Source of the DNA: Methanobacteriota archaeon
Lineage (GTDB): Archaea; Altiarchaeota; Altiarchaeia; IMC4; SCGC-AAA252-I15
Direction of reading: 5' to 3'
Length of the DNA stretch: 41,846 nucleotides
Assembly: GCA_043823295.1 (NCBI GenBank)
Contig: JBDRAY010000099.1
Location: 1-41,846, forward strand
Positions 1-41,846 of the stretch are shown piece after piece (within the stretch, counting starts at the first letter, position 1; every line of letters starts with the position of its first letter). The translations under genes were made by a program, and so were the position numbers. The notes below the pieces were generated by a model. The model was not told where the DNA came from. It did no database searches and saw nothing but the letters and a program-made list of their open reading frames with translations.

Positions 1-1
1 C

Positions 2-232
2 TACACGACGCTAGAAAAACAGTACCTTATGCTCAAAAACATATTGAGCTTCCACGAGCACATGAAAGTCCTTCTGGACGGAGGCGTGCCCTTAAAGGAC
101 ATATTGGGCCTTAAGGTAAGAGCAGAGATATCTACGATGAAGAAGGTCCCGGAGGGTGAAATAGACAAACTCAAAAAAATCGGGGAAAGCATCGAAAGCC
201 AGTTTAAGAAGCTTGAGGGTGAAGTCAAATGA
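2..232 (+). CDS. atpA: A/V-type ATP synthase catalytic subunit A, C-terminal end (5' part lies outside the window)
   Basis: The frame is open from the window edge ([35 protein letters not shown]...). Its TGA overlaps the atpB ATG (ATGA at 229-232). Its position directly upstream of atpB-atpD matches the archaeal A-B-D operon order. Confidence 0.7.
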
Positions 233-1608
233 TAACGGAATACCGTACCGTGACGGAAGTCAAGGGCCCCCTGATATTTTCGGAGAGTGTCGGCAACGTA
301 GGATACAATGAACTGGTCGAAGTAATTTACCCAGACGGCTCCAAGGTCATGGGCCAAGTCCTTGAGACGGGCCGGAAAAAAATAGTCATTCAGGTGTTCG
401 GCTCGACCTCGAGGCTGGACACCGCAAAAACGAGGATACGGTTTCTCGAAGACACCATAAAGCTTGGCGTCACCAAAGACATGCTGGGTAGGGTGTTCAA
501 CGGCATGGGGGAACCGCTGGACGGCTCGCCTGGCCTCATCGCGGAAGACAAACTCGACATCTCAGGCTACCCTATAAACCCCTACGCCAGGGAGAAACCC
601 CTGGAGTTCATACAAACAGGCGTCTCCGCAATCGACGGCATGAACACTTTAGTCAGAGGACAGAAACTCCCGATTTTCTCTGGTGCGGGACTCCCGCACA
701 ACGAATTAGCCGCGCAGATAGCCCGTCAGGCCACAGTATTGGGGGGGAAGGAGGATTTCGCCGTGGTCTTCGCGACACTCGGGATAACATTTGACGAGGC
801 AAGGTTCTTCATAAAGGATTTCGAGAAAACAGGGGCCATAAAAAAATCAGTCCTATTCCTAAACGTCGCAAACGACCCGTCAGTCGAAAGGCTTATAACG
901 CCCCGTATGGCTTTGACGGCAGCGGAATACCTGGCATTTGAACACGACATGCACGTGCTCGTCATACTTACGGACATGACAAACTATTGCGAGACCCTCC
1001 GCGAGATATCCAACTCCAGATACGAGGTTCCGGGCAGGCGCGGATACCCTGGTTACATGTACACTGACCTCGCCTCGATATACGAGAGGGCGGGTTGCAT
1101 TGAGGGGAAGAAGGGCACGGTAACCCAGCTGAGCATCCTCTCAATGCCCGGAGGCGACATAACCCACCCGATACCCGACCTCACCGGCTACATAACCGAA
1201 GGTCAGATCGTGCTAAGCCGCGACCTTGAACGCCTCGGAATATACCCTCCCATAGACGTTCTCCCAAGCCTCTCACGCCTCATGGACGGCGGAATAGGGC
1301 CCGGGAAAACCCGGGAAGACCACAAGGGTCTCGCAAACCAGATTTATGCAGGATACGCGGAAGGAAGGGACCTACGCGGCCTATCCTCGGTAGTCGGAGA
1401 GGACGCTTTAAGCGAAGTGGACCGAAGTTACCTTGAATTCGCGGACTCCTTCGAAAAGCGTTTCGTCGCACAGAGCCCGGACGAAAACCGCAGCATAGAA
1501 TTTACCCTTGACCTGGGATGGGAGCTTCTTTCGAGCATCCCTGTGGAAGACTTGAAACGGGTTTCGAAAGAGCATATCATCAAATACGGGAAAAGAGATT
1601 CTAAATGA
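229..1608 (+). CDS. atpB: A/V-type ATP synthase subunit B
   Basis: 459-aa ORF with hallmark B-subunit blocks ([41 protein letters not shown]; [22 protein letters not shown]; GSITQ-like [31 protein letters not shown]). Start and stop are translationally coupled to the neighbouring genes. Confidence 0.95.
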
Positions 1609-2246
1609 GCAATGAGTCGGTTAATCCCACCCGGATGGAATTGCTTGAGACGAAGGGCAAAATCAGGCTCGCGGAAATGGGACACAACCTGCTAAAACAG
1701 AAGCGGGACATACTGGTCATAGAATTCTTAAGCATACTCGAAAACGCCAAGCACTTGAGGGGCCGGCTGAACTCCCAGCTCGGCAAAGCTTACAGGTCGC
1801 TTGTAATAACTCAGGTCAACCAAAGCCTCTTCGAGATAGAGGACGCGGCCCTCTCGGTCAAAAAGATTCCAGGGATATCCGTTACAGTCAAAAATACGAT
1901 GGGCGTTAAGCTGCCCGTCATAAGCCGTGTGACAGTCAAAAAGGGCATCCTAGAGCGGGGCTACAGCGTGGTCGGCACTTCCGCGAAAATCGACGACGTC
2001 GCCAAGAATTTCGAGGACGCCCTAGAAACCATAATCAACATAGCCGAATACGAGACCTCGCTTAAAAAGCTTATAATCGAAATCGAGAAGAACAAGCGGC
2101 GGGTGAACGCGCTAGAGCACGTTATGATTCCCCGGCTTAAGGCAAGGGCCTCTGAAATAGTCTTCCGACTGGATGAAATGGAGAGGGAATCCTTTGTTAC
2201 CATGAAGATGCTCAAAGACAGGTCCCTCGCCGAGCAGGTGGCTTGA
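1605..2246 (+). CDS. atpD: A/V-type ATP synthase subunit D
   Basis: N-terminus [36 protein letters not shown] is the typical subunit D signature. There is an ATGA overlap with the atpB stop. The protein has the coiled-coil character expected of the central stalk. Confidence 0.9.
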
Positions 2247-2251
2247 CCATC

Positions 2252-2701
2252 TTATATTTCCGGCTCGAATCTTTCGTCATACTTGCGGTGGACCAGCCTT
2301 CGGGCGGATATGATTCTATAACTGTCGCTTATCTCCTTTGATGTTACTATCCCCACCACCTTGCCCCCATCTAATATTGCAATCCTTCGTATGTTGTTTT
2401 TCCCCATGATCATGTTTACCTCATCAATCGGAGTTCCGGTTTCCACGGTTATTAATCCCTTGGTCATCACCTTGGAGACTGGCACGTCATGGGGCGTCAA
2501 ATCCTCTGCCACAACCCTTTTAAGTAAATCGGTTTCAGTGATTATCCCAAGCTCCTTGAGGGGCAGGAACTTACCGTATTCGCCGGTGACTACGAGGTAG
2601 CCGGTGTCCCTTTTTTTCATAAGCTTGGCTGCATCATAAACCGTCTCGTTTTTCGAAATAAATGCAACGTTTTTCTGCATGATACTGTCCACAACATCCA
2701 T
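2252..2701 (-). CDS. CBS-domain pair protein
   Basis: Two CBS-like repeats (IMQKNVAFISKNETVYDAAKLMKKRDTGYLVV ... VMTKGLITVETGTPIDEVNMIMGKNNIRRIAILDGGKVVGIVT). I prefer the ATG at 2701 over the TTG at 2704 because GAGGTGAT (Shine-Dalgarno-like) sits just upstream on the minus strand. Confidence 0.8.
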   Translation of the reverse strand: MDVVDSIMQKNVAFISKNETVYDAAKLMKKRDTGYLVVTGEYGKFLPLKELGIITETDLLKRVVAEDLTPHDVPVSKVMTKGLITVETGTPIDEVNMIMGKNNIRRIAILDGGKVVGIVTSKEISDSYRIISARRLVHRKYDERFEPEI

Positions 2702-2733
2702 CAAATCACCTCACATAAGTTAATAAAAGTCAC

Positions 2734-2895
2734 CTACATTTTACGCCCCGCTGCAGCATCCTTGTAAATATCCGCTATTATGCCCGAGGTCTCACTCGTA
2801 GGCTTGATTTTACTCACCCGCTCGTATTATTCAAGGGCCTCGTCGAGCTGGCCGTTGGCCCGCAATAAAAAACCGAGGTTCTCCAAGGCCGAGAG
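2734..2895 (-). pseudogene. Remnant of a TPR-repeat gene with an in-frame stop
   Basis: Minus-strand translation reads LSALENLGFLLRANGQLDEALE*YERVSKIKPTSETSGIIADIYKDAAAGRKM*. This is a textbook 34-aa TPR unit (A..NLG.L....G..DEA...YE.....I.P) interrupted by TAA (plus coordinates 2827-2829). It is bounded by stops on both sides, so no intact gene surrounds it. Confidence 0.3.
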
Positions 2896-3241
2896 TCACC
2901 AAAAAAATACGATACTCCTGTTATTGACACTGATTTTAAAGTATAAAAAATACACGTATAGCGGATAAGTATAACTCCCCAGATCATCCAGATAGGAACC
3001 CAATGCTGGAGGCCGATTCATTGGTCTAATCCAATCCGCAATGGGTTTTAATAATAACCCCCTTGGAGAACGGTGATTTTGGGGTAAATAGTATATACTA
3101 ATTCATTAAAACACTCTGATGTAATTGGAGAAAAACAATAGACTACGAGCCTGTCTGAGGGGGGGAGCCGGGGTTGTGCGCCTACCCATCCGCAATATAA
3201 TTTACAAAACAGCAATTTGCTGTTTCGATTATGGATAAGAA

Positions 3242-3915
3242 TCAATAGATAAGAACCATTAATGTTGCCGGATCTCTTTTCCGAAGCTCCTCAAGGAATT
3301 CCAAGTATTCGTCGAAGGGTGCTTTATGTCCGCTTTTCCGGCTGAATAGAGTAAGGTTTCGCCTTTCATCCAACTGTTTCAACTCATCCCTGTTTTTCCA
3401 CCATTCCATCTCATCTAGATTAAACAATGCTATGCCGCCGGGTCGAAGCGTCTTGAACAATCCTGGAATAAGCTTTGGAACCTCTTCAAAACCCGCCTCG
3501 AAAGTATTGCATGAAATAATAAAGTGAAAACTGTTTTCAGGAATAGTTGCAGGCAAGTCATTCGCACTTGAAACTATGAAACGCTTTTTCGGCAGACCAG
3601 ACCGCTCATCCCACCAGAACCTCGCACCCGTCCGAAAGCTTCAACACCCTCAAGCTTGTTTAAATCCCCCACCGCCACGCCGTTTCTGCAGTTCACGTCA
3701 GCGGCCAACAATACCTCGCCCGGAAACCTCCCACCCAAATCGCTCAACAACTGCCGCACCTTGACTCCTAACATAAACTCATATCCCTCAAGATGCACTA
3801 TCAAGTCGTCTCCAAGCCACATCTTCTCCGGCTCAGCACGCTGTGATTCAACCGCAATCCTCTCCAAGTCGGCGACTGTGACGGGCTTTCTCGCGTGCTT
3901 GTGGCTTGGGCTCAT
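3242..3915 (-). pseudogene. Class I SAM-dependent methyltransferase, frameshifted and degenerate
   Basis: Two adjacent minus-strand ORFs (3915-3574 and 3556-3242) lie in different frames. The downstream piece has the typical methyltransferase core after motif I (DLPATIPENSFHFIISCNTFEAGFEEVPKLIPGLFKTLRPGGIALF). Its frame stays open upstream to about 3640 and overlaps the end of the first ORF, so a frameshift between about 3577 and 3640 would join them. The expected Gly-rich motif I reads DVNCRNG instead of D-x-G-x-G-x-G. Confidence 0.45.
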
Positions 3916-3956
3916 TGTGTGGTTATTTTATACGGGATTATAGTAAATATTCTTTC

Positions 3957-4547
3957 ATGGGTGATGATTTTATCCCTCCGCCTGAGGCCGTGGAGGTTGT
4001 CTCCGAGAAAGTCAGGAAAAAAAGGATTCTACCCATATTATTGGTAGTGGTTGTTGTCTTGCTCGTTGCTTTCATATTCTTCCTTCGAAGTAGCGTGGAG
4101 CCAATATCTAATGTCACCGTGTTTTCAACGTCAAGTCTCGGCGAAAAAATGTTTGCGAGCTCTCCTCTAATAGTCCCTCCCGGATTCACATTAACTGACG
4201 TGAATCACAGGAGTGCCCCCTTTAGGATGGGTAAAAATTTTTTACCTGTTGATGCGATAGAGCTTACTTACGCGAAAGACGGTGAGAAAATTATTGTTTT
4301 CATTGCGAAGGGTACGGTGGATGGTTGGAAGAGGATTATCGGAGGTAAGGGTTTCTGGCTGGAGGAGAGTTTCGGGGATAATGTTTATTCAGCCGACTAC
4401 AAATACTTTGATGAAACAATCAACTTTATCTACTGGTGGCATAACGACTCGATTATTGGGGTTAACGCCTCGGTCAGGACGGTAAACGTGATTGATTTGA
4501 CCGAGAAACTTGTTTTACACCACCCTCCAACAGAATCTCTCGCCTAG
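3957..4547 (+). CDS. Hypothetical single-pass (N-terminal anchor) membrane protein
   Basis: I prefer the ATG at 3957 (MGDDFIPPPEAVE...) to the TTG at 3906. One TM helix (ILPILLVVVVVLLVAFIFFL) is followed by a roughly 140-aa beta-rich ectodomain. No family was recognised with confidence. Confidence 0.5.
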   Translation: MGDDFIPPPEAVEVVSEKVRKKRILPILLVVVVVLLVAFIFFLRSSVEPISNVTVFSTSSLGEKMFASSPLIVPPGFTLTDVNHRSAPFRMGKNFLPVDAIELTYAKDGEKIIVFIAKGTVDGWKRIIGGKGFWLEESFGDNVYSADYKYFDETINFIYWWHNDSIIGVNASVRTVNVIDLTEKLVLHHPPTESLA

Positions 4548-4900
4548 GTTATGGTGCATATCCCACTAGTAATCTGACAGTTTAACGGGGTGGATGACCC
4601 AGTCCAGTATTGGGCTATTGCCATGCAATAGAGGCCGCACACGAGGTTTGCGGAAACCGCAGCAACAACAAGTCCAACAATAATCCATATTAATCCTTTT
4701 TTCGCCTCCGCCCGATCGTTAGGCGATTCCGCAGTAATGTACTTCAAACCCTGAATCGAAATCAATAGGACTGCCAAAGCCGCTGCAACAGTCTTGAGTG
4801 CGACGATTAAATCACTCATTTCAGTCAAATAATCTTGGCTGCTCACCAGATTGGCTGCAATCAGGAGAACAAAAACCACGACAATGATCCTTCCCTTCAT
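4544..4900 (-). CDS. VirB2/TrbC-like pilin candidate (short, secreted, two-helix hairpin)
   Basis: Signal peptide (MKGRIIVVVFVLLIAANLVSS) followed by helix-basic loop-helix: AAALAVLLISIQGLKYITAESPNDRAEAKKGLIWIIVGLVVAAVSANLVCGLYC. It is a close paralog of the 104-aa ORF at 17889-18203. It is the last gene of the operon that contains VirB4. Confidence 0.6.
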   Translation of the reverse strand: MKGRIIVVVFVLLIAANLVSSQDYLTEMSDLIVALKTVAAALAVLLISIQGLKYITAESPNDRAEAKKGLIWIIVGLVVAAVSANLVCGLYCMAIAQYWTGSSTPLNCQITSGICTIT

Positions 4901-4901
4901 T

Positions 4902-6032
4902 TTAAATCAATGCTCTGCAATCTCCAATACTTATTCCGAACGCTTCATTTAAAGCGAAGCAATAAATACCCTCAACGAGTTCTGCTGCAAGATATGCAAT
5001 GAAAACGCCGATTATTATATAGATTATACCCTTTTTTATGTCTGCCCTCTCTTGAGGATTGTCTGATGTCACGTATCTTAGCGCGTGTACGGCAATCAAT
5101 AGGACTGCGAGTCCTGCGACAACCTGGAGGAATGCTTCGTTTACTTCCCGTAGTGAATGCCCTAACGAAAATACTTCAATTGAGGGCTTTGGCCAAGGTC
5201 CTGGTGTGGGGCTTAAAGCTGCGGGAGAACTTACAGAACTTACTACAGTACTTATCGTCATTGTAGGAAGTAGAGATGCTATTGGGCTGGGCACGGGTGA
5301 ACCAGATATTGTTCCTATTGAACTCGGTATCGTAGGCACGGGGCTTGATGATGTAGCTGGAATGCTTTGGGGGGGAGTTGGTGTTTCAGGAGTTATGTGA
5401 AGACCCGTCATCGGGGGGACGGGTGTTGCCGCAGGGGAGAAGACCGGGCTTGATACTGTGGCAACTGAATGGCTGGTGGGAGGAAGAAACGTGGGGCTTT
5501 GCGGGGGAGGAAGAGTAGGGCTTTCAGGCGGTACTATTGTTGGACTCATTGGGGGTATAACTGTCGGGCTATCTGGCGGTACTATCGTGGGACTTTCTGG
5601 GGGAACAATCGTAGGGCTTGGAGGCACGACCGTCGGACTTGGCTGGGGGGTTGGTGTTCCACTTGCGTCAACATCGAATGTGCCAATATTCTGGTTTACT
5701 CCGGAATTCCAGGTGGAAGTTCCTGCGGTACGGAGACTACCTTGCGCAAAAACCTTAAAGACGACAGTATCCCCTCCAATCCCGCCTTCACTTCCCGGAG
5801 TAGCGGGGTCGTCTCCATTCACCGACATAATCCCGAAAATTCCTGGAGTAGTAACAACAAAGTCTGGGGGATAGTGCACTCCATTAATCCACGCTTCAAC
5901 AACAGTCCCAACCGGCGCGGGACTACCATCAATCAAAAGCGAACCGTAATAGCCGGCAGGGTTCGGAGGCTCTGCGGAAACACAGATTGAAACGGATAAA
6001 AAAAAGAGTAGGAAAGTGTTCAGCCACCTCAT
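4902..6032 (-). CDS. Secreted protein: N-terminal beta-rich module, Pro/Thr/Ser stalk and C-terminal VirB2-like hairpin
   Basis: Signal peptide (LLFFLSVSICVSA). A roughly 100-aa module is shared with the N-terminus of the 3918-aa protein. SPTIVPPx repeats and a long P/S/T-rich tract follow. The C-terminus VAGLAVLLIAVHALRYVTSDNPQERADIKKGIIYIIIGVFIAYLAAELVEGIYC aligns with the short pilins. Confidence 0.6.
   Translation of the reverse strand: MRWLNTFLLFFLSVSICVSAEPPNPAGYYGSLLIDGSPAPVGTVVEAWINGVHYPPDFVVTTPGIFGIMSVNGDDPATPGSEGGIGGDTVVFKVFAQGSLRTAGTSTWNSGVNQNIGTFDVDASGTPTPQPSPTVVPPSPTIVPPESPTIVPPDSPTVIPPMSPTIVPPESPTLPPPQSPTFLPPTSHSVATVSSPVFSPAATPVPPMTGLHITPETPTPPQSIPATSSSPVPTIPSSIGTISGSPVPSPIASLLPTMTISTVVSSVSSPAALSPTPGPWPKPSIEVFSLGHSLREVNEAFLQVVAGLAVLLIAVHALRYVTSDNPQERADIKKGIIYIIIGVFIAYLAAELVEGIYCFALNEAFGISIGDCRALI
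5480..5654 (-). repeat. About 7 tandem 24-nt (8-aa) repeats encoding SPT(I/V)(V/I)PPx
   Basis: Peptide: PSPTVVPPSPTIVPPESPTIVPPDSPTVIPPMSPTIVPPESPTLPPPQSPTFLPP. The plus strand shows reiterated GGnACnATnGTnGGnCTnTCnGG units. The antisense ORFs here (GGTIVGLSGG...) are a mirror artefact of the repeat. Confidence 0.85.
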
Positions 6033-6068
6033 AGTATCTCACTTAACATATTTACTTCAAAGGTTATT

Positions 6069-9000
6069 TTAATCCTTCCTGCTTGTTTTGTGAAAAATTA
6101 AGATGATTACCACTAAAAGTAGTACTAGTCCCCCAATCATAAATGCTCTTGAAAAAGACCCTATTCCCCCACCGTAAAACATTCCAACAGGGGCTCTTTG
6201 AGGGGCTGGCGCTCCAGACACCATTTCACTGAGTATTTCTGTTTCATTCAGTGCGACGTCCCATATCTTGACTTCGTCGATTACTCCTTCGAAGTAGTAG
6301 CCGTTTGAGAGGGCTCCGATCAATTGAGTGTGAGCGGCCGCAGTGTTTGCAACTATTCTCTCGCTCAGTCCCTCGAGTGTTCCGTCTACGTAAATTTTCA
6401 TGTTTCCTAATCCTCCGTATTCGTCGATGAAGAAGGCATTACTATTGTCTATGTCACCGCTTTCTCCAATGTCGAGGAAGAAGTTGTGGTAAGTCGTAGA
6501 CGGTGTTAAACCTCGCTCGCTCTCATACGATTCCGGGATTATAACGTCCTCGGAGTTCAAACTTAAGGTTCTTGCAGGCGCCGGGTGTGGTATGCCTTCA
6601 AGGTCTTCGATGTATGTTAACATCTGCTTCCTCATCCCCGTGAAGTAGCTCCAGTTGTCGCTTCGCCCGGAAAGGTCTGAGAGGATTTCCGCGCTCATGT
6701 TCACTGCGCTCGAGTATCTCGGAGTAAACGACTTATCCACACTCGCGTAAATCCCGTTCAAGTAGGCTTGAGCCTGGTTTGCGGTGGCTCCCGGATTCTC
6801 AGAAATGGCTTTCTCAAGGGTTGCGATTATTCTTGAATCTTCAATTCCCTCTCGCATCGACTCGTAGATGACTGAGTCTAGAACATCCCCACTCCATGAT
6901 GGAACAACAAGCTGGTATCCAGCCTGCGACCTATTACCCTTCAAAGTTCCAACACGCCCGTAGTATGGATGCTCTAAATCGTCGTAAGGGTGTAAACCCC
7001 ACACGTTGTAGGCGTACACGTAAACTCCAGTTCCATTAAGCGCTGAAGCATATACTCCATTTAGGAACCTGTTGTAGAGGATCTCAGGCATCGTCGCAAA
7101 GTATGTCGTATAGTATGACATTGAATCGCCTGAACGTGCAGTCTTCTCAACCTCTGTCTCATTTAACCTGCCGAGAGCGTACACCCTTATATCCAGCCAC
7201 GGGTCCATGGGTGCAAGGTTTCCTCCAGGATCGTCAGTGAAGGAGTGCTCCCACCCGCTTGCTGTTGCGGCACTCCAGCTTAGTGTGCGGTAGTAGTCGT
7301 CGATGAAGTAGACTATGACGTCTTCACTTCGCGTGCTCTGTTTATCCAGTGTGACTGTCACAGTGTTTGAACCAGGATTCAAGAAACTTCCAATACTTAC
7401 ATTGAAAATCTCTGCAGAGTAATTAAGGTCGCTTACAGTCCATCGCTCGATGTTATTTACTTTAATAGACGCTCGTACGTTTGGAGTCGCGCCGTATACT
7501 GTAAAGAATATGCTGTTTGCATTTGGGTCTGATCCGTCAGCTGATGTGGACAAAACAACCTGCCCTGTTGAGGAGGTGGGATTAGTCAGGAAGTGTCCTG
7601 CAAGCGGCTGCTCGCAGTTGGGGTAGTAAGTAACCCACGTTTCAAGTCCTGCCTCCTGAGCTAGCTTGTTCATAAAAGTAGTCCAACCCCGCTCTCCAGG
7701 ATCTACTCCCGGTTCGTCGCTGAAGCTTACTACCGGAGTGACTCCGAAGCCTGCGAAAAAGTTAGCGTATTGCTGAAGTATTGCAGGATATTCTCGCTTC
7801 AGATCTTCCGGATTGAATGTGAAGGCATTGTCTCTTACGTGTAGCATTACCTTGTCCGGCAGGATCCCCAAGTCGGCAAGTTTCTCAATCTCCTGCTGGT
7901 TGGGTGAGTAATCGATCGAGTAGCTGGCGCTTATCACAGGTTTAAAATATATCAGCGGGTTAATATCGTGTCTTTCCATGTTTGCTGCCGCAAGATCCCT
8001 TGGATTAGAAAAGTAAACTCCGGGAGTGTACGGGGAGTTGTATATATACGGGGTTGCGTCTGGCTGCTCAAGAGCAATGTCGTGGACGGTGAATTCAAGG
8101 TCGACTTGCTGGAAGTCGACTCCAGGACCAGAAATCGTGACTGTACCTGTGTATACACCCGGGTTCGCATCCCCTGGAACGTCTACTGTAAGCCAGACCT
8201 GCTGGCTTGATCCAGCCTTGACATCCATCTGATTCCCATCCTCCAAGTACCATGGATTTACGCCAAAAGCGCTTCCACTACCCGACTTCCATCTCTTATC
8301 TATTGCGACGACTTTCTGGATAGTTATGTTATCATCTGGGATTGTGTCTGAACCTTTTACTAGGTCGCTTACGCTAATTTGCACGTTACTTAAATCTTCG
8401 AAGGCGTATATCGAAAATGTCACAGGCTCCGAGTAACCTGCAACCTCAAATGCTTTGATTGTGTTGGTAATCTCGCTCGCACCAGGTATCGTATTTGGGT
8501 AAACCTTTTCCAAATAGTCTCTTGAATAAATTACGTAATTGTTTGGGTAGTCACCCGGATTTATCGTATTCGACTCTACATAATCCCACCTGTACAATGT
8601 CCTGTTCGACCTGTCAATCTCCCTGCTTGTATGAAGGTCATCGAAGCTTACGAAAGAAAGCCTGACGTAGTCTATGGGAAGCGGCTCTATGCCACTTAAC
8701 TGTTGTGGATAGAAAATCTTGAATGTGAAGTATCCGTCAATGCTTCGAAGTAGCTGGAAGGGATTGCTTTCAAGGTATATACGCAAAATCCTCCAGGTGT
8801 CGTCTCCCATACCCCCTAGTCCTCCGATTTCATGGTAGCTTATTTCTCCAAAGTCGAGTTTAGAATATACTGTGGGCTTGCAATAAGAGTTCATGTCATC
8901 GTATTGCCCGCAGTTGGTCTCATCGACAACATCCTTGTATCTAATCTCAAGGATGGCGTGAGAGTATGGGACTCCATTGCCCGAGAGGTTGAGACTGCTG

Positions 9001-12000
9001 GAATCCAACTTGAAGTGCATGCTTGTTTTCGGATAAAGTAGGCGGTACGTCGTAGACCCTTCACTCCGTGCCGCTTCCACACCATCTTCGAGGACTGCAG
9101 TCAAGTAATGCCAGACTCCGTCATTTACTGGAGTGATTCCTTGCGCATAGCTTACGTGGCTGCCGTTTCCAATTCCGAACTGTGCATCACCATTGGCCAA
9201 CCGTATCACGTATTCCTGATTTACCCAAGCCCCACTCCAAAGCCCGCGCTTGAGCACTCCCTGAGTGCCCGTACTCGTAGTCTTAACCCAAGCAGCTAAA
9301 GTGATTTCATCTCCAAGTCCTAAAGCAGGATTTGGATTAATTACAATGTTGTCGTCGACACCGTCGAACTCGTAACCCTGTCCGTACTTACCCGCAACCA
9401 ACTGCGGCGGAGTGTTCCCGTCGCCGTTACCGTGATTCCAATCAGTCAAAGTCCCATGGTAACCTCCCACAACATCATTCGCATTGCCTGAAAACGGGTA
9501 CTCCGCAACCAAACCAACAACACAAACACCACCCTCGTCAACCTGACCATCACAATCATTGTCCAAACCATCACAGGTTTCCACGCCGCCGTTTGTTGGA
9601 GTGCAAGTGGTTCCCATACAGTCCTCCGGAATTTCCCCGAAGATTGAAGTGATTGTTTCCGTCACGTTTATGATTTTATTACTCGGGTAGCCTGCCACAG
9701 TCATGGCTTCTACGATGCGTTCGTCCATAGGCCACGGCCACAACCCCTGCCCGGTCCGAACACCGTCTACGTATCGGCGGCAAAGGTTTGCGCCACGTGT
9801 CGTATTGAAGACGTTTTCGTTAGCGCCATAGGCGTCGGCGACGGTCGCAGCCTCAATATTGTTGTCGGTCGTCCAGTAACCGGGATCCTTATTGTGAAAT
9901 TGTTCTCCAATTACCGTGCTATTAGCGTAGATTAATCCTCCAGGTGGGTAAGTGCCGGCTTCCTTCCAGCGTGCTGATCCGTCTTGGACTTCCCCTCCAC
10001 TTATTGTCGGCCAAATTGGCTCTGTGGATCCAGTAGTACCGTTTACAATTAGCTTATAGTAGTGTCCGTTCCAAGTGGTTGGTATCCTATAGATATTACG
10101 TGATCCAGTATTGTAAAGAGTATTTGGTTTCCACTGATTGTGTGCTCCTAGAATCACGTTGTAATCCACTCCAGGGTGGTTTGTATACACTACATTATCA
10201 CGAATATCTGTTGTTGTAGATCCAGTCAAATAGAAAAGGGTTCTATCGTTGAAAGCAGGGATGTCCTGGTCTGCCGTCACATACGAAAGCGATCCTAAAA
10301 CTTTTATGTCTGCTGCCTGGTCCTGTTCGTCTAGTCTGTCTCGGGATATTAACCCGTAATATTGTGTTCCACTTGGATTCTGTTCTTTTAGGGAATCCCA
10401 AGTTGCAACGCAGTTTTCGCAAAGACCACCATAACTGTTATAGTACATTGAAAACGTCATTTTCGGGTCGCTTCGGCTCGTCCCCTCCCACCGACCGAAG
10501 CATCGGCGGAACGTAGTATTGTCGCCGTGCTGGGAGTTCGAATACGTCTTCCGCGCGATACCGAATCCGGCACAATCTTCAAAGGTGTTGTTATTCGATG
10601 CAGTGTGTGCACCGAATATGTTCGTATTACCGTCAAACGCATCCCAGCCGACAACCCTTCTAATTATGTTGTCGTGTGAACGCGCAATGTTGACCACGGT
10701 TGCGGAAGAATTAAAAGCATTTAATCCTTCTATAACGAAGAAGTTGTTTTGATCCAATAAAACCGGTTCATTTACTCCTGCACCATTTACCCATGCTTTC
10801 CCGTCACGGTAAGCCTTAACCGTTATTGGGGATCCGCTTGACCCGCTTAATCCGTCAGGGGGATTAATCATGGAATCAGAGCCAGTGTAAATTCCATCTA
10901 AAAGACACAGTGTGTGTCCCGGCTGGGCGATACTCCAAAAGTCTGACACCTTAAACGGGCTTGCAAGTGTCCCGGTTCCCCCGCCGGTCGGCGAGGCATA
11001 ATAGTCGCAGTCGGTAGCGGGAGAAGCGCAACCTTCATCGACAACCTCATCACAGTCATTGTCAACTCCATCACAGAATTCAGGAGAAGGAGTGCACACA
11101 TCATAGTGTTCGCAACCGTCTGTGAGGTCTACATTCGCATCTTCGTAGTTGTGGAAGCATCCGTCGAACTGGCATTCCCCGGCGACGCAGCTGGTGAATG
11201 CTTTCGGTATGTAGCAGATGTTTCCGCAGGCTCCGCAGTTGAAGGGGTCGGTCTGAAGGTCGTAGCCTTCGTCTACTGTGGAGGCGGCGGTTTGCGTGCT
11301 GCATCCCATATCGTAGTAGCTTGCGTCGCAGTCGTTGTCGATGCCGTCGCAGACTTCAAGGTAGTCGGGATTGCAAGGGCTTGGCTGGTCGGTGATGGCG
11401 TTCCATGAATAGTTCGCGGCGAGCTGAAGGGTACCTATGGGATTGCTTGTGTAGAAGTTGTTTCGGAACATTCCGGAACTGTTCTTATCGTTCATGGTGT
11501 ACGACCACCACTTCACTGGGTTTTCGTAGTTGGCTGGACCTCCCACATAGTCGAATCCGTAGGTTGAAAGTAGGTTCGGCGAATCCGCGATTTTCCTGGG
11601 ATCGCAGCTTGTCTCCTCGTGCGCCCAGCTTACCAGAGCAAAGTTTTCCCGCTCGAGGAGGTCGAGTCCATACCACGTGTCTCCTATCTGTCCTCCATAG
11701 CGGACTTGGGTGTATTCGTCATACCAGTGGTAGGGGTTGACCATGTCGTCGTACATGAGCACCTTGATGTTTGGGTTGAAGGAGTGGATGATGTCGCTTA
11801 CGTTGTTTATGAATTGTCCAAAGAGCTGGTAGTTTTCTAGTCCAAGCCTTTTCGAGCGGCTGTCGCGGTTGAAACCCCAAATTTCGTCCATGGTTATGAG
11901 GATGTAGTCGGGCGTGAGCTGCTGCATCGTTGGGCGGACGATGTTTTCCTTGTAGACTTCGAGGACTTCTGGGTCTGCGAAGCTCATCTTTTCCGTGCGC

Positions 12001-15000
12001 GTTGCAGTCGTCCTCGGGAGGAAGTCGTAGTCGACGAGTACGGTAGCCCCCGCGGGGATGCTTCCAACTGGAATCCTTGTCACAATCGCCTGCCGTCCAG
12101 CGAGCACGTCGCTGGTATTTAAGGCAGGAATCGGGTTTGTGTAGGTTAACGTGTAGTCTACGTCCCTCTGGTATTTAACAGACTTGTCGAGACTGTATAC
12201 TTCAAGCTCGGTCGCATTGGTCTCAAGGACGTTTCGCAGGGCCCCGCTTACTTCAATGATTTCGAGGTCGTCGACCCACAAGTCCATGGCGTTTGAGCTC
12301 TGTGCCTTAATCTGAATCCACAGGTATTCGACCCCACCGTATGTCGGAAGTGAAATTGTGAATCTCTTCCACACCCCCTCGTAATCCTTAAAAGTGATTG
12401 ACCTGTAGTCATAGTCCTTCATCTCCTGCCTGCTGGAATTATAGAACTTTATGATAATGTTTTGATAGCCCTTCTCTACGGGATTAATGTTCTGTTTTCT
12501 CACGTAAAACGTCAGTTGATAGAGCTTTTCAGATTCGACGTCGAAGTAGCGATCGGATTCGCTGGGGCCGGAGATAAGCGACGAACTTCTTCCGCTTGCG
12601 ATGTCGCTTGGAAGGTGAAGCTTAGCCGAGCAACTTCCTGAGTGACTTACAGTGCAGTCCCTGCTCCAGTCTCCTGGATTTGCTGGTTCCACGACGTGCC
12701 AGCCGTCGGGGAGCGCGCTGCCGACCTCAAAACCCGTGTTTAATGCCACGTTTGGAAGCGCAGGAACCTGTAGGATGTTCGAGCCGTCGAACTGGCCTGA
12801 AACGTTTTGCGCCCAAATACCCTCATAAAGGTTCGGGTTCACGGAAGTGACGTAATAAGGCGACATATAGGTTGCAGTGTGAAAATGCCTTTTCTTTAGG
12901 AAGTCTTCGCGGGCTAGCATGGCATCAATGGTTCCCTGCGATGAAGTCGGGCTTAAATACCTGCCCAATCCCATGTGGTGGAAGTTCATCTTAAGTCTCG
13001 CGAGGTGGTCGAGGAACTCCTCTGCAGTCGGATAATCCGGGTAAGTGAGGCTGCCGTATTCTCCCCTGAACTCGTAGTCTGGCCAGTCTAGGATTTTGAT
13101 GTTGGGGAGTTGTATGTTTGTGCCTTGGCTGTCAAGAAGCCATATTAGGGTCACAACTCCGTAGAATGTTCCCGTTGTCGAGTTTGCGAGCACGAGTATT
13201 TGGTCGGGTTGGGTGAGCAGTATGTATCCTTGATTGTATCCTCCGATTATCTCAGTGTTTACGTTGGCTGCTGCCGCTATTGCGAGGGCTGAAACCGTCG
13301 GATTCGTGTTGGGATTTCCGATTACTATCCTCTTCGTGCCGACTGGAGCGGCGATATCCCCTACCAAAACTGATACAGCTCCCGAACTATTTGCGATGAT
13401 CGCGTCTTTTAAGTAGTGTGCGGTGAAGTTGTCGTAAACGTCGTTTATATCCGTTATTATCTTCCAGGAGGAATCAACTTGGACTTGTGTTGTGGATATC
13501 TCTTGGATTTCCTTGGGCTCCGGGATGATTTCCGGGATGCTTAGTGCCCCGGTTATCGTGAAGTTCCATGAATAACTGGTTGGCATAAGATTGCCCGCCC
13601 TGTCCATGCATTTCACATATACTGTGTGGGGTGCGACAGTTAGGCTGGAAGACACCCAGTATGAATGGGTGACTCCCGTGCTGGTGAAAGTGAAGTCCAT
13701 GCTTGCGTAAGACTTGTCGGCGTCGATTGAACCTTTACACGTTGCGTTCTCGTCGGTTTCAATGATTAATGTGGGTCTTGTTATCCCCACATCTCCCGTA
13801 GGCAGGTGACTTAAGACTCGTGGAGGCCAGTAGTCGAGCCAAAGAGTCTCTTCTTCACCAGCATTCAGCCAGTAGCCTTTACCCGGACTCATTTCGTTTA
13901 GACTCCAGAAAATCTGGGGTACAGAATTGTCAGCCTGAAACCAGCTTCCATTGTCGAAATGCTGAAGTATCGACCAATTACCGTCAATAGACTTCAAAGC
14001 ATCCGCGAGTGCTCTAGTCTCGTTGGTTGTGAATCCAATCATGTTCCAGCAACAAAATGTTGAACCTTGGATGATCGGAGAGTAGACGGATTCCGTAGAG
14101 CCGTAAACTGTGAGCGTGTCGTCTGTATTCATCTTAAGCCAGTAGCCGAGGCCGGGAGTGAGGTGGTCAATCTGAGCGAATCCACCTTTTGCCTTCGTAA
14201 TCCAGCTTCCTGCGGATGCGTTATAGTGGGATATGATGTTCCAGTCGACATCCCCCAAGACGGAATCGATTTCCGTGTTGGTGGGGACGTTGGGGAGAGC
14301 GAACATGTTCCAGTCTTCCTTAAGATCGACGGTTGCAGTTGTTTTGGGGTCGCCGTATTTCATAAGCCATAGGTCGCAGTATCCAAAACCGCAGGTTTTC
14401 GTAGCACCCGCGATATAAATGTCTCCAGTGTCTTGCACGCTAATTCCATTACCTGTGTTTCCTTCGTTATCTCCTTCAGTCTGCTGCCGCAAGACATTTC
14501 CGTCAGAGTCAAACTCAACAAGCCAAAGGTCGCTTCCTCCTGCGCCAAAGGAACTTGTTCTCGCAGTCACATAAATTACGTCGTCTGAGAAAACTTCGAT
14601 GTCATTACCCTCTTCCGTAGAAGTCCCCCCCAAAGTCTTATCCCAAACCAGGTTTCCGTCGGAATCAAACCTCAGAATCCAAACGTCTGAACTCCCTGCT
14701 CCATACGATTTAGTGTATCCCGTAACGTAAACACTTCCGTCAGAGGCAACTGAAACACCCCTTCCGGAATCCATGTCACCTCCGCCAAGCATTTCATCCC
14801 AGATTAAATTCCCGTCTGAATCGAATTTGTGTAGTGTGAGATTATACTTCGAGTTCAATCCCTGCGGAGGTGCAGCCTGAGTTAAACCAGTAACGTAAAT
14901 GCTTCCGTCAGAAGATTCAGCGAGTCCATAAGCCTGGTCTTGAAGGCTTCCCCCGAAAGTCTTATTCCAAATCAAGTTTCCGTTGCTGTCAAACTTTAAA

Positions 15001-17825
15001 AGCCAAGAGTCATATGGGGGTACTACTACTCCAGCAACGTATACAAATCCATCTGAAGATACTAGAACGTCATTACCTAATGAGTTTCCAACTCCAGGGA
15101 TTTGTTTATCAAAAATTAGGTTCCCGTTCGAACCATATTTTAAAAGCCATAAGTCTTGGTCTCCAACGCCTTGGGTAAATATTCCTGTTGCATACACGTT
15201 ACCGGAAGAATCAATGTCAACTCCCCTACCCGCGCTAGTATTCGTCATGGAATAATGGGTTGTGCTGGGTGATTTATCCCAAAGAAGGTTTCCGTCGGAA
15301 TCATACTTGACCAGCCACAAGTAGCTAGTATCAGTTTTGTTGGTGTATTCAACCGATCCCGTTACGTACACGCTTCCGTCGGCTGCAACCACAACATCTT
15401 CCCCATAAGACCTTGATATCTCGGGCCTACCCGCACTCTCCTCCCACATAAGCTTAAAGGGGGTCTCGATGCACGAACTTGAGAAATCACATCTCTTATT
15501 GTGGGTGGCATCACAGTAAGATCCCGTAGGGCAATCCAGGGCGTCTGCACAGTCAGAAAGCCCATCCACGTCTTCATCCCCTCCAATCATGCATTTTTCA
15601 GGTGGCATGCAAAGACCGATTGAATTGCATACTAGAGTATGCCCAGCATTACAGAAGACGCCTTCATGACAATCTAGAACATCCGCACAATCGGATAGTG
15701 TGTCACCATCTTCATCCCCTTGGAGTTCACACTCCTCGTCTGACGGGATTGAGCCTGAAAACTGAACAGATGCCGAGGCATTAACTCTTCCATCACCTTG
15801 TATTTTCGATGGATACAACAAGTCTATTGCGGTTTCCTCCATGACTTTTTTCACGTCACTGGGAGTCCAATTTGAGTGTGCCTGTTTCATAATTGCCGCC
15901 AACCCTGAAACGTGGGGTGTGGCCATGGAAGTTCCGGAGATGTTGATGTGGCTTGTATCAAAACAGTGGATGTCGACTCCAAAGCCAATCCAAGCCTCAT
16001 CCCACATAGTGTCCTGAGAGGATTGTGCTGCGCAAATGAGTCCTCCCGGAGCTACAACATCTGGTTTTATGATCGTCTCTCTTGGAAGTTGAATTGGGCC
16101 GCGCGAGCTGAATCCTGAGATAATATCTGCTTTGTCTGTTGAGCCGACTGTTATGGCTTTCCTGGCGGTTCCAGGAGTTCCGATGGTCTCGTCCCCTGTT
16201 TTTATGCAACTGCTGCTTCCTTGGGGTCCGCAGTTTCCAGCCGCAACAACTGCGATGACTCCGTTTTCAACTGCAGTATCAATTGCCCGGGATGATATGT
16301 CGTCTGGCCCGCAGTTTTCATCGTAAACCCAGCATTGACCCCCTAGACTTAAGCTGATTACATCTATAATGTCATTTGGGTTGGTTTCCCCAGCATCAAT
16401 TCCATAAACGAGTCCGTCCCCGTCTAAGTCATAGGATTTTTCAATAGCCGCGATAATATTTGAAAAGCTTCCACCTCCAGACTGGCTTAAAACCTTAAAA
16501 GCGTAAAGTTGAGCATCTGGTGCAACACCATTGAGAGCACCGTTTCCTGCTGCAGTTGCAGCACAATGGGTTCCGTGGCCGTTGTCGTCCATCGGGTCTG
16601 CGTCATTGTTTACGAAGTCCCAGCCTCCCACCACCTTGCAGGATGGTCCCAGGCACCCGCCGAGGTCGGGGTGTGTGTAGTCTATGCCCGTATCAAGTAT
16701 GGCGACAGTCATATTAGCGCCGGTAATACAGGGTCTGCCTGAAACACCACAATCGTTTCCGTCCGCATCTAAAAGCCACACGTCATTAGCTTCAATCAAT
16801 TCCACAGAATCCATCAGCGTCTCGTAAACATCCAGGTTCGGATACACTCCCTTAATCTGTGGGAGAGCTCTTAACGCATCTGCTTCTTCTTCAGAAATGT
16901 CTACGGAAATACCGTTGATCACCTTGTTGAAGGTGCGTTCAACCTTAAGGTGTGGGATTGCTGATCTTATGAGGTCTAAGGTTGCATCCTGCTCCTTGTT
17001 TACCACCGTCTTTTGTGAGGCGAGCTTGTCGGGCAGAAGGCTTTGTAGTTCGGATATTTCCCTTGTTATCGAGTTTGCTTTTGAGGATGTTGGGGTTAGG
17101 GTTTTCCGCGAAGCTTCCATGAATCTTATCTCTTCTAAGGCTTCGGCTCTGACTTTAAGGGGTGGTTTCTCGTGGAATTCAATGATATATCCATCGAATT
17201 TGGGCTTTACCACTTCTTGAAGTTGCAGTGGTGAGAGTGTCGAAACCGGTGAGGGCGGGTCGTGGTATACTACTTCCCCCGGAATTGAGATTATGTTCCA
17301 ACCTGAATTCAATTGTTTTTCGATGTTGAATGTGCAGTCTGTACAGGAGAGTTCTATTGATTGAAGGTTTGCGCCCTGCCATTGTGCGGATTGCTCTGTG
17401 GTGTGTCCGTTAATCTTGAATATGATTGTTTCCCCGTATACTCCCCCCTCTTTTGTTCCAGTGCCCGGGTCGTCACCGTTTATGGACATGACACCGTATA
17501 CTCCCCTTTCCGTCACGATGAAGTTGGCGGGATAATTTACACCCCCAATCCATGCAGAGATTACAGTTCCGGGTGGTGCGGGAAACCCGTCCATTGTGAC
17601 GGTTCCGTTAAACCATGCTGGAAGGGGAGGAATCCCGGAAATGGCCAGGGGGTTTACCCTTGCCTCCGTAAACAGTCCTCCAGGAACCTTAAGCCCGAAG
17701 TCGGCGACGATCAAGCCGAAGAATATTATAATAATAATTATGGTACTAGAAATTAGGGTATTTCGTTTCGCCCTCTCTAACCCCAAAATTGTATTGTTCA
17801 TAAATGTTTTTCCCAGGGAATCCAT
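6069..17825 (-). CDS. Giant (3918 aa) membrane-anchored multidomain surface protein: subtilase, 7-blade propeller, glycosidase-like, CBM, beta-helix and LamG modules
   Basis: Uninterrupted 11,757-nt ORF. N-terminal TM (STIIIIIIFFGLIVADFGL) and C-terminal TM plus basic tail (MIGGLVLLLVVIILIFHKTSRKD). An I9-like propeptide precedes a subtilase triad read directly: D378 (VAILDTGIDYTHPDL, 16692-16694), H417 (NGHGTHCAATAAG, 16575-16577) and S633 (SGTSMATPHVSG, 15927-15929). Then come two Cys6 acidic repeats, seven propeller blades and two GWN...GYWL modules. A GH20/GH84-like signature follows (QGYILL..GTFYGVVTL..ILDWPDYEFRG..LKMNFHH), then a CBM-like jelly roll (NTGFE..GW..LWVDDLEI). There are three CDGxDNDCD motifs and a beta-helix lead-in (YYASPTGGGTGTLASPF). 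Two LamG-like modules and a DUF4091/GH123-like region (..VIYESMREGIEDSRII..) complete it. Confidence 0.85.
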   Translation of the reverse strand: MDSLGKTFMNNTILGLERAKRNTLISSTIIIIIIFFGLIVADFGLKVPGGLFTEARVNPLAISGIPPLPAWFNGTVTMDGFPAPPGTVISAWIGGVNYPANFIVTERGVYGVMSINGDDPGTGTKEGGVYGETIIFKINGHTTEQSAQWQGANLQSIELSCTDCTFNIEKQLNSGWNIISIPGEVVYHDPPSPVSTLSPLQLQEVVKPKFDGYIIEFHEKPPLKVRAEALEEIRFMEASRKTLTPTSSKANSITREISELQSLLPDKLASQKTVVNKEQDATLDLIRSAIPHLKVERTFNKVINGISVDISEEEADALRALPQIKGVYPNLDVYETLMDSVELIEANDVWLLDADGNDCGVSGRPCITGANMTVAILDTGIDYTHPDLGGCLGPSCKVVGGWDFVNNDADPMDDNGHGTHCAATAAGNGALNGVAPDAQLYAFKVLSQSGGGSFSNIIAAIEKSYDLDGDGLVYGIDAGETNPNDIIDVISLSLGGQCWVYDENCGPDDISSRAIDTAVENGVIAVVAAGNCGPQGSSSCIKTGDETIGTPGTARKAITVGSTDKADIISGFSSRGPIQLPRETIIKPDVVAPGGLICAAQSSQDTMWDEAWIGFGVDIHCFDTSHINISGTSMATPHVSGLAAIMKQAHSNWTPSDVKKVMEETAIDLLYPSKIQGDGRVNASASVQFSGSIPSDEECELQGDEDGDTLSDCADVLDCHEGVFCNAGHTLVCNSIGLCMPPEKCMIGGDEDVDGLSDCADALDCPTGSYCDATHNKRCDFSSSCIETPFKLMWEESAGRPEISRSYGEDVVVAADGSVYVTGSVEYTNKTDTSYLWLVKYDSDGNLLWDKSPSTTHYSMTNTSAGRGVDIDSSGNVYATGIFTQGVGDQDLWLLKYGSNGNLIFDKQIPGVGNSLGNDVLVSSDGFVYVAGVVVPPYDSWLLKFDSNGNLIWNKTFGGSLQDQAYGLAESSDGSIYVTGLTQAAPPQGLNSKYNLTLHKFDSDGNLIWDEMLGGGDMDSGRGVSVASDGSVYVTGYTKSYGAGSSDVWILRFDSDGNLVWDKTLGGTSTEEGNDIEVFSDDVIYVTARTSSFGAGGSDLWLVEFDSDGNVLRQQTEGDNEGNTGNGISVQDTGDIYIAGATKTCGFGYCDLWLMKYGDPKTTATVDLKEDWNMFALPNVPTNTEIDSVLGDVDWNIISHYNASAGSWITKAKGGFAQIDHLTPGLGYWLKMNTDDTLTVYGSTESVYSPIIQGSTFCCWNMIGFTTNETRALADALKSIDGNWSILQHFDNGSWFQADNSVPQIFWSLNEMSPGKGYWLNAGEEETLWLDYWPPRVLSHLPTGDVGITRPTLIIETDENATCKGSIDADKSYASMDFTFTSTGVTHSYWVSSSLTVAPHTVYVKCMDRAGNLMPTSYSWNFTITGALSIPEIIPEPKEIQEISTTQVQVDSSWKIITDINDVYDNFTAHYLKDAIIANSSGAVSVLVGDIAAPVGTKRIVIGNPNTNPTVSALAIAAAANVNTEIIGGYNQGYILLTQPDQILVLANSTTGTFYGVVTLIWLLDSQGTNIQLPNIKILDWPDYEFRGEYGSLTYPDYPTAEEFLDHLARLKMNFHHMGLGRYLSPTSSQGTIDAMLAREDFLKKRHFHTATYMSPYYVTSVNPNLYEGIWAQNVSGQFDGSNILQVPALPNVALNTGFEVGSALPDGWHVVEPANPGDWSRDCTVSHSGSCSAKLHLPSDIASGRSSSLISGPSESDRYFDVESEKLYQLTFYVRKQNINPVEKGYQNIIIKFYNSSRQEMKDYDYRSITFKDYEGVWKRFTISLPTYGGVEYLWIQIKAQSSNAMDLWVDDLEIIEVSGALRNVLETNATELEVYSLDKSVKYQRDVDYTLTYTNPIPALNTSDVLAGRQAIVTRIPVGSIPAGATVLVDYDFLPRTTATRTEKMSFADPEVLEVYKENIVRPTMQQLTPDYILITMDEIWGFNRDSRSKRLGLENYQLFGQFINNVSDIIHSFNPNIKVLMYDDMVNPYHWYDEYTQVRYGGQIGDTWYGLDLLERENFALVSWAHEETSCDPRKIADSPNLLSTYGFDYVGGPANYENPVKWWSYTMNDKNSSGMFRNNFYTSNPIGTLQLAANYSWNAITDQPSPCNPDYLEVCDGIDNDCDASYYDMGCSTQTAASTVDEGYDLQTDPFNCGACGNICYIPKAFTSCVAGECQFDGCFHNYEDANVDLTDGCEHYDVCTPSPEFCDGVDNDCDEVVDEGCASPATDCDYYASPTGGGTGTLASPFKVSDFWSIAQPGHTLCLLDGIYTGSDSMINPPDGLSGSSGSPITVKAYRDGKAWVNGAGVNEPVLLDQNNFFVIEGLNAFNSSATVVNIARSHDNIIRRVVGWDAFDGNTNIFGAHTASNNNTFEDCAGFGIARKTYSNSQHGDNTTFRRCFGRWEGTSRSDPKMTFSMYYNSYGGLCENCVATWDSLKEQNPSGTQYYGLISRDRLDEQDQAADIKVLGSLSYVTADQDIPAFNDRTLFYLTGSTTTDIRDNVVYTNHPGVDYNVILGAHNQWKPNTLYNTGSRNIYRIPTTWNGHYYKLIVNGTTGSTEPIWPTISGGEVQDGSARWKEAGTYPPGGLIYANSTVIGEQFHNKDPGYWTTDNNIEAATVADAYGANENVFNTTRGANLCRRYVDGVRTGQGLWPWPMDERIVEAMTVAGYPSNKIINVTETITSIFGEIPEDCMGTTCTPTNGGVETCDGLDNDCDGQVDEGGVCVVGLVAEYPFSGNANDVVGGYHGTLTDWNHGNGDGNTPPQLVAGKYGQGYEFDGVDDNIVINPNPALGLGDEITLAAWVKTTSTGTQGVLKRGLWSGAWVNQEYVIRLANGDAQFGIGNGSHVSYAQGITPVNDGVWHYLTAVLEDGVEAARSEGSTTYRLLYPKTSMHFKLDSSSLNLSGNGVPYSHAILEIRYKDVVDETNCGQYDDMNSYCKPTVYSKLDFGEISYHEIGGLGGMGDDTWRILRIYLESNPFQLLRSIDGYFTFKIFYPQQLSGIEPLPIDYVRLSFVSFDDLHTSREIDRSNRTLYRWDYVESNTINPGDYPNNYVIYSRDYLEKVYPNTIPGASEITNTIKAFEVAGYSEPVTFSIYAFEDLSNVQISVSDLVKGSDTIPDDNITIQKVVAIDKRWKSGSGSAFGVNPWYLEDGNQMDVKAGSSQQVWLTVDVPGDANPGVYTGTVTISGPGVDFQQVDLEFTVHDIALEQPDATPYIYNSPYTPGVYFSNPRDLAAANMERHDINPLIYFKPVISASYSIDYSPNQQEIEKLADLGILPDKVMLHVRDNAFTFNPEDLKREYPAILQQYANFFAGFGVTPVVSFSDEPGVDPGERGWTTFMNKLAQEAGLETWVTYYPNCEQPLAGHFLTNPTSSTGQVVLSTSADGSDPNANSIFFTVYGATPNVRASIKVNNIERWTVSDLNYSAEIFNVSIGSFLNPGSNTVTVTLDKQSTRSEDVIVYFIDDYYRTLSWSAATASGWEHSFTDDPGGNLAPMDPWLDIRVYALGRLNETEVEKTARSGDSMSYYTTYFATMPEILYNRFLNGVYASALNGTGVYVYAYNVWGLHPYDDLEHPYYGRVGTLKGNRSQAGYQLVVPSWSGDVLDSVIYESMREGIEDSRIIATLEKAISENPGATANQAQAYLNGIYASVDKSFTPRYSSAVNMSAEILSDLSGRSDNWSYFTGMRKQMLTYIEDLEGIPHPAPARTLSLNSEDVIIPESYESERGLTPSTTYHNFFLDIGESGDIDNSNAFFIDEYGGLGNMKIYVDGTLEGLSERIVANTAAAHTQLIGALSNGYYFEGVIDEVKIWDVALNETEILSEMVSGAPAPQRAPVGMFYGGGIGSFSRAFMIGGLVLLLVVIILIFHKTSRKD
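14350..15440 (-). repeat. Seven tandem SBBP-like beta-propeller blades within the giant ORF
   Basis: Seven units of the pattern DG(S/F)(V/I)YV(T/A)G ... (D)(L/V)W(L/I)xK(Y/F)DS(D/N)GN(L/V)(L/I)W(D/N)K. Examples: AADGSVYVTGS..LWLVKYDSDGNLLWDK, ASDGSVYVTGY..VWILRFDSDGNLVWDK and DTGDIYIAGA..LWLMKYGD. Confidence 0.8.
15788..16748 (-). other. Peptidase S8 (subtilisin-like) catalytic domain within the giant ORF
   Basis: Asp, His and Ser motifs occur in canonical order and spacing (D378, H417, S633). The oxyanion-region motif AAGN (VIAVVAAGNCGP) lies between H and S. Confidence 0.85.
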
Positions 17826-17888
17826 GTTACCTACCCTGCCACTTGCAGACGTGTTAACTTATGGGCAGGTTTAATGTAAATAAGGGTT

Positions 17889-18203
17889 TTATGGGCAGGG
17901 TGGTCCGCACGCGATTGTACCGCCATAGGCCATCTGTAAGGCATGACAGTACAACCCGCATACTAGGTTGAAGGCGAGGTATGCGACAATCAACCCTACT
18001 ATAGTCCAGATCAGCCCTTTTTTCGCTTCAGCCCTGCCTTTAGGAGACTCTGACATAAGCCATCGCAGTCCTTGAAGAGCAATCATGAATGTGGCTAAGG
18101 CTGCTGCAAGAGTCATTAAGCCTTCATTCAAGTCGAATGCGGACGCATTCCCAGTTAAGGCTGTTAGGATCATGCATGTGAGTTGGATCTTTTTTTTATT
18201 CAT
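17889..18203 (-). CDS. VirB2/TrbC-like pilin candidate (short paralog)
   Basis: Signal peptide (IQLTCMILTALTGNASA) then LAAALATFMIALQGLRWLMSESPKGRAEAKKGLIWTIVGLIVAYLAFNLVCGLYCHAL. The loop and second helix are nearly identical to those of the 118-aa ORF. It overlaps the stop of the upstream 751-aa gene by 8 nt. Confidence 0.6.
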   Translation of the reverse strand: MNKKKIQLTCMILTALTGNASAFDLNEGLMTLAAALATFMIALQGLRWLMSESPKGRAEAKKGLIWTIVGLIVAYLAFNLVCGLYCHALQMAYGGTIACGPPCP

Positions 18204-20451
18204 CCTTGTTTGAAAACTTATGCCTTACAAATTTCGGGTAAGTGCGACGTATCCCGTAGGTTGGATCGATGATGAACTTTACTGCTGATTCCATCCTATC
18301 CCAAGATATGCTGGAGGTAGAGCAAGGTTTGACTAGGAAGAATCCTTGAATTGAGACTGCGATTGTCTTATCATCGAACTCAAAATTTTCAGGCTCCTTA
18401 AATGTTAGTTCGACGTAGTCTCCGGTAGTTAAGTTAAGGTAGTTTCCATCGTCTTCTAAGAGGTAATCCAGAATCTGGCTTTCAGAGTATTTCGTATTGG
18501 ACTCTGCTTTTATTGGAGTGATTTCACGTATTTCTAATTTACCGTCCAACTCGAATTCGACTTGAGCATAGTCTATTTCATACGCAAGCGTTGAGGAATC
18601 GAGTTTAATGTATATTGAGTCGTTTTCAGGCACGTTTAAGACTAATATGTTCTCCTGGATAATGCCCGCTCCCACACCATAAGCCTTCTGCCTTACCCAA
18701 ACTGATCCATCCCACACCTTAACGTTCAGTACTCCTTCACGGTCTCGAAGCTTGTAAAGCGCACTTTTAAGTGGTTCATGCCATGACAATCGCGCGATCT
18801 TTTCAGCATTCAACTTTCCTAAAATATTTTGGAATTCATTCCAAGCATGTGACACTCCACCCGAACCTTTAACTCCTAAAAGAAGCTTGGCCTGGCTCTT
18901 TAAGGGTGGATTCGGAAAAGAGAGTATGATTCCATCGTGCAAGTCCTCAATATCGTATTCATCAATAATGTCGTCGCCATCAGAGTCTCTCAAGTTTTTA
19001 TCGTCGACAGAGCTCATCCAGTATACTCCATCGTTTTCCATGAACTCCAAGCATTCTGTACCATCCTCCTCAAAGCAGGATAATGGTTTGACTGGATTGG
19101 TGGTGGTGTGGAATCCACCATCCAGGTCGGGGTATACCCTATTTTTCTTTTCATGTCCTATGACGAATAATCTCACCTTATCTGTGAAACTGTCCTCAAC
19201 GAGTTCTTCAGTAATGCGTATCTTGTATTCCCCGCCAGATTCCTCTAAGTTTTCCAAAACCGAATACGATTCATCCTCCCAAGGGGGAAGAGCGCTATGA
19301 GGGTAACCTTCATGCTCTAGAACGTATTCACTCCCATTGAAAGAGTATATGAAAGGGCACCCGTCGTCAGGATTTGGAGATGGTGCTGAAGGACAAGTTG
19401 CATCACAATTGCATGCTCTGCCAATGTTGCCTGGCTTGGCGCATTCATAAGATAGCAGGTAGATGACAAGCCCTCTGCCTCCCGCGATGATGATTAATCC
19501 AGCTATAATATACATTAAAGCCTTTTTAGAGTTGTCTCTTTTAGCTGGAGTGTCTGCCGTAAGCCATCCCACTGCCACATACATCATCATGACAGTTCCC
19601 ACTCCCACGGCTATTCTGCTTATGAGGTTTATGATGGGATCAAATGCTTTTTCAACTCCGTCGGCGATACAGTTTGCATTCGCATCCGTGTTTACAGGGT
19701 CAGCCCAGTCTTCTGCGGCATTATCCATTTCATACTGGTCTATCATGCCGTCACCATCTGTGTCGTCACAAGCGTCCCCTTCCTGATCGCATCCCACAGT
19801 GCCTTCATCACAGTAACTGTTCGGCATAGTGCCACCTGGGTTGTTCGCAATAGCAGGGCAATTGTCCACTTCATCAGGACAGCCGTCTCCATCAGCGTCT
19901 GTGACACAGGAACCATCCCACCAACCACACCCGCTCATAACCTTGCATGGATTCACTCCGCAATCCTTGGAATTAACGTAGTCATTGCACTCGAAATTCC
20001 TGGGGCAGTCAAGGCATCTTTTAAATTTATCGGAACTATCGTATTCCGGGACGCAACCTGTGGGAGCCGCCGCAGTACCCCTACAAGGTCCCTCGGGTTT
20101 TCTTCCCCCGCAACCTGCACTACAGTACTCGTAGTCGACAATCCATTCGCACTTTGCCGCACCCGTAGCGTGACATGGGTCTCGATTACACACCCACTCA
20201 AAGTCATAGTCTGAACAGTATATGTCATCTCTATCCGGGCAACTCCGACAAGTCCACAGTAAAATACCCATGTCAGGATAACATATTCCATCACCTGATG
20301 AATCAGTATCATAGTTCACACAATTGTTGAAGCAGGTTACGTCATAACCTACACACTCAATGAATGCAAAATCAAACCAGGCACAGGCTGTTGCTGAAAC
20401 ATTGTTTGAAAGAAAAAATACGATCAACACCGCGACTATTCTATTGTTCAT
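18196..20451 (-). CDS. Cys-rich secreted protein with TSP3-like Ca-binding repeats, an internal VirB2-like hairpin and a roughly 400-aa C-terminal domain
   Basis: Signal peptide (IVAVLIVFFLSNNVSA). A roughly 230-aa region contains more than 30 Cys. Acidic motifs DADGDGCPDEVDNCP and DDTDGDGMIDQYEMDN fit the thrombospondin type-3 pattern DxDxDGxxDxxDNC. The internal module ISRIAVGVGTVMMMYVAVGWLTADTPAKRDNSKKALMYIIAGLIIIAGGRGLVIYLL (about 19447-19650) aligns with the pilins. The C-terminal domain was not recognised. Confidence 0.6.
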   Translation of the reverse strand: MNNRIVAVLIVFFLSNNVSATACAWFDFAFIECVGYDVTCFNNCVNYDTDSSGDGICYPDMGILLWTCRSCPDRDDIYCSDYDFEWVCNRDPCHATGAAKCEWIVDYEYCSAGCGGRKPEGPCRGTAAAPTGCVPEYDSSDKFKRCLDCPRNFECNDYVNSKDCGVNPCKVMSGCGWWDGSCVTDADGDGCPDEVDNCPAIANNPGGTMPNSYCDEGTVGCDQEGDACDDTDGDGMIDQYEMDNAAEDWADPVNTDANANCIADGVEKAFDPIINLISRIAVGVGTVMMMYVAVGWLTADTPAKRDNSKKALMYIIAGLIIIAGGRGLVIYLLSYECAKPGNIGRACNCDATCPSAPSPNPDDGCPFIYSFNGSEYVLEHEGYPHSALPPWEDESYSVLENLEESGGEYKIRITEELVEDSFTDKVRLFVIGHEKKNRVYPDLDGGFHTTTNPVKPLSCFEEDGTECLEFMENDGVYWMSSVDDKNLRDSDGDDIIDEYDIEDLHDGIILSFPNPPLKSQAKLLLGVKGSGGVSHAWNEFQNILGKLNAEKIARLSWHEPLKSALYKLRDREGVLNVKVWDGSVWVRQKAYGVGAGIIQENILVLNVPENDSIYIKLDSSTLAYEIDYAQVEFELDGKLEIREITPIKAESNTKYSESQILDYLLEDDGNYLNLTTGDYVELTFKEPENFEFDDKTIAVSIQGFFLVKPCSTSSISWDRMESAVKFIIDPTYGIRRTYPKFVRHKFSNKDE

Positions 20452-20454
20452 TTC

Positions 20455-22743
20455 CTAAAAAAACGATGAGATTTTTTCCGGAACATCAGTTCTCGGAAGT
20501 ATTTCACCAAGCTTTTGCTGGTAATCCCTTTGAAGCGAAATGTCATCGGAGATTATGAAAAAGTAATCATATTTCTTAAGCACCTTCATCTTGTTTTTAA
20601 CTTCCTCTACAGCCGCCTTAGTGCCGACTCCAGCCGAAACTTCAATTGCGATCATCCTTCCGTCAGGCGCCTCAAACGTCACGTCCGGAAGCTTGGTGTG
20701 GTGTATCAAAGCCTGGTCGGTGAAACTCCTAACCTCCTCAAAAATCATCTGTTGCAATACAAAATGATCGTCCGTCTCACCACTATTGTTAACGATTAAA
20801 AACAATTCACTCTTACCCTGTAATGTAACAACCCTAACCTCCTCAAAACCTCTTTTTTCGAGGAAGATAATCTGCTCGTCGCTTAAAAGCGCCTTATTCT
20901 GCACTTTCTTGCTCAAGTCGAATTCAGTCTGAATCGCGTCACCGGAAGGTTTCTCAATGATTTGAGTTGGCCTGTTGATCATCTCGTCAGGCTTGGTTGT
21001 AATAAGCCTGTATTCTTCAGGGGATGCTTGAATGAAGATGGGAATCCTCGTATTCTCCGCGATAAGAAGCGCTCTGCCCATCGTTGCAATTGATAGGAAT
21101 CTTTGTTCAGCAGTGTTCAAGTTGAATTGGTCGACAATCTGGTCTACTACGGCAACGTCCTGCTTTAAAAGAAGCTTTGTTGCCGTGTTCGTGAGAACAG
21201 CCCGCCCTGCCCTGGTCGTGAGGATGTCTTCCACATCCTGAGTAATCAATATCAATCCTAGATTGAATTTACGGCAAGTCTTAACGATCTTGAGAACATA
21301 CTCTGCTTGCTCTCCCGCAGACAGTACAGTCCAAGCCTCGTCAATAACAAGGATTTTACGAGTTTTAGACTTCTTCATCTGAGTGTAAACGTACTCCAAC
21401 ACTGAAAACATGATAACGCCCTTTCCGACGTCCGGCGCATCCCTTATGTCAAAGGAAACAATCTTCTTGTCGATGTCCATGCGGGTGTGCTGGTTCAGAA
21501 ACCTCATGGGACCGAAAACATAAGGTTTCGTCCGGTTAACAATAGCCCAAGCAGGCTTGTAAATCATCTCCTTACTCGACCTTGTTAAAGGTAAAGCCTC
21601 ATTGTACAAGTCTTCGAGAAGCGGGGGAGTATTACTCCAAGTCTTAGGATCCTGTGTTATGCCCTTATCCTCATAGACGTGCTCTATAGCCTCATCCAGT
21701 ATTGCCGCCTGCGCCTCAGTAAGCTCCCCCAACAAAACCCTGAAGAACGCGAGAAGCGAAAGTTTCTTCTCGTCAAGACTCTGGTCAAGTAGATCAAAGG
21801 GGTTTATAACACTCGTAGAGTCCGGCGCAATCCGGATTACCTTCCCGTCGAAGGTGTTTACCAGCTCGCTGTACTCTGCTTGGGGGTCGATTATGTTTAC
21901 GTCAGTACCCTCCATAAGCTCCCTCATAATGAACAATTTTATCCCGAAACTTTTACCACCACCCGAAGTCCCTAAAACCAGAATGTTGGGGTTGGAAAGC
22001 TCGAAGGGATCTATTATGATTGGGATGCTGTTTATCTCGTTGAATCCAATAAGAATCCCTGACGTATGCTGTTCAAGAGAAGTGATCGCGAAGGGGAAAC
22101 AGGCTGCGGCGGCAGAGGACGTGATGTTCCTGGTTATCTTCAACTCGTCTTTTGCGATTGGCAAGGTTGATTTCACAGCCTTCAGCATCTCGAGGGCAGG
22201 GATCTTTGGGATGATCATGATAGAGTTCATCGTCGACATGACCTGCTTAGCCGACTTCTCAAGTTCTTCCTTAGTAAACGCCTTAACGTCAAGGTAAAGG
22301 CTCATGTCAAACATCTTCTCTGTACCCTCCTGAACCAGGTTTAGGAGGGCCATAGTGTCCTGGTGCTGCTGGACAAGCGCTTGAGGTATGAGCTTTCCTG
22401 AAATCTCAAGGGCGTAGAGGTCTGTTTTCTGTTTTTTAATCTCGTTTTCGAGAAGCTTTATGGTCGAGTCGACTGAGTAGGGTGTTATGTGGATGGCGAG
22501 GTCGAAGTCCAAGTTTATCTCGATGAGCCTTGTAAGCCACCCGGGATCAACGAGCCTCGGATAGTTTATCGCGCAAATCACTTGGTGGTACTTGTTGATT
22601 TGAACGTCTTTAGGGTGGTGTATGATCATTGAGGGTGAAGTCAGGTATTCGATTAGCTTGTCCTCATACTCCTTCATGTTCAGGCTTTCAGCCTTTTTTT
22701 CTTGCGTCTTCTTTTTTCCGAAGGGTAGGAAATCTAAGTTCAT
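20455..22743 (-). CDS. virB4: VirB4/TrbE/TraC-family T4SS ATPase with an additional C-terminal domain of about 170 aa
   Basis: Walker A LVLGTSGGGKSF (21949-21972, K264). Walker B KILVIDEAWTVL (D468/E469, 21337-21342). The N-terminal block INYPRLVDPGWLTRLIEINLDFDLAIHITP is typical of the CagE/TrbE/VirB domain. ITQDVEDIL and LLLKQD blocks lie downstream. It sits next to PrgI-like, VirB6-like and VirB2-like genes. Confidence 0.85.
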   Translation of the reverse strand: MNLDFLPFGKKKTQEKKAESLNMKEYEDKLIEYLTSPSMIIHHPKDVQINKYHQVICAINYPRLVDPGWLTRLIEINLDFDLAIHITPYSVDSTIKLLENEIKKQKTDLYALEISGKLIPQALVQQHQDTMALLNLVQEGTEKMFDMSLYLDVKAFTKEELEKSAKQVMSTMNSIMIIPKIPALEMLKAVKSTLPIAKDELKITRNITSSAAAACFPFAITSLEQHTSGILIGFNEINSIPIIIDPFELSNPNILVLGTSGGGKSFGIKLFIMRELMEGTDVNIIDPQAEYSELVNTFDGKVIRIAPDSTSVINPFDLLDQSLDEKKLSLLAFFRVLLGELTEAQAAILDEAIEHVYEDKGITQDPKTWSNTPPLLEDLYNEALPLTRSSKEMIYKPAWAIVNRTKPYVFGPMRFLNQHTRMDIDKKIVSFDIRDAPDVGKGVIMFSVLEYVYTQMKKSKTRKILVIDEAWTVLSAGEQAEYVLKIVKTCRKFNLGLILITQDVEDILTTRAGRAVLTNTATKLLLKQDVAVVDQIVDQFNLNTAEQRFLSIATMGRALLIAENTRIPIFIQASPEEYRLITTKPDEMINRPTQIIEKPSGDAIQTEFDLSKKVQNKALLSDEQIIFLEKRGFEEVRVVTLQGKSELFLIVNNSGETDDHFVLQQMIFEEVRSFTDQALIHHTKLPDVTFEAPDGRMIAIEVSAGVGTKAAVEEVKNKMKVLKKYDYFFIISDDISLQRDYQQKLGEILPRTDVPEKISSFF

Positions 22744-22744
22744 T

Positions 22745-23686
22745 TCAAGCTTTCTGTGCTGGTGCCTCCTCCTTGGGTTGTTCAGTTTTTCCCGAAGCCC
22801 TTGCCTTGGCTTCCTTAAGCCTTCTCTCCCTCATATGCTGCGGACTCTCCTTCCACATCATGCGATACATGGTGATGGGGCTTATAAAGCTTTCAGCAAT
22901 TTCGAAGGTCTCTGTGAAGTATGAGGAGTAGAAGTTTGTAAGCTGCCCCTTAGTCAGCCTGTCGGATATGATGCCTGAAAGCGAAAGTGTTGCCTGAATA
23001 TTCTCACATCTGGTTTCAAGGTTTTCAATGATAAGTTTCTCATCTCCCTTAACCTCACCTGGAACGATAATGTAGAAGAGCCGGTCACAAATCTTGTTCT
23101 GAGAAATGTATTGCTTCATATAATCCTCAAAATGCTCGAAGTAGGCTAATGCGACCTTGTCGTCACGTTTGGAAATCTTCCTCTTGATGTGCCTGAGATA
23201 ATCGTCCAAATCAAGGTTAACGGACCTCATGGCAATCTGGATTGGGTAAGTCAAGGCATTCAGGAAGTTCAGAAAACCGTAGATGACCATATCCCTGTCT
23301 TGCTCGCTCATTACGGCAAAGTTTATGGGCTTGACCCTAATGACCCCTAATATCCGGCCATCCTTCAGGTAGACTGAGTTCCCCTTAATAGACTTTATAC
23401 CCATTATTTCTCGGGCTGCAGGTGAAAGCCAGGAAAGGGTTTTTTTAGCCCTGAAAAAGTTGAAGTAGTTCTTAATTAGTCTGTCGAGATTGAATTTCGC
23501 AAACCCTATCGTTATCAAACCTACAACGCCGATAATCATTACTTTGGCAGGCATCGGCATGGTCTCCATAAGGTAGACGTACAATGCAATACCCCCTCCA
23601 ATGCCGACGTACACTGATTCCTTTAAAGTGAACGGCCCTAAAATCTTCTCTTCGTAATGGACGTTTTGGGGTATGGCGTATGGCAT
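22745..23686 (-). CDS. PrgI/VirB3-like membrane protein with a roughly 230-aa soluble extension
   Basis: The N-terminus MPYAIPQNVHYEEKILGPFTLKESVYVGIGGGIALYVYL plus a second TM (AKVMIIGVVGLITIGFA) matches the PrgI-family pattern (VP.di...eeKi.G.lT.rq). The gene lies immediately upstream of virB4 (1-nt gap), the usual VirB3 position. The extension contains ILGVIRVKPINFAVMSEQDRDMVIYGFLNFLNALTYPIQI. Confidence 0.55.
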   Translation of the reverse strand: MPYAIPQNVHYEEKILGPFTLKESVYVGIGGGIALYVYLMETMPMPAKVMIIGVVGLITIGFAKFNLDRLIKNYFNFFRAKKTLSWLSPAAREIMGIKSIKGNSVYLKDGRILGVIRVKPINFAVMSEQDRDMVIYGFLNFLNALTYPIQIAMRSVNLDLDDYLRHIKRKISKRDDKVALAYFEHFEDYMKQYISQNKICDRLFYIIVPGEVKGDEKLIIENLETRCENIQATLSLSGIISDRLTKGQLTNFYSSYFTETFEIAESFISPITMYRMMWKESPQHMRERRLKEAKARASGKTEQPKEEAPAQKA

Positions 23687-23769
23687 AGTTAAACAATAAG
23701 ATATTTATCTAGAAGTTATAAATACTGGCCTGCGTTGGTTTTTTTTCCTACTGGTTCCATTGTATTAAC
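23687..23769. promoter_or_regulatory. Divergent AT-rich intergenic region with TATA-like elements
   Basis: ATATTTATCT (23701-23710) and GTTATAAATA (23715-23724) lie 15-38 nt upstream of the minus-strand ATG at 23686. They lie about 45-70 nt upstream of the plus-strand ATG at 23770. This is the only sizeable non-coding gap inside the locus. Confidence 0.3.
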
Positions 23770-24363
23770 ATGGTTTTGAAAAGTAGGCCTAAGTGGCCTG
23801 CGTTAAACGGTCAGGTACATTCCGACACTCACCCTCTTGAAGTTCAGGGTTCCTTCCCGAACCTCCTTTTTGACGCTGCGGCGGTTAAAAAACTTACTGA
23901 AACACACTTTTCAAGTGTTAGGGAGGAGGCGAGCAAGCTCACCCAAGATTATCCTTCGCTTGATGGAGTATTGGTAATCTATCCGAAATCCTATGGAAAT
24001 CCCCCTTCAGCCGTTTCCCAGGGAGAACCCGCGCAAGAACCTGTCGAAGGCTTCTACTGTTACCTCGTCTTTGACAGGAACGGTTTCTTTACAAAAAAAA
24101 GACCCGGGAGTCCGAACCCCCTCCACCATGAGGACCGTGAAAGGGCAGAGGAAACTCTCTCCCACGGTTTAATGGGCAGGCCCGTAAACATGACCGGGTA
24201 TCTATTCCGAGACACGCTTGTCGAAGGTGATAACGGGTTAATTCACGATCACAGGATTCTGAATGTGCCAACCCTAAGCGACCGATACAGAGTTCATAAC
24301 CTAATTTACGTTCCAGTTGACAGTAACGAGCCAGTAAAACAGGTACTCCCACAACCCAAATAA
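23770..24363 (+). CDS. Hypothetical soluble protein (only plus-strand gene inside the core locus)
   Basis: 197-aa ORF with an ATG start, no TM helix and no recognisable motif. It lies between the two minus-strand operons. Confidence 0.45.
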   Translation: MVLKSRPKWPALNGQVHSDTHPLEVQGSFPNLLFDAAAVKKLTETHFSSVREEASKLTQDYPSLDGVLVIYPKSYGNPPSAVSQGEPAQEPVEGFYCYLVFDRNGFFTKKRPGSPNPLHHEDRERAEETLSHGLMGRPVNMTGYLFRDTLVEGDNGLIHDHRILNVPTLSDRYRVHNLIYVPVDSNEPVKQVLPQPK

Positions 24364-24367
24364 AAAA

Positions 24368-25501
24368 TCATCTCCCGTAGTAGACGTCGCTCGGCTGGAA
24401 GGATTTCGCAATCTTTACAGAGCTTATGAACTGTCTCTCCTCCACGTAGCCTTCCTCCTTCATGAGCTTTATCATCGCCCTGTATTGTTTTTCGGTGGGG
24501 TGTTCCCGGTCGTAGTCTTCTAGGTCGAATATTTCTTGGGCTGAGAGTTTGTCGATTTCGAAGACGTCTTCAATGTTTATGAAGAATATGTCAAGTAGTT
24601 TCTCCAGTTTCGTGTATTTCTTCTTGTTTCTCCTAGCATCCTCAATTTTCTTCCATGCCCCGATGGGTGCCCACTGGTGGCCTAAGTATTCTCCTGCATA
24701 AGAGTATTGCCCCCTGAATTTTACGTTATCCATCCACCACAAGGCCGCAAGCTTGCTTGATTCACCCATATTATACCACATGGGACCTTTGAACGGTTTA
24801 AGAGCCTCCCTACGCGAGTATGACCCCCCAAAAAGACCTGCAGTGGTTTGCGCCCCCCCATCCTCCTCCTCTAAACCAGTAGTCATGAAGGATCTTACTG
24901 AATCAACAATGTCTGCCACAGCTTTCGCGTAACTCCTACGTTTTTTCGGATGCTCGAAAGCATCCTCTGAAATTTTCCCGGCAAGCTTGAATAGCGTGCT
25001 TGCGGCATGCTCGGCCCGAAACCCGCTTCCCTCAGGGCCTCCGGATCCTCCACCCCCGTCTCCGCCAAAGATTAAGAATCCTCCAGATGCGAATTCCTTT
25101 TTCAGCATCTTTTTAGTTCCGGGTTCAAGAAGCTCTCCCAGGGTAGTGCGTTTTTCCCTGCTTAGTCTTCCATGCTCCTGCGGGACTCTCATACTAACTA
25201 TCGTATTGTCTGGAACGCCATCTTGTTGCATGCGCTGGGCTTGCTCAAGAGCCTGGTCTAACTTAACCTCCACAATTTCTTCTTTAAGGCTGATTTCGGA
25301 AATCTCAACGGGGTCGGGCTTCTTCCCCCCTTTTTTAAATTCGCCGAAAGCCTCTATCTTCAAAACCTTCTTGATGTTTGATTCGTCGAAATCCTTTTGT
25401 TTTTCAGTTATTATGGGGCCTCCCCTCTCAAGCATTTCAAGTCTCTTCTCTTCAATGCTTTTCTCGCGGTCCTTCATGTCCTTGGGTTTTTCATCATCCA
25501 T
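24368..25501 (-). CDS. Hypothetical charged soluble protein with an internal poly-Gly tract
   Basis: 377 aa. Highly charged N-terminus, a GGDGGGGSGGPEGSG linker and a Trp/Tyr-rich C-terminal domain (PMWYNMGESSKLAALWWMDNVKFRGQYSYAGEYLGHQWAPIGAWKK). It lies 6 nt downstream of the VirB6-like gene, so it is probably co-transcribed. Confidence 0.55.
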   Translation of the reverse strand: MDDEKPKDMKDREKSIEEKRLEMLERGGPIITEKQKDFDESNIKKVLKIEAFGEFKKGGKKPDPVEISEISLKEEIVEVKLDQALEQAQRMQQDGVPDNTIVSMRVPQEHGRLSREKRTTLGELLEPGTKKMLKKEFASGGFLIFGGDGGGGSGGPEGSGFRAEHAASTLFKLAGKISEDAFEHPKKRRSYAKAVADIVDSVRSFMTTGLEEEDGGAQTTAGLFGGSYSRREALKPFKGPMWYNMGESSKLAALWWMDNVKFRGQYSYAGEYLGHQWAPIGAWKKIEDARRNKKKYTKLEKLLDIFFINIEDVFEIDKLSAQEIFDLEDYDREHPTEKQYRAMIKLMKEEGYVEERQFISSVKIAKSFQPSDVYYGR

Positions 25502-25507
25502 TTTAGA

Positions 25508-27328
25508 TTACTTTTTCTTTTTAGGCGTCTTCTGTGGTTTTTTCTTTTTCTCCCGAAGTAGATCACTCTCCTCGGAAGCCCTCTCTCTGAGACGTTCCAT
25601 CGACCTCAAAGCCTTACCTCGGGTAATGTCTTTTTTCGCCTCACCAACCCGGCGTTCAGCATCCTTTTTCGCTTCATCGACCTGATTTTCAGCCTCCTTC
25701 TTCATCTCATCGAATTTAGTTCCCTCACGGCCTTTAATAGGCCCAACGTTAGGTGAAACAGGATTTAAGGATCTTGCAATAGGAAAAGAGGTTTTTGATT
25801 GTCTAACTCCCCCTTCACCCGCCGGCGCGGAAGAAACACGTTCACCTGAAGCCCCGTAAGTTTCACCCGAAGCTCCGTATCTTTTCCCTTTAGAACCCCT
25901 CATCTGAGGTAATACCCTGCCGGTAGTATCTTCTTTCATGTGTGCTTGAAGGCTTCTGTCAGCAGCCCCCTCGTACCTGTCGCTTCTAGCTGGTGCCTTC
26001 CCAGCCGACCAATCCGACTCTGTCGGCCCTTCAGCTTGATCCCGCATAGCCTCAACCTCCCTTTTAGCCGCATCCCCCGCATCCTTATGTTTTTTACCCC
26101 CACCCCTCTTAGGACTGCCCGGACTTGAAAACCCAGCTCCCGCATCACCTTCAGCTGGTCCGGCCCCTCCAACAGCTCCTCCAGAAAGCCTTGAAACAGT
26201 TGACGGACTGAATGCGCCACCTGGTCTTCCCAACCCTGCTCCGTATCCCCCAGACTGCAGTCCCGCGATCATGCTTGCCTCGGGGATAGCCCTGGTTAGC
26301 ACACTTTTCGCTGCGTGCAGCGCGGCATCTTGCCTGCCTTGAAGCAATCCTCCAAGACCTGTAATCCACGTGTTGTTTGACGCAAGTCCTGCAGCGAATA
26401 TTCCCCCACCAACCATGTTCATTAAATGGTTCATAGTAAGCGGTGTCGCACCAACCATTACCAGCCCGACCATCGTCATGCCCCAGGAGATGATAGCACC
26501 CATGATTGGGGGGCCGAAAACTGCCGGTTGCCAATGGATTAACATGGGCCCAACCGAATTCATTGCGCTTAAAGTAAATACGAGCCATAGAATTTGGACT
26601 ACTGGAGTGAAAATCCAGTTTACTGCCTCTTTAATGTATTTTCTACCCCAACTGCGCGTTAAGTCGAAGAAATATAGGAAGATGAGTATTGGAAAAACAG
26701 CGGCATATGCGACTACGAAAAAATACCTTAACAATGCCATGATGAGCGTCCAACCAAGAATACTCAACATAATGATAAAAACACAGCACACGCCAAATAT
26801 TTCACCTCCAGTAGCTGCTTCAGTCATGGTGTTTAAATCCCCTAGTGTGGTCGCATTGCTGTTATAAACCGCATCCACCAGTGCTGAGGACAAGTCAAGA
26901 AGCGTTTGGTAGATTATGGGTGCCATGGCGACCAATATCATGCTGAACAACAGCTTGGAAAGCATTGCCTTAGCCCTCGCCCTTCCTCTCGGATTCGTGG
27001 ACTTGACTATGTAATATAGTGCTGTGAAAAGCACTGCGGAAATGTATAAGGGTATTAGTATGCTAGTGAAATACGGGAGTAGGGCGTCTATTCCCGCCGA
27101 CACTTCACAGTTTCCAGTACTGTCCCAACAGTATATTGTGGGGTTCATGATGATGAATCCTAAAAGAAGATCCATCTCCCATTCAAGCAATGGGATCATA
27201 AGCGCCATTAGACCTGAAAAAAACTTCCAAGTGTTTGACTGGGATTGGATCGGGATTGTCGCTCCAACCTGAACTAAAGTGAAGGAAATCAAAACCAAAA
27301 CTACGATGTAAACCTTAATCTTGTTCAT
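25508..27328 (-). CDS. VirB6/TrbL-like polytopic membrane protein with a Gly-rich and Lys-rich C-terminal tail
   Basis: About 7-8 TM helices in the first roughly 370 aa. It is clearly paralogous to the N-terminus of the 1654-aa ORF (PTIYCWDS../PTIYPFDK..; LRYFFVVAYAAVFPILIFLYFFDLTRSWG vs FRYLVVQLLAIFFPLSFFLFFFDYTRTLG; WIFTPVVQILWL vs WIFMPVAQVLVL). The tail ends in EKKKKPQKTPKKKK. I prefer the ATG at 27328 (MNKIKVYIVV...). The alternative upstream ATG at 27403 would overlap the preceding gene by 89 nt. Confidence 0.6.
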   Translation of the reverse strand: MNKIKVYIVVLVLISFTLVQVGATIPIQSQSNTWKFFSGLMALMIPLLEWEMDLLLGFIIMNPTIYCWDSTGNCEVSAGIDALLPYFTSILIPLYISAVLFTALYYIVKSTNPRGRARAKAMLSKLLFSMILVAMAPIIYQTLLDLSSALVDAVYNSNATTLGDLNTMTEAATGGEIFGVCCVFIIMLSILGWTLIMALLRYFFVVAYAAVFPILIFLYFFDLTRSWGRKYIKEAVNWIFTPVVQILWLVFTLSAMNSVGPMLIHWQPAVFGPPIMGAIISWGMTMVGLVMVGATPLTMNHLMNMVGGGIFAAGLASNNTWITGLGGLLQGRQDAALHAAKSVLTRAIPEASMIAGLQSGGYGAGLGRPGGAFSPSTVSRLSGGAVGGAGPAEGDAGAGFSSPGSPKRGGGKKHKDAGDAAKREVEAMRDQAEGPTESDWSAGKAPARSDRYEGAADRSLQAHMKEDTTGRVLPQMRGSKGKRYGASGETYGASGERVSSAPAGEGGVRQSKTSFPIARSLNPVSPNVGPIKGREGTKFDEMKKEAENQVDEAKKDAERRVGEAKKDITRGKALRSMERLRERASEESDLLREKKKKPQKTPKKKK

Positions 27329-27839
27329 CTTGGGATTTTCGAATCCTTGAAGCTCTTTGAGCTTCCATAATTCCTTTTTTTGCGAGTTCGTCCAATCTTT
27401 CATTTGGGATGTTGTATTTCCCTATTTTTTCGGAGAATATTTTATCGTCTTCGCGAATCTTCTTTTCGGTTTCGTTTGCCTTCCTCCCTTCCGCCCAGAG
27501 GGTTTTCCCGATTTTGAACTCGCATTTACTGCACTTTAAATTTTCTCCGTCTTCTTTCAGATACGACAAATCTTTTTCCTTGAATATCTGCTCGTCGCTG
27601 TTGCATGTGGGGCAAAGGTTTTTTTCGAAAGTTACGTTCCACATGGGAGTTCTCGTAAGCCTTTGACCCCTTAAGGTGTAGTCCTTATACTTGTGCCTTA
27701 CAATAGTCTCATAGATTTTCTGCCGTGCGTCATCTTCATTCAAGTTGTGTCTTGCAAGCCAGTTTTCTGCAAAACCCTTAATTACTTCCTGCTCTCTCCT
27801 GCTTAACGGGAGTTTTGCCGTGTATTTTTTATCTTCCAT
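27315..27839 (-). CDS. Zinc-ribbon protein (CxxC...CxxC), function unknown
   Basis: 174 aa with a CPTCNSDEQ ... LKCSKCEF four-Cys ribbon. Both termini are charged and helical. It lies 3 nt downstream of the 1654-aa gene. Confidence 0.55.
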   Translation of the reverse strand: MEDKKYTAKLPLSRREQEVIKGFAENWLARHNLNEDDARQKIYETIVRHKYKDYTLRGQRLTRTPMWNVTFEKNLCPTCNSDEQIFKEKDLSYLKEDGENLKCSKCEFKIGKTLWAEGRKANETEKKIREDDKIFSEKIGKYNIPNERLDELAKKGIMEAQRASRIRKSQDEQD

Positions 27840-27842
27840 TTT

Positions 27843-30800
27843 TTACGTCACCCTACTTCCGGGCGCTACTGGAGTCGAAACCATGTTTTGCAATCCAGTG
27901 AATAGTTCGAATACTCTGCGAGTCTCCCCTCCCATTGACGGGGCTGAAAAGTCGTGTCCCGCCGCACGGAAGGCTTCGTCAATCGTCATCTTATCTGGGG
28001 CTGATGCAGTTCCAGTCAACGCTTCAACACTTGCCCTTACTGCCGCTGAATCGGTAGTCCCCAATGCGGCGTCTAATCCTTGGGCACGCCTTTCAAGCTC
28101 CTCTGCAATTGCTGCCGCCTGGGCCATGTTTGCCGTATCGTTATCAGAAATACTTCCCTTCGGATTTATTGCTCTTTCGGCATAGATGTTTGTGGCCTCT
28201 TGCAAAGCCTTCGTCTGGGTTCTGATGTAGGCTAACTCTTCCTCTTGCGCGGCAGGTAAATCTGCGGGTGAAGCTCTCGCCTGGTTTTGAGAGTGTCGTC
28301 CAAGCTCGACGGCCGAGGCTAAAGTCTCGTCTACTGCCATTCCCGCGTCTGTCGGATTAAATCCCGAGCGTCGTATCTGAGTTCTTCCACGAGCGACGGC
28401 TGCATTACCCCCGGAAATAACCGTTTCGTCGAGTCTTTCCCCAGAGATTATTATTTTTTCATACATGTCTTCAGCAGTCGTCACCTGCTCCCGGGAACCG
28501 GCTCCCGAGGCCGCCCAGCTTACAAGCAGGTGCCCTCCTTCGTGACCTAACGCGGGTATGACACTTTCTCCTGTGGGGGTATCTCCATTGAAAATATCAG
28601 CCTGAAGCATTTTGCTTCCTGCATTGAGTACCAAAGTTCCAGTCGTCTTTTCTATTGCATACGGATTTGCGTCTCTCCAGTCGTAGTCGAATTTAATCGC
28701 CTTAGGCCGCATGGCTTCGGGAAGGCTTGCCGCGTGGGCTGCGTAGCGCATGAGAAAGTCGTTTACCCTGGATCCTGGCAATTCCTTCTGCACGAGCGCG
28801 TCAGCTTCGTCAGAGTCTATGTAGACGCCCAACTTCTTCATGGCTTCAAGCTGCTTCCCCCTCTCCGTTAGGAACGCGTCGTCCACAGTCTTTGTAATCC
28901 TTGACTGGGTTGTCGGATCCCACACTTCAACAGTATCCCCCATCGTGTAGTTTTCAGTCAAGACTCCCGCCCCTCTAAGGTGTACTGTATCACTAGTTCC
29001 TCCAAAGTAGGTTGAATTATTTTCAACGAATTTTCGGGCGTGAGCTGGACTTTCAATATGCACGACGCCTGCCGTAGTGGGAGTGTACTGTCCCTCATAA
29101 TTATACTTTCCAGCCCCGCTTGCAGCCTTCTCATCATAGTGGCCGGCAAGATCTGACAAGGCTATGAAACCTCTACCCTCCCTAATGCGGTCAGCCCGAT
29201 AATCCAAATCCACAGCTTCACTGTGACGACCCGCCTTCCTCCTCTGCTTTGCCCCCTCCCTGAATTCACTAACCGTTTCTCCCACTTGCTTTTTCTCCAC
29301 CCTGAATCCGTAAACCAGGTTGCCGCTCGCATCCCTTTCCTGAACGAGCTCGTCCCTGTCGAAACTGCGCGATTTTTTTACTCCGTCGGTAAAGCTTATC
29401 TGCGCGTTTCTTCCCCCGTGCTTGCCGATCGACTGGTAAAGCGGGTCCTCAGCTGCATGCAGCAACTCCGACTGAAAAGTCCCGTAAGTCGTGTTTCTGT
29501 CAAGTAAGGTGCCACTACTCTCAAACGATTCCGGAAGTGTTGCGACGTTTCTGACCATGACCTTCCCCTCGCTGTCGGTAGCCCAATTCTCTTGCTTTTC
29601 CACAATCGCATGTCTCTTATCTCTCTTAACGTCTGCAGCTGCAATGTCTGCAGGGGTTCCACTTGCCCTAAGGGCCTCTTCCTCCCCCCTAAGCTTGTTC
29701 ACCATCTGCGTATTCGTTACCTTCTCCTCTTTATCATAATAGCCCTGCAAGATTGGCTCTATTCTCACTCTCTCAACCTGACCTCCTTCGTAAGCCATCC
29801 TCTGCCTCAAGTAAGAGTAGTCTTCCTGGTTTAAGAGCATGGCCCCGCTTTCAGTCCTCTCCAAGTCCATGGTCAAGCTCATGGCACCCGTCTGAGGGTC
29901 GAGGATGCGCTCCATCGGGGTGGCTGCTGCCATCTCTTCGGGAGTAAGCTGCACGTATCCAGCAAGCCCTCTGGCGGTGAAAGCCCTTGAGGCGTAATCT
30001 CCCATCTCGGCAAAAGCAACAGCATTGTCAAGAGGTTTCGCTCTATACAACTTCCCCTCATCATCATCCTTCTTCGACATACTCGCCTGAGCCGACTCCC
30101 TCTCTTTCATTGGTACTGTTTCAGGGTTCCTATGACCTATCCTGTGGGCTCTGAAATGCGTTAGAAGGCTTTCCCTCTTTTCCCCCCATTCATTAGCGGC
30201 CTCACTACTTAAGGTTCCGGCACGCTTTCTCCTGGAAACCTCTTTCTTGAAATTATCATCATTCAAATCAACTATCTCCTCGGAAAAGATTTTACTCCAA
30301 GCCTCCTTCTCAGACACTTGGTCAAAAGTCCTTGCCCCAAGTGAAGCATCTGCTATCTCCTGCCGCTTATCCCCCACCCTCGACTCTAAATCCCTGACAA
30401 GCTCGGTTCCAGGATGCGCTTCATAACCCTTACCTTCGCTTAAAGACTGGGAATCCGCCAAAACCAACTTGAAGATGTCCTGCCGCTCATCCTTACTAGA
30501 ATAATTGTTTTCCAAGCTAGTCAAGCACGCTTGGACGTAGTTGGGATCCCTCTCATTTAAAACATCAGTCCCCTCCCGCAAAGCATCCAACGTCCCACTA
30601 ATAGCACGCACGTGTCTGTCTCGCTTGGCTCTATAATGCGCTTTCACATCATTCCTTCTCGCATCATTAGCAGTGGTTCCATCAAATTTCGTAAGTTTAA
30701 TCAACCTCGCGTCAATCTCAGCAAGCCTTCCGCCAGTCGCAGTTAGCCGCTCTTTTTCAAGGTCTTCGATTTCAGCAAGCGTTCTACTTGCACTCGAAGC

Positions 30801-32807
30801 CTTCTTCGCTATTCCACCCCTCCCCATTATTCCCCAAAGCTTCCTCCCTGCTCTACTCCTCCCATGGACTTGCCTGAAGCCCATACCCATCATCCGATTT
30901 CCAACCTGATAACCCACCCAACGAGCGCCAGGAGGCAGAAGCTGAGCGCTCGTACCAACAATAAAAGCTCCTATCTGGCGAATAGGCTCAAAAGGACTAA
31001 TAGGCATTAAAGCGAAGCCAACACCCTTAACACCCCTTATGAATGCGCCTGCAATCGCCATCTTAGAAGCGCCGGGAGTTTTTGCAAGCTCCATAGCGTA
31101 ATGCAAAAGAGACATACCTCTAAGCCCTTGCGAAGTGCCCCTGTCCACAGCCCTCATAACCGCATCACTGTCGACGAGCATGGGGGCTATGTGTTCACTC
31201 CACCATCGAGTTGGGTAGCTTAAGTCTTGGCCATGTAGCGTTTTCATACCTGTGGGACCTCCCTTACCATAACGCCATTCATCCGGGACGTTACCACCCA
31301 TACCTCCACCACTCCTAAAATCAGGAGCCTCAGGCACGGAAGTTGTGGCTGTCACGTCAGAGCCCTCTACTCCCCCTCCTCCAGTGCCGCCAGCCCCGCC
31401 GCCGGAAGCCTTGTCAGGGTGTTTTGGAACCCTGGTCCCCGTCTTATACCCGTGGTAACTCTCCCTCGCCCCCCGGGCAATATTCCCTCCTGTTCTTGCC
31501 ATACCACTACCATAAGCGCGGCCTGACCCTGTGAAAAATCCACCGACAGCCCCTAAAATACCACCTCGGCCATAACCTCTACTCACACCCCTCCCAATCT
31601 CACCGTAAGGCTTCATAGTCTCCTTGACACCACCCCACATTCTACCCCAAATACCACTCATACCCGGAGTAGTCTGTCCGGCCCTCAAGTAACCCACCTG
31701 AGCGGCGCCTGCAACAATGGAATCAGGTCCGAAGCCCATCCCAATCTGGCCGACGCTTTGAAGCATGGCGCCTGAAAACGTGCCTCCCCGCGCAGCCCCC
31801 ATCGCGGCTGTTATGCCTCCAACCCACTTGAGCATTCCAGTCACCATCAAGCCCGAAACAGCGAAAGCGGTCATCCCCGCCAAAACGACCAAACCGTGAG
31901 CTAGGAAGTGGTCTGGAACTCCCCCACCAGTCAAGGCGATAACTGTTATTGCCAGCACTAAGACCTGGGCGACGGGCATGAAAATCCAAAGTATTGTGGT
32001 CCGAAGAAGGTTAGCTCCTAAAGTTCGGGTGTAGTCGAAGAAAAAAAGGAAGAATGAGAGCGGGAAGAAAATCGCAAGTAATTGGACTACCAAATACCGG
32101 AAGGCTAGAATTGCCAGTCCGATAACGGAGATTATGATCGGCAACCAACCAAGGATGACGGCTTGGGGACCTAGGAAAGCAACTACTACGCCGTTTACAA
32201 CCTTATCCGACCAATCATCCTCAACAATATTCCATATGGTTTTGACCATATCCAATTCAATATCCAACAGCAACTGAAAGAGGGGTGGGGAAATAGAAAC
32301 TAAAAACATGCTCATCAAAACCTTGTTAAACTGTGACTTAGCCAATGCCCGGTCGCTGGGGGATATTGAAACATAGACTATGTAAATCGCGATCAGAAGG
32401 AGGAGTATTCCATAAAATGGGATAAGCAACTTTAATATTGTTTTAGTAAGGTTGGAGACTGCGGGATTACCCTTATCAAAGGGGTAAATCGTGGGATTCA
32501 GCCTTAATGACCACCCAACCAACCATAACAATCCTTCAACGACAGGCTCAAGGAGGAATGTGATGAAGGCGTAAATCTGTTTGACAGCTATGTGTACTAA
32601 TCCGAGGAATCCCTTACCTAAGTCGAGGAGTCCTTTACCAGATGCTATGTACCACGTCCAACTCCCAATGTTTGCCAAAGCACTCTTCTCAGTATCCCAA
32701 CCCTGCCCGCAGGTGTTCAAGGCCAAAGAGAAAAATACTGCGGTGATTAATAGGGTCAATAATACCGTATTCCATTTGGAGTTTTGCGAATTATTTACTC
32801 CTTTCAT
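27843..32807 (-). CDS. Extended VirB6-like protein (1654 aa): N-terminal polytopic domain, Gly-rich linker and a roughly 1200-aa soluble region with an HExxH motif
   Basis: The first roughly 345 aa are paralogous to the 631-aa VirB6-like protein. A Gly-rich segment follows (ASGGGAGGTGGGGVEGS). The long soluble part carries ALGHEGGHLLVSW (HEGGH at residues 1422-1426, nt 28530-28544). Confidence 0.6.
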   Translation of the reverse strand: MKGVNNSQNSKWNTVLLTLLITAVFFSLALNTCGQGWDTEKSALANIGSWTWYIASGKGLLDLGKGFLGLVHIAVKQIYAFITFLLEPVVEGLLWLVGWSLRLNPTIYPFDKGNPAVSNLTKTILKLLIPFYGILLLLIAIYIVYVSISPSDRALAKSQFNKVLMSMFLVSISPPLFQLLLDIELDMVKTIWNIVEDDWSDKVVNGVVVAFLGPQAVILGWLPIIISVIGLAILAFRYLVVQLLAIFFPLSFFLFFFDYTRTLGANLLRTTILWIFMPVAQVLVLAITVIALTGGGVPDHFLAHGLVVLAGMTAFAVSGLMVTGMLKWVGGITAAMGAARGGTFSGAMLQSVGQIGMGFGPDSIVAGAAQVGYLRAGQTTPGMSGIWGRMWGGVKETMKPYGEIGRGVSRGYGRGGILGAVGGFFTGSGRAYGSGMARTGGNIARGARESYHGYKTGTRVPKHPDKASGGGAGGTGGGGVEGSDVTATTSVPEAPDFRSGGGMGGNVPDEWRYGKGGPTGMKTLHGQDLSYPTRWWSEHIAPMLVDSDAVMRAVDRGTSQGLRGMSLLHYAMELAKTPGASKMAIAGAFIRGVKGVGFALMPISPFEPIRQIGAFIVGTSAQLLPPGARWVGYQVGNRMMGMGFRQVHGRSRAGRKLWGIMGRGGIAKKASSASRTLAEIEDLEKERLTATGGRLAEIDARLIKLTKFDGTTANDARRNDVKAHYRAKRDRHVRAISGTLDALREGTDVLNERDPNYVQACLTSLENNYSSKDERQDIFKLVLADSQSLSEGKGYEAHPGTELVRDLESRVGDKRQEIADASLGARTFDQVSEKEAWSKIFSEEIVDLNDDNFKKEVSRRKRAGTLSSEAANEWGEKRESLLTHFRAHRIGHRNPETVPMKERESAQASMSKKDDDEGKLYRAKPLDNAVAFAEMGDYASRAFTARGLAGYVQLTPEEMAAATPMERILDPQTGAMSLTMDLERTESGAMLLNQEDYSYLRQRMAYEGGQVERVRIEPILQGYYDKEEKVTNTQMVNKLRGEEEALRASGTPADIAAADVKRDKRHAIVEKQENWATDSEGKVMVRNVATLPESFESSGTLLDRNTTYGTFQSELLHAAEDPLYQSIGKHGGRNAQISFTDGVKKSRSFDRDELVQERDASGNLVYGFRVEKKQVGETVSEFREGAKQRRKAGRHSEAVDLDYRADRIREGRGFIALSDLAGHYDEKAASGAGKYNYEGQYTPTTAGVVHIESPAHARKFVENNSTYFGGTSDTVHLRGAGVLTENYTMGDTVEVWDPTTQSRITKTVDDAFLTERGKQLEAMKKLGVYIDSDEADALVQKELPGSRVNDFLMRYAAHAASLPEAMRPKAIKFDYDWRDANPYAIEKTTGTLVLNAGSKMLQADIFNGDTPTGESVIPALGHEGGHLLVSWAASGAGSREQVTTAEDMYEKIIISGERLDETVISGGNAAVARGRTQIRRSGFNPTDAGMAVDETLASAVELGRHSQNQARASPADLPAAQEEELAYIRTQTKALQEATNIYAERAINPKGSISDNDTANMAQAAAIAEELERRAQGLDAALGTTDSAAVRASVEALTGTASAPDKMTIDEAFRAAGHDFSAPSMGGETRRVFELFTGLQNMVSTPVAPGSRVT

Positions 32808-32848
32808 TCACATAGTTTATTAGTTTAATCCCTCTAAATAATTAAAAA

Positions 32849-34369
32849 GTGAAGCTGAAGGCGGCGGTTTTTATTTCAGGGGTGGCGGTTATGATAATCG
32901 AGATACTCGGCAGCAGGTTGATAGCACCCTATTTTGGAAACTCGATTTTCGTATGGACCTCAATAATTGGGGTAGTCCTCGCATCACTCAGCCTTGGATA
33001 CTACTTTGGGGGACGGCTTGCAGACAAGGAACCTTCAATCGAAAAGCTTTCACAAATCCTATTATACGCTGGACTAGCAGTCTGCTTTATACCCGCAATC
33101 TCCACACCAATCCTCCTATTATCAACACTTTTTGGATTGAAACTCGGCTCAATAACAGCCTCACTAATACTACTTTCAATCCCAAGCATTCTCCTGGGTG
33201 TAGTATCCCCCTACGCAGTCAAACTCGAGACTAAAAAACTCGGGGTTTTAGGTAAAACCGCCGGAAACCTATACGCAATATCAACATTCGGAAGCATCAT
33301 AGGGACTTTCCTCACAGGATTCGTATTGATTCCCTTAATTGGTGTGAAATCAATTCTATATCTTGTAGCGCTCCTACTTTTCTCAGCCTCAATAATCCTG
33401 TCAATAAAGAACAAAATCAAAGTTTTCGCTTCAATCGGAATCATGGTACTGATAATAGTATACATTGCCCCAAAAAGCGAGGCATTAGACTCGGCTGGAC
33501 TCGTTTACAGTCACGACACCCCCTACTATCACATCACGGTGAGGGATGGGGAAAAGTGGGGCCGCAATCTGAGAAACCTGCACCTTGATATCGGACTCCA
33601 AGGAGGAATGTTCTTAGACACCAATGAAAGCATCTACCCCTACTCCTATTTCTTCCAGGTTCCTTTTACATTGAGAGAAGACATACGGGACGTCCTATCT
33701 TTAGGTACTGGAGCGGGTATTACTCAATCAAGCCTTATTAAACACTATCCTGATGTGCGTATCGATACTGTGGACATAGACTCTGAGGTAGCTAGGGTTG
33801 CAAGCGAATACTTCGGTTTCGTTGAAAGTGAAAAATTACGGTTCTACGTCGATGACGCGCGATTTTTTTTAACGAACTCCCAGAAAAAATACGATCTGAT
33901 AATCCTGGACGTGTTCACATCCGACCCCTCAACACCCCCTCACTTAACAACGACTGAGATGCTTGGCGGGATAAAAGACCACTTGAATGAGGAAGGCATT
34001 TTCGCCGCTAACGTAATAGCATCCCTTGATGGTCAGTACTCGTATTTTTTCAAAAATTTCGTAAAGACTTGTAGAGGGCAATTCTCATGCGTTCACATTC
34101 TTCCGATGAGTGGGGAATTGGAGGAGCTCCAAAACATTATTATAATCGGGATGGATTCCAGCGAATGCATCGGGAAAGAAGATTTGCGCATTCTTTTAAG
34201 GATGCTTCCCGAAAACCCAATAGTCGACTGGAAGACATATTCAGCAAACCTGATGTTTGATGACCTAAACCTTACTGGCGCATCCGTTTTGACTGACGAC
34301 TATGCGCCGGTCGAATACCTTCAGATGAAGGCTTCTGAGAAAGTAGTCCAAAGATACTACCAGTATTAA
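32849..34369 (+). CDS. Membrane-fused spermidine-synthase-like (class I SAM-fold aminopropyltransferase-like) protein
   Basis: GTG start. The N-terminal roughly 200 aa have about 7 TM helices (FISGVAVMIIEILGSRLIAPYFGNSIFVWTSIIGVVLASLSLGYYFGG). The C-terminal domain contains VLSLGTGAGITQS..VRIDTVDIDSEVARVASEYFGF..LRFYVDDARFFL..KYDLIILDVF, the typical spermidine-synthase-like fold. Confidence 0.7.
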   Translation: MKLKAAVFISGVAVMIIEILGSRLIAPYFGNSIFVWTSIIGVVLASLSLGYYFGGRLADKEPSIEKLSQILLYAGLAVCFIPAISTPILLLSTLFGLKLGSITASLILLSIPSILLGVVSPYAVKLETKKLGVLGKTAGNLYAISTFGSIIGTFLTGFVLIPLIGVKSILYLVALLLFSASIILSIKNKIKVFASIGIMVLIIVYIAPKSEALDSAGLVYSHDTPYYHITVRDGEKWGRNLRNLHLDIGLQGGMFLDTNESIYPYSYFFQVPFTLREDIRDVLSLGTGAGITQSSLIKHYPDVRIDTVDIDSEVARVASEYFGFVESEKLRFYVDDARFFLTNSQKKYDLIILDVFTSDPSTPPHLTTTEMLGGIKDHLNEEGIFAANVIASLDGQYSYFFKNFVKTCRGQFSCVHILPMSGELEELQNIIIIGMDSSECIGKEDLRILLRMLPENPIVDWKTYSANLMFDDLNLTGASVLTDDYAPVEYLQMKASEKVVQRYYQY

Positions 34370-34382
34370 AAAAAAAAATTTT

Positions 34383-34405
34383 CCCTGGGCTGGAAAAGCC
34401 CAGGG
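34383..34405. terminator. Perfect 8-bp hairpin between convergent genes, flanked by A/T runs (candidate bidirectional terminator)
   Basis: CCCTGGGC-TGGAAAA-GCCCAGGG. It is preceded by A11TTTT (34368-34382), which is a T-run on the minus strand. It is followed by CAGTTTGCTTTT on the plus strand. Confidence 0.45.
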
Positions 34406-34415
34406 CAGTTTGCTT

Positions 34416-34742
34416 TTAACCGCACTGTTGGCTGTATATTAATGATACAACTTCTACTGCTATCAATACGATCACTAGTCCGACCACGGCGTGCACAATA
34501 CCTTCTTTGGCTTGCTTTCTCGCTCCAGGGTCGTCTGAGGATCCGATCCACTTGATACCGTTAATAACGATAACCAAGGTCGCAACAGCTCCGGCAATCA
34601 TCTCCAGAAGCCAGCGAATATTGTTCACTATAGAACATATTTGCTGTGCTGTTGTTTCGCTCCATGTTCCCACGGTCGCTTCAGTAGCCACCACGAAGGA
34701 GGCTAACAACAGAATGCCTAATAACGGCAACATTTTTTTCAT
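34416..34742 (-). CDS. VirB2/TrbC-like pilin candidate (divergent third short paralog)
   Basis: Signal peptide (MKKMLPLLGILLLASFVVATEA) then LLEMIAGAVATLVIVINGIKWIGSSDDPGARKQAKEGIVHAVVGLVIVLIAVEVVSLIY. This is the same helix-basic loop-helix layout as the other four modules. Confidence 0.5.
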   Translation of the reverse strand: MKKMLPLLGILLLASFVVATEATVGTWSETTAQQICSIVNNIRWLLEMIAGAVATLVIVINGIKWIGSSDDPGARKQAKEGIVHAVVGLVIVLIAVEVVSLIYSQQCG

Positions 34743-34881
34743 GTTTTAACTCACCTCTTATTTTTAGGGTAAAATATTGTTAAATATTGCTATCAGTCAT
34801 TTAAAAATACAAATTATAATTTTATAACGATTTTTTTCGTATGACTAGGGGCTTCTCCTTGGTTTTCACCCGGATTAATCT

Positions 34882-35163
34882 TCACCCCCCGTAATTACCG
34901 TAGGGGAACCACGGCTTCGAAACGACCCTTGAAACCGTGTCAATTAACTTCTCATGATCCTCAATTTTTCTCGACTCCACGAACTCAATGAACTCCCATT
35001 CCCTCGTTTTTATGAATCTGAAGGCCGCGTTAATAAGGTCACTTTGCCTCATCCTAACCCCTCTTTTAGCGAAGTATATGTTGAGGCTCTTGATTAACGT
35101 GACTGTTTCCAAGTCAACTCGTTGTGTGCTGTATTCTTTTTTATCCTTATTCTTTTTTTCCAT
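34882..35163 (-). CDS. Small DNA-binding protein candidate (ribbon-helix-helix-like)
   Basis: 93 aa. A basic N-terminus is followed by a strand-helix-turn-helix pattern QRVDLETVTLIKSLNIYFAKRGVRMRQSDLINAAFRFI. It lies upstream of, and on the same strand as, the third pilin gene. Confidence 0.4.
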   Translation of the reverse strand: MEKKNKDKKEYSTQRVDLETVTLIKSLNIYFAKRGVRMRQSDLINAAFRFIKTREWEFIEFVESRKIEDHEKLIDTVSRVVSKPWFPYGNYGG

Positions 35164-35202
35164 ATTAATATAATATTATAAAATTATAATATACTATCTA
35201 TC
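35164..35202. promoter_or_regulatory. AT-rich divergent promoter/operator candidate with a 12-nt palindrome
   Basis: TATAATATTATA (35169-35180) is a perfect palindrome. AAATTATAAT (35181-35190) recurs exactly at 34811-34820, where it is part of the palindrome AAATTATAATTT upstream of the pilin gene. The TATA-like elements lie 18-35 nt from both flanking ATGs. Confidence 0.35.
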
Positions 35203-35319
35203 ATGGAACTTAAAATACGGGATGACGTGTCTAAGCAGGATAAAATCTGGTTTGCGGGATTAATCCTTTTTCTGTTTTTTTGGATTTGGTTTGTATTTTA
35301 CAGTGGACTACTACTTTAA
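35203..35319 (+). CDS. Unannotated 38-aa small membrane protein candidate (below the ORF-track cutoff)
   Basis: ATG at 35203. Translation: MELKIRDDVSKQDKIWFAGLILFLFFWIWFVFYSGLLL*. It has a charged head and one aromatic-rich TM helix. It is divergent from the RHH-like gene and overlaps the 3' end of the convergent GT-C gene by 9 nt. Confidence 0.3.
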   Translation: MELKIRDDVSKQDKIWFAGLILFLFFWIWFVFYSGLLL

Positions 35320-36936
35320 GTTAGGATTCCTGTAGAAAACAAAATCCCCTCTCCGATAGCCTACAGGCCACTTATCTAATTGTGTTGAGAACTCAGTCAT
35401 TGATTCCTCTTTGTAAATCCAATCGAGCACTCCTTCAGGCAAAACAATATACTTTGCCGTAAGATATGAACTATTGTATGCGAAACGTGAAGCAGGAAGT
35501 TTTCTTCCAAAGTATGACACACTAATTCCTTCAGCAGCGAGTCCCTGGAATAATTCAGTGCCTTGGGCATTAATCTGCCGTGAAATGTGGCTGGTTGAAA
35601 GCACAACGTCATCTTGTTGGGTGTTGGCATTGAGGTATTTGGTAATCTCCTCTAATCCTTCCAAATCTTCCCTTTCAAGCCCACGACCTAAGACGAATGA
35701 ATTAACATCATAAATGAAAAGTATTGCGAAAGGATAGTATACTAAAATGAACAGAGTCACAATCCGGTTTCGATTAGTTCCGAAAAATTCGACTAATTTC
35801 GAGTAAACTCTCAGCAGAAGGACTGAAAGCCCTAAAGCGAAGTAAGGGTATGCGGGAAGTATCAGGTGGTCTGTTCTCCCGATTGCTAGTGTGAGGAGGA
35901 ATAGGGGTGTGAAAAAATACAGGAGTGCAACATCTTTTATCAGGAATAGGCCTAGTATTCCAATCCAGTAGTAGTCGAAGAATATGATGTCGTATCCCTT
36001 AAACAATAGGTCGTCGGAGTAGGGTGTTAGAGTCCTAACTGCGAGAATCAGGTTGATTAATATGACTAAATTAAACCGGCTTTGTCGAAGAATCCACTCT
36101 GAATACTTCCCAAAAGTAAACTTAATGTCTTTGACTGCAATAACCAGCAATTTATCGTAATATGCTCTAAGAAAAATCCCAAGCCTTCTCCTTGATGAAT
36201 AGATTAATGCAATAAATCCGAATGTCAGGGCGAAAATGACTATGGTGGGTGCGAACCTCTCTAAAGCATACTTCAAATCGAATAACAGTGCGCCACCGGC
36301 TGTTGAAAACAAGATTAGGATGTAAGTAATTGCGGGAAGACTTATTGAGATGTAAAACGCCTTGAACGCCTCTCTCCTCTCTCCTCTCACAAGCAAAATC
36401 CCGAGAACTGAGATTAAAAGTGCAACAGCAGTAAATTCCGTTAACAATGCAAGTGAAACTGAGAGATACGAGAGAATCCTAAGCTCACCCCCTCTAATGA
36501 AAAAGTATAGTGCAATTATGGAAAGCAGCATTAGCTGGGAGTTTGCGAACCCGACTCTCGTCCAATAAATATTCTCCGAGTAGATCGCGTAGAATAAACT
36601 AGCCGTAAGGCCGACTTTCGGTCCTGAAAGGGTTTTCCCGGTGTAATACAAAAAAATTGTTGTCAGAATACTCTGGAAGGCTGTGATTGATCGAAGGACT
36701 ATCACTTCATCCCCGAAAATCTTTAGAAAAAATCCCACTACCGCGAAAAAAAGCGGGGGGTGGGGTATGAACGGGTAGATAATAGAGTATAATCTCATCT
36801 CGCCGTTTGCAAGATTCCAAGACAATTCCATGTTGATTCCGTCATCCCAAAAGTAGTGTGGCAAGTCGGGAAGGTTTGTGAAAAGGAGCAATCCCTGAAG
36901 CAATAGGATCACACACAGGATTTTCTCGGGTTTCAT
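35311..36936 (-). CDS. GT-C fold glycosyltransferase (ArnT/PMT, GT39/83-like)
   Basis: 541 aa with about 11-12 TM helices. The first loop has an acidic motif (HYFWDDGINMELSWNL). The soluble C-terminal domain is as in dolichyl/undecaprenyl-phosphate-sugar-dependent transferases. Confidence 0.6.
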   Translation of the reverse strand: MKPEKILCVILLLQGLLLFTNLPDLPHYFWDDGINMELSWNLANGEMRLYSIIYPFIPHPPLFFAVVGFFLKIFGDEVIVLRSITAFQSILTTIFLYYTGKTLSGPKVGLTASLFYAIYSENIYWTRVGFANSQLMLLSIIALYFFIRGGELRILSYLSVSLALLTEFTAVALLISVLGILLVRGERREAFKAFYISISLPAITYILILFSTAGGALLFDLKYALERFAPTIVIFALTFGFIALIYSSRRRLGIFLRAYYDKLLVIAVKDIKFTFGKYSEWILRQSRFNLVILINLILAVRTLTPYSDDLLFKGYDIIFFDYYWIGILGLFLIKDVALLYFFTPLFLLTLAIGRTDHLILPAYPYFALGLSVLLLRVYSKLVEFFGTNRNRIVTLFILVYYPFAILFIYDVNSFVLGRGLEREDLEGLEEITKYLNANTQQDDVVLSTSHISRQINAQGTELFQGLAAEGISVSYFGRKLPASRFAYNSSYLTAKYIVLPEGVLDWIYKEESMTEFSTQLDKWPVGYRRGDFVFYRNPNLK

Positions 36937-36971
36937 CTGTTAAAATAACTTGAATCAAAAGAAATAAAATC

Positions 36972-38108
36972 ATGGAATATCCAGTTTACAGGAAAATCAT
37001 ACTATTATTCATAGTCACAAGAATCTATCTCACAGTAATAGGGTATGCCGCGGTCGAATCGATAAGCCCATACTATGAACCAGAACTGGCCTGGCAGGCA
37101 ACTCAAAGCCACCCCCTAGTAAACCTTTACGCGCGATGGGATTCTGGATGGTACCTGTCAATCGTGGACTTAGGGTACGTTGTAGACTCTTCAAGGTATC
37201 CTGGATACGTCGTTGACGAGGGAATCGATCTTGCCGCCAACAAAGCCTTCTTCCCCATGTATCCACTGCTAGTCAAAGTTCTGGGAAACCCCTTAAACGA
37301 CAATCTTCTAGCTGGAGTTATCTTATCAAACTTATTCTACCTGATAGCAATAGTCTTCCTCTACAAACTCGCAGCACTCGACTACTCGGAAAAAACAGCC
37401 CTCACCGCAGTGTTGTTTGCACTAGTGTATCCAGTAAACTTTATTTTATCCGGATTCTTCACGGAATCATTATTTCTGGCACTCACAATCTCGGCCTTCT
37501 ACTATGCGAGAAAAAACAGGTGGCCCCTCGCAGGAATGCTCGGATTCTTGTCAGCAATCACCCGCTCCTTAGGAGTCCTGATCATTATACCGCTATTATG
37601 GGAATTCGCTCACTCCAAAAAAACAAGAAGAAAAAGTGGGCTGTACCTGCTTCTCATACCATTCGGCCCATTAATCTTTTTCACATACCTCTACACTCTA
37701 ACAGGGGATCCCCTATCCTTTCTAAACACCCAAAAAATGCTTTTCACGACAGGATTTGCCAATCCAATAACACATTCAATAGAAATATTTCTCATATTTA
37801 TGAGCTCTCCAGACGCATGGAGCCGCTTAAGCTTTGTAATCTTCTCCGCGATTGCATTATACTACATGTTTAAATGGAAGTTTCGGCCAAGCTACATTCT
37901 GTACAGCCTATACACAATCCTTATGCCAGTAATCACAAAAAAAATATTTTCAATGCCAAGGTTCACACTAGTCGTATTCCCAATATACCTGTTTCTTGCG
38001 AAAGCATCTGAAAACGAAAAATGGGAGAAACCCCTATTAGGAACATCACTCTTTCTTATGACCCTGTTTATGATGCTCTGGGTTATCGGGACAACCCACA
38101 TAATCTAG
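36972..38108 (+). CDS. PIG-V-like (GPI mannosyltransferase 2 family) GT-C membrane glycosyltransferase
   Basis: The signatures RWDSGWYLSIVDLGY and NKAFFPMYPLLVKVL match the family pattern (.WD..wY..IA..GY / .afFPl.P). The protein is polytopic. Confidence 0.65.
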   Translation: MEYPVYRKIILLFIVTRIYLTVIGYAAVESISPYYEPELAWQATQSHPLVNLYARWDSGWYLSIVDLGYVVDSSRYPGYVVDEGIDLAANKAFFPMYPLLVKVLGNPLNDNLLAGVILSNLFYLIAIVFLYKLAALDYSEKTALTAVLFALVYPVNFILSGFFTESLFLALTISAFYYARKNRWPLAGMLGFLSAITRSLGVLIIIPLLWEFAHSKKTRRKSGLYLLLIPFGPLIFFTYLYTLTGDPLSFLNTQKMLFTTGFANPITHSIEIFLIFMSSPDAWSRLSFVIFSAIALYYMFKWKFRPSYILYSLYTILMPVITKKIFSMPRFTLVVFPIYLFLAKASENEKWEKPLLGTSLFLMTLFMMLWVIGTTHII

Positions 38109-38141
38109 TCTTAAATACATTAAAAACCTAATCATCATGGT

Positions 38142-38966
38142 ATGAGACGGCCTGATTTAAGCCCAAGGAAGATGGAACTTAAGGGCGATTACGTTAATGG
38201 TCTCTTAGGATTAGATCTAAGTGGTTCAGAGATTTCAGGGCTTCTAGAAAAAATGAGGTATGGGGTGGAGGAAAAAAACGGTGTTTTATCCGTCTCCGTC
38301 CCCGCCTACCGCACAGACGTCCTCCATCCAATGGACTTGGTCGAGGACGTGGCCATTGCATACGGATACCACAACTTCAATCCTCAAGACATAAACATAC
38401 ATCTTAAAGCTCGGGAGGATCCGACCGAAAAATACTCAACTCTAATGCGGGATGCGATAGTGGGCTTGGGATTTACCGAAGTCATGACTCTCATACTCAC
38501 AAACAAGGAAAATCTATTCACGAAAATGGAGTTCCCGCAAAAAGATGTGGTTGAAACCGAAAACCCTGCGTCAATCGAGCACTCTGTTTGCCGTAGCTGG
38601 CTTACGCCTTCCCTTATGACCGTCCTTGCCAAGAACAAGACTCGGGAGTTCCCGCAAAAAATATTTGAGGTTGGGGACGTCGTCCAATCCAAGGGAGGCA
38701 ACGGAAAAAATGTCGCATGCCTTCTGTCACATGCGAAAACCAACTTCTCAGAGATAAAGTCAATCTTTGAAGGATTATTACTCACCTTCAACGTTGAATT
38801 CGAGGTTAAACCTTCAACTCACCCGAGCTTTCTAGCAGGGCGTTGCGCTGAGACTGGATTCGGATTCTTCGGTGAAATACACCCTAAAGTAATCGAGAAC
38901 TTCGGTTTGGAGATGCCGGTGACGGGCTTTGAACTGCGGCTCGAAAAAATTTTCCCCGGTATCTGA
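38142..38966 (+). CDS. pheT: Phenylalanyl-tRNA synthetase beta subunit, C-terminal half only (B5 plus catalytic-like domain)
   Basis: The ORF begins at the B5 domain (VNGLLGLDLSGSEISGLLEKMRYGV...LSVSVPAYRTDVLHPMDLVEDVAIAYGYHNF) and runs to a normal C-terminus (..FGEIHPKVIENFGLEMPVTGFELRLEKI). Archaeal PheT is roughly twice this length. No N-terminal B3_4 part lies upstream, where the neighbour is an unrelated membrane gene. Confidence 0.75.
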   Translation: MRRPDLSPRKMELKGDYVNGLLGLDLSGSEISGLLEKMRYGVEEKNGVLSVSVPAYRTDVLHPMDLVEDVAIAYGYHNFNPQDINIHLKAREDPTEKYSTLMRDAIVGLGFTEVMTLILTNKENLFTKMEFPQKDVVETENPASIEHSVCRSWLTPSLMTVLAKNKTREFPQKIFEVGDVVQSKGGNGKNVACLLSHAKTNFSEIKSIFEGLLLTFNVEFEVKPSTHPSFLAGRCAETGFGFFGEIHPKVIENFGLEMPVTGFELRLEKIFPGI

Positions 38967-38973
38967 CGTAATC

Positions 38974-40062
38974 ATGGACTCTAAGCAAACCTATAAATTA
39001 AAGAAACTTATTCGCGAGTTGAAGGGCAAGCGCGGCCGCCACACAGAACTTATCACAGTTTACGTTCCTTCAGGCACTGATCTGAACCTTATCATGAGCC
39101 AGCTTGCAAGCGAGCAGGGTACTGCCACAAACATCAAGTCCAAGTCGACTCGGAAAAACGTCGTGGATGCTTTGGAAAAGTCCATGCAGCATCTTAAGCT
39201 TTATAAAAATACTCCGCCGAATGGATTGGCCTTGTTTTGTGGTAACGTGTCTGAGAGGGAGGGTGTACAGCAGATTGATTTGTGGGCGGTGGAGCCTCCC
39301 GAACCTCTTTCAGTCAGGATTTACAGGTGCGACCAAACCTTTGTAGTTGACCCTCTAGAGGCTCTTGTAACTCCTTCTGACGTTTGGGGTTTGATCGCAA
39401 TCGACAATAAGACTTCGACTCTCGCAACGCTTAAGGGAGACAACTACACCATACAAAAAAAACTTTCGTCTGGCTATCATGGAAAGCACAGGGCTGGAGG
39501 CCAGTCTGCCCGAAGGTTTGAGCGCCTTGTGGAAGAGCAGTCCCACGAATTTAAGAAGCGTGTTGGAGAATATGCCGAACAAATATTCTTACCTGAAATC
39601 AAAAACCTTAAGGGCCTTATTATCGGAGGGCCTGCTGGCACGAAAGACGATTTCGTGGAAGGGAGCTTCCTACATCACGAGCTCAAGAAGAAAATAGTTG
39701 CAGTGAAAGACATAACCTACACTGATGAATCCGGTATCAGGGAGCTTATCAACACAGCCCAAGACGACTTAGAGTCTGTTGCACTCGTCCACCAGAAGAT
39801 GCTAATGCAAAGGTTTATGAAAGGCTTGATCGGGGATGGTCAGGTGGCTTACGGGGCAGACGTTGAAAAAGCGTTGGATATGGGAGCCGTAGACACGCTG
39901 CTTCTCTCCGACACCTTGACTGAAGACGAGATTGACCGTCTGTATGAGCAAGCCTTGGAGACGAAAGTCACAGTCGAGATTGTCTCAGGCGGCTTCGAGG
40001 AAGGGTTCCAGTTGGCTAACACTTTCGGGGGTAAGGCTGGGTTGCTGAGGTTTAAAGTTTAG
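38974..40062 (+). CDS. prf1: Peptide chain release factor aRF1
   Basis: NIKS motif (GTATNIKSKSTR), YxCxxxF (YRCDQTF) and GGQ (KHRAGGQSARRF). I prefer the ATG at 38974 (MDSKQTYKLKKLI..) to the upstream in-frame ATG at 38929, which overlaps pheT. Confidence 0.9.
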   Translation: MDSKQTYKLKKLIRELKGKRGRHTELITVYVPSGTDLNLIMSQLASEQGTATNIKSKSTRKNVVDALEKSMQHLKLYKNTPPNGLALFCGNVSEREGVQQIDLWAVEPPEPLSVRIYRCDQTFVVDPLEALVTPSDVWGLIAIDNKTSTLATLKGDNYTIQKKLSSGYHGKHRAGGQSARRFERLVEEQSHEFKKRVGEYAEQIFLPEIKNLKGLIIGGPAGTKDDFVEGSFLHHELKKKIVAVKDITYTDESGIRELINTAQDDLESVALVHQKMLMQRFMKGLIGDGQVAYGADVEKALDMGAVDTLLLSDTLTEDEIDRLYEQALETKVTVEIVSGGFEEGFQLANTFGGKAGLLRFKV

Positions 40063-40073
40063 TTTAAGTTAAT

Positions 40074-40829
40074 ATGAAACCGGTGAAAAACTTTTTTCGA
40101 AGAATCATCCGCTGGTTTATGACGTGTAATCTTTTATCACCTTTAACAAGGGTTTTGGAAAGTTTTTCAGTTTATGTTATATCGTGTAGGAGTGGGGTGG
40201 TGATTCACTACGATTATCCCTGGCAGACTCCCGTATTTTCTCTGATAAACAAGATTAAGGGCGAGACCGACATGATCTTGAGCGTTCCAGAGGCCTACCA
40301 GATTTTTTGGGCTGTGAAAAGAACTGGTAAAATCAGGGGGGATGTTGCTGAAGTTGGCGTGTATAAGGGCGGTTCGGCGAAGTTGATCTGTGAGGCTAGG
40401 GGCGATAAGACCGTTCACCTGTTTGATACTTTTAAGGGTATACCAAGTGTCTGCGAATTTGACACCAACCGCTTCGTGTCTCCTGGAGAGTATGCCGCAT
40501 CTACAGAGGAAGTGAAAAGTTTCTTGAAGGAATATGAGGGCGTTCATTTTTATGAGGGGGTTTTTCCAGATTCCGCCGAGCCTGTTAAGGGGAAAAAGTT
40601 TTCCTTCGTCCACATTGACGTGGACACGTATGAAAGCACTCGGGATTGCCTGAGTTTTTTTTATCCTAGAATGAGCACGGGCGGGGTAATCATCGCCCAT
40701 GATTACTTATTGTCTCCTGGAGTGACAAAGGCGGTTGATGAATTCTTTGAAGATAAGGATGAACCCATACTCGAGTTGCCGAGATTCCAGTGCGCGATCG
40801 TGAAGACGCAATCATCTGGGAAAAAATAA
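40074..40829 (+). CDS. TylF/macrocin-O-methyltransferase-like class I SAM methyltransferase
   Basis: GDVAEVGVYKGGSAKLI (motif I), HLFDTFKGIP and HIDVDTYESTRDCLSFFYPRMSTGGVIIAHDY match the TylF-family pattern (E.GV.rGgs / DsFeG.P / D.DlYeSt...L...yp.l..GG.ii.DDy). Confidence 0.7.
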   Translation: MKPVKNFFRRIIRWFMTCNLLSPLTRVLESFSVYVISCRSGVVIHYDYPWQTPVFSLINKIKGETDMILSVPEAYQIFWAVKRTGKIRGDVAEVGVYKGGSAKLICEARGDKTVHLFDTFKGIPSVCEFDTNRFVSPGEYAASTEEVKSFLKEYEGVHFYEGVFPDSAEPVKGKKFSFVHIDVDTYESTRDCLSFFYPRMSTGGVIIAHDYLLSPGVTKAVDEFFEDKDEPILELPRFQCAIVKTQSSGKK

Positions 40830-40833
40830 ATGC

Positions 40834-41247
40834 TTAATCAATCCTGAGCCAGAAGTCTAAGTTTCCCACTTCCCTGTAGTGGTCTATAATATCTAAAAAG
40901 TAGTGTAAGAGTAATCCGAGTGCTAGTATGGCACTTTGGAAGTGTATTGTCAGATAAATCATGATGACTATCACCGGGATGTTATGAAGGATACAATATG
41001 AGACGACCCTCCTCCTGTTGATGTAATACACTCTATAGGCTTCCATGAATCTACCCTTAAACAATAATCCCCGGGCTTTCCTTACAGTGGGATTTTTCAG
41101 GGTCAATATGATAAACCCATGATCTAAAACGTCAACCCCAACAGTCAACACGACAGCCCAGATTAAGACTTCAATTCCAAGGGGGTGGAAGAAATTTACT
41201 GTAAGGTAGGCTAAAAACGTCGTTAAGACATGCATTAACGGATTCAT
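40834..41247 (-). CDS. Small polytopic membrane protein with His/Asp motifs (hypothetical)
   Basis: 137 aa with 4 predicted TM helices and conserved-looking DVLDH and LDIIDH motifs. The family is not assigned with confidence. Confidence 0.45.
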   Translation of the reverse strand: MNPLMHVLTTFLAYLTVNFFHPLGIEVLIWAVVLTVGVDVLDHGFIILTLKNPTVRKARGLLFKGRFMEAYRVYYINRRRVVSYCILHNIPVIVIMIYLTIHFQSAILALGLLLHYFLDIIDHYREVGNLDFWLRID

Positions 41248-41249
41248 AT

Positions 41250-41846
41250 TCAGTAACCTGAACGCTTCGACCGAATCTCAATCTCGAGCAGTTGGCGCTG
41301 GTAATCCAAAACAGTTTTTGATAAGCCACCCTCATCCAATTCACCTTTATGGTAGCTGTTTAAAGCAGAATCAATCAAACCCTTAATCCTATTTCTCTCG
41401 TCCAAACCATAGGAATCAGTTCCCAAACCCCAATTCATACTGCCATATCCCTTATAAGAGTCAAAACCCACGCCCCCCGGTTTAACCCAATCATGAGTGG
41501 AAATCCTGTCAGTATGAGCCTGCCTTAAAAGAGAGATCTCCCTTTGTTTAAGCTTCCTCTGCCTTTTAACCTTTTCCTCAAGCTCCTTCCGCCTAAGCAT
41601 CTTCTCCCTTCCAGCAAGCTCCATCCTCTTCCTCTCCTTGAGCTCGCCCTCCACACCCTTGAGTGAATCCGCCTTCGACTTAAGCTTACCTTCTAAAGCA
41701 TCCTTTTCAAGGTCTTTCGACGACTGGGCGTGAGGTTTCTCCCTCCTCTGCCTGTCGAACATCAAGTCGAAGAATCTTTTCGCTGATTTCTCCCTCTTCT
41801 CGACTTGCTTGAAAGCAATCCAAATTACCACACACACAATCAAGAC
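41250..41846 (-). CDS. Membrane-anchored Lys/Glu-rich coiled-coil protein (5' end probably beyond the window)
   Basis: The frame is open to the window edge, and the tracked start at 41843 is TTG. A TM segment (IVCVVIWIAF) is followed by a long charged helix (KERKRMELAGREKMLRRKELEEKVKRQRKLKQRE). Confidence 0.45.
   Translation of the reverse strand, partial: VLIVCVVIWIAFKQVEKREKSAKRFFDLMFDRQRREKPHAQSSKDLEKDALEGKLKSKADSLKGVEGELKERKRMELAGREKMLRRKELEEKVKRQRKLKQREISLLRQAHTDRISTHDWVKPGGVGFDSYKGYGSMNWGLGTDSYGLDERNRIKGLIDSALNSYHKGELDEGGLSKTVLDYQRQLLEIEIRSKRSGY

Follow-up and report, generated by a model that had tools for sequence, protein, structure and literature searches.

What is a VirB2/VirB3/VirB4/VirB6 apparatus for in an archaeon if it has neither a relaxase nor a coupling protein? 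The question is raised by a locus in the window analyzed here, which is a whole 41.8-kb contig from an Alti-2 Altiarchaeota archaeon. The closest relative of this organism is the Alti-2 Altiarchaeale SCGC AAA252-I15, and an archaeal origin is borne out by aRF1, subunits B and D of an A-type ATPase, and a split PheT. An earlier note on this DNA proposed a type IV secretion or Ced/Ted-like apparatus that is linked to giant surface proteins, lacks any DNA-processing partner, and would suit an episymbiont. The apparatus is real: its pilin, PrgI, VirB4, and VirB6 parts were each identified by profile or by predicted fold. All of the genes that the note described are on the minus strand and are packed tightly, as it had reported. 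The components of the apparatus are:

34416..34742, minus strand: VirB2-type pilin, 108 aa (T4SS_pilin 4.1e-13, 49.7 bits)
27843..32807, minus strand: extended VirB6-like protein, 1654 aa (from paralogy and hydrophobic segments)
25508..27403, minus strand: VirB6-like protein, 631 aa as an ORF (from TrbL matches of orthologs and Foldseek)
22745..23686, minus strand: VirB3/PrgI-like hairpin fused to the N-terminal part of VirB4 (VirB3-VirB4 is split, and this gene is its first half)
20455..22743, minus strand: VirB4-family ATPase, 762 aa (from Pfam, NCBIfam, and PDB profile matches and Walker motifs)
18196..20451, minus strand: Cys-rich pilin fusion, 751 aa (T4SS_pilin 6.4e-7, 29.8 bits; TrbC 4.3e-6; TSP_3 3.8e-4)
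17889..18203, minus strand: VirB2-type pilin, 104 aa (T4SS_pilin 1.5e-10, 41.4 bits)
4902..6032, minus strand: pilin fusion, 376 aa (T4SS_pilin 5.4e-12, 46.0 bits, residues 294-353)
4544..4900, minus strand: VirB2-type pilin, 118 aa (T4SS_pilin 2.6e-11, 43.8 bits)

The ATPase belongs with VirB4 rather than with HerA (3.6e-34 for the VirB4 structure 4ag5 in the PDB, versus only 5.8e-4 for HerA), and both Walker motifs are clear (GTSGGGKS for Walker A, residues 258-265; ILVIDE for Walker B, residues 464-469). It also matches P-loop_TraG from Pfam (5.7e-26), conju_CD1110 from NCBIfam (3.6e-87, 293 bits), a model of VirB4 from a Mycoplasma ICE (2.5e-70, 237 bits), and CedB (1.6e-16, 60 bits). Because the CD1110 and Mycoplasma scores are so much higher than the CedB score, we conclude from these profiles that the system belongs with those of the monoderm conjugative type and not with Ced. 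Thus, the comparison to the crenarchaeal Ced/Ted systems is apt for function, in that we propose a relaxase-independent exchange or uptake of DNA, but not for homology, as the evolutionary origins are separate. Most of the 1104 homologs of this VirB4 are from Altiarchaeota, and the closest VirB4 proteins from plasmids are from Actinobacteria and Firmicutes.

The VirB3 assignment also held up, as the protein at 22745..23686 matches PrgI (3.2e-7, 31.2 bits, cut-off 27) as well as TrsD (4.6e-5). The rest of this protein is similar to positions 72-277 of the Mycoplasma ICE VirB4 model (1.8e-13). In Woese-, Pace-, and Nanoarchaeota, VirB3 is fused to VirB4 in proteins of roughly 900-1100 aa.

Pilin modules were called with the T4SS_pilin cut-off of 26.6 bits, and all five of the VirB2-like hairpins in the earlier note exceed it. 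The 108-aa pilin, which has a signal peptide and a two-helix hairpin, also passes the TrbC/VirB2 threshold (3.1e-7, 30.9 bits, cut-off 27.9). Among the pilins, it is the one that occupies the same place upstream of VirB6, VirB3, and VirB4 in both Altiarchaeota and DPANN (positional orthologs occur in loci L005, L006, and L036-40, as well as in some 30 loci of DPANN). The 104-aa and 118-aa pilins are 98% and 94% identical, respectively, to their counterparts in L001. The 751-aa protein contains, in order, a signal peptide, a Cys-rich/TSP3 domain, a VirB2-type hairpin (residues 264-333), and a C-terminal domain of about 420 aa. (It has 36 cysteines and hydrophobic segments at 5-23, 276-294, and 315-333.) Both of its large domains are predicted to be extracellular, and only close relatives (L001, L009, and L022) have this protein. 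The 376-aa protein has a signal peptide, a module of about 100 aa, a Pro/Thr/Ser-rich linker, and the hairpin; its counterpart in a relative is a 142-aa pilin without the module. Both the copy number of the pilins and their fusions change quickly among relatives.

That the locus encodes two paralogous VirB6/TrbL-like proteins is supported by orthologs and by a predicted fold. Neither paralog in the window (25508-27403 or 27843-32807) has a match to TrbL in Pfam, but an ortholog that is 47% identical (P0135) matches TrbL/VirB6 above the cut-off (3.1e-6, 27.6 bits, cut-off 25.9), and two others (P0133 and P0129) match at 3.9e-4 and 4.1e-3. The AF2 model of the 631-aa protein (pLDDT 73) has TrwI/VirB6 of plasmid R388 as all of its top seven Foldseek matches in the PDB (7o3v, 8rt9, and 8rtd, with probabilities of 0.90-1.0). 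In the 631-aa protein, an N-terminal polytopic domain is followed by a tail rich in Gly, Ala, and Lys, and the protein probably begins at M26 (27328), as the alignment to a relative starts at residue 26. By alignment, the 1654-aa protein is paralogous to it and to DPANN proteins of 270-360 aa. It has 7-9 hydrophobic segments. Its polytopic domain spans residues 1-340 and includes a pilin-like hairpin (a weak T4SS_pilin match at residues 117-177); the remaining residues (about 1300) form a hydrophilic tail. The tails of orthologs are only about 10% identical, with no conservation of the HEGGH motif.

Is this a mobile element? In line with the earlier note, a Pfam search of all ORFs in the 41.8-kb contig found no relaxase, VirD4, or integrase, and there are no att-like direct repeats in the window. 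The contig also carries no replication genes, and the locus contains no VirB11. Furthermore, the neighborhood aRF1–PheT–PMT–pilin–VirB3–VirB4 recurs in distant Altiarchaeota (L005, L006, L036, and L038-40), where VirB4 is 55-59% identical, aRF1 64-70%, and PheT 50-52%. As the aRF1/PheT/PMT_2 neighborhood is fixed and the divergence of VirB4 keeps roughly the pace of aRF1 and PheT, we conclude from the sequence comparisons that the locus is resident and vertically inherited. Thus, the view that it is chromosomal and is not an ordinary ICE seems sound. No relatives of the module were found on viral contigs. Across 81 loci, the only conserved set is a four-gene core of pilin, VirB6, VirB3, and VirB4. 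This core is widespread in the ultra-small DPANN archaea; with identities of about 40%, it is shared by Iainarchaeota and by Woese-, Pace-, and Nanoarchaeota.

In contrast, the link to a giant surface protein is not a property of the machine. Two further features are needed here:

6069..17825, minus strand: membrane-anchored surface protein, 3918 aa, with an S8 protease, propeller repeats, and lectin-type and other modules
5165..17860, no strand: strain-specific insertion, 12.7 kb (from blastn of the window against L001)

The giant protein was described as a protease, glycosidase, and lectin. The protease (Peptidase_S8, 1.2e-56, with an intact catalytic triad of D378, H417, and S633) and the lectin-type domains are present, but the only glycosidase-related matches are to the non-catalytic GH20b and GH123_N, which lend no support to a glycosidase activity. 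(I9 propeptide, Laminin_G_3, and MopE were also matched, and the membrane segments at 23-41 and 3894-3912 provide N- and C-terminal anchors.) No full-length homolog was found: its homologs cover only the I9 and S8 region. The giant gene lies in an insertion within the pilin array, as do the linker and the N-terminal module of the 376-aa fusion; this module is 45% identical to residues 60-157 of the giant protein (2e-27). In L001, the collinear blocks that correspond to 3852-5164 and 17861-20295 are just 230 bp apart. L001-L003 and L087 lack the insertion, and in other lineages, large surface proteins adjoin the module only sporadically. Because the insertion is missing from relatives that are 90-94% identical in DNA, the 3918-aa protein is, on this comparative evidence, accessory cargo and not part of the conserved machine. 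It and the module-bearing pilin would be recent strain-specific additions that at most modify surface contact.

The end of VirB4 bears on the claim that a DNA-processing partner is lacking:

20458..20985, minus strand: VirB4 C-terminal domain, residues 587-762 (from AF2 fold, Foldseek, and conserved residues)

This domain is modeled (pLDDT 91.3) as a PD-(D/E)xK nuclease-like core that is preceded by a small winged-helix-like subdomain. Its Foldseek matches are almost exclusively PD-(D/E)xK nucleases (the best in the PDB are NucS/EndoMS, YaeQ, Can2, Card1, R.BspD6I, EcoO109I, and Hjc), with E-values of only about 3e-3. A "PD" motif precedes strand 2 and a glutamate lies within strand 3. D687 and E701 are invariant (72/72 homologs each) even as overall identity falls to 35-40%, and H660 (70/72) and K718 (69/72) are nearly so. 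We therefore predict a PD-(D/E)xK nuclease fold with high confidence, and the claim that the apparatus has no DNA-processing partner is doubtful. Because strand 3 lacks the canonical lysine of the (D/E)xK motif (it has E-x-E/S/I/V instead), no Pfam nuclease family matches significantly, and the Foldseek E-values are modest, the domain could instead be a non-catalytic module that binds DNA or protein. The domain is present in every VirB4 homolog from Altiarchaeota and DPANN that we examined and in no plasmid VirB4 (matches to these stop near residue 588, before the domain). With 134 representatives, this domain family is a small one, and it is nearly always linked to VirB4. Given the nuclease-like domain at its end, this motor protein probably moves DNA.

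We propose, with middling confidence, that a minimal type IV secretion apparatus from the monoderm (Gram-positive/Mycoplasma ICE) lineage has been domesticated here, is passed on vertically, and serves relaxase-independent exchange or uptake of DNA between cells. VirB4 and VirB3 would pull pilins out of the membrane on a VirB6 platform, and the pilins would form a pilus or a short conduit to a neighboring cell. VirB4, as the sole ATPase, would both assemble the filament and move nucleic acid via the VirB6 channel. The fused domain would nick or resect DNA at the cytoplasmic mouth, standing in for a relaxase, so that cells could exchange or take up DNA without one. The coupling of a motor to a nuclease resembles that of the HerA-type translocase and NurA. 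A precedent is provided by Ced/Ted systems, which import DNA with only VirB2, VirB4, and VirB6 and without a relaxase (PMC9905601). On the other side, we know of no classical system in which VirB4 translocates DNA, nor of any report of pili of this kind in Altiarchaeota, and Patescibacteria have a similar relaxase-less system with pilins that is thought to export protein or to have another role (PMC10633639).

A second possibility, which we consider unlikely but not negligible, is that the machine delivers proteins (effectors or toxins) on contact or otherwise interacts with a host, with giant hydrolases and adhesins breaching or holding the partner's envelope. (The reading of the earlier note was of this kind, and it matches what others have proposed for the SPEARE proteins of nanohaloarchaea and for Saccharibacteria.) It would account for the lack of a relaxase and a coupling protein; the counterpart in Patescibacteria is essential for epibiotic growth and was suggested to be a protein exporter (PMC10633639); and giant proteins of nanohaloarchaea carry or adjoin VirB4-like ATPases (PMC10266531). 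Here, the giant S8 protease within the operon shares its 100-aa module with a pilin fusion, and LamG/FG-GAP/RHS proteins, or a toxin-like LamG-ribonuclease protein, are encoded close to a few of the DPANN loci. However, the absence of the giant gene from close relatives and of any full-length homolog argues against this, as does the fact that the four core genes, and not large surface proteins or effector-like genes, are kept with the module. It also leaves unexplained why the nuclease-like domain of VirB4 is universally conserved. Finally, the Alti-2 clade, including SCGC AAA252-I15, is predicted to consist of free-living autotrophs (PMC4975002), so the suggestion of a DPANN-like episymbiont does not suit this organism, even though DPANN share the core.

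Third, VirB4, VirB3, and VirB6 might only assemble VirB2-type filaments, decorated with Cys-rich or lectin-like domains, without transferring any substrate. (Such pili could act in attachment, biofilm formation, or cell-cell aggregation.) This would fit the five pilin paralogs, two of which are fused to large extracellular domains, the rapid variation in copy number and fusions that is expected of surface-exposed adhesins, and the lack of a second ATPase for substrate transfer. We think that it is improbable because known VirB2 pili are parts of transfer systems and because it leaves unexplained both the invariant nuclease-like active-site residues on a cytoplasmic ATPase and the retention and expansion of VirB6 channel proteins everywhere.

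Slightly less probable still is that foreign DNA or RNA is taken up and degraded for nucleotides by the nuclease domain of VirB4. This would matter most in DPANN lineages that lack nucleotide synthesis, and the module is widespread in genome-reduced DPANN, with the nuclease-like domain on the cytoplasmic face; also, a parasite among the Patescibacteria reportedly feeds on host RNA and extends tubular structures, which may be pili of a T4SS (bioRxiv 10.64898/2026.06.21.733656). But a single PD-(D/E)xK domain is poorly suited to bulk degradation, and in the autotrophic Altiarchaeota, with their fuller metabolism (PMC4975002), the system is no less conserved than in DPANN. Last, it is very improbable that the locus is an integrated conjugative element, whole or decaying, with a relaxase, coupling protein, and integrase that are elsewhere or too divergent to be recognized: VirB4 is from a conjugative MPF_FATA-like lineage, 8 of about 41 DPANN loci have a tyrosine recombinase, DNA methylases, and restriction genes within 5-8 kb, two MAGs have two copies each, and archaeal conjugative plasmids also lack recognizable relaxases (PMC9905601), but the fixed site beside aRF1/PheT across deep divergence at a housekeeping rate, the lack of an integrase, repeats, or replication genes on the 41.8-kb contig, the intact state of every ORF, and the absence of a clear compositional anomaly all argue against it.

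Besides the relaxase-independent apparatus that we favor, the locus contains three other genes:

34882..35163, minus strand: soluble protein, 93 aa, upstream of the first pilin, with no family match
27315..27839, minus strand: Zn-ribbon protein, 174 aa (four cysteines in CxxC pairs; weak Zn-ribbon matches only)
24368..25501, minus strand: soluble protein, 377 aa, with no match in Pfam, NCBIfam, or PADLOC

The Zn-ribbon gene is a lineage-specific accessory that is always between the two VirB6 genes, a position that is kept in at least eight Altiarchaeota loci. The 377-aa protein is 96.8% identical in L001, and in 13 more distant Altiarchaeota loci its slot is occupied by an unrelated protein of similar size (cluster 4). 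The 93-aa protein is kept only in close relatives, with the same position in L087, and our guess, from sequence alone, is that it has a ribbon-helix-helix fold.

The genes on the minus strand between 4544 and 35163 are separated by gaps of a few bases or overlap, and family, PDB and motif matches confirm the earlier note's reading of them as a VirB2/VirB3/VirB4/VirB6 apparatus. The VirB4 protein (20455-22743) has both the Walker A and Walker B motifs and matches the families P-loop_TraG (E = 5.7e-26), conju_CD1110 (3.6e-87), the VirB4 of Mycoplasma ICEs (2.5e-70), TraC-F (1.1e-40), and TIGR00929 VirB4_CagE (9.1e-33). The match of its N-terminal domain to CagE_TrbE_VirB is at the margin (4.9e-4, 20.6 bits, cut-off of 21). 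Against the PDB, this protein matches VirB4 of Thermoanaerobacter (4ag5, 3.6e-34) and a HerA only at 5.8e-4, so the ATPase is a VirB4 and does not group with HerA, which the earlier note had raised as the finding that would count against it. The best family scores and the best plasmid matches are all of the monoderm type, as judged by model scores and by the plasmid search, and the plasmid VirB4s are only 24-30% identical to the window's VirB4. The CedB equivalog (NF041017) gives just 60.1 bits, with a cut-off of 700, versus 293 bits for the CD1110 family. Some homologs from Altiarchaeota, such as P0261 (1426 aa) and P0115, have a large insertion directly after the Walker A motif, and P0115 has a precomputed match to an intein-splicing Pfam family; because of this match, these insertions look like P-loop inteins.

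The VirB3-like protein (313 aa), which is encoded upstream of VirB4, exceeds the cut-off for PrgI (31.2 bits, cut-off of 27). The rest of this protein corresponds to positions 72-277 of the Mycoplasma VirB4 model, and the match of the 762-aa VirB4 starts where it ends, at position 277. Therefore, the two proteins together are a split VirB3-VirB4. Woese-, Pace- and Nanoarchaeota have VirB3 and VirB4 fused into a single protein of about 900-1100 aa.

The two polytopic proteins of the window, of 631 aa (25508-27403) and 1654 aa (27843-32807), are paralogs of each other and of a family of 270-360-aa proteins in the DPANN loci, as seen in an alignment of the VirB6-like proteins. When searched themselves, the window's proteins fall below detection for Pfam's TrbL, which is matched by three Altiarchaeota orthologs, one of which (P0135) is over the curated cut-off (27.6 bits versus 25.9). 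The AlphaFold model of a window VirB6-like protein (pLDDT 73) was compared by Foldseek to 350,542 PDB chains, and the best seven are all TrwI/VirB6 of the R388 machine, with modest E-values (0.03-0.3). Together, the models and matches give good but not overwhelming support for a VirB6/TrbL-type identity. A T4SS_pilin-like hairpin is present at the N-terminus of 16 of the 28 members of the VirB6-like family; a pilin-like N-terminus was noted for CedA and VirB6 by Beltran et al. (PMC9905601). In some Altiarchaeota, five tandem VirB6-like paralogs of 310-420 aa adjoin VirB4 (L035:1167-6460 and L023:6987-12920), which recalls the VirB6 expansions of Rickettsiales. The HEGGH motif (HExxH) at residue 1422 of the 1654-aa paralog was considered as a metalloprotease site and rejected, as it is not conserved in orthologs beyond the nearest relative. 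The ORF start of the 631-aa paralog overlaps the upstream gene by 89 nt; since its ortholog aligns from residue 26 only, translation probably begins at the ATG at 27328 (606 aa).

Five pilin modules exceed the T4SS_pilin cut-off, and one of them exceeds the TrbC cut-off as well. Profile searches against PDB sequences with the alignments of the VirB6-like proteins, the pilins, and the VirB4 C-terminal domain returned nothing or spurious coiled-coil or ubiquitin matches, no solved pilin being matched by the pilin profile, and phmmer searches with the 751-aa Cys-rich protein (18196-20451) and the VirB6 tail returned nothing useful. In the short pilins (4544-4900, 17889-18203, 4902-6032, and 34416-34742), the second helix is followed by a tail that contains Cys (for example LVCGLYC...C..C, CGPPCP, and SQQCG), and judging by these motifs the tails may form disulfide cross-links or bind metal between subunits. 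For the 751-aa protein, we set aside a weak match to the archaeal fusexin Fsx1 as most likely non-specific (NCBIfam E = 0.0068, over the membrane-hairpin region only). Fusexins have been reported on archaeal integrated elements.

The earlier note also held that the apparatus lacks any DNA-processing partner. This is doubtful, because the C-terminus of VirB4 itself holds a predicted nuclease-like fold. Matches to plasmid VirB4s and to NCBIfam models end at about residue 588, and the last 176 residues are kept to the end in Altiarchaeota and DPANN. The AlphaFold model of this domain, from an alignment of 24 sequences, has a pLDDT of 91.3 and begins with a small strand-helix-strand subdomain; after it come a helix, three strands, and then one more helix and strand, in the order of the PD-(D/E)xK core. 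The Foldseek matches in the PDB (NucS/EndoMS, YaeQ, Can2, Card1, R.BspD6I, EcoO109I, Hjc, and VRR-NUC) all have PD-(D/E)xK folds, with probabilities as high as 1.0, although the E-values are modest (2.5e-3 at best). No Pfam nuclease family matches the domain significantly; there are isolated weak matches to CoiA_nuc, HSDR_N_2, AHJR-like, and Cas4. Among 72 full-length VirB4 homologs (35 from Altiarchaeota and 37 from DPANN), four positions of the domain are conserved as follows.

H660, at the start of the first helix: 70 of 72
D687, before strand 2 and preceded by Pro or Ala: 72 of 72
E701, in strand 3: 72 of 72
K718, in the following helix: 69 of 72

The canonical Lys of strand 3 is replaced: 36 of the 37 DPANN proteins have Glu at this position, and those of Altiarchaeota have E, I, V, or S. 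When 1.84 billion representatives were searched exhaustively, only 134 relatives of the domain came up, and most of these are VirB4 C-termini (many on truncated genes). Four proteins of 290-365 aa (P0289, P0293, P0318, and P0307) carry a stand-alone nuclease-like domain together with a membrane anchor at the N-terminus, a coiled coil, or both. We consider the C-terminal domain of VirB4 to be a probable, but unproven, nuclease or DNA-binding module within the sole ATPase of the system. A VirB4 with a nuclease might also be read as an anti-phage defense protein. We rejected this because PADLOC's mad8 (83 bits) and HerA (46 bits) score far below conjugative VirB4 (293 bits) and because the gene neighbors are pilins, VirB6, and VirB3 rather than a defense context.

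The window makes up a whole contig of 41,846 bp. The flanks of the contig encode subunits B and D of an A-type ATP synthase, a CBS protein, two PMT_2 glycosyltransferases, a short PheT, aRF1, and a TylF-type methyltransferase, so the host is an archaeon. Homologs of VirB4 with 55-98% identity come almost entirely from MAGs of Candidatus Altiarchaeota or Altiarchaeales, and the nearest genome is that of "Euryarchaeota archaeon SCGC AAA252-I15". This organism belongs to the Alti-2 clade, which is predicted to consist of free-living autotrophs (Bird et al., PMC4975002), and the episymbiotic lifestyle suggested by the earlier note is not borne out. The PheT of the window (38142-38966) has just 274 aa, with B5 and a catalytic-like core, and fits the split pheT that is a shared derived trait of Altiarchaeales (Bird et al. 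2016, PMC4975002).

Beyond Altiarchaeota, a scan of one genome per GTDB species gave 375 stretches with a relative. Among the best 80 of these 375, about half are from Altiarchaeota, and the rest, at 35-42% identity, are from Iainarchaeota, Woesearchaeota, Pacearchaeota, and Nanoarchaeota. The constant core across the mapped loci is a pilin (~110 aa), a VirB6-like protein (~300 aa), a VirB3-like protein, and VirB4; all-against-all clustering of the neighbors found no other family that is conserved across Altiarchaeota and DPANN. A second group of Altiarchaeota has a conserved trio after VirB4 (L006:12364-15678 and 13-17 other loci, such as L024:5468-7279): a Band_7/SPFH protein, a 95-aa protein, and a membrane protein with Mrr_cat restriction-endonuclease and PAP2 domains. 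In a Woesearchaeota MAG, a 1371-aa protein about 5 kb from VirB4 (L083:17755-21870, minus strand) has three Laminin_G_3 domains and a C-terminal barnase-type ribonuclease domain; as predicted from these domains, it is polymorphic-toxin-like. Two loci, one labeled Peregrinibacteria (L064) and one labeled uncultured archaeon (L056), have T4SS genes with the same sizes and coordinates in the ORF map, and an Altiarchaeota-like VirB4 lies in a "Spirochaetia" bin (L043). These cases are probably binning errors rather than transfers.

The idea that a giant hydrolase/adhesin is an integral part of the machine is attractive but has to be corrected. The giant gene is missing from relatives with 90-94% DNA identity, whose gene order is otherwise the same: in the window, 5165-17860 takes the place of 230 bp in the relative. 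This insertion adds the 3918-aa gene (6069-17825) and also an N-terminal module and a Pro/Thr/Ser linker on the adjacent pilin, which has 376 aa in the window and 142 aa in the relative. A module of about 100 aa occurs twice (45% identity, 2e-27):

4902-6032, minus strand: in the 376-aa pilin fusion
17355-17648, minus strand: residues 60-157 of the giant protein

The close relative has neither copy. The module of the pilin fusion is followed by a Pro/Thr/Ser-rich repeat linker of ~170 aa, which connects it to the VirB2 hairpin. Given the shared module, the giant gene and the pilin extension arrived together or by duplication.

The S8 catalytic triad of the giant protein is complete, and there is a membrane anchor at each end of the protein. 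With its N-terminal 1400 aa as the query, the best matches cover the I9+S8 region only (at most about 39% of these residues), and the proteins matched are large surface proteins of the S8 type from DPANN archaea and CPR bacteria. Glycosidase activity is not established, as only the non-catalytic GH20b and GH123_N were detected. Large surface proteins next to the module are sporadic in other lineages. Because of this, and because close relatives lack the giant gene, we consider its supposed wiring to the T4SS to be an accident of insertion at the level of the strain and no conserved trait, although the gene may be co-transcribed.

How might the four-gene core work? The set of parts and its conservation are observed; beyond these, we propose that VirB4 and VirB3, on a VirB6 platform, would extract pilins from the membrane to form a pilus or a conduit. 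As VirD4 is missing, VirB4 would also drive the transfer of the substrate, and its nuclease-like domain could nick or resect DNA at the cytoplasmic entrance, in place of a relaxase. The functional analogy is to DNA import by Ced/Ted and to the coupling of HerA and NurA. Ced/Ted (CedA/A1/A2/CedB and TedA/B/C) import DNA without a relaxase by the same three kinds of part, namely a minimal set made up of a VirB2-type pilin, a VirB6-type channel, and a VirB4-type ATPase; they too are chromosomal and lack a relaxase and VirD4, and their VirB6-type protein also has an N-terminus that resembles a pilin (PMC9905601). However, the window's system has a VirB3 component and is not orthologous to Ced by the CedB score, so its ancestry would be separate. 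Also, Ted loci pair with separate HerA/Rad50 genes, whereas the window fuses a nuclease-like domain to VirB4 itself. HerA-NurA serves as a conceptual model of a translocase passing DNA on to a nuclease, in that a hexameric ATPase of the FtsK/HerA/VirB4 superfamily is coupled to a nuclease. NurA differs in having an RNase H-like nuclease fold, and HerA-NurA is soluble, without a membrane channel or pilins. The translocase-nuclease coupling proposed for the window's VirB4 would follow the pattern by analogy. Overall, we give an even chance to relaxase-independent DNA transfer or uptake by a T4SS with a nuclease-bearing VirB4. A broader proposal is more tentative: the pilin-VirB6-VirB3-VirB4 core could be an ancient nucleic-acid conduit of Altiarchaeota and most DPANN, in which the nuclease of VirB4 replaces both the coupling ATPase and the relaxase.

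A second possibility is that the machine delivers proteins or interacts with a host. A nanohaloarchaeal SPEARE/VirB4-TraG-like locus was proposed to be a secretion device, and it resembles the window in being a DPANN-type locus with a giant surface protein and a VirB4-family ATPase (PMC10266531). But the ATPase of SPEARE lies within or directly after a conserved giant Ig-repeat protein, while the window has a separate, strain-specific S8 protease among its pilin genes. We consider protein delivery or host interaction to be unlikely. The vir homolog (Rvh) T4SS of Rickettsiales also has tandem VirB6 paralogs with large hydrophilic extensions and is resident on the chromosome, as in the window. 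Rvh is of the diderm type, includes VirB7-B11 and VirD4, and acts on eukaryotic hosts, and its sequence relationship to the window is at the family level only. Third, the pilin modules could form a pilus for adhesion only, which would leave the nuclease-like domain of VirB4 aside and which seems quite improbable to us. The scavenging of nucleic acids could draw on both the conduit and the nuclease-like domain, yet we give it little credence.

Finally, the locus could be an ICE or the remnant of one. The claim that it is chromosomal and not an ordinary ICE held up. First, no ORF of the 41.8-kb contig matches a Pfam or NCBIfam model for a relaxase, VirD4/TraG/TcpA, an integrase, or a replication protein, and in the window we found no flanking direct repeats, tRNA genes, or Rfam families that would be signs of an integration site and saw no clear compositional break. 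Second, the arrangement aRF1-PheT-(glycosyltransferases)-PMT_2-pilin-VirB3-VirB4 recurs in Altiarchaeota, in one case on a 1.56-Mb contig. Across these distant loci, VirB4 is only 55-59% identical, as compared to 64-70% for the adjacent aRF1 and 50-52% for PheT. With this fixed neighborhood and a divergence comparable to that of aRF1 and PheT, VirB4 appears to be a vertically inherited and strongly selected gene. An origin from a virus or plasmid was also rejected, as the window's VirB4 has no close relatives on IMG/VR contigs and plasmid VirB4s are at most 30% identical. An ICE or its remnant is thus very improbable in the window.

What surrounds the module differs from lineage to lineage. 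Mobility or restriction genes lie near the module at L055:2366-3595 and 7 other DPANN loci, and at L075:6390-7040, L051:15023-16213, and L047:12272-14935. Neighbors within a few kb (in 8 of ~41 DPANN loci) include restriction genes (type I, Eco57I, and GmrSD), a PDDEXK_1/DUF2800 nuclease, N6/N4 DNA methylases, and tyrosine recombinases that carry a Zn ribbon. These neighborhoods suggest integrated elements or defense islands. Also, two MAGs hold two copies of the module each. Given the recombinases, the methylases, and the double copies, the module may still ride on integrated elements or sit in variable islands in some DPANN.

Of the systems described so far, the one most similar in overall design is the chromosomal T4SS of Patescibacteria/CPR (Saccharibacteria SEML1_0006-0019; PMC10633639, PMC12102498). 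Like the window's system, it is chromosomal and nearly universal in its lineage, has a VirB4 related to the monoderm MPF_FATA class, several VirB2/T4SS_pilin (PF18895) paralogs despite the monoderm-type core, and VirB6- and VirB3-like parts, and in most clusters lacks a relaxase and a coupling protein. In contrast, the window's system is archaeal (Altiarchaeota and DPANN) with its own group of VirB4, its VirB3-VirB4 is split, and its VirB6 tails reach 300 to 1300 residues. The monoderm conjugative T4SS (MPF_FATA: the Tn916/CD1110 type, PrgH-L of pCF10, and Mbov_0395-0397 of the Mycoplasma ICE) give the best VirB4 matches and share the VirB3-VirB4 arrangement, the PrgI match, and the absence of an outer-membrane core complex; there is also a weak match to a Mycoplasma pilin-like protein. 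The window differs from them in that no relaxase or VirD4/T4CP was found, it is not on a mobile element, it has true arrays of VirB2-type pilins, and its VirB4 has the extra C-terminal domain, which is also what sets it apart from plasmid VirB4s. The 377-, 174-, 197-, and 93-aa proteins have no family match to a VirB8-like protein (PrgL/TcpC) or a VirB1-like hydrolase (PrgK/TcpG), of which they could be divergent forms.

Some individual proteins of the module are already labeled VirB4 or TraC in database records, but we found no paper, in the literature searched, on this module in Altiarchaeota or in DPANN generally. Apart from the SPEARE/VirB4 link (PMC10266531) and the T4SS of Patescibacteria (PMC10633639, PMC12102498), the matches were passing mentions. 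What is new is the wide occurrence of the four-gene core and its conservation similar to that of housekeeping genes, the fusion of VirB4 to a nuclease-like domain, the split VirB3-VirB4, the extended and multiplied VirB6 paralogs, and the pilin hairpins fused to large external domains. The locus is one case of a compact and strongly conserved chromosomal module, derived from conjugation, in Altiarchaeota and several DPANN phyla, and it bears on how archaea outside of Crenarchaeota exchange DNA and how DPANN acquire macromolecules from their partners. The nuclease-like domain offers a concrete hypothesis for handling DNA without a relaxase or coupling protein, with D687 and E701 as the key residues. 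If the broader proposal is true, it would be a previously unrecognized mechanism by which DNA or RNA is transferred or taken up without a relaxase. Ultra-small archaea could then use it as their main route for exchanging genes or for acquiring nucleic acids from hosts, and it could be a shared derived character that joins Altiarchaeota to DPANN.

Several smaller genes accompany the core. Scans of the 377-, 174-, 197-, 93-, 213-, 113-, and 104-aa proteins with Pfam, NCBIfam, and PADLOC gave nothing informative. A 506-aa membrane protein with a spermidine-synthase-like domain (32849-34369, plus strand) lies in the opposite orientation between the genes for the first pilin and the long VirB6 protein. 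A 66%-identity relative (L004/L016) has the pilin immediately before VirB6, so this gene is an insertion specific to the lineage. The 197-aa ORF (23770-24363, plus strand), which lies antisense between the two operons and has no family match, has a counterpart in a relative that is 86% identical as a protein, within a block of DNA that is 93.7% identical. It is possible that this ORF is no true gene and that the 680-bp gap serves in regulation instead.

Follow-up and report, generated by a model that had tools for sequence, protein, structure and literature searches.

Organization of the gene cluster

The window (the whole stretch of DNA analysed, 41,846 nt) belongs to an Altiarchaeota archaeon, a member of an uncultured, double-membraned lineage; the flanks of the gene cluster carry genes for an A-type ATPase, aRF1 and a split archaeal PheRS-beta, and its relatives are named Altiarchaeota. 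It contains a cluster in which a pilin-like gene (p108) is followed by genes for two VirB6/TrbL-like paralogues, a PrgI/VirB3-like protein and VirB4, and then by four further pilin-like genes (p751, p104, p376 and p118). The genes and features are as follows.

34882-35163, minus strand: o93, small conserved gene that directly precedes p108, assigned to the cluster by position only
34416-34742, minus strand: p108, free VirB2/TrbC-like pilin of 108 aa, first gene of the cluster; module at 34446-34595
27843-32807, minus strand: o1654, VirB6-like polytopic protein with about 8 TM segments (TM scan)
27315-27839, minus strand: o174, small conserved zinc-ribbon-like protein
25508-27403, minus strand: o631, VirB6/TrbL-like protein with 7 TM segments and a disordered, charged C-terminus
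24368-25501, minus strand: o377, conserved soluble protein
22745-23686, minus strand: PrgI/VirB3-like protein with a TraC-like (VirB4 N-terminal-like) domain
20455-22743, minus strand: VirB4-like ATPase (P-loop_TraG, 91.5 bits; AAA_10; DUF87)
18196-20451, minus strand: p751, 751 aa, hairpin between two large ectodomains; module at 19465-19611 (aa 281-329)
17889-18203, minus strand: p104, free pilin of 104 aa whose first 8 nt overlap the end of p751; module at 17961-18107
6069-17825, minus strand: giant surface protein of 3,918 aa
4902-6032, minus strand: p376, 376 aa, hairpin with an N-terminal ectodomain specific to this strain and a linker rich in Pro, Thr and Ser; module at 4974-5120
4544-4900, minus strand: p118, free pilin of 118 aa, last gene of the array; module at 4640-4786

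Intergenic gaps are short, ranging from -8 to +3 nt between the PrgI-like gene and p104, and p118 begins 1 nt after p376. VirB4 is the sole Walker A ATPase of the cluster, no second protein having been found in a scan for this motif, and its best NCBIfam match is to the CD1110 family (NF045971, 293 bits, which is below the equivalog cut-off of 325); its nearest plasmid relatives are those of monoderms, with 24-30 % identity. The PrgI/VirB3-like protein, encoded 1 nt upstream of virB4, scores 31.2 bits with PrgI (PF12666), above the gathering score, and matches both TrsD and the N-terminal part of the mycoplasma ICE VirB4 family, while its orthologues carry precomputed matches to a TraC-like domain (PF26593).

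The two VirB6-like proteins are paralogous to each other (hhalign, 99.9 %, E-value 1.8e-33). In o1654, whose orthologues are syntenic, there is an extension of ~1,300 aa that is Cys-free, contains an HEGGH (HExxH) motif, lacks a Walker A motif and is probably cytoplasmic. The alignment of o631 with its orthologues starts at MNKIKVY, and Met26 (about nt 27328) is the probable true start of this gene, so that an apparent 89 nt overlap with o174 would disappear; its orthologue in the relative L022 (33 % identity, E-value 4e-70) matches TrbL (PF04610, E-value 3.9e-4) and carries a precomputed TrbL_3 match. Both proteins also contain a sub-threshold pilin-like hairpin, at aa ~117-177 of o1654 (PF18895 E-value 0.027, hhalign probability 8 %) and at YYIVKSTNPRGRARAKAMLSK of o631 (PF18895 E-value 0.13, hhalign 35 % against the pilin profile); these two segments are very divergent and are additional to the five clear copies described below. 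The three small or soluble proteins are conserved in position: o174, for which zinc-ribbon matches are weak, has a 174 aa orthologue at the same place in L014-L019 and L022, o377 has orthologues of 354-375 aa and no Pfam or NCBIfam match, and o93 has counterparts of 88-98 aa in L022, L023 and L024 and no family match.

The pilin array is split by an 11.7 kb gene whose giant product has subtilase S8, Laminin_G_3 and GH20b/GH123_N-like domains, MopE-type repeats, and TM segments at its N- and C-termini. In L001 and L014-L021, p104 and p376 have no such gene between them, and the spacer shows a clean breakpoint; the giant protease gene is a strain-specific insertion within the array. An earlier note on this DNA described the pilin-like modules as lying in a single locus, and functionally this holds, as they belong to one cluster of ~31 kb, although physically the copies occupy three positions. 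The T4SS context also stands, in that the pilins are encoded with VirB4, PrgI/VirB3-like and VirB6/TrbL-like proteins in a synteny that is kept in relatives. No Pfam or NCBIfam match to a coupling protein (VirD4/TcpA-like T4CP) was found among the window's major ORFs. The window likewise contains no match to a relaxase or an integrase, and no tRNA; the absence of T4CP and relaxase applies to the window, and a copy elsewhere in the genome is possible.

The five pilin modules

The five peptides listed in the earlier note were all located, letter for letter, in five minus-strand ORFs. When the six frames of the window were searched with an HMM constructed from the five modules, exactly five module-bearing ORFs were recovered (E-values 1e-28 to 9e-24) and no clear sixth; since the runner-up reached only 0.089, there are exactly five clear copies, far beyond chance. 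Each exceeds the gathering cut-off of the T4SS_pilin family (PF18895, 26.6 bits), with scores of 43.8 for p118, 41.4 for p104, 46.0 for p376, 29.8 for p751 and 49.7 for p108, and no sixth ORF lies above it. With TrbC (PF04956, cut-off 27.9 bits) only p108 passes, at 30.9 bits, p751 falling just short at 27.3. The modules also match weakly a 'pilin-like' family of mycoplasma ICEs, and orthologues are already labelled 'TrbC/VirB2 family protein' or 'pilin' by NCBI. The proposed identity of the module, a T4SS pilin hairpin of the VirB2/TrbC type, is thus supported by all five PF18895 matches and by the TrbC match of p108, and no unrelated two-TM family scored above its threshold. Searches against solved structures gave no pilin: the best Foldseek match in the PDB has an E-value of 0.99, a bare helical hairpin being too simple to discriminate, and PDB sequence profile searches returned only the Pf3 coat protein (E-value 0.09-0.3) and no significant solved conjugative pilin.

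Topology and signal peptides were called by simple heuristic rules (hydropathy scan, K/R density and Cys position), and by these rules all five modules are consistent with pilin hairpins. The signal-peptide-like N-termini end in VSS, ASA, VSA, VSA and TEA, the K/R density is 0.22-0.29 in the loops versus 0-0.10 in the outside termini, and the Cys residues are confined to outside segments; the predicted arrangement of a signal peptide, two outside termini and a K/R-rich cytoplasmic loop fits that of VirB2. The AF2 model of p108 is a hairpin of two helices (residues 29-67 and 72-107; pLDDT 82.8), and the pair Cys36/Cys107, one residue at either end of the hairpin, is conserved in 26 of 28 family members.

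The proteins that carry these modules differ radically in architecture. In L022 the p108 orthologue immediately precedes the gene for the 8-TM VirB6-like protein, and p108 occupies the position of the sole PF18895 gene on an Embleya conjugative plasmid; because this position matches that of the single pilin of a bona fide conjugative relative, p108 is a candidate for the ancestral or major subunit. In p751 the hairpin follows a 260 aa, Cys-rich N-terminal ectodomain with TSP3-type repeats (the TSP_3 match is weak) and precedes a beta-rich C-terminal ectodomain of 420 aa, with 28 + 8 Cys residues, all within these segments; the AF2 model is poor overall, with pLDDT 65-85 in the beta-rich C-domain. 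About six full-length p751 orthologues are found (45-88 % identity), always directly after virB4, and p751 is a candidate hairpin-anchored adhesin. The free pilins p104 (orthologues in L001, L010 and L019) and p118 (orthologues in L001/L014 and L019) each have a C-tail with 4 Cys, which in p104 takes the form CGLYC...C..C. An insertion at ~5191-5970 relative to L001 provides the 230 aa extension that makes p376 a fused protein; its orthologues are free pilins of 124-144 aa in every relative examined, and within this family the hairpin and C-tail are near-invariant and the N-terminal part is hypervariable and indel-prone. The count of three free and two fused modules is correct for the window's own array, although only the p751 fusion is conserved, that of p376 being strain-specific, and the ancestral state is four free pilins and one fused.

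Age and conservation

The closest pair of modules, p118 and p104, shares 31 of 49 residues and 61 % nucleotide identity, with a saturated pS of 0.88; the other pairs share 12-24 of 49 residues with dS >1.6, and module identity overall is 24-63 %. The strong synonymous divergence claimed in the earlier note is thus seen as saturation of the paralogue sites, within the small sample of 49 codons. Each paralogue has its own orthologues in diverged relatives, with dN/dS values of 0.06 for p104, 0.23 for p751, 0.30 for p118 and 0.77 over the aligned part of p376; five orthologous groups under purifying selection, with dN/dS of 0.06-0.30 (the variable ectodomain of p376 excepted), bear out the view that the duplications are old and selectively maintained.

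In relatives the four downstream copies follow virB4 in strict tandem, and gene order and flanks are conserved where p751 orthologues are 46-88 % and VirB4 proteins 61-98 % identical; housekeeping neighbours (aRF1, split PheRS-beta, PMT_2; CBS) recur in diverged genomes. The number of array genes among Altiarchaeota is 2 to 4. In other Altiarchaeales the module occurs as 10-17 covalently concatenated units, encoded at housekeeping loci away from virB4, and these poly-pilins would have 20-34 TM helices.

Possible function of the cluster

We think it moderately probable that the five modules serve as VirB2-family subunits in an Altiarchaeota machine that is fixed in the chromosome and inherited vertically, derives from a monoderm MPF-FATA-like T4SS, has lost its conjugation parts and forms a putative pilus. 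The ancestral system would have lost its coupling ATPase, relaxase and wall hydrolase. The pilins would be exported via Sec, their signal peptides cleaved, and the hairpins stored in the cytoplasmic membrane with their outer ends stabilized by disulfides, from where VirB4, on a VirB6 platform, would extract them and polymerize a pilus-like tube extending into the wide periplasm or spanning it. In such a tube p108 may be the ancestral or major subunit and p104 and p118 specialized minor or alternative subunits, roles that we infer from position and conservation; the earlier suggestion of major and minor subunits, or of alternative filaments, is a reasonable one for what is a putative filament. 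The tip protein of Gram-negative T4SSs is a separate VirB5, and its role could here be filled by the ectodomain-bearing hairpins, always in p751 and in this strain also in p376, the hairpin serving as an assembly handle that displays large adhesive ectodomains. The output would probably be contact between cells, accompanied by the transfer or uptake of DNA or protein, and not plasmid conjugation. We note that the monoderm systems, to which the nearest VirB4 relatives belong, are not known to make pili, and this counts against the pilus explanation.

The same consideration lends some weight to a possible, though rather unlikely, alternative in which the hairpins are integral-membrane channel parts or an envelope scaffold, as the small two-TM proteins of monoderm T4SSs may be, arranged as a hetero-oligomeric ring or array around VirB6, and are pilins in name only. 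The VirB4 most resembles the monoderm CD1110 type, the conjugative cluster of an actinobacterium, in a host group without a known conjugative pilus, begins with a single PF18895 gene, and the modules resemble, if weakly, the mycoplasma family; moreover, both VirB6-like proteins seem to hold a related hairpin, for which a published VirB2-VirB6 homology offers a parallel (PMC9905601), and the 10-17 concatenated modules encoded at Altiarchaeales housekeeping loci, away from virB4, are awkward for a classical pilus subunit. Against these points, p108 passes the TrbC/VirB2 threshold and pili are indeed made by both archaeal and bacterial representatives of the broader family (PMC9905601), while the large Cys-rich ectodomains and the conserved outer disulfide pairs point to parts that are exposed outside the membrane, and the Altiarchaeum periplasm, at 32 nm (PMC4460559), would need bridging.

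It is improbable that the paralogues are interchangeable major pilins, expressed one at a time for surface variation (evasion of pilus-specific viruses, or partner range), as proposed for the arrays of Bartonella, Anaplasma and Patescibacteria (PMC12102498). The hypervariable, indel-prone p376 ectodomain with its high dN/dS would suit such a role, as would the varying number of array genes among Altiarchaeota, but p104, p751 and p118 form old, stable orthogroups with low dN/dS and are not recent fast-turnover copies, the overlapping or 1-3-nt-spaced genes argue for co-expression, and architectures as radically unlike as 104 and 751 aa mean that the paralogues cannot be equivalent. It is scarcely credible that an unrelated two-TM family, such as the holin-like proteins, accounts for the module, or that hydrophobic hairpins merely resemble each other here by chance of composition. 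Foldseek gives no discriminating result for helical hairpins and p108 has a weak XhlA match (E-value 0.002), although its 18.7 bits are far below the cut-off of 34.7; the curated PF18895 threshold is passed by all five modules, 22 orders of magnitude in E-value separate them from background, all lie within a VirB4/VirB3/VirB6 cluster conserved across the phylum, and PF18895 also heads the plasmid conjugation cluster of Embleya. Family scores, E-value gap and cluster context together effectively refute this assignment.

Comparison with known systems

The core gene order, PF18895 pilin, VirB6/TrbL-like, PrgI and VirB4, is shared with the Embleya sp. plasmid NZ_CP108778.1, whose VirB4 is ~30 % identical. 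That plasmid, however, has one pilin gene, and its VirB4 is followed by a T4CP, a relaxase and an NlpC/P60 hydrolase, in place of which the Altiarchaeota cluster has the four-gene pilin array, together with a duplicated VirB6.

The archaeal DNA-import systems Ced and Ted have VirB2-like pili, of which CedA1 and TedC are solved (PMC9905601), and resemble the present system in architecture only: they too are archaeal, chromosomal and relaxase-less and combine an ATPase, a pore and a pilin that resemble VirB4, VirB6 and VirB2, respectively, TedC is made with a cleavable Sec signal peptide, and the VirB6-like protein has an apparent pilin-like N-terminal hairpin (PMC9905601). No sequence relationship to Ced or Ted was detectable, the PDB sequence searches, which should include CedA1 and TedC, having given no pilin; matches to CedB (NF041017, 60 bits versus a cut-off of 700) and CedD (48 versus 600) are far too low, and the VirB4 resembles the monoderm CD1110 type far more than it does CedB. 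Ced and Ted have one pilin (with CedA2 in some species) and no ectodomain-fused hairpins, whereas the window system has five pilins. The Rickettsiales rvh system (PMC2653234) is likewise a vertical, non-conjugative T4SS with ancient duplications in discrete orthologous groups and a proliferation of VirB6 proteins with large flanking extensions, and pilins are amplified in Bartonella and Anaplasma; these are, however, Gram-negative MPF-T systems with VirB7-11 and VirD4, located in scattered islets of intracellular bacteria, and no sequence-level affinity of the window system with rvh-type systems was found.

A close parallel in pilin number is offered by the Patescibacteria, in which arrays of 2-11 divergent VirB2-like genes lie by virB4 in 383 assemblies; these PF18895/PF04956 genes have ~25 % mean identity, an MPF-FATA-like virB4 and no relaxase, and the arrays are essential (PMC12102498). 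Amplified VirB2-like genes are also known in Bartonella and Anaplasma (PMC12102498); the statement in the earlier note that most T4SSs encode one pilin is true, although overstated. By the definition used for Patescibacteria (at least two divergent VirB2-like genes near virB4, relaxase-free), the five genes described here, at 24-63 % identity, constitute such an array, and the two systems share a chromosomal location, a probably MPF-FATA-like VirB4, PrgI/TrsD-like and VirB6-like partners, and no relaxase nearby. They differ in that the present host is archaeal, the pilins are divided between the cluster head (p108) and the post-virB4 array, there are two VirB6-like paralogues, one with the 1,300 aa extension, and the p751 ectodomains flank the hairpin on both sides, such fusions not being reported in PMC12102498. 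Multi-pilin arrays are thus already known, there is no published description of this system in Altiarchaeota, and the cluster extends the multi-pilin theme to a double-membraned archaeon.

The pilin-module proteins

Five minus-strand ORFs, named here by the length of their products in amino acids (p118, p104, p376, p751 and p108), each encode one copy of a helix-loop-helix hairpin of 49-50 residues, and the peptides quoted for them in the earlier note match the translations exactly. The same note had counted five modules in a single locus; an HMM built from them recovers all five from the six-frame translation of the window at E-values of 1e-28 to 9e-24, and the best remaining match, at E 0.089, provides no sixth clear module. 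The modules are located as follows.

Positions of the five modules
nt 4640-4786, minus strand: p118 module
nt 4974-5120, minus strand: p376 module
nt 17961-18107, minus strand: p104 module
nt 19465-19611, minus strand: p751 module
nt 34446-34595, minus strand: p108 module

Pairwise, the modules share between 12/49 and 31/49 residues. Those of p118 and p104, which are the most alike, have a DNA identity of 61% and a pS of 0.88, so that synonymous sites are saturated, which bears out the strong synonymous divergence previously asserted for the closest paralogs; the remaining module pairs have dS values >1.6 or are saturated.

All five proteins are members of the T4SS_pilin family PF18895 (29.8-49.7 bits, gathering score 26.6). 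The TrbC/VirB2 family PF04956 is also matched by p108 (30.9 against 27.9), with p751 falling just short at 27.3, and there are weak, sub-threshold matches of the modules to the mycoplasma ICE 'pilin-like' family of NCBIfam. At the N-terminus of each protein is a predicted Sec-type signal sequence that ends in a small-residue motif; the loop that joins the two hydrophobic helices has a K/R density of 0.22-0.29, against 0-0.10 for the segments to either side, and all cysteines of the five proteins fall in predicted extracytoplasmic segments. The topology predicted from these features is the VirB2 membrane arrangement, with both termini outside and the loop inside.

The AlphaFold2 model of p108, made with 30 homologues, is a hairpin of two helices (residues 29-67 and 72-107) with a pLDDT of 82.8. 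In 26 of 28 members of the p108 family the mature protein contains exactly two cysteines, of which the first lies where helix 1 begins and the second at the C-terminus.

34416-34742, minus strand: p108, with the conserved pair Cys36 (N-terminal end of helix 1) and Cys107 (C-terminus)

By inference from these positions, a Cys36/Cys107 disulfide would close the open end of the hairpin, and the pair appears positioned for a covalent closure analogous to the head-to-tail cyclisation of pilins. Foldseek gave no significant match of the p108 model in the PDB, a two-helix hairpin being too simple to be informative, and when two pilin alignments were used as profiles against PDB sequences, the only match was a filamentous-phage coat protein (E about 0.1-0.3); because the fold is so simple, we judge these null results uninformative and not counter to homology. 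The p751 model is poor (pLDDT 53.8), and its Foldseek matches are weak jelly-roll or Eph-LBD-like sandwiches with E-values of at least 3e-3, too weak to give its ectodomains a function.

Several other identities were rejected. The match of p108 to XhlA is weak, below threshold and confined to one paralog, and that of p751 to the fusexin Fsx1 in NCBIfam (14.8 bits against a cut-off of 650) is ascribed to a TM helix or low complexity. Archaeal type IV pilins, with class III signal peptides, were dismissed because the N-termini resemble Sec/SPase I signals, no such Pfam family was matched and the ATPase context is VirB4, not PilB/FlaI-type. Nor is any connection with the hami, the grappling hooks, supported, the hamus subunit being S-layer-like with no pilin similarity (PMC4460559).

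Organization of the cluster

The pilin genes belong to a single minus-strand cluster, arranged in the order o93, p108, a spermidine-synthase-like gene (opposite strand), o1654, o174, o631, o377, an opposite-strand gene, a PrgI/VirB3-like gene, VirB4, p751, p104, a giant gene, p376 and p118, where o1654 and o631 encode VirB6/TrbL-like proteins and o93, o174 and o377 are other conserved ORFs. The gaps are 1 nt between PrgI and VirB4, 3 nt between VirB4 and p751, -8 nt between p751 and p104 and 1 nt between p376 and p118, and this spacing indicates co-transcription. VirB4 contains P-loop_TraG, AAA_10 and DUF87 domains and the only Walker A motif of the cluster; among NCBIfam families it scores highest against the monoderm CD1110 family (293 bits, against 60 bits for CedB), and its nearest plasmid relatives, at 24-30% identity, are from Streptomyces, Embleya, Pontibacillus, Clostridium and Enterococcus. 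Family searches, a Walker A scan and a tRNA scan detected no T4CP, relaxase, integrase or tRNA in the window.

The protein o631 and the N-terminal 8-TM domain of o1654 are paralogous (hhalign 99.9%, E 1.8e-33), and an orthologue of o631 matches TrbL/VirB6 families. Both paralogs contain a pilin-like hairpin (o631, 25508-27403, aa ~112-167; o1654, 27843-32807, aa ~117-177), with loops STNPRGRARAKA and SISPSDRALAKS that resemble that of the pilins, SESPKGRAEAKKG. Both hairpins score below threshold (PF18895 E 0.13 and 0.027; hhalign 35% and 8%), and at these hhalign values they are only suggestive of two further modules, one in each VirB6-like protein; the hairpins do echo the proposed homology of VirB2 with VirB6 and of CedA1 with CedA (PMC9905601). 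We note that o1654 (27843-32807, minus strand) has a C-terminal extension of 1,300 aa that is Cys-free, charged and probably cytoplasmic, with an HExxH motif (HEGGH) at aa ~1420. The L022 orthologue, on a relative's contig, has a weak 'BSP peptidase' match (E 0.021), and the extension may be a zincin-like protease domain joined to a channel protein; phmmer searches of the PDB with this extension and with the C-terminal part of p751 found nothing.

Two insertions are specific to this strain.

6069-17825, minus strand: giant gene of 3,918 aa with N- and C-terminal TM segments, a subtilase S8 domain with I9 propeptide, Laminin_G_3, GH20b/GH123_N-like domains and MopE-type metal-binding repeats
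about 5191-5970, minus strand: in-frame p376 insertion, a ~105-aa domain and a ~170-aa Pro/Thr/Ser-rich linker with imperfect 'SPT(I/V)VPP' repeats

The giant gene interrupts the spacer between p104 and p376 as a clean indel of one gene; it is absent from a ~92%-identical strain and from the other relatives examined, and may be co-transcribed with the pilins as cargo or as an adhesin. The p376 insertion, described also as a 230-aa domain plus Pro/Thr-rich linker, is missing from the orthologues (124-144 aa), and its ~105-aa domain has no Pfam match; it turns a free pilin of 124-144 aa into a fused pilin of 376 aa. The ancestral set thus consists of four free pilins and one fused. The spermidine-synthase-like multi-TM gene (32849-34369, plus strand) parts p108 from the rest of the cluster in the window and in L023 and L024, where an STT3-like gene stands beside it; it is missing from L022, in which p108 is immediately next to the VirB6-like gene, so this too is a lineage-specific insertion into the cluster.

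Host and conservation among relatives

The flanks of the cluster are archaeal housekeeping genes, encoding A-type ATPase subunits B and D, aRF1, a PheRS-beta split at the B5 domain, PMT_2 glycosyltransferases and a CBS protein. The closest relatives of VirB4 are in Altiarchaeota genomes, the nearest being SCGC AAA252-I15 (98% amino acid and about 92% nucleotide identity), and both this single-cell genome and a split pheT are features of the Altiarchaeales (PMC4975002).

38142-38966, plus strand: PheRS-beta gene of 274 aa starting at the B5 domain, which matches the split pheT signature (PMC4975002)

The split lends independent support to the assignment to Altiarchaeales. The downstream flank (2252-4547) is unlike that of the relatives, in that the ProRS and Methyltransf_11 genes of L014 and L019 are replaced by two short ORFs with no family match (3242-3556 and 3574-3915), and the CBS gene is followed by A-type ATPase genes; the segment may have been rearranged locally and retain remnants of genes.

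Contigs with p751 orthologues of 88% and 46% identity keep the gene order of the window: a VirB6-like protein of ~1,630 aa, a 174-aa protein, a VirB6-like protein of ~610 aa, a ~375-aa protein, PrgI/TraC-like, VirB4, a fused pilin of ~750 aa, three small pilins strictly in tandem, and then housekeeping genes. In L022 the orthologue of p108, to which NCBI gives the name 'TrbC/VirB2 family protein', is directly upstream of the large VirB6-like gene, and the upstream neighbours (a small ORF, PMT_2, PheRS-beta and aRF1) are those of the window. This shared order, with shared neighbours, argues that the cluster occupies a fixed chromosomal site and is vertically inherited. In more distantly related Altiarchaeota, virB4 is followed by two or three small pilins, and the 750-aa form is absent.

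A neighbour-joining tree built from all modules places each paralog of the window with its own orthologues from diverged genomes, which defines five orthogroups. Purifying selection is evident against the ~92%-identical strain, with dN/dS values of 0.04 for VirB4, 0.06 for p104, 0.23 for p751 and 0.30 for p118. For p376 the value is 0.77; across lineages the hairpin and C-terminal tail of p376 are almost invariant and its N-terminal ectodomain is hypervariable.

Poly-pilins and possible mechanisms

At E <= 1e-3, an exhaustive search with the module profile yielded 6,749 cluster representatives, and the top matches are proteins with 4-17 modules per chain, of which the named ones are from Altiarchaeales.

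L025:4175-9247 and L026:10001-15328 (other Altiarchaeales genomes): poly-pilins P0053-P0060, 10-17 PF18895-type modules with Cys-containing linkers between them

Examples are a protein of 1,775 aa with 17 modules and OYT27652.1 (1,039 aa, 10 modules). Two poly-pilin genes lie between a ribosomal L39e gene and an Mrp antiporter operon, away from virB4. We found no paper that describes such concatenated proteins, which appear to be undescribed, and they bear on the choice of mechanism.

The best-supported interpretation is that the cluster encodes a domesticated machine of T4SS origin, in which the VirB2-family hairpins have subfunctionalised. What the data show for it are the family membership of the modules, their linkage, the operon structure, the age of the copies, purifying selection and the topology signature. 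The five proteins would be exported by Sec, cleaved by SPase I and stored as hairpins in the cytoplasmic membrane, from which VirB4 and VirB6 would drive their extraction and polymerisation into a tube; p108 would be the core subunit, p104 and p118 minor or alternative subunits, and p751, joined in this strain by p376, hairpin-anchored adhesins that replace a VirB5-type tip protein. A tube is plausible given the VirB2-like Ced/Ted pili of archaea (PMC9905601) and the pilin arrays that are essential in relaxase-less T4SS of epibiotic Patescibacteria (PMC12102498), and the two membranes of Altiarchaeum, with a 32-nm periplasm (PMC4460559), would give it something to span. The main rival has the hairpins as membrane-embedded channel or scaffold subunits with no pilus, and both the monoderm affinity of the system and the poly-pilin proteins are in its favour. 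Retention of the paralogs for surface variation fits in part, as seen in the variable ectodomain of p376, but the orthogroups are old and conserved, and the paralogs are unequal in architecture and tightly co-transcribed.

The domesticated machine can be taken further, to a version that we regard as rather unlikely: a monoderm-type conjugation machine would have been made a permanent envelope organelle phylum-wide, its VirB2 hairpins sharing the labour of a tube among a disulfide-closed core, p108 (a covalent analogue of pilin cyclisation), specialised small subunits and hairpin adhesins in place of VirB5, with poly-pilins of 10-17 hairpins in sister lineages. If true, T4SS filaments would be constructed here in a way not seen in bacteria, and the machine would be a candidate route by which DNA or protein is exchanged in Altiarchaeota biofilms. 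Altiarchaeota fix carbon and are abundant in the subsurface, and their double membrane is rare among archaea; the five-pilin cluster offers testable candidates for bridging the 32-nm periplasm and contacting neighbours, and free, fused and concatenated hairpins form a natural series on what the VirB2 fold can build.

Comparison with known systems

The system is of a known kind: the Pfam family exists, orthologues are automatically annotated as pilins, and multi-pilin arrays have been published. Amplified pilins are known in Bartonella and Anaplasma, and Patescibacteria have 2-11 VirB2-like genes beside an MPF-FATA-like virB4 with no relaxase (PMC12102498); the fusions of pilin to ectodomain found in the window are not reported in that study. 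In Rickettsiales, VirB6 has proliferated and carries large extensions (PMC2653234). In the literature library searched, no paper links Altiarchaeota with VirB4, and the Altiarchaeales genome papers are silent on VirB genes, pilins and secretion.

A tblastn search of plasmids with p108 gave a single match (E 0.4), located 4 kb upstream of the second-best VirB4 match, in Embleya NZ_CP108778.1.

L027:7860-8390 (NZ_CP108778.1 273859-274389), plus strand: Embleya ORF of 176 aa, PF18895 72.4 bits, missing from the PLSDB gene table

Downstream of this ORF, which heads a complete actinobacterial conjugation cluster, come a TrbL_4-like protein of 753 aa, PrgI, VirB4, T4CP, a relaxase and an NlpC/P60 hydrolase. 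This conjugative cluster thus has one pilin gene, at its head before VirB6, which is the exact position of p108; the Altiarchaeota cluster differs in being without T4CP, relaxase and hydrolase, in its four-gene pilin array after virB4 and in the duplication of VirB6. The Embleya pilin fits poorly with the statement that Gram-positive T4SS classes lack virB2 homologues (PMC12102498).

T4SS derivatives that have lost conjugation are emerging as key devices for cell-cell interaction, as in the Ced/Ted DNA import systems of Crenarchaeota and the T4SS and pilin arrays of Patescibacteria. The Altiarchaeota cluster would be a third, independent case, phylum-wide and chromosomally fixed, and its genetic parts separate clearly: an ancestral position for the pilin, an array of four genes specific to the lineage, and hairpins to which adhesin-like domains are fused.

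Follow-up and report, generated by a model that had tools for sequence, protein, structure and literature searches.

A candidate VirB2-type pilin bearing a stalked beta-sandwich head in an archaeal T4SS-like gene cluster

Pilins of the conjugative (VirB2) type are regarded as minimal subunits that stand alone, and adhesion is assigned to separate proteins. Two described systems come closest to the locus analysed here. The MPF-FATA-like T4SS of Patescibacteria (PMC12102498) shares with it pilins of the same Pfam family (PF18895) encoded in tandem arrays of divergent paralogs, together with VirB4, PrgI/VirB3 and VirB6-like proteins, a chromosomal location and the lack of a detected relaxase. However, its host is a CPR bacterium rather than an Altiarchaeales-like archaeon, and its pilins are described as small and stand-alone, whereas one pilin of the present locus has a predicted extracellular N-terminal extension of 263 aa that includes a folded domain. 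The Ced/Ted pilins CedA1 and TedC, known from cryo-EM (PMC9905601), are likewise archaeal VirB2-like two-helix proteins; the signal peptide of TedC is cleavable and its N-terminus is disordered, over the first 15 mature residues in the solved pilus. In contrast to the protein described below, the Ced/Ted pilins are short and undecorated. The present cluster also differs in having PrgI, two VirB6-like paralogs and several pilins, and the hairpin of its decorated pilin has no detectable sequence match to any solved pilin.

The cluster and the parts of the 376-aa protein

The window, that is, the whole stretch of 41,846 nucleotides that was analysed, belongs to an uncultured Altiarchaeales-like (pMC2A384) archaeon. 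Judging from its genes, it holds a predicted chromosomal T4SS-like cluster with VirB4, PrgI/VirB3, two VirB6-like proteins and three short pilins:

4544..4900, minus strand: short pilin, 118 aa (PF18895, 43.8 bits; same adjacency in relatives)
4902..6032, minus strand: candidate decorated pilin gene, 376 aa (open reading frame list and Pfam T4SS_pilin at the C-terminus; stop codon 4902-4904)
6069..17825, minus strand: giant surface protein, 3918 aa, encoded by an 11.8-kb gene (Pfam, TM segments)
17346-17648, minus strand: head paralog in the giant protein, residues ~60-160 (45% identity to the head)
17889..18203, minus strand: short pilin, 104 aa (PF18895, 41.4 bits)
18196..20451, minus strand: 751-aa protein with an embedded pilin hairpin (PF18895 29.8 bits, TrbC 27.3 bits; paralog HMM E=1e-9)
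20455..22743, minus strand: VirB4-like ATPase, 762 aa (P-loop_TraG 91.5 bits, AAA_10, CagE_TrbE_VirB)
22745..23686, minus strand: PrgI/VirB3-like protein, 313 aa (PF12666 PrgI, 31.2 bits)
25508..27403, minus strand: polytopic membrane protein, 631 aa, VirB6-like candidate (about 7 hydrophobic segments; no Pfam match)
27843..32807, minus strand: 1654-aa protein with a VirB6-like polytopic N-terminus and a hydrophilic remainder of ~1300 aa (TM segments, paralogy)
34416..34742, minus strand: short pilin, 108 aa, outside the main array (PF18895 49.7 bits, TrbC 30.9 bits)

The VirB4, PrgI/VirB3 and VirB6-like candidates lie on one strand within 27 kb, and their order is conserved in relatives, which also have a TraC-like match. 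The 631-aa protein and the N-terminus of the 1654-aa protein are paralogous (E=4e-21), and the former is taken as VirB6-like from its topology and position; both VirB6-like proteins contain a weak, sub-threshold pilin-like hairpin motif (S.NP..RA.AK). No relaxase or coupling-protein family was matched among the cluster ORFs scanned. Likewise, the VirB5/TraC family was found neither in the 376-aa protein with Pfam and NCBIfam nor, as VirB5, in the cluster proteins scanned.

The 751-aa protein consists of a signal peptide, a Cys-rich/TSP3 N-domain, a hairpin at residues 255-336 (19444-19689) and a C-terminal domain of ~415 aa, and its counterparts (757, 734 and 678 aa) adjoin VirB4 in relatives. 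Its weak NCBIfam match to fusexin (Fsx1), with E=0.0068 and 14.8 bits where the cutoff is 650, was put down to TM segments and rejected. The giant protein has an N-terminal signal anchor, subtilase S8, LamG and GH123_N/GH20b-like domains and a C-terminal TM segment. A methyltransferase gene nearby looks disrupted, and synteny with relatives breaks at about 3850.

The decorated pilin gene does lie, as the preliminary description had placed it, between the giant gene (6069-17825) and a canonical short pilin (4544-4900). The gene for the latter begins 1 nt past its stop codon, an arrangement also seen in relatives, and co-transcription of the two is therefore likely. The ORF at 4902-6032 on the minus strand is uninterrupted (376 codons, 1131 nt, starting at the first ATG downstream of a stop), and its product has four parts, namely a Sec-type signal peptide, an all-beta head, a P/S/T linker and a VirB2-like hairpin:

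5973..6032, minus strand: predicted signal peptide, residues 1-20 (MRWLNTFLLFFLSVSICVSA; assigned by reading the sequence; the 142-aa ortholog P0003 has a conserved counterpart, MRRQNLFLLVILSVSICVSA)
5664..5972, minus strand: head, residues 21-123 (AlphaFold2 all-beta model, junction alignment, Foldseek, paralogy with the giant protein)
5184..5663, minus strand: P/S/T-rich stalk, residues 124-283 (composition, repeat count, TRF period 24/48)
4905..5183, minus strand: VirB2/T4SS_pilin-type helical hairpin, residues 284-376 (PF18895, paralog HMM, AlphaFold2)

The predicted mature product has 356 aa, including the folded head of 103 aa and the stalk of 160 aa, and so falls outside the small mature size (about 60-120 aa, without an extra folded domain) of a plain pilin. 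Exact look-ups showed no identical record for either the 376-aa or the 118-aa protein, and a cluster look-up returned no names. A word-index search with the full-length protein returned itself and one head-only match; because low-complexity stalk sequence dominated the result, separate searches were made with head and hairpin.

That the protein ends in a complete VirB2-like hairpin was confirmed by Pfam, hydropathy and structure prediction. The PF18895 T4SS_pilin profile scores 46.0 bits on residues 294-353 (gathering cutoff 26.6), while TrbC/VirB2 (PF04956, 17.1 bits) is sub-threshold and the NCBIfam 'Mbov_0395 pilin-like' model (23.6 bits) is below its cutoff of 40. Two hydrophobic segments (296-323 and 330-361) flank a charged loop, TSDNPQERADIKKG, and AlphaFold2 predicts a helix-loop-helix (pLDDT 82; helices 2-38 and 42-81 of the module). 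The preliminary description had allowed that the segment might fail to match its short paralogs; an HMM trained solely on the three short pilins of the window (118, 104 and 108 aa) matches residues 297-369 (E=4.7e-23, 75 bits), and in six frames the window yields no further match beyond the 751-aa ORF and the training pilins themselves. The PDB profile and sequence search with the hairpin matched no solved pilin, and Foldseek against the PDB returned generic helical hairpins only (best E 0.7), but both results are uninformative because the fold is too simple to discriminate. We know of no filament demonstrated for any PF18895-type system, so that the word 'pilin' is itself drawn from homology.

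At the other end, the expected signal peptide and beta-rich head of roughly 100 aa were recovered. By reading of the sequence, the signal peptide has a basic n-region, a hydrophobic core and V-S-A at positions -3 to -1. AlphaFold2, run on a 31-sequence alignment, models the 103-aa head as an all-beta domain (mean pLDDT 86.6, pTM 0.79), for which the best Foldseek E is 1.2e-3 (matches at TM 0.5-0.59; none at E<=1e-3). The matches are transthyretin/carboxypeptidase-regulatory-like sandwiches (4v4c_B, teneurin, RG lyase, SleC). The predicted fold resembles a generic transthyretin/prealbumin-like beta-sandwich that gives no clue to a ligand, and given so generic a fold, adhesion is something that we infer. 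The profile search with the head retrieved 35 proteins (E 1e-27 to 7.5e-4), which have no Pfam domains save a dockerin (PF00404) in P0033. They form an unnamed group of secreted beta-sandwich modules with the motif PxxFYGTxTIxGSPAPVGTVV, located directly behind the signal peptide (alignment positions P2, P5, G10, G16, A19, G22-T23-V24 and G44 conserved), in small secreted proteins whose anchor is a C-terminal TM segment, a PEF-like signal or a dockerin. The head is an autonomous surface module.

The linker between these parts was correctly described as P/S/T-rich with seven repeats, but it measures 160 aa and not roughly 170. It is 62% P+S+T and 30% P; the seven SPT[IVLF]x[PI]P repeats occupy residues 132-185 (5478-5639), corresponding to a 24/48-nt periodicity found by TRF.

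Origin and recurrence of the decorated form

Relatives carry a one-gene ortholog at the syntenic position. It has 142 aa in L001-L008 and L012 (SCGC AAA252-I15), where it shares the signal peptide, already has a P/T-rich N-terminal tail of about 40 aa and differs little in the hairpin; the versions in L009-L011 and L013 measure 116 and 115 aa, respectively. A genome scan with an alignment restricted to the orthologs returned two loci. In blastn against L001, identity is 89-93% on either side of two window-specific blocks (5191-5970 and 6099-17860), the second of which holds the giant gene and was missing from all relatives examined (blastn against L001, synteny). The 128 bp shared between them (5971-6098) are 84% identical to L001, the least conserved shared block.

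Relative to the 142-aa ortholog, the insertion covers residues 25-123 (5664-5960), 297 bp or exactly 99 codons, in frame. Its junctions fall between ..SAE(P/T)PN and SGTPTPQ.., that is, at the boundary of signal peptide and mature protein, after which the original SGTPTPQ resumes; further on, the stalk takes the place of roughly NPINLTQEAGK. On this alignment, an ancestral short pilin evidently gained a 99-codon beta-sandwich module behind its signal peptide, and its P/T tract grew to 160 aa. Gain in the lineage of the window is the parsimonious reading, the alternative being that an unsampled donor supplied the whole block.

The orthologs also dispose of the concern that two genes had been joined artificially, since comparison with them shows one gene into which a domain was inserted in frame. 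A frameshift fusion of two adjacent genes was rejected, as relatives have no separate head gene and already combine signal peptide and hairpin in one short gene. A recent duplication of the giant protein's head was discarded too, because the two heads (the other at residues 60-157 of the giant protein) are only 45% identical. So was loss of the giant gene in relatives with a 3' remnant left behind: the shared GGAAGGATTAAAATAA region is also partly present in the outgroup L009, and more plausibly represents ancestral intergenic or promoter-like sequence that the giant ORF enters with its last ~10 codons.

The hairpin module is 90% identical to that of the 142-aa ortholog P0003 and 60-70% identical to those of the 115-116-aa orthologs. 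Only 2 amino-acid changes separate it from P0003 over 78 hairpin-core codons, while the flanking DNA differs by 7-11%; conservation of the loop motif is complete, and the Cys pair at the C-terminus is kept. We argue from these comparisons that the hairpin has probably retained its function.

A search of related genomes for VirB2-like modules attached to variable heads, suggested in the preliminary description, recovered further examples. In a more distant syntenic array (L020/L021), decorated pilins of 320, 422 and 532 aa were found; the 320-aa protein is built to the same plan, with a signal peptide, Cys-rich domains, P-rich linkers and a C-terminal hairpin, and in the 532-aa protein a 3D domain scores above threshold. 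The 678-aa L020 protein with an embedded hairpin has sub-threshold SLT and NlpC/P60 matches, and P0173 consists of a signal peptide, a beta-rich domain (Ig-like by eye) and the hairpin. Within the best 150 of 10,622 family representatives in an exhaustive profile search, long forms make up 12 of the 51 single-module matches, and proteins with 2-17 tandem pilin modules also occur. The recurrence of decorated forms argues for function. The claim that such an architecture had not been described stands insofar as no head-bearing VirB2-type pilin was found in the literature searched; as the 751-aa protein, L020/L021 and the profile matches show, it is not unique in sequence space.

Filament subunit or membrane anchor

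We tentatively read the gene as a lineage-specific decorated member of a tandem VirB2/T4SS_pilin array whose product joins the filament as a minor subunit, a reading to which we give a little less than an even chance. The protein would be exported by Sec and its signal peptide cleaved. The hairpin would then insert, as in VirB2-type pilins, with both termini outside and the charged loop inside; this topology would put the head outside the cell, on a flexible and probably glycosylated stalk of up to about 50 nm when fully extended. Export, insertion and an external head are likely. Less assured, and somewhat short of probable, are the subsequent co-polymerisation and adhesion. Here, the hairpin would be drawn from a membrane pool together with the 104-, 118- and 108-aa pilins into a T4SS filament, as a minor subunit. 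As the N-terminus of the pilin faces the filament exterior, the head would be shown on the fibre or at its end as a binding module; the disordered N-terminus of TedC and the P/T tail of the ortholog indicate that the topology permits such display. Finally, the head and the co-acquired giant protein may address the same surface target, as suggested by the head type that they have in common.

A realistic alternative, to which we assign a lower but still substantial probability, is that the protein is a stalked surface protein never polymerised, with the hairpin as a two-helix membrane anchor that perhaps docks laterally on the T4SS complex. The 160-aa P/T stalk could raise the head through the S-layer or envelope, a role that stalks have in other surface proteins of archaea. 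In the head homologs, signal peptide and head are followed, with or without a linker, by a C-terminal TM, PEF-like or dockerin element, and the hairpin fills this anchor position. Moreover, hairpins joined to enzyme-type domains in relatives resemble membrane-anchored VirB1/PrgK-type hydrolases and not fibre subunits, proteins of as many as 17 hairpins cannot represent classical pilin monomers, and the VirB6-like proteins have the weak hairpin motif noted above. Against this, the hairpin has as its ortholog an ordinary short pilin from a conserved array of three, with which it shares 90% identity, and it keeps loop motif and Cys pair whole, which a mere anchor would not need, although this conservation argument is weak because the divergence time is short. 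The anchor and filament readings are also compatible, since pilins reside in the membrane before assembly.

It is improbable that the gene is a recent chimera without selected function, its head and stalk dragged in with the giant-gene insertion and its product neutral or mildly deleterious, or that it is a mis-join in the assembly. The fusion was indeed seen on a single contig, metagenome and viral-contig scans yielding no related matches (a metagenome scan with signal peptide and head hit L016 alone, an unrelated surface protein from a bacterium; the scan of viral contigs gave no match). The two window-specific blocks lie side by side, with just the 128 bp conserved between them, and the disrupted-looking methyltransferase gene and the synteny break point the same way. 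Nevertheless, the insertion is exactly in frame at the signal peptide boundary with SGTPTPQ continuing, the 1131-nt ORF is intact, the head is confidently predicted to fold, and L020 arrived at this architecture independently. The low identity of the two heads rules out a repeat-mediated mis-join within the contig.

Bacterial conjugative pilins such as TraA, VirB2 and TrbC are made with long leaders that are then removed. TedC is processed by signal peptidase (PMC9905601), and both facts would favour a carrier or pro-protein cleaved after export into a free secreted head and an ordinary short pilin. However, a normal N-terminal signal peptide is already present, and neither a second hydrophobic h-region nor an AxA-type site precedes the hairpin (..SPTPGPWPKPSIEVFSLGH..). 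As we also know of no protease for cleavage between stalk and hairpin, we regard such processing as very improbable. A subtilase domain is carried by the giant neighbour.

Beyond this locus, hairpins embedded in other proteins (the 678-aa L020 protein, the 532-aa 3D protein and the proteins with 2-17 hairpins) look like anchors. One could speculate, although we consider it unlikely, that the VirB2-type hairpin of archaeal and perhaps CPR T4SS-like systems is a modular scaffold with both termini outside, to which cargo is attached at either end or which is concatenated. Decorated pilins would then co-assemble with plain ones and set the target specificity of the filament, a task performed elsewhere by VirB5, FimH or CofB, and head cassettes (head plus giant protein) would be swapped between strains by recombination. 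Cargo under such a scheme would comprise binding heads, Cys-rich domains and domains with cell-wall-hydrolase matches.

Comparison with other displayed domains

The locus offers a natural series at one syntenic position, from a plain pilin (115-116 aa) through one with a short P/T tail (142 aa) to one with a head on a stalk (376 aa), and in a second lineage all three array members are heavily decorated. If decorated pilins enter the fibre, T4SS pili can carry covalent binding or enzymatic modules, which would change the picture of target recognition in uncultured archaea and CPR bacteria and give pilus display a template from nature. If they stay out of the fibre, the 'pilin' family serves a second purpose, as an anchor in the membrane or a docking module, which would matter for the annotation of >10,000 family representatives.

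A receptor-binding domain and a pilin domain are combined in one polypeptide in FimH and PapG of chaperone-usher pili, as are a pilin domain, a linker and beta-domains in CofB and TcpB of type IV pili. The 376-aa protein shares this design principle with them, but folds and assembly machines are unrelated and the likeness is one of analogy only. Engineered F-pilin fusions reportedly display peptides on F pili, indicating that VirB2-type pilins tolerate exposed terminal additions; those are short, C-terminal and laboratory-made, whereas the present extension is natural, N-terminal and 263 aa long. Archaeal Thr/Pro-stalked surface proteins, along with P0010, P0018 and P0036, which have heads of the same family, show the same order of signal peptide, head, linker and C-terminal membrane segment; they end in a single TM helix or a sortase-type signal, in contrast to the two-helix T4SS pilin-family module within a pilin array found here. 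Finally, the proposed role resembles that of VirB5, the pilus-tip protein of Gram-negative T4SS (reviewed in PMC12857230), as a minor component presenting a binding surface. However, VirB5 lacks both homology to VirB2 and a hairpin, whereas in the 376-aa protein the putative binding module is covalently joined to the pilin module itself.

A pilin-type hairpin carrying a putative secreted head

The minus-strand ORF 4902-6032 is uninterrupted, and its 376-aa product has the parts assigned to it in a preliminary description, namely a signal peptide, a beta-rich head, a P/S/T-rich linker and a C-terminal VirB2-like hairpin.

Parts of the 376-aa protein (residues)
1-20, Sec-type signal peptide, MRWLNTFLLFFLSVSICVSA
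21-123, head
124-283, linker, P+S+T = 62%, P = 30%
132-185, exactly seven SPT[IVLF]x[PI]P repeats
284-376, C-terminal module, hydrophobic segments 296-323 and 330-361 flanking the loop TSDNPQERADIKKG

The linker holds the seven SPTIVPPx-type repeats claimed for it, but measures 160 aa rather than ~170 aa; its DNA has a periodicity of 24/48 nt (TRF). The C-terminal module matched Pfam PF18895 (T4SS_pilin) with 46.0 bits (gathering cutoff 26.6), matches to TrbC/VirB2 and to a mycoplasma ICE pilin-like family being sub-threshold, and was predicted by AlphaFold2 as helix-loop-helix (pLDDT 82). Its pilin identity withstood comparison with the short paralogs: an HMM trained solely on the short pilins of the window, three in number (118, 104 and 108 aa), matched residues 297-369 with E=4.7e-23 and, in a six-frame scan of the window, otherwise recovered only the training pilins and a 751-aa ORF. 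The head was confidently predicted as all-beta (pLDDT 86.6, pTM 0.79; AlphaFold2, 31-sequence alignment). A Cys pair (..YC....C..), conserved after the second helix in the short extracellular tail of the window pilins 4544-4900, 4905-5183 and 17889-18203 and of orthologs P0003-P0007, suggests a putative disulfide-stabilised C-terminal knob on those pilins.

The gene lies, as described, between a giant protein and a short pilin, in a minus-strand cluster that starts with a 1654-aa protein and ends with the 118-aa pilin.

Gene cluster, in gene order, and further pilin
27843-32807 (-), 1654-aa protein, VirB6-like by topology and position
25508-27403 (-), 631-aa protein, VirB6-like by topology and position
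(-), PrgI/VirB3-like protein, after the 631-aa gene
(-), VirB4-like ATPase, after the PrgI/VirB3-like gene
18196-20451 (-), 751-aa protein with embedded pilin hairpin, after the VirB4-like gene
17889-18203 (-), 104-aa pilin, after the 751-aa gene
(-), giant surface protein, 3918 aa, after the 104-aa pilin: subtilase S8, beta-propeller-like repeats, LamG, glycosidase-like (GH123_N/GH20b-like) domains, MopE-like Cys motifs, TM segments at both ends
4902-6032 (-), 376-aa gene, after the giant gene
4544-4900 (-), 118-aa pilin, starting 1 nt beyond the 376-aa stop
34416-34742, further 108-aa pilin, elsewhere in the window

No relaxase or coupling-protein family was matched among the cluster ORFs scanned. 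The 1654-aa and 631-aa proteins are paralogous in their polytopic membrane domains; both also contain a TM-loop-TM segment with a pilin-like loop motif (SISPSDRALAK, ~114-187, and STNPRGRARAK, ~111-165, respectively) that can be aligned to the pilin profile without a shift, though at sub-threshold scores (8.8 bits for the 631-aa protein, 1.9 for the 1654-aa one), a resemblance that could be remote kinship or chance. The cluster is flanked by archaeal housekeeping genes (A-type ATPase B and D, aRF1). The nearest genome, that of 'Euryarchaeota archaeon SCGC AAA252-I15' (candidate division pMC2A384), is placed in Altiarchaeales (PMC4975002). A stand-alone 274-aa ORF at 38142-38966 (+), assigned by eye, resembles the C-terminal half of PheT (B5 onward) and fits the split pheT reported as typical of that order (PMC4975002). 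Synteny with relatives stops at ~3852, where A-type ATPase genes replace aaRS-CBS-TGT; in relatives the pilin array is followed by a methyltransferase (222-227 aa), which here appears as two ORFs of 113 and 104 aa (3242-3915, minus strand), alignable over the first 91 residues only, at 40% identity.

Origin of the headed pilin

The best relative of the hairpin is P0003, a protein of only 142 aa with 90% identity across the module; at least 20 contigs of multiple sources, AAA252-I15 among them, encode it. Each of these contigs carries VirB4 and the 757-, 104-, 142- and 118-aa genes in that order, and lacks the giant gene. Against one such locus (L001), the window DNA is 89-93% identical on either side of two window-only blocks, 6099-17860 (giant gene) and 5191-5970 (within the pilin gene). 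The former, 11.8 kb, is a single 3918-aa gene missing from every syntenic relative; the final ~10 codons of the giant ORF lie in intergenic sequence common to relatives, as would be expected of an insertion in front of the upstream region that belongs to the pilin gene itself.

In the junction alignment, the signal peptide (..LSVSICVSAE(P/T)PN) is common to the 376-aa protein and its ortholog, head residues 25-123 (5664-5960) form an in-frame insertion of exactly 99 codons, and the ortholog sequence then resumes (SGTPTPQ..), the P/T tract being longer by ~145 aa in place of roughly NPINLTQEAGK. Amino-acid changes affect 2 of 78 codons of the hairpin core. The in-frame insertion and the one-gene orthologs exclude a join of two genes through frameshift or misassembly, the artefact that had been a concern, with the reservation that the exact 376-aa protein is seen on this single contig only. 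More distant syntenic loci, where the giant gene is absent, have plain pilins at the same position (116 aa in L009-L011, 115 aa in L013), which makes the parsimonious order of change one from a plain pilin through a pilin with a short P/T tail to the headed form.

The head shares 45% identity with residues 60-157 of the adjoining giant protein, a level that indicates old paralogs and excludes a recent duplication between them. A profile search recovered 35 head homologs, small secreted proteins from e.g. Chloroflexota and Methanomicrobiales in which the signal peptide is immediately followed by the motif PxxFYGTxTIxGSPAPVGTVV; none of the 35 has a pilin module, nor, a dockerin in one excepted, any Pfam domain. 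On inspection by eye, several have a TM or PEF-like anchor at the C-terminus, and dockerin-type repeats close P0033, P0026 and the head-bearing P0002. Foldseek matched the head structure only to generic transthyretin/carboxypeptidase-regulatory-like sandwiches (best E=1.2e-3, TM 0.5-0.59). The head is thus a module for surface display in its own right.

Recurrence of decorated hairpins

An exhaustive search of 1.84 billion representatives with the pilin-module profile (E<=1e-3) gave 10,622 proteins. Among the best 150 of these, ranked by a total score that favours multi-module proteins, 99 have 2-17 tandem hairpin modules, 39 are classical short pilins and 12 are single-module long forms, extended N-terminally in five cases (the 376-aa protein included) and C-terminally in seven. 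Of the N-terminally extended forms, P0173 has a signal peptide, a beta-rich domain (Ig-like by eye) and then the hairpin; the start of P0146 looks mis-called, and P0150 is a shortened call of the 422-aa P0191. The tandem forms (P0043, P0044-P0065 and others), for which we found no describing paper, are single ORFs of ~90-110-aa modules, each with an S/T-x-D/E-x-P-x-x-R-x-x-A-K loop; P0043 (L019:8001-13328; 1775 aa, 17 modules, archaeal MAG) adjoins ribosomal protein L39e, not VirB4.

The most informative example is L020/L021, a relative further removed that shares the flanking genes and in which three decorated proteins stand in place of the three-pilin array.

Decorated array members of L020/L021
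L020:7413-9011, 532 aa, Cys-rich N-domain, hairpin, C-terminal 3D domain (PF06725, 52.9 bits)
320 aa, signal peptide, two Cys-rich domains, P-rich linkers, C-terminal hairpin, the plan of the 376-aa protein
422 aa, decorated at either end

The 3D domain type occurs in cell-wall lytic enzymes; to our knowledge, peptidoglycan is not known in this archaeal lineage. In the 751-aa protein a Cys-rich/TSP3 N-domain precedes the hairpin (255-336) and a C-domain of ~415 aa follows it. Counterparts of this protein adjoin VirB4 in all relatives (757, 734, 678 aa); that of L020 (678 aa; L020:4779-6815), with sub-threshold SLT and NlpC/P60 matches in its C-domain, may be a VirB1/PrgK-type hydrolase that a pilin-like hairpin anchors. 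Since decoration of the pilin hairpin recurs, it is probably functional.

A possible filament subunit or surface anchor

By what is known of VirB2-type pilins, the 376-aa protein would be exported, its signal peptide cleaved and its hairpin inserted with both termini outside; the head would then be extracellular, borne by a stalk of at most ~50 nm (estimated as 160 aa x ~0.3 nm per residue). We tentatively favour display of the head on a filament, with the protein acting as a minor subunit that binds a target. Its hairpin is an almost unchanged ortholog of an ordinary array member, and the 142-aa intermediate already has an N-terminal tail. The archaeal TedC pilin, whose structure is solved, is disordered in its N-terminal region (PMC9905601), which also speaks for co-assembly, and pilus outer diameters of 74-87 A (PMC9905601) leave space, by estimate rather than computation, for a head of 10 kDa tethered by a long linker. 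However, no fibre is known for this pilin family, and related hairpins bear a 3D domain in one relative and SLT/NlpC/P60-like matches in another and occur in 17-module proteins; the hairpin of the 376-aa protein, for its part, occupies the site where head homologs have a plain anchor. That the hairpin is only an anchor or docking module is conceivable, if somewhat doubtful. A non-functional chimera or artefact is unlikely, and a cleaved pro-protein very improbable. The original observation is confirmed and its reading as a tip or minor pilin partly supported, the architecture being real and the function putative.

VirB2-like pilins of Patescibacteria and archaea have been described as small proteins, sometimes in arrays, and the literature searched on them does not mention pilin-head fusions. 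The claim that the architecture is undescribed holds in that we found no paper describing it; yet it recurs in other sequences (L020/L021, P0173), and it is one case of a recurrent theme within the T4SS_pilin/VirB2 family.

Follow-up and report, generated by a model that had tools for sequence, protein, structure and literature searches.

A 3918-residue archaeal protein with subtilase, glycosidase-like and binding modules, encoded among the pilin genes of a T4SS-like locus

The window, by which we mean the whole 41,846-nt stretch of DNA that was analysed, comes from a relative of the Altiarchaeota and carries a T4SS-like operon in which one gene stands out by its size. All positions below are window positions, and every gene and protein feature named lies on the minus strand. 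The core operon (18196..23686), recognized by Pfam matches, encodes a PrgI/VirB3-like protein (22745-23686), a VirB4-like ATPase (20455-22743) and a 751-aa pilin-domain protein (18196-20451). Beyond it lie a 104-aa T4SS_pilin protein (PF18895; 17889..18203), the gene for a giant protein of 3918 aa (6069..17825), a 376-aa protein with a C-terminal T4SS_pilin domain (4902..6032) and a 118-aa pilin gene (4544-4900). PF18895 pilin domains occur in five ORFs that flank the region. The giant-protein gene shares its strand with the pilin genes, and 63 and 36 nt separate it from its neighbors. The first-pass annotation had placed it inside a pilin/VirB4 cluster, and the flanking T4SS-like genes are indeed real.

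The frame is complete and uninterrupted, as had been claimed. No stop codon occurs across its 3918 codons, and by our own calculation, assuming ~3 stops per 64 codons, a frame of this length would be open by chance with a probability of ~e^-188. The public annotation of the same contig starts the protein at Met9, window position 17801 (P0143, 3910 aa, 100% identical). An exact-sequence look-up with either the Met1 or the Met9 start returned no match, and the representative protein library records it from a single contig, the source contig. This single record would be compatible with a chimeric assembly that fused foreign sequence in frame to the operon, as would two further findings: the best relatives of the modules come from other DPANN lineages and bacteria, and a sister genome lacks the gene. 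However, the frame stays open for 11.7 kb through every module boundary, the sister contig keeps the last ~10 codons at the exact site, and similar multi-module giant proteins occur in other genomes. The codon usage of each module also correlates with that of other contig genes within the range of those genes (r = 0.55-0.82; whole gene 0.88), and on these grounds of composition we reject a recent foreign origin or chimerism. A chimeric assembly is an unlikely source of the ORF, and we give next to no weight to a foreign insert of this kind.

The protein had been described as a giant surface protein that combines protease, glycosidase-like and lectin modules and has TM segments at both ends. 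Most of this architecture stands, and the motifs quoted in that description were all found in their places by direct reading. A Kyte-Doolittle scan finds two hydrophobic segments only, one at each end. The first (aa ~21-49; 17679..17765) is a signal anchor or signal peptide. A signal peptide of class III, the type IV pilin-like kind, was considered and rejected, as the N-terminus reads KRN-TLISS and is without the KRG-type cleavage motif of some stand-alone homologs. The second (aa ~3888-3915; 6081..6164) is a C-terminal TM anchor followed by a basic tail of seven residues. The protein would be exported via Sec, with the C-terminal helix keeping it tethered.

The N-terminal part opens with a protease. 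An Inhibitor_I9-like propeptide (aa 213-333; 16827..17189; Pfam PF05922, 1.8e-5, 25.8 bits against a cut-off of 21.2) precedes a Peptidase_S8 subtilase (aa 369-675; 15801..16721; PF00082, 1.2e-56), which aligns with profile positions 1-284 of 288. Direct reading recovers the triad in the order D, H, S, namely D378 (DTGID), H417 (HGTHC) and S633 (GTSMATP), together with the oxyanion residue N530. The Pfam matches and these residues agree with the earlier report of a complete triad behind an I9-like propeptide, and judged by both the subtilase looks competent. Two Cys-rich repeats follow (aa ~697-785; 15471..15737; 11 Cys in aa 701-800 by direct reading), and Pfam matches Cu-binding_MopE Cys repeats in the protein. 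Next comes an SBBP-type beta-propeller (aa ~795-1160; 14346..15443), identified by the NCBIfam SBBP lipoprotein model at 3.6e-30 and by the delta-60 repeat; the Pfam SBBP and DUF5122 repeats match below their cut-offs. We count seven repeats between aa 819 and 1160, the number expected of the seven-blade propeller that had been proposed. This part ends with two ‘GWN..I’ beta-rich repeats, found by reading, and an Ig-like domain with a weak Big_13 match (E = 0.19), together spanning aa ~1165-1429 (13539..14333).

Homologs of the giant protein were searched for as three segments. The I9 and S8 part is 40-56% identical to hundreds of large S8 proteins from DPANN archaea and CPR bacteria, mostly 1,200-2,000 aa long and found in Micr-, Woese-, Pace- and Nanoarchaeota and in Parcubacteria, and the best coverage of residues 1-1190 by any match in this segment search is ≤46%. 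Some of these relatives contain LamG, MopE or beta-helix modules. Most have FG-GAP/VCBS repeats, whereas the giant protein has a propeller of SBBP type and, unlike them, three further enzyme-like modules fused behind the S8 domain and propeller.

The first of these modules is headed by a Glyco_hydro_20b (zincin-like) N-domain (aa 1431-1581; 13083..13535). This call, made earlier from motifs, is sustained by PF02838 at 6.5e-10, above the gathering score, and by a profile match to the GH84 enzyme NagJ (6pv5, 7.8e-15); all eight members of the module family match PF02838. A GH20/GH84-like (beta/alpha)8 barrel follows (aa 1582-2145; 11391..13082), whose AF2 model is of moderate confidence (pLDDT 70) and finds GH20 and GH84 structures as its best Foldseek matches. 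Between barrel strands 3 and 4 lies an insertion of ~280 aa that consists of a CBM_4_9-like jelly-roll and a beta-sandwich, so that the CBM-like jelly roll noted earlier is real and nested inside the barrel; CBM_4_9 is matched in three of the eight family members. In none of the eight did we find a match to the GH20 catalytic profile PF00728 (at E ≤ 10) or to the GH84 catalytic profile PF07555. The proposed GH20/GH84 relationship therefore survives for the N-domain and the barrel fold and fails at the catalytic profiles of either family.

The module shares with GH20 and GH84 (clan GH-K) the GH20b N-domain, the ‘DWPD..R’ entry to strand 1 and the K.N motif of strand 2. Alignments to PDB sequences and profiles cover the N-domain and barrel strands 1-2 only (NagJ for GH84). 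Because the sequence alignments end at the first barrel strands, the acid residues of both glycosidase-like modules were judged by AF2 strand positions and conservation. Here the candidate acid pair is D1980-E1981 (11883..11888), directly after predicted barrel strand 4 (YILIT), the place of the Asp-Glu pair in GH20. E1981 is invariant, and D1980 is present in seven of eight family members and replaced by Gly in the other. The local motif, ITMDEIWG, differs from the H-x-G-G-D-E context, its strand placement comes from the AF2 model, and the CBM/beta-sandwich insertion that splits the barrel is a further difference from GH20 and GH84. An invariant DDM (2026-2028) follows predicted strand 5, whereas the Asp-Asp pair of GH84 is expected after strand 4. 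Further invariants among the eight members are GxNxDSR and WSY. We would best treat the GH20b-headed barrel as an uncharacterised family of its own beside GH20 and GH84. When 1.8 billion representative proteins were searched with a profile, 241 scored E ≤ 1e-30, some of them matching only its Cys-rich tail. A Cys-rich MopE-type linker (aa ~2150-2265; 11031..11378; Pfam and Cys reading) follows the barrel and is also attached to stand-alone homologs of the module.

The next module (aa 2266-2745; 9591..11030) has no Pfam or NCBIfam match. Its homologs, at 32-53% identity, come from five metagenome loci. A PDB profile of chondroitinase B matches marginally (E = 0.003) over the N-terminal ~50 residues only, and the Chondroitinas_B profile matches three of the five relatives, with a best E of 0.0025. 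A pectate-lyase-like beta-helix had been suggested here; the module is probably a right-handed beta-helix, with weak support from these matches.

The C-terminal part contains one domain split by another. The N-terminal half of a LamG domain (Laminin_G_3; aa 2765-2915; 9081..9533) and a C-terminal half (aa 3788-3868; 6222..6464), both matched by Pfam, give one full-length match when spliced together (profile positions 1-150 of 151, 68 bits). What had been read as two LamG modules is a single LamG whose halves are separated by a GH123-like module of ~870 aa. The alignment behind the AF2 model of the LamG and GH123-like segment did not include the LamG halves, which have a pLDDT below 50, so the claim of a split LamG rests on the Pfam test with the spliced sequence.

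The nested module (aa 2921-3790; 6456..9065), assigned by profiles and fold to the GH123/DUF4091 type, has three parts: a beta-sandwich on the N-terminal side, a barrel into which another beta-sandwich is inserted, and helices towards the C-terminus. Pfam matches Glyco_hydro_123_N_2 (PF22680) at aa 3139-3232 (~2e-10) and GH123_N (PF19543; 4.7e-8), and profile matches to structures include BvGH123 (5l7v, 9e-14) and 5fqe (8e-10). The AF2 model is of moderate confidence (pLDDT 64 as a whole, 70s-90s for most of the core). Its 22 best Foldseek PDB matches are all GH123/DUF4091-type beta-N-acetylgalactosaminidases or hexosaminidases (E 1e-19 to 1e-11, target-normalised TM-score 0.54-0.67), in line with their overall fold of beta-sandwich, (beta/alpha)8 barrel and DUF4091 pillar. 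A predicted barrel strand is directly followed by a DE motif, D3370-E3371 (SFSDEP; 7713..7718), and the DEP is invariant in all ten aligned family members. A DE motif in this place, common to GH123/DUF4091 enzymes and the giant-protein module, is the defining catalytic pair of these enzymes (bioRxiv 10.1101/2023.07.28.550916). The Pfam DUF4091 profile gave no match to the giant protein at E ≤ 1, and the DUF4091 region aligns with NgaDssm only locally and insignificantly. Of the DUF4091/GH123-like region that the first-pass annotation proposed, the GH123 part is supported by N-domain profiles and fold, and the Pfam DUF4091 model is not matched.

With CpNga123, BvGH123, NgaCa and NgaDssm the module shares an N-terminal beta-sandwich, a (beta/alpha)8 barrel and a C-terminal ‘ES(M/L)REGIED’ region. 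It differs from GH123/DUF4091 enzymes in its low identity (~12-16%), an extra N-terminal extension of ~200 aa and the inserted beta-sandwich. The nesting is also reversed: the enzyme sits inside LamG in the giant protein, whereas LamG sits inside the enzyme in its closest relatives. The module appears to form a divergent branch within the GH123/DUF4091 beta-N-acetylgalactosaminidases, a group that was recently expanded, and its activity is predicted to be of that kind. For both the GH20b and the GH123-like calls, profiles and fold give support and candidate acid pairs are present, so that the refuting outcome named in the first-pass annotation did not occur. These residues bear on whether the protein could be a pure adhesin, its enzyme-like modules catalytically dead and serving as lectins for attachment to partner cells or surfaces. 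Such a role would suit the many binding-type modules (propeller, CBM, LamG, Ig-like, Cys-rich repeats) and the strong divergence of the GH20-like barrel, but it is made very improbable by the intact subtilase triad and propeptide, by the invariant DEP in the GH123-like family and by the invariance of E1981 and several other acidic residues in the GH20b family.

The modules recur alone or reshuffled in other DPANN giant proteins. P0149 combines S8, propeller and GH20b module, P0142 combines GH123_N with two GH20b modules, and P0144, from Woesearchaeota, combines LamG, MopE and GH20b module. Since other archaeal giant proteins join these modules in differing orders, the modules are likely to act on one substrate, and the common substrate is most likely a HexNAc-containing glycoprotein or wall polymer. 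Eleven neighborhoods of module relatives were examined and none contains T4SS genes, which rules out a T4SS linkage of the relatives in these neighborhoods. One relative with S8, LamG and beta-helix modules, P0073, is encoded directly upstream of a branched-chain amino-acid ABC importer. This neighbor, the scatter of module relatives over unrelated contexts and the variability of the region downstream of the operon could all be explained by a nutrient-scavenging exo-enzyme complex that digests environmental glycoproteins, chitin or peptidoglycan debris for uptake and lies in the pilin array incidentally. We regard scavenging as possible yet doubtful, as no sugar or peptide transporter and no HexNAc catabolic gene lies beside the giant-protein gene in the window, and the tight nesting among pilin genes would be left unexplained.

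We compared the operon with related loci. The closest related contig, that of SCGC AAA252-I15, is 92-93% identical upstream of the gene and 84-89% downstream at the nucleotide level (blastn). It lacks exactly the giant-protein gene, with a missing segment defined by blastn and junction sequences as 6099..17860, keeps a relic of the last ~10 codons, and is otherwise collinear. Synteny is lost near position 3852 of the window, and within the 376-aa pilin-fusion protein one stretch diverges. The SCGC AAA252-I15 contig is a single-cell (MDA) assembly, in which the deletion could in principle be an artefact. The gene is absent from all 13 related VirB4 loci, this contig included; in these loci the pilin genes run directly into housekeeping genes. 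A conserved hydrolase at the same operon position was also sought in the relatives and was found in none of the 13 loci. The 3' relic suggests that the gene was at this site in the common ancestor of both genomes.

The first-pass annotation had linked the protein functionally to the T4SS-like machine, suggesting envelope remodelling coupled to filament or channel function. Spelled out, the protein would be a dedicated component analogous to VirB1, PrgK, TraG or CwlT that locally opens the producer's own or a partner's S-layer or glycan wall for pilus or channel assembly or for docking. The same-strand nesting among pilin genes with such short gaps is in keeping with this role, as is the relic in the sister genome, which makes the gene probably ancestral at the site. 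So is the combination of peptidase and glycosidase, which resembles VirB1-type hydrolases of monoderm T4SS. Hydrolases in such loci have precedents, which fit an accessory gene as well: VirB1 and PrgK are two-domain wall hydrolases, pilin arrays are sometimes broken by non-pilin genes, and in the Patescibacterium Ca. Southlakia epibionticum (Ca. S. epibionticum) peptidase and lysozyme genes beside virB4 are essential (PMC12102498). Nevertheless, the closest relative has an otherwise intact operon without the gene, neither the gene nor another hydrolase is found at this place in the 13 related loci, and the eleven neighborhoods of module relatives are free of T4SS genes. These absences tell against functional coupling, and we consider a dedicated component unlikely. 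Because the protein is absent from the T4SS-like cluster in every related genome examined, we see it as an optional add-on. The best reading is that the gene, placed in the VirB2-like pilin array of a T4SS-like locus that is chromosomal and of Patescibacteria type, is lineage-specific accessory cargo there and no part of the core; the T4SS-like apparatus evidently exists without it.

We lean towards the view that the protein is a cell-surface, C-terminally anchored fusion of protease and HexNAc-glycosidase cassettes of DPANN type, accessory to the T4SS-like locus. It would have arisen by fusion of a pro-subtilase with propeller, a GH20b-headed barrel with nested CBM, a probable beta-helix and a GH123 fold in LamG, cassettes that circulate among DPANN-type archaea as separate genes or in other combinations. 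The two glycosidase-like modules may cleave beta-linked N-acetylhexosamine glycans by substrate-assisted catalysis, as in GH20, GH84 and GH123, while the propeller, CBM and LamG modules may hold the substrate. The protease could attack the same glycoprotein or wall polymer at its protein portion, and it may have a further role in maturing the giant precursor. The protein may help the pilus to penetrate a glycoprotein envelope or matrix, or cells to make contact across it.

A bolder version, which we consider decidedly unlikely, makes the protein an envelope-breaching ‘warhead’ on the T4SS-like pilus in a subset of Altiarchaeota-related archaea. If so, the protease, two HexNAc-directed glycosidases and a chondroitinase-B-like helix would jointly open the wall of a partner or prey, be it a HexNAc-rich S-layer glycoprotein, pseudomurein or methanochondroitin. 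As such, the protein would play in archaea the part of VirB1/PrgK without being homologous to them, and its gene would be evidence, at the genomic level, that this lineage has a lifestyle which depends on cell contact and possibly involves parasitism or DNA exchange.

The locus is of interest on several counts. DPANN archaea and CPR bacteria are characterised by giant multi-domain surface proteins, whose enzymology is almost unexplored; here one polypeptide joins a widespread protease family, a GH20b-headed barrel family and a divergent GH123/DUF4091 branch. The presence/absence polymorphism within a conserved pilin array is a natural experiment on whether such enzymes help in pilus-mediated cell contact. 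The domain-in-domain cases (enzyme in LamG, LamG in enzyme, CBM in barrel) bear on protein evolution.

Among known systems, the SPEARE proteins of Nanohaloarchaeota, to which the first-pass annotation had likened the protein, are also giant, mostly extracellular and membrane-anchored and also combine serine-protease with laminin-G modules. The analogy breaks down at the C-terminus. Conservation among SPEARE proteins is highest in a cytoplasmic restriction-endonuclease region (PMC6642349), whereas the giant protein has a tail of seven residues after its C-terminal TM segment and neither a type III restriction-endonuclease-like cytoplasmic region nor a BC-toxin-like domain; membership is therefore rejected. 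VirB1 and PrgK/TraG/CwlT share with it the pairing of peptidase and glycosidase functions, predicted here, and it is encoded in a VirB4/VirB3/pilin locus of Patescibacteria type. It differs from them in having no homology to lytic transglycosylase, CHAP or lysozyme domains, in being about ten times larger than T4SS wall hydrolases, and in not being conserved with the locus. Archaeovorins and other giant proteins of Omnitrophota are likewise very long and unite peptidase modules (including N-terminal S8) with modules for glycosyl hydrolysis and adhesion. Their genes neighbor those for pili or secretion, and the proteins have been proposed to digest prey envelopes or to process themselves (10.1101/2023.11.21.568195). 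Archaeovorins are bacterial, 10-20 times larger than the giant protein, associated with T2SS/T4P-like loci and built from other domain sets.

On the minus strand of the window, positions 6069-17825 read as 3918 codons without interruption. The corresponding public record consists of one NCBI contig (41,846 bp), the window itself, and its annotation starts this protein at Met9 (3910 aa, 100% identical). Most of the domains called by eye in the first-pass annotation were borne out by Pfam and NCBIfam matches: an I9 propeptide (residues 213-333), a Peptidase_S8 domain (369-675, 1e-56), an SBBP-type propeller in which we counted the seven blades as repeats (819-1160), a Glyco_hydro_20b domain (1431-1581), three MopE-type CDGxDNDCD motifs, Laminin_G_3, and a GH123 N-domain (3139-3232). 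The subtilase triad is complete, as had been claimed, with D378, H417 and S633 each inside a canonical motif. Only two hydrophobic segments are sufficient for membrane helices, ~21-49 and ~3888-3915, matching the transmembrane segments proposed at both ends; a basic tail of seven residues follows the second. The giant multi-domain ORF is thus confirmed, with corrections, while its earlier interpretation is partly supported. An assembly chimera is unlikely because the frame is open through all module boundaries, a relic of the gene's 3' end persists in L006, a contig of the single-cell genome SCGC AAA252-I15, and codon usage matches. Modules correlate with the contig's other genes at r = 0.55-0.82, on par with the correlations among those genes, and the whole giant gene at 0.88.

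The I9-S8 part gave 2408 matches, in a very large S8 family of DPANN archaea and CPR bacteria whose members are mostly 1,200-2,000 aa and in the majority also carry FG-GAP/VCBS repeats. None of the three neighbourhoods of S8 relatives examined contained T4SS genes, and in one an amino-acid ABC importer adjoins. On one metagenome contig (L031, 10001-24395, plus strand), two giant S8 proteins of 1799 and 3017 aa lie in tandem, showing that this protease family has expanded locally.

The Glyco_hydro_20b domain heads a larger module (residues 1430-2150) with seven relatives in a database search, all 850-1190 aa long and 33-42% identical, most of which share its Cys-rich tail. An exhaustive profile search returned 241 representatives at E <= 1e-30, part of which align to the Cys-rich profile tail only. 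Invariant positions include DWPD..R at the barrel entry, K1612, N1614 and E1981, as well as GxNxDSR, DDM (2026-2028), WSY and NYxW. Sequence and profile searches of the PDB aligned only the N-domain and strands 1-2, with the GH84 enzyme NagJ (7.8e-15) and many GH20 enzymes as partners, and the GH20 and GH84 catalytic Pfam models matched none of the eight family members, even at E <= 10. In an AF2 model (pLDDT 70, pTM 0.65), the N-domain is followed by a barrel of eight strands, with ~280 residues of beta structure inserted between its strands 3 and 4. The top Foldseek hits of this model were GH20 and GH84 structures (BT0459 at 2e-12), and full-length alignments had target-normalised TM-scores of 0.4-0.57. 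The GH20/GH84-type N-domain and barrel proposed earlier therefore stand as N-domain profile and predicted fold but not as catalytic profile. The acid pair suspected in ILITMDEIWG, D1980-E1981, follows strand 4 at the GH20 position, with Glu in 8/8 members but Asp in only 7/8. We therefore set GH20 or GH84 membership aside and treat the module as a separate, uncharacterised family whose fold is clan-GH-K-like and whose acid pair is plausible. As for the proposed CBM-like jelly roll, CBM_4_9 was detected in three of the eight members.

All three neighbourhoods of relatives of this module that we examined lack T4SS genes; one of them, L005, also carries archaeal marker genes. The stand-alone homologs P0004, P0005 and P0006 (L005) begin with M..KKRG(I/L)S and then a hydrophobic segment, a pattern like that of the class III signal peptides of archaeal type IV pilins, and Pilin_N matched one of the eight family members. 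In those archaea a prepilin peptidase may act on the stand-alone enzyme, or the enzyme may be presented together with pili.

A further conserved module spans residues 2266-2745; its five metagenome relatives (32-53% identity) each lie within a different protein. The module opens with a 'YASPxGxGNG..SPF' cap, which we take to be typical of right-handed beta-helices. The first-pass annotation had called a pectate-lyase-like helix; the sole database match is marginal and involves the N-terminal part of chondroitinase B. One of the five relatives again places the module in a giant polysaccharide-directed protein: JGI contig Ga0209518_1002332 (3-9053, plus strand) encodes an N-terminally truncated, bacterial-type protein, at least 3017 aa long, that joins LamG, this module, fn3 repeats, a Pel9A/chondroitinase-B-like helix, CBM9 and PG_binding_1.

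The two LamG-like modules called previously are halves of one. Each Laminin_G_3 stretch corresponds to half of the profile, and splicing 2765-2915 to 3788-3868 gave one full-length match (positions 1-150 of 151) at 68 bits, versus 51 bits as two separate stretches. The protein therefore contains a single LamG domain carrying an insert of ~870 residues. This insert (2921-3790) upholds the DUF4091/GH123-like call. It has 14 relatives, the closer ones 1058-1346 aa long and 40-49% identical, including one from a Phycisphaerae bacterium; most of these closer relatives show the opposite nesting, with LamG placed inside the enzyme. Against BvGH123 (9e-14) and CpNga123 (8e-10), the family profile aligned over the N-domain and the first strand. 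With an AF2 model whose pLDDT is in the 70s-90s over most of the core, the best 22 PDB matches in Foldseek were all GH123/DUF4091-type beta-N-acetylgalactosaminidases or hexosaminidases (E down to 1e-19, target-normalised TM-score up to 0.67). GH123/DUF4091 enzymes are defined by a catalytic DE pair whose Asp stabilises the 2-acetamido group and whose Glu acts as acid/base; 94% of DUF4091 proteins keep this motif (bioRxiv 10.1101/2023.07.28.550916). Here D3370-E3371 lies directly after a barrel strand in the model, and DEP (D3370, E3371, P3372) is present in 10/10 aligned sequences. The insert is best regarded as a divergent, probably active member of the GH123/DUF4091 superfamily.

Similar modules are shuffled among other giant proteins. 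P0149 (3369 aa) combines I9, S8, PA, FG-GAP and the GH20b-headed module; P0142 (3057 aa) has a GH123 N-domain and two tandem GH20b-headed modules; and two Woesearchaeota proteins carry the module, P0144 (3209 aa) with LamG and MopE, and P0154 (1900 aa). Because their fusion recurs, protease, GH20b-type and GH123-type modules may work together, a Rosetta-stone-style argument. GH20, GH84 and GH123 enzymes use substrate-assisted catalysis on HexNAc. Most likely, the giant protein is a Sec-exported multi-enzyme, tethered at the surface by its C-terminus, that would attack a substrate with both protein and beta-linked N-acetylhexosamine, with binding provided by the propeller, CBM and LamG modules. 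The subtilase might also cleave the precursor at Cys-rich linkers; precursor processing has been proposed for S8 domains of other giant proteins (10.1101/2023.11.21.568195).

The window also encodes A-type ATPase B and D subunits, aRF1 and an archaeal PheRS beta chain. Its VirB4-like protein is 98% identical to the counterpart in 'Euryarchaeota archaeon SCGC AAA252-I15' and 61-90% identical to those on contigs labelled Candidatus Altiarchaeota, Altiarchaeales or 'uncultured archaeon'. On one strand follow a PrgI/VirB3-like gene, VirB4, genes for a 751-aa pilin-domain protein and a 104-aa pilin, the giant gene, and genes for a 376-aa pilin-domain protein and a 118-aa pilin. Every pilin gene of the operon has the PF18895 domain of the Patescibacteria T4SS type. 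This layout is the same as in Patescibacteria, where a VirB3-VirB4 pair and a pilin array interrupted by a non-pilin gene have been described (PMC12102498). No relaxase or coupling protein was seen within the window.

A T4SS-like locus (window 17889-32807, minus strand, and L006-L018) is common to 13 Altiarchaeota or related uncultured-archaeal contigs. VirB4 identity across these chromosomal loci is 61-98%, and where flanking sequence suffices they contain a 1400-1770-aa protein, two or three unknown proteins, PrgI/VirB3, VirB4 and PF18895 pilin-domain proteins. The locus resembles the Patescibacteria-type T4SS, and our literature search found no paper describing it in Altiarchaeota. At the operon head in the window lies a 1654-aa protein without Pfam match (27843-32807, minus strand). 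ORFs of 1400-1770 aa hold this position in L006, L010, L012, L013 and L018; that of L006 has ~92% nucleotide identity with the window copy, and the others match in position and size. A 197-aa ORF without Pfam match (23770-24363, plus strand), between the 377-aa gene and the PrgI-like gene, occupies what would be a 680-nt operon gap; a promoter region internal to the operon, or else a small divergent gene, may lie here. Away from the main operon, a fifth PF18895 pilin gene (34416-34742, minus strand, 108 aa, E = 4e-13) adjoins a spermidine-synthase-like gene and two PMT_2 glycosyltransferase genes (35311-38108).

Comparison with L006 shows that the giant gene is a variable part of the array. 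Window 17861-32593 aligns to L006 14901-126 (92-93% identity), 5971-6098 to 15027-14900 (84%) and 3852-5190 to 16447-15106 (89%). Window positions 6098 and 17861 abut in L006, so L006 lacks the 11,762 bp carrying the giant gene. The spacer in L006 still has ...CCACAAAACATGCGGGAAGGATTAA, homologous to the gene's final codons and stop, ...TCACAAAACAAGCAGGAAGGATTAA. Given this relic, loss in the AAA252-I15 lineage appears more parsimonious than gain in the window lineage. The spacer 5' of the giant gene (17826-17888, minus strand) has a TATA-like TTATTTACATTAAA box, also found in L006, where the next gene would be the 376-aa gene, and a Shine-Dalgarno-like GGTAGGT lies 4 nt ahead of the first ATG; an internal promoter in this spacer is possible. 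Within the 376-aa pilin-domain gene (4902-6032), window 5190-5971 has no nucleotide alignment to L006 between flanks of 84-89%, and the extracellular part of this pilin fusion appears hypervariable. Synteny with L006 stops near window position 3852 (window 1-3851 versus L006 16448-22286), beyond which the window has A-type ATPase B/D and CBS-domain genes and L006 a 524-aa ORF and archaeosine TGT; either the region has been rearranged, or one of the two assemblies is misjoined here.

Across all 13 VirB4 loci, tblastn gave no match to the giant protein, and in the loci of more distant relatives SerRS, ThrRS, archaeosine TGT or UbiD comes immediately after the pilin-domain genes. The T4SS-like locus is therefore found, and has been kept, where the giant protein is absent. 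A contact- or pilus-assisting role is still alive: the gene sits inside the pilin array, VirB1/PrgK-type hydrolases provide a precedent, and essential peptidase and lysozyme genes adjoin virB4 in a Patescibacterium (PMC12102498). However, every related locus lacks the gene, which shows that the protein is accessory. An alternative that is just as economical is nutrient scavenging. The co-operonic arrangement with pilins and VirB4 noted at first holds (same strand, spacers of 63 and 36 nt), but the coupling drawn from it is weakened by the same absence.

The giant protein is notable for its nested-domain architecture, for uniting two HexNAc-glycosidase-like families with a protease, and for the clean presence/absence polymorphism of its gene within a conserved T4SS-like pilin array. 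The first-pass annotation had likened the protein to the SPEARE proteins, whose most conserved part is a cytoplasmic restriction-endonuclease region (PMC6642349). That region is missing here, and we rejected this identity; the giant protein instead belongs with the giant multi-domain surface hydrolases and adhesins of DPANN-type archaea.

What the first reader, a model, noticed from the sequence alone, without database searches (positions are those of the whole stretch)
18196..20451. 751-aa protein with a VirB2-like hairpin inserted between a disulfide-rich Ca-binding ectodomain and a second large domain
After the signal peptide, about 230 residues contain more than 30 cysteines plus DxDxDGxxDxxDNC-type acidic motifs (DADGDGCPDEVDNCP, DDTDGDGMIDQYEMDN) typical of thrombospondin type-3 Ca-binding repeats. 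The pilin-like hairpin follows at residues about 267-335. A further Cys cluster (CNCDATCPSAPSPNPDDGCPF) and an unrecognised domain of about 400 aa complete the protein. Because a hairpin returns to the same side of the membrane, both large domains should be extracellular. The gene lies directly downstream of virB4, and its stop overlaps the start of a short pilin gene. It could be a base or tip component, or a VirB5/VirB7-10-like structural substitute in an organism without an outer membrane.
Basis: partly seen in the sequence, partly recalled or inferred. Interest (0 to 1): 0.7.

Follow-up and report, generated by a model that had tools for sequence, protein, structure and literature searches.

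The report
Pilin hairpin carrying two surface domains
An uncultured archaeon encodes, next to its conjugation-type ATPase, a pilus subunit that has grown into a 751-residue protein with a large outward-facing domain at each end. It is most likely an adhesin attached to the pilus, a form of this pilin family that has not been described.

Summary
The ORF lies on the minus strand at 18196-20451. It encodes a signal peptide, a cysteine-rich N-domain with acidic DxDxDG loops, a two-helix hairpin and a 380-aa C-domain.

- **Hairpin:** it is a true VirB2/T4SS_pilin paralogue. It passes the Pfam PF18895 gathering score. Profile-profile comparison with the locus's short pilins gives 98.9% probability, E 1.6e-17.
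- **Topology:** charge distribution, 30 invariant cysteines and the domain's extracellular partners elsewhere put both large domains outside the membrane.
- **Conservation:** the three-part architecture and the gene order VirB3-like, VirB4, this gene, short pilin recur in relatives down to about 33% identity. One relative is a Candidatus Altiarchaeota MAG. The locus is chromosomal and shows no relaxase, coupling protein or integrase.
- **C-domain:** it belongs to a large family with no Pfam or NCBIfam model (1,412 clusters). The AlphaFold2 model is confident (pLDDT 93) and is built largely of beta-sandwich elements with helical inserts. It has no whole-fold match in PDB.
- **N-terminal tip:** it is hypervariable, 57% identical where VirB4 is 98.4% identical.

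Best reading: a pilin-anchored adhesin, probably at the pilus tip as a VirB5 analogue. This is inferred, not shown. The assumption of no outer membrane is unsafe. This is a new variant of a known kind.

The parts
18196..20451 (-). Whole gene: 751-aa protein made of a pilin hairpin flanked by two ectodomains
   Evidence: ORF list and translation. Six full-length homologues plus three more distant ones share the architecture.
20386..20451 (-). Signal peptide, residues 1-22 (MNNRIVAVLIVFFLSNNVSA|TAC)
   Evidence: Hydropathy peak at 4-27 and a small-x-small site. Present in all homologues. No dedicated predictor was available.
19906..20385 (-). Cysteine-rich N-domain, residues 23-182. Residues 23-75 form a hypervariable tip.
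   Evidence: 22 of the 28 cysteines in residues 23-262 lie in 23-182, and 20 of those 22 are invariant. AF2 pLDDT is 61-86 for residues 40-200. The tip is 57% identical to the L001 orthologue, against 95% for the C-domain. No relative in PDB by sequence.
19666..19905 (-). Acidic DxDxDG loops, one with a TSP3-like DNCP signature, and the stalk. Residues 183-262.
   Evidence: Motifs at 185 and 230. Pfam TSP_3 scores 20.5-21.8 bits, below the cut-off of 25. Homologues carry precomputed PF02412/PF18884 hits.
19444..19665 (-). VirB2/T4SS_pilin helical hairpin, residues 263-336: TM1 about 276-298, basic loop ADTPAKRDNSKKAL, TM2 about 313-335
   Evidence: PF18895 scores 29.8 bits against a cut-off of 26.6. 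TrbC scores 27.3-29.0 against 27.9. BLASTP against the downstream pilin gives E 4e-09. hhalign gives 98.9% probability. The AF2 model has helices 264-298 and 302-333. The loop holds 3-4 K/R in most homologues against 0-1 in the preceding flank.
19360..19443 (-). Cysteine-containing linker after TM2, residues 337-364
   Evidence: C337, C349 and C353 are invariant. pLDDT is low, so the linker is probably flexible.
18217..19359 (-). C-terminal domain, residues 365-745, opening with the CPFIYSFNG motif. The model is built largely of beta-sandwich elements with helical inserts.
   Evidence: 1,412 representative clusters at E<=1e-3. No Pfam, NCBIfam or PHROG hit. AF2 pLDDT 93.1, pTM 0.91. Foldseek finds only partial CBM, Eph-ligand-binding-domain or phage-tail matches with TM <=0.25.
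18940..18987 (-). Third DxDxDG loop (DSDGDDIIDEYDIEDL, residues 489-504), an insert seen in eight of the ten pilin-fused proteins aligned (absent in the two most divergent, P0024 and P0033)
   Evidence: Motif. The other C-domain homologues have a gap at this position in the alignment.
17889..18203 (-). Downstream short pilin (104 aa). Its start overlaps the stop of the target by 8 nt.
   Evidence: PF18895 scores 41.4 bits. Overlap ATGAATAA.
20455..22743 (-). VirB4-family ATPase (762 aa), immediately upstream
   Evidence: Pfam P-loop_TraG, AAA_10 and CagE_TrbE_VirB. NCBIfam conju_CD1110 E 3.6e-87. 98.4% identical to L001 and 77.5% to L009.
22745..23686 (-). VirB3-like protein (PrgI family, 313 aa)
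   Evidence: Pfam PrgI scores 31.2 bits. The orthologues in L001 and L009 carry a precomputed TraC-like hit. NCBIfam matches the N-terminal part of a mycoplasma VirB4.
25508..27403 (-). Polytopic membrane protein (631 aa), candidate VirB6/CedA-like platform
   Evidence: About 8 hydrophobic segments. Paralogous to the N-terminus of the 1654-aa protein, E 2e-18. Weak T4SS_pilin-like hairpin, E 0.057. Conserved in L001 and L004.
27843..32807 (-). 1654-aa protein: polytopic N-terminus plus a large hydrophilic part, a candidate 'extended VirB6'
   Evidence: The term 'extended VirB6' comes from PMC12857230.
4544..6032 (-). Two more pilin genes: one of 118 aa, and one of 376 aa with a 270-residue N-terminal ectodomain and a Pro/Thr-rich linker
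   Evidence: PF18895 scores 43.8 and 46.0 bits. Sequences. The L001 orthologue of the 376-aa protein is only 142 aa.

Best explanation
The gene encodes a VirB2-family pilin that has become the carrier for two extracellular modules.

Shown or strongly supported:
- After a cleavable signal peptide, the disulfide-rich, acidic N-domain is exported.
- The pilin hairpin inserts with its basic loop in the cytoplasm.
- The C-domain therefore ends up outside as well.

Inferred:
- The hairpin is nearly as conserved as in the free pilins. The gene is translationally coupled to a short pilin and directly follows virB4.
- I therefore infer that the VirB4/VirB6-like machine handles this protein like a pilin, and that it joins the filament built from the short pilins.
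- In solved conjugative pili both pilin termini point to the fibre exterior (background knowledge). About 70 kDa of appended domains should prevent dense packing.
- It is therefore most likely a minor subunit at the tip. It would nucleate or cap the pilus as a functional analogue of VirB5, or sit sparsely along the shaft.
- Its role would be adhesion to a partner cell or surface. The hypervariable N-terminal tip would be the specificity surface. The C-domain, which has carbohydrate-binding-module-like beta-sandwich elements, would be a second binding module.
For: Pilin identity.

Outside topology of both domains:
- signal peptide followed by two TM segments;
- 30 invariant cysteines spread over the N-part (25), the post-hairpin linker (3) and the C-domain (2);
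- 3-4 K/R in the loop in most homologues against 0-1 in the flank before TM1;
- DxDxDG loops in both domains;
- the same C-domain occurs with dockerin, PKD, F5/8-type-C and beta-helix modules in signal-peptide proteins.

Link to the machine:
- the gene order VirB3-like, VirB4, target, pilin(s) is conserved in L001, L004 and L009;
- the 8-nt overlap with the pilin start.

Surface-recognition signature between window and L001 (VirB4 identity):
- N-tip 57% identical, hairpin 94.6%, C-domain 95.3%, VirB4 98.4%;
- dN is 0.41 in the tip.

Binding-type fold: the model is confident, and its partial matches are to CBMs, Eph ligand-binding domains and phage tail or receptor-binding proteins.

Accretion of ectodomains onto pilins is ongoing in this lineage. 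The 376-aa pilin has a 142-aa orthologue in a genome whose VirB4 is 98% identical.

The VirB5 tip-nucleation model comes from PMC12857230. No VirB5 homologue was found in the locus.
Against: - There is no direct evidence that any pilus is made, or that this protein leaves the membrane.
- No fold or sequence similarity to VirB5 or any known adhesin.
- The C-domain family has conserved acidic and histidine positions, which could indicate an enzyme rather than a binding module.
- The full-length model is only moderate (pLDDT 75, pTM 0.52) and says nothing about oligomers.
- Multimer prediction with the short pilins could not be run.
- The mosaic dS (0.47 in the Cys-rich core, 0.095 in the C-domain) shows recombination or differing histories. 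Positive selection is not proven.
Confidence: 0.5

Rival explanations
1. It is a static envelope component. The hairpin docks the protein permanently in the cytoplasmic membrane beside the VirB6-like platform. The two ectodomains form a collar or stalk that spans the wall, or the periplasm if the cell has two membranes. In that role it would replace the missing VirB7/9/10-type core or a VirB8-like scaffold.
For: - No VirB7-10 or VirB8 homologues were detected in the conserved cluster.
- Related Altiarchaeota have an inner and an outer membrane with a 32-nm periplasm.
- The two polytopic VirB6-like proteins also contain weak pilin-like hairpins, as CedA does (PMC9905601). Pilin hairpins are therefore used in this system as fixed membrane modules too.
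- The flexible linkers on both sides of the hairpin could let the domains reach upward.
Against: - A structural core protein is not expected to have a hypervariable distal tip. The tip is 57% identical while VirB4 is 98.4% identical.
- The whole protein has diverged to about 33% identity where VirB4 keeps 77.5%.
- There is no similarity to any core-complex fold.
- The cell envelope of this particular organism is unknown.
Confidence: 0.25
2. It is a membrane-tethered enzyme. The C-domain would be a hydrolase or lyase acting on the organism's own or a partner's envelope polymers, a VirB1-like wall-opening role. The pilin hairpin would hold it next to the secretion machine.
For: - The C-domain family has nearly invariant acidic and histidine positions: E381, H433, D474 and D668, plus one further glutamate near residue 419.
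- Three quarters of homologues are juxtamembrane or lipoprotein-like proteins.
- No VirB1-like lytic enzyme was found in the locus.
- The top Foldseek hits are glycoside hydrolases and a capsule depolymerase, though the matches appear to be to accessory beta-sandwich regions.
Against: - The matches have low TM (<=0.25). None is to a catalytic domain as a whole.
- No Pfam, NCBIfam or PDB sequence relationship to any enzyme.
- The leading Cys of the motif is replaced by Ser in 4 of 7 close homologues. That argues against a catalytic Cys, although other residues could be catalytic.
Confidence: 0.12
3. The internal hydrophobic pair is a generic two-helix membrane anchor. The protein is an ordinary surface protein that happens to lie in the T4SS-like locus.
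For: Hydrophobic helices give weak spurious matches. The Fsx1 NCBIfam hit at E 0.0068 proved to be one.
Against: - The hairpin passes the Pfam gathering score.
- It matches the pilin profile at 98.9% probability, including the W-x-T/S-x-x-P-x-x-R-x-x-x-K loop signature.
- It is 94.6% conserved where the N-tip is 57%.
- Its position between virB4 and the pilins is conserved across deep divergence.
Confidence: 0.03

Closest known systems
VirB2/TrbC/TraA conjugative pilins (Pfam PF04956) and the T4SS_pilin family PF18895 described in Patescibacteria
   Same: - Signal peptide, two hydrophobic helices and a short basic loop.
- HMM match above the cut-off.
- Encoded next to virB4 in an array of variable pilin paralogues, as reported for Patescibacteria (PMC12102498).
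   Different: - Known pilins are small. The free ones in this locus are 104-118 aa.
- This protein carries about 240 residues before the hairpin and about 415 after it.
- I found no description of such a double-decorated pilin in the papers searched.
VirB5 pilus-tip protein and nucleator (R388 TrwJ model)
   Same: - The proposed role is the same: a minor component that starts and caps the pilus and mediates adhesion.
- A VirB5 homologue is absent from the locus.
- Variable copies of pilus proteins are used for host-specific adhesion in Bartonella Trw.
   Different: No sequence or fold similarity to VirB5. The membrane and pilus-docking element here is a pilin hairpin. This is an analogy, not membership.
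Archaeal Ced/Ted DNA-import systems (CedA1/TedC pilins, CedA/TedA, CedB/TedB)
   Same: - A chromosomal, domesticated archaeal T4SS derivative with VirB4, VirB6-like and VirB2-like parts and no relaxase.
- Pilin-like hairpins are embedded in larger membrane proteins: the N-terminus of CedA resembles CedA1 (PMC9905601). Compare here.
   Different: - A different lineage (Altiarchaeota-type, DPANN) rather than Thermoproteota.
- The VirB4 here scores best to monoderm conjugation-type models.
- No Ced/Ted pilin is reported to carry large ectodomains.
Thrombospondin type-3 calcium-binding repeats (PF02412) and bacterial TSP3 (PF18884)
   Same: One stretch, DADGDGCPDEVDNCP, fits the DxDxDGxxDxxDNCP pattern. 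Homologues carry precomputed hits.
   Different: Only one canonical copy. The score is below the Pfam cut-off in this protein. Calcium binding is untested.
Fusexin Fsx1 of archaeal integrated mobile elements
   Same: A large ectodomain with a C-terminal multi-helix anchor, encoded beside VirB4-type genes (PMC9259645). A weak NCBIfam hit was seen.
   Different: The hit is spurious. Ten Fsx1 proteins show no pilin match at E<=1 and hhalign gives 4% probability. There is no fusexin fold in the models.

Membership tests
VirB2/TrbC/T4SS_pilin (PF04956, PF18895) | Profile HMM match at or above the curated cut-off | tested here: met
   PF18895 scores 29.8 bits against 26.6. TrbC scores 27.3 on the full protein, just below 27.9, and 29.0 on the N-terminal half, above it.
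VirB2/TrbC/T4SS_pilin (PF04956, PF18895) | Signal peptide followed by two hydrophobic helices joined by a short basic loop that faces the cytoplasm | tested here: met
   Hydropathy. AF2 helices 264-298 and 302-333. Charge bias across 9 homologues. No dedicated topology predictor was available.
VirB2/TrbC/T4SS_pilin (PF04956, PF18895) | Homology to bona fide pilin paralogues of the same locus | tested here: met
   BLASTP E 4e-09. hhalign 98.9% probability, E 1.6e-17.
VirB2/TrbC/T4SS_pilin (PF04956, PF18895) | Encoded with a VirB4 ATPase | tested here: met
   Adjacent to virB4 here and in L001, L004 and L009.
VirB2/TrbC/T4SS_pilin (PF04956, PF18895) | Small single-domain protein (mature pilin roughly 7-12 kDa) | tested here: not met
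   751 aa, with about 240 residues before and about 415 after the hairpin. I therefore file it as a variant, not a typical member.
VirB2/TrbC/T4SS_pilin (PF04956, PF18895) | Polymerises into a lipid-containing helical pilus | not testable with these tools
   Needs cryo-EM or cryo-ET, or at least multimer modelling.
Thrombospondin type-3 repeat (PF02412) | Repeated DxDxDGxxDxxDNCPxxxN units scoring above the Pfam cut-off | tested here: inconclusive
   One canonical unit at 185-203. The score of 20.5-21.8 bits is below 25. Two further DxDxDG loops lack the NCP part.
VirB5 (pilus tip protein) | Sequence or fold similarity to VirB5/TraC-type helical-bundle proteins | tested here: not met
   No Pfam or NCBIfam hit. 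No PDB fold match. Only a functional analogy is proposed.
VirB7/VirB9/VirB10 outer-membrane core | Sequence or fold similarity to core-complex subunits | tested here: not met
   No hits. The DotF hit at E 0.36 is not significant.
Fusexin Fsx1 (NF053506) | Match to the family model at the curated score, with a fusexin ectodomain fold | tested here: not met
   14.8 bits against a cut-off of 650. The follow-up was negative.
Unnamed 'CPFxYSxDG' domain family (no Pfam or NCBIfam model) | A module of about 350-380 aa opening with C-P-[FY]-[IV]-Y-S-x-[DN]-G, with conserved G, W, D and H positions | tested here: met
   phmmer finds 1,412 representative clusters at E<=1e-3, and matches span the full domain. 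The motif is present in 124 of the 149 best representatives beyond the family's own (P0010-P0158). Alignment A3.

The most novel reading that the evidence does not exclude
In this archaeal lineage the pilus tip or nucleator was not recruited from a separate VirB5-type protein. It evolved from the pilin itself, by adding a disulfide-rich, hypervariable recognition domain to the N-terminus and a juxtamembrane binding domain to the C-terminus. The resulting 'decorated pilin' would let a domesticated, relaxase-less T4SS work as a cell-cell or surface attachment organelle, possibly one that crosses two membranes. VirB4 is more conserved than ProRS or TGT in these genomes, which suggests the apparatus is core to the organism's biology.
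Probability: 0.3. Interest if true: 0.75.

Novelty: new variant of a known kind. Interest (0 to 1): 0.6.

Why it matters
- **Pilin family:** conjugative (VirB2-type) pilins are regarded as minimal two-helix subunits. A conserved pilin with large folded domains on both termini would show that the pilin hairpin can act as a portable module for docking to the membrane and the pilus.
- **Tip and adhesion function:** it offers a concrete candidate for the missing tip or adhesin function in the VirB5-less T4SS-like systems of ultrasmall or symbiotic prokaryotes (DPANN archaea, Patescibacteria). The role of those systems is an open question.
- **Unannotated domain:** the work also exposes a very large domain family (at least 1,400 clusters at 50% identity) with a confident predicted fold and no relative in PDB.
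- **Experimental handle:** it points to a chromosomal T4SS-like locus that evolves more slowly than housekeeping genes in an uncultivated archaeal lineage. That gives a way to study how these cells contact partners or surfaces.

Tried and rejected
1. **Fusexin lead.** NCBIfam gave a weak Fsx1 hit over residues 215-323. I retrieved 32 Fsx1 proteins. None of the ten scanned has a T4SS_pilin or TrbC hit at E<=1. hhalign of Fsx1 C-termini against the hairpin profile gives 4% probability. Rejected as transmembrane composition noise. A metagenome scan for the Fsx1 locus found nothing.
2. **Sequence searches of PDB.** I searched with the whole protein, the pilin alignment, the C-domain profile and the N-domain. 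Nothing was significant.
3. **Foldseek searches.** I searched the C-domain model and the full-length model against PDB, and the C-domain model against BFVD. Only partial jelly-roll or CBM matches appeared, with TM <=0.25.
4. **PHROGs.** No hits for the target or its unannotated neighbours.
5. **Paralogues in the window.** Neither the C-domain nor the N-domain has one.
6. **Mobile-element reading.** I found no integrase, relaxase or VirD4 in the window. The locus is flanked by housekeeping genes in conserved order in three lineages.
7. **Literature.** I searched for Altiarchaeota T4SS and for pilin fusions. No description was found.
8. **Word-indexed search with the C-domain profile.** It added little beyond one 'hypothetical protein' from an Aminicenantes MAG.
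Full report
**Observation**

The finding's coordinates hold a 751-codon ATG-to-stop ORF, but on the minus strand. The plus-strand translation is full of stops.

The protein starts with a hydrophobic signal-like segment ending VSA|TAC. Residues 23-262 contain 28 cysteines and 48 acidic residues. This stretch includes DADGDGCPDEVDNCPA at 185 and DTDGDGMIDQYEMDNA at 230. Two hydrophobic segments follow, at about 276-298 and 313-335. After them comes the cluster CNCDATCPSAPSPNPDDGCPF at 347-367, then a further 385 residues.

The true figures are 28 there, 33 up to residue 365 and 36 in total.

The upstream ORF is a VirB4-family ATPase that ends three bases before the start codon. The stop of the target overlaps the ATG of a 104-aa T4SS_pilin gene by eight bases, ATGAATAA.

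**The hairpin is a pilin**

- Pfam T4SS_pilin (PF18895) matches residues 264-323 at 29.8 bits, above the 26.6-bit gathering score.
- TrbC/VirB2 (PF04956) scores 27.3 bits on the whole protein and 29.0 on the N-terminal half. Its cut-off is 27.9.
- BLASTP against the downstream 104-aa pilin gives E 4e-09 across both helices and the loop.
- A profile of the hairpin from nine homologues, compared with a profile of ten short pilins from this and related loci, gives 98.9% probability and E 1.6e-17. The two share the W-x-[TS]-x-x-P-x-x-R-x-x-x-K-K-G loop signature.
- The full-length AlphaFold2 model places two long helices at 264-298 and 302-333.

**Topology**

No dedicated predictor was available, so this rests on several independent features.

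- A signal peptide followed by exactly two membrane helices returns the chain to the outside.
- Across nine homologues the inter-helix loop carries 3-4 Lys/Arg in most. The 18 residues before TM1 carry 0-1 Lys/Arg and 3-4 acidic residues. This fits a cytoplasmic loop.
- Thirty cysteines are invariant in seven homologues. They are spread over the N-part (25), the linker after TM2 (3) and the C-domain (C459 and C467).
- DxDxDG loops occur in both large domains.
- In other proteins the C-domain occurs behind signal peptides together with dockerin, PKD, F5/8-type-C and beta-helix modules, and in giant secreted proteins.

Both large domains are therefore best placed outside the cytoplasmic membrane.

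**Conservation and context**

A word-indexed search of 5.8 billion proteins found only six full-length homologues, at 45-88% identity. An exhaustive HMMER search with the C-domain added three more distant proteins with the same pilin-plus-C-domain arrangement, P0010, P0024 and P0033. Only 4 of the 150 best C-domain representatives carry a pilin hairpin.

P0033 is annotated 'MAG: pilin [Candidatus Altiarchaeota archaeon]'. In every locus recovered the order is VirB3-like (PrgI/TraC-like), VirB4, target, then one to three short pilins. In L001 and L004 this is preceded by a 1.6-kaa and/or a 0.6-kaa polytopic protein and two small soluble proteins. The cluster is flanked by ProRS, CBS-domain and archaeosine-TGT genes in L001, L004 and L009.

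The window itself is archaeal. It encodes A-type ATPase subunits B and D, aRF1 and PheRS beta. I found no relaxase, VirD4-type coupling protein or integrase in it.

VirB4 is 98.4% identical between the window and L001, and 77.5% identical to the Altiarchaeota MAG. ProRS and TGT of the L001 and L009 genomes are only 64% and 57% identical. This looks like a chromosomal, vertically inherited system under strong constraint, not a mobile element. In that respect it resembles the Ced/Ted systems (PMC9905601) and the relaxase-less T4SS of Patescibacteria (PMC12102498).

**The target evolves very differently from the machine**

Divergence between the window and L001, by region:

| Region | Residues | Identity | Notes |
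|---|---|---|---|
| N-terminal tip | 23-75 | 57% | dN 0.41 |
| Cys-rich core | 76-182 | 82% | dS 0.47 |
| TSP3-like region | 183-262 | 92.5% | |
| Hairpin | 263-336 | 94.6% | |
| C-domain | 365-751 | 95.3% | dS 0.095 |

dS differs several-fold between the core and the C-domain. That points to recombination or separate histories for the two parts. Against the Altiarchaeota homologue the whole protein is only about 33% identical. A hypervariable distal end on a conserved anchor is the usual pattern of exposed recognition proteins.

**The C-domain**

HMMER against 1.84 billion representatives found 1,412 clusters at E<=1e-3 and 686 at E<=1e-10. Nearly all aligned over the full 345-380 residues and began at a C-P-[FY]-[IV]-Y-S-x-[DN]-G motif.

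There is no Pfam, NCBIfam, PHROG or PDB-sequence match. With a 54-sequence alignment AlphaFold2 gives pLDDT 93.1 and pTM 0.91. The fold is built largely of beta-sandwich elements with helical inserts.

Foldseek against PDB and BFVD returns only partial matches, with TM <=0.25. They are to carbohydrate-binding modules of glycoside hydrolases, Eph-receptor ligand-binding domains, Vip3 and reelin beta-sandwiches, and phage tail or receptor-binding proteins. The whole fold has no solved relative. Its parts resemble binding modules.

In 75 of 124 representatives a hydrophobic helix lies within 50 residues upstream of the motif. The domain is thus typically juxtamembrane. In the target, TM2 of the pilin hairpin takes that place.

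**The N-domain**

Residues 40-200 are modelled at pLDDT 61-86. They have no relatives in PDB by sequence and no paralogue in the window. One stretch fits the thrombospondin type-3 pattern, but its score is below the Pfam cut-off.

**Pilin hairpins are modular in this locus**

Besides three free pilins (104, 118 and 108 aa), a 376-aa protein carries a beta-rich domain and a Pro/Thr-rich linker in front of a pilin hairpin. Its orthologue in L001 is only 142 aa, although the hairpins are almost identical.

The two polytopic proteins (631 and 1654 aa) are paralogous in their N-terminal membrane part, at E 2e-18. Each contains a weak pilin-like hairpin, at E 0.057 and 0.0044. This parallels the reported homology of the CedA N-terminus to the CedA1 pilin. 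It also fits the 'extended VirB6' class described in a 2025 review (PMC12857230).

**Mechanism**

Shown or strongly supported: the protein is exported, it contains a true pilin hairpin with both large domains outside, and it is a conserved, co-transcribed-looking part of a VirB4/VirB3/VirB6-like/pilin locus.

Inferred: the hairpin is recognised by the machine as a pilin. In solved F, T, Ced and Ted pili both pilin termini face the fibre exterior and the loop lines the lumen (background knowledge; PMC9905601). A hairpin with domains on both termini is therefore geometrically compatible with incorporation. About 70 kDa of cargo per subunit argues against stoichiometric packing.

The most economical model is a minor pilin that nucleates or caps the filament, or decorates it sparsely, and mediates adhesion. 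That is the role assigned to VirB5 in the R388 model, and this locus has no VirB5 homologue. I give this about 0.5.

The main rival, at 0.25, is a static collar or stalk component. It gains weight if the organism has two membranes like Candidatus Altiarchaeum hamiconexum (32-nm periplasm, PMC4460559), but it fits poorly with the hypervariable tip. A tethered enzyme (0.12) cannot be excluded, because the C-domain family has conserved acidic and histidine positions. A generic anchor is contradicted by the pilin evidence.

**Comparison with known systems, and novelty**

By its hairpin the protein is a member of the VirB2/T4SS_pilin superfamily. It fails the 'small single-domain' feature, so I call it a new variant. 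It is not a member of the VirB5, VirB7-10, TSP3 (by the curated score) or fusexin families. The weak Fsx1 hit was followed up and rejected. I found no paper describing T4SS loci in Altiarchaeota, or pilins with large domains on both ends.

For the nearest named lineage it is probably wrong.

**Verdict**

The feature is real, conserved and not explained by existing annotation. Its interest is moderate to high for T4SS and archaeal cell-surface specialists. It is a new variant of a known kind, and its function is inferred rather than shown.

Noticed in passing
window 18217-19359 (-); proteins P0010-P0158: The C-terminal domain defines a very large family with no Pfam or NCBIfam model. It has 1,412 clusters at 50% identity and opens with a C-P-[FY]-[IV]-Y-S-x-[DN]-G motif. 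Its predicted fold is confident and has no whole-fold match in PDB. It also occurs in giant proteins of 3,000-6,000 aa.
   Followed up: partly
proteins P0007, P0027, P0044, P0082, P0090 and others: Typical bacterial members of that family have a lipoprotein-like signal peptide, a small beta-rich domain of about 80-200 aa, one TM helix preceded by Lys/Arg, and then the domain. Naive topology would put the domain in the cytoplasm. Its other contexts are extracellular. This conflict is unresolved.
   Followed up: partly
window 20455-22743 (-) vs L001 7709-9997 and L009 7450-9813: VirB4 is more conserved between lineages than housekeeping genes on the same contigs. It is 77.5% identical between L001 and L009, against 64% for ProRS and 57% for TGT. 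dN/dS between window and L001 is 0.04. The T4SS-like machine looks like a core function of these archaea.
   Followed up: partly
window 20227-20385 (-), residues 23-75 of the target: The N-terminal tip is hypervariable: 57% identical, with indels, against a genome whose VirB4 is 98.4% identical. dS is uneven along the gene (0.47 in the Cys-rich core, 0.095 in the C-domain), which suggests recombination.
   Followed up: partly
window 6069-17825 (-): A 3,918-aa protein sits between pilin genes in this window. It has subtilase (S8), inhibitor I9, GH20b-like and GH123-N-like regions, MopE-type metal-binding motifs and a laminin-G-like end. It is absent from the otherwise collinear L001 locus.
   Followed up: no
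window 4902-6032 (-) vs L001 12674-13102: A second decorated pilin of 376 aa has a beta-rich N-domain and a long Pro/Thr/Ser linker ahead of the hairpin. Its orthologue in L001 has a nearly identical hairpin but only 142 aa. Ectodomain gain or loss on pilins is therefore recent.
   Followed up: partly
window 25508-27403 (-) and 27843-32807 (-): Two paralogous polytopic proteins are 35% identical over 200 aa. Each contains a weak T4SS_pilin-like hairpin and a long hydrophilic tail. They are candidate 'extended VirB6'/CedA-like platforms. The 1654-aa protein has no Pfam match at all.
   Followed up: partly
window 34416-34742 (-): A further strong T4SS_pilin/TrbC gene (108 aa, 49.7 bits) lies outside the main cluster. 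It sits beside a spermidine-synthase-like membrane protein and two PMT_2 glycosyltransferases.
   Followed up: no
target residues C261 and C337 (window about 19441-19671): The invariant cysteines number 25 before the hairpin and 3 just after it, both odd. One disulfide may therefore bridge the two extracellular ends of the hairpin (C261-C337?). This would be reminiscent of head-to-tail cyclised TrbC-type pilins.
   Followed up: no
window 22745-23686 (-): The 313-aa PrgI/VirB3-like protein also matches positions 72-277 of a mycoplasma ICE VirB4 model (E 1.8e-13). The VirB4 N-terminal region appears to be split off and fused to VirB3 here.
   Followed up: no
Fsx1 proteins P0174-P0205: In many Fsx1 fusexins TM1 is followed by a conserved G-[YF]-[RK]-x-x-R-[WY]-[IV]-[DH]-G-E motif. 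It superficially resembles the pilin W-L-T-A-D turn. Profile comparison says it is not homologous (4% probability).
   Followed up: yes
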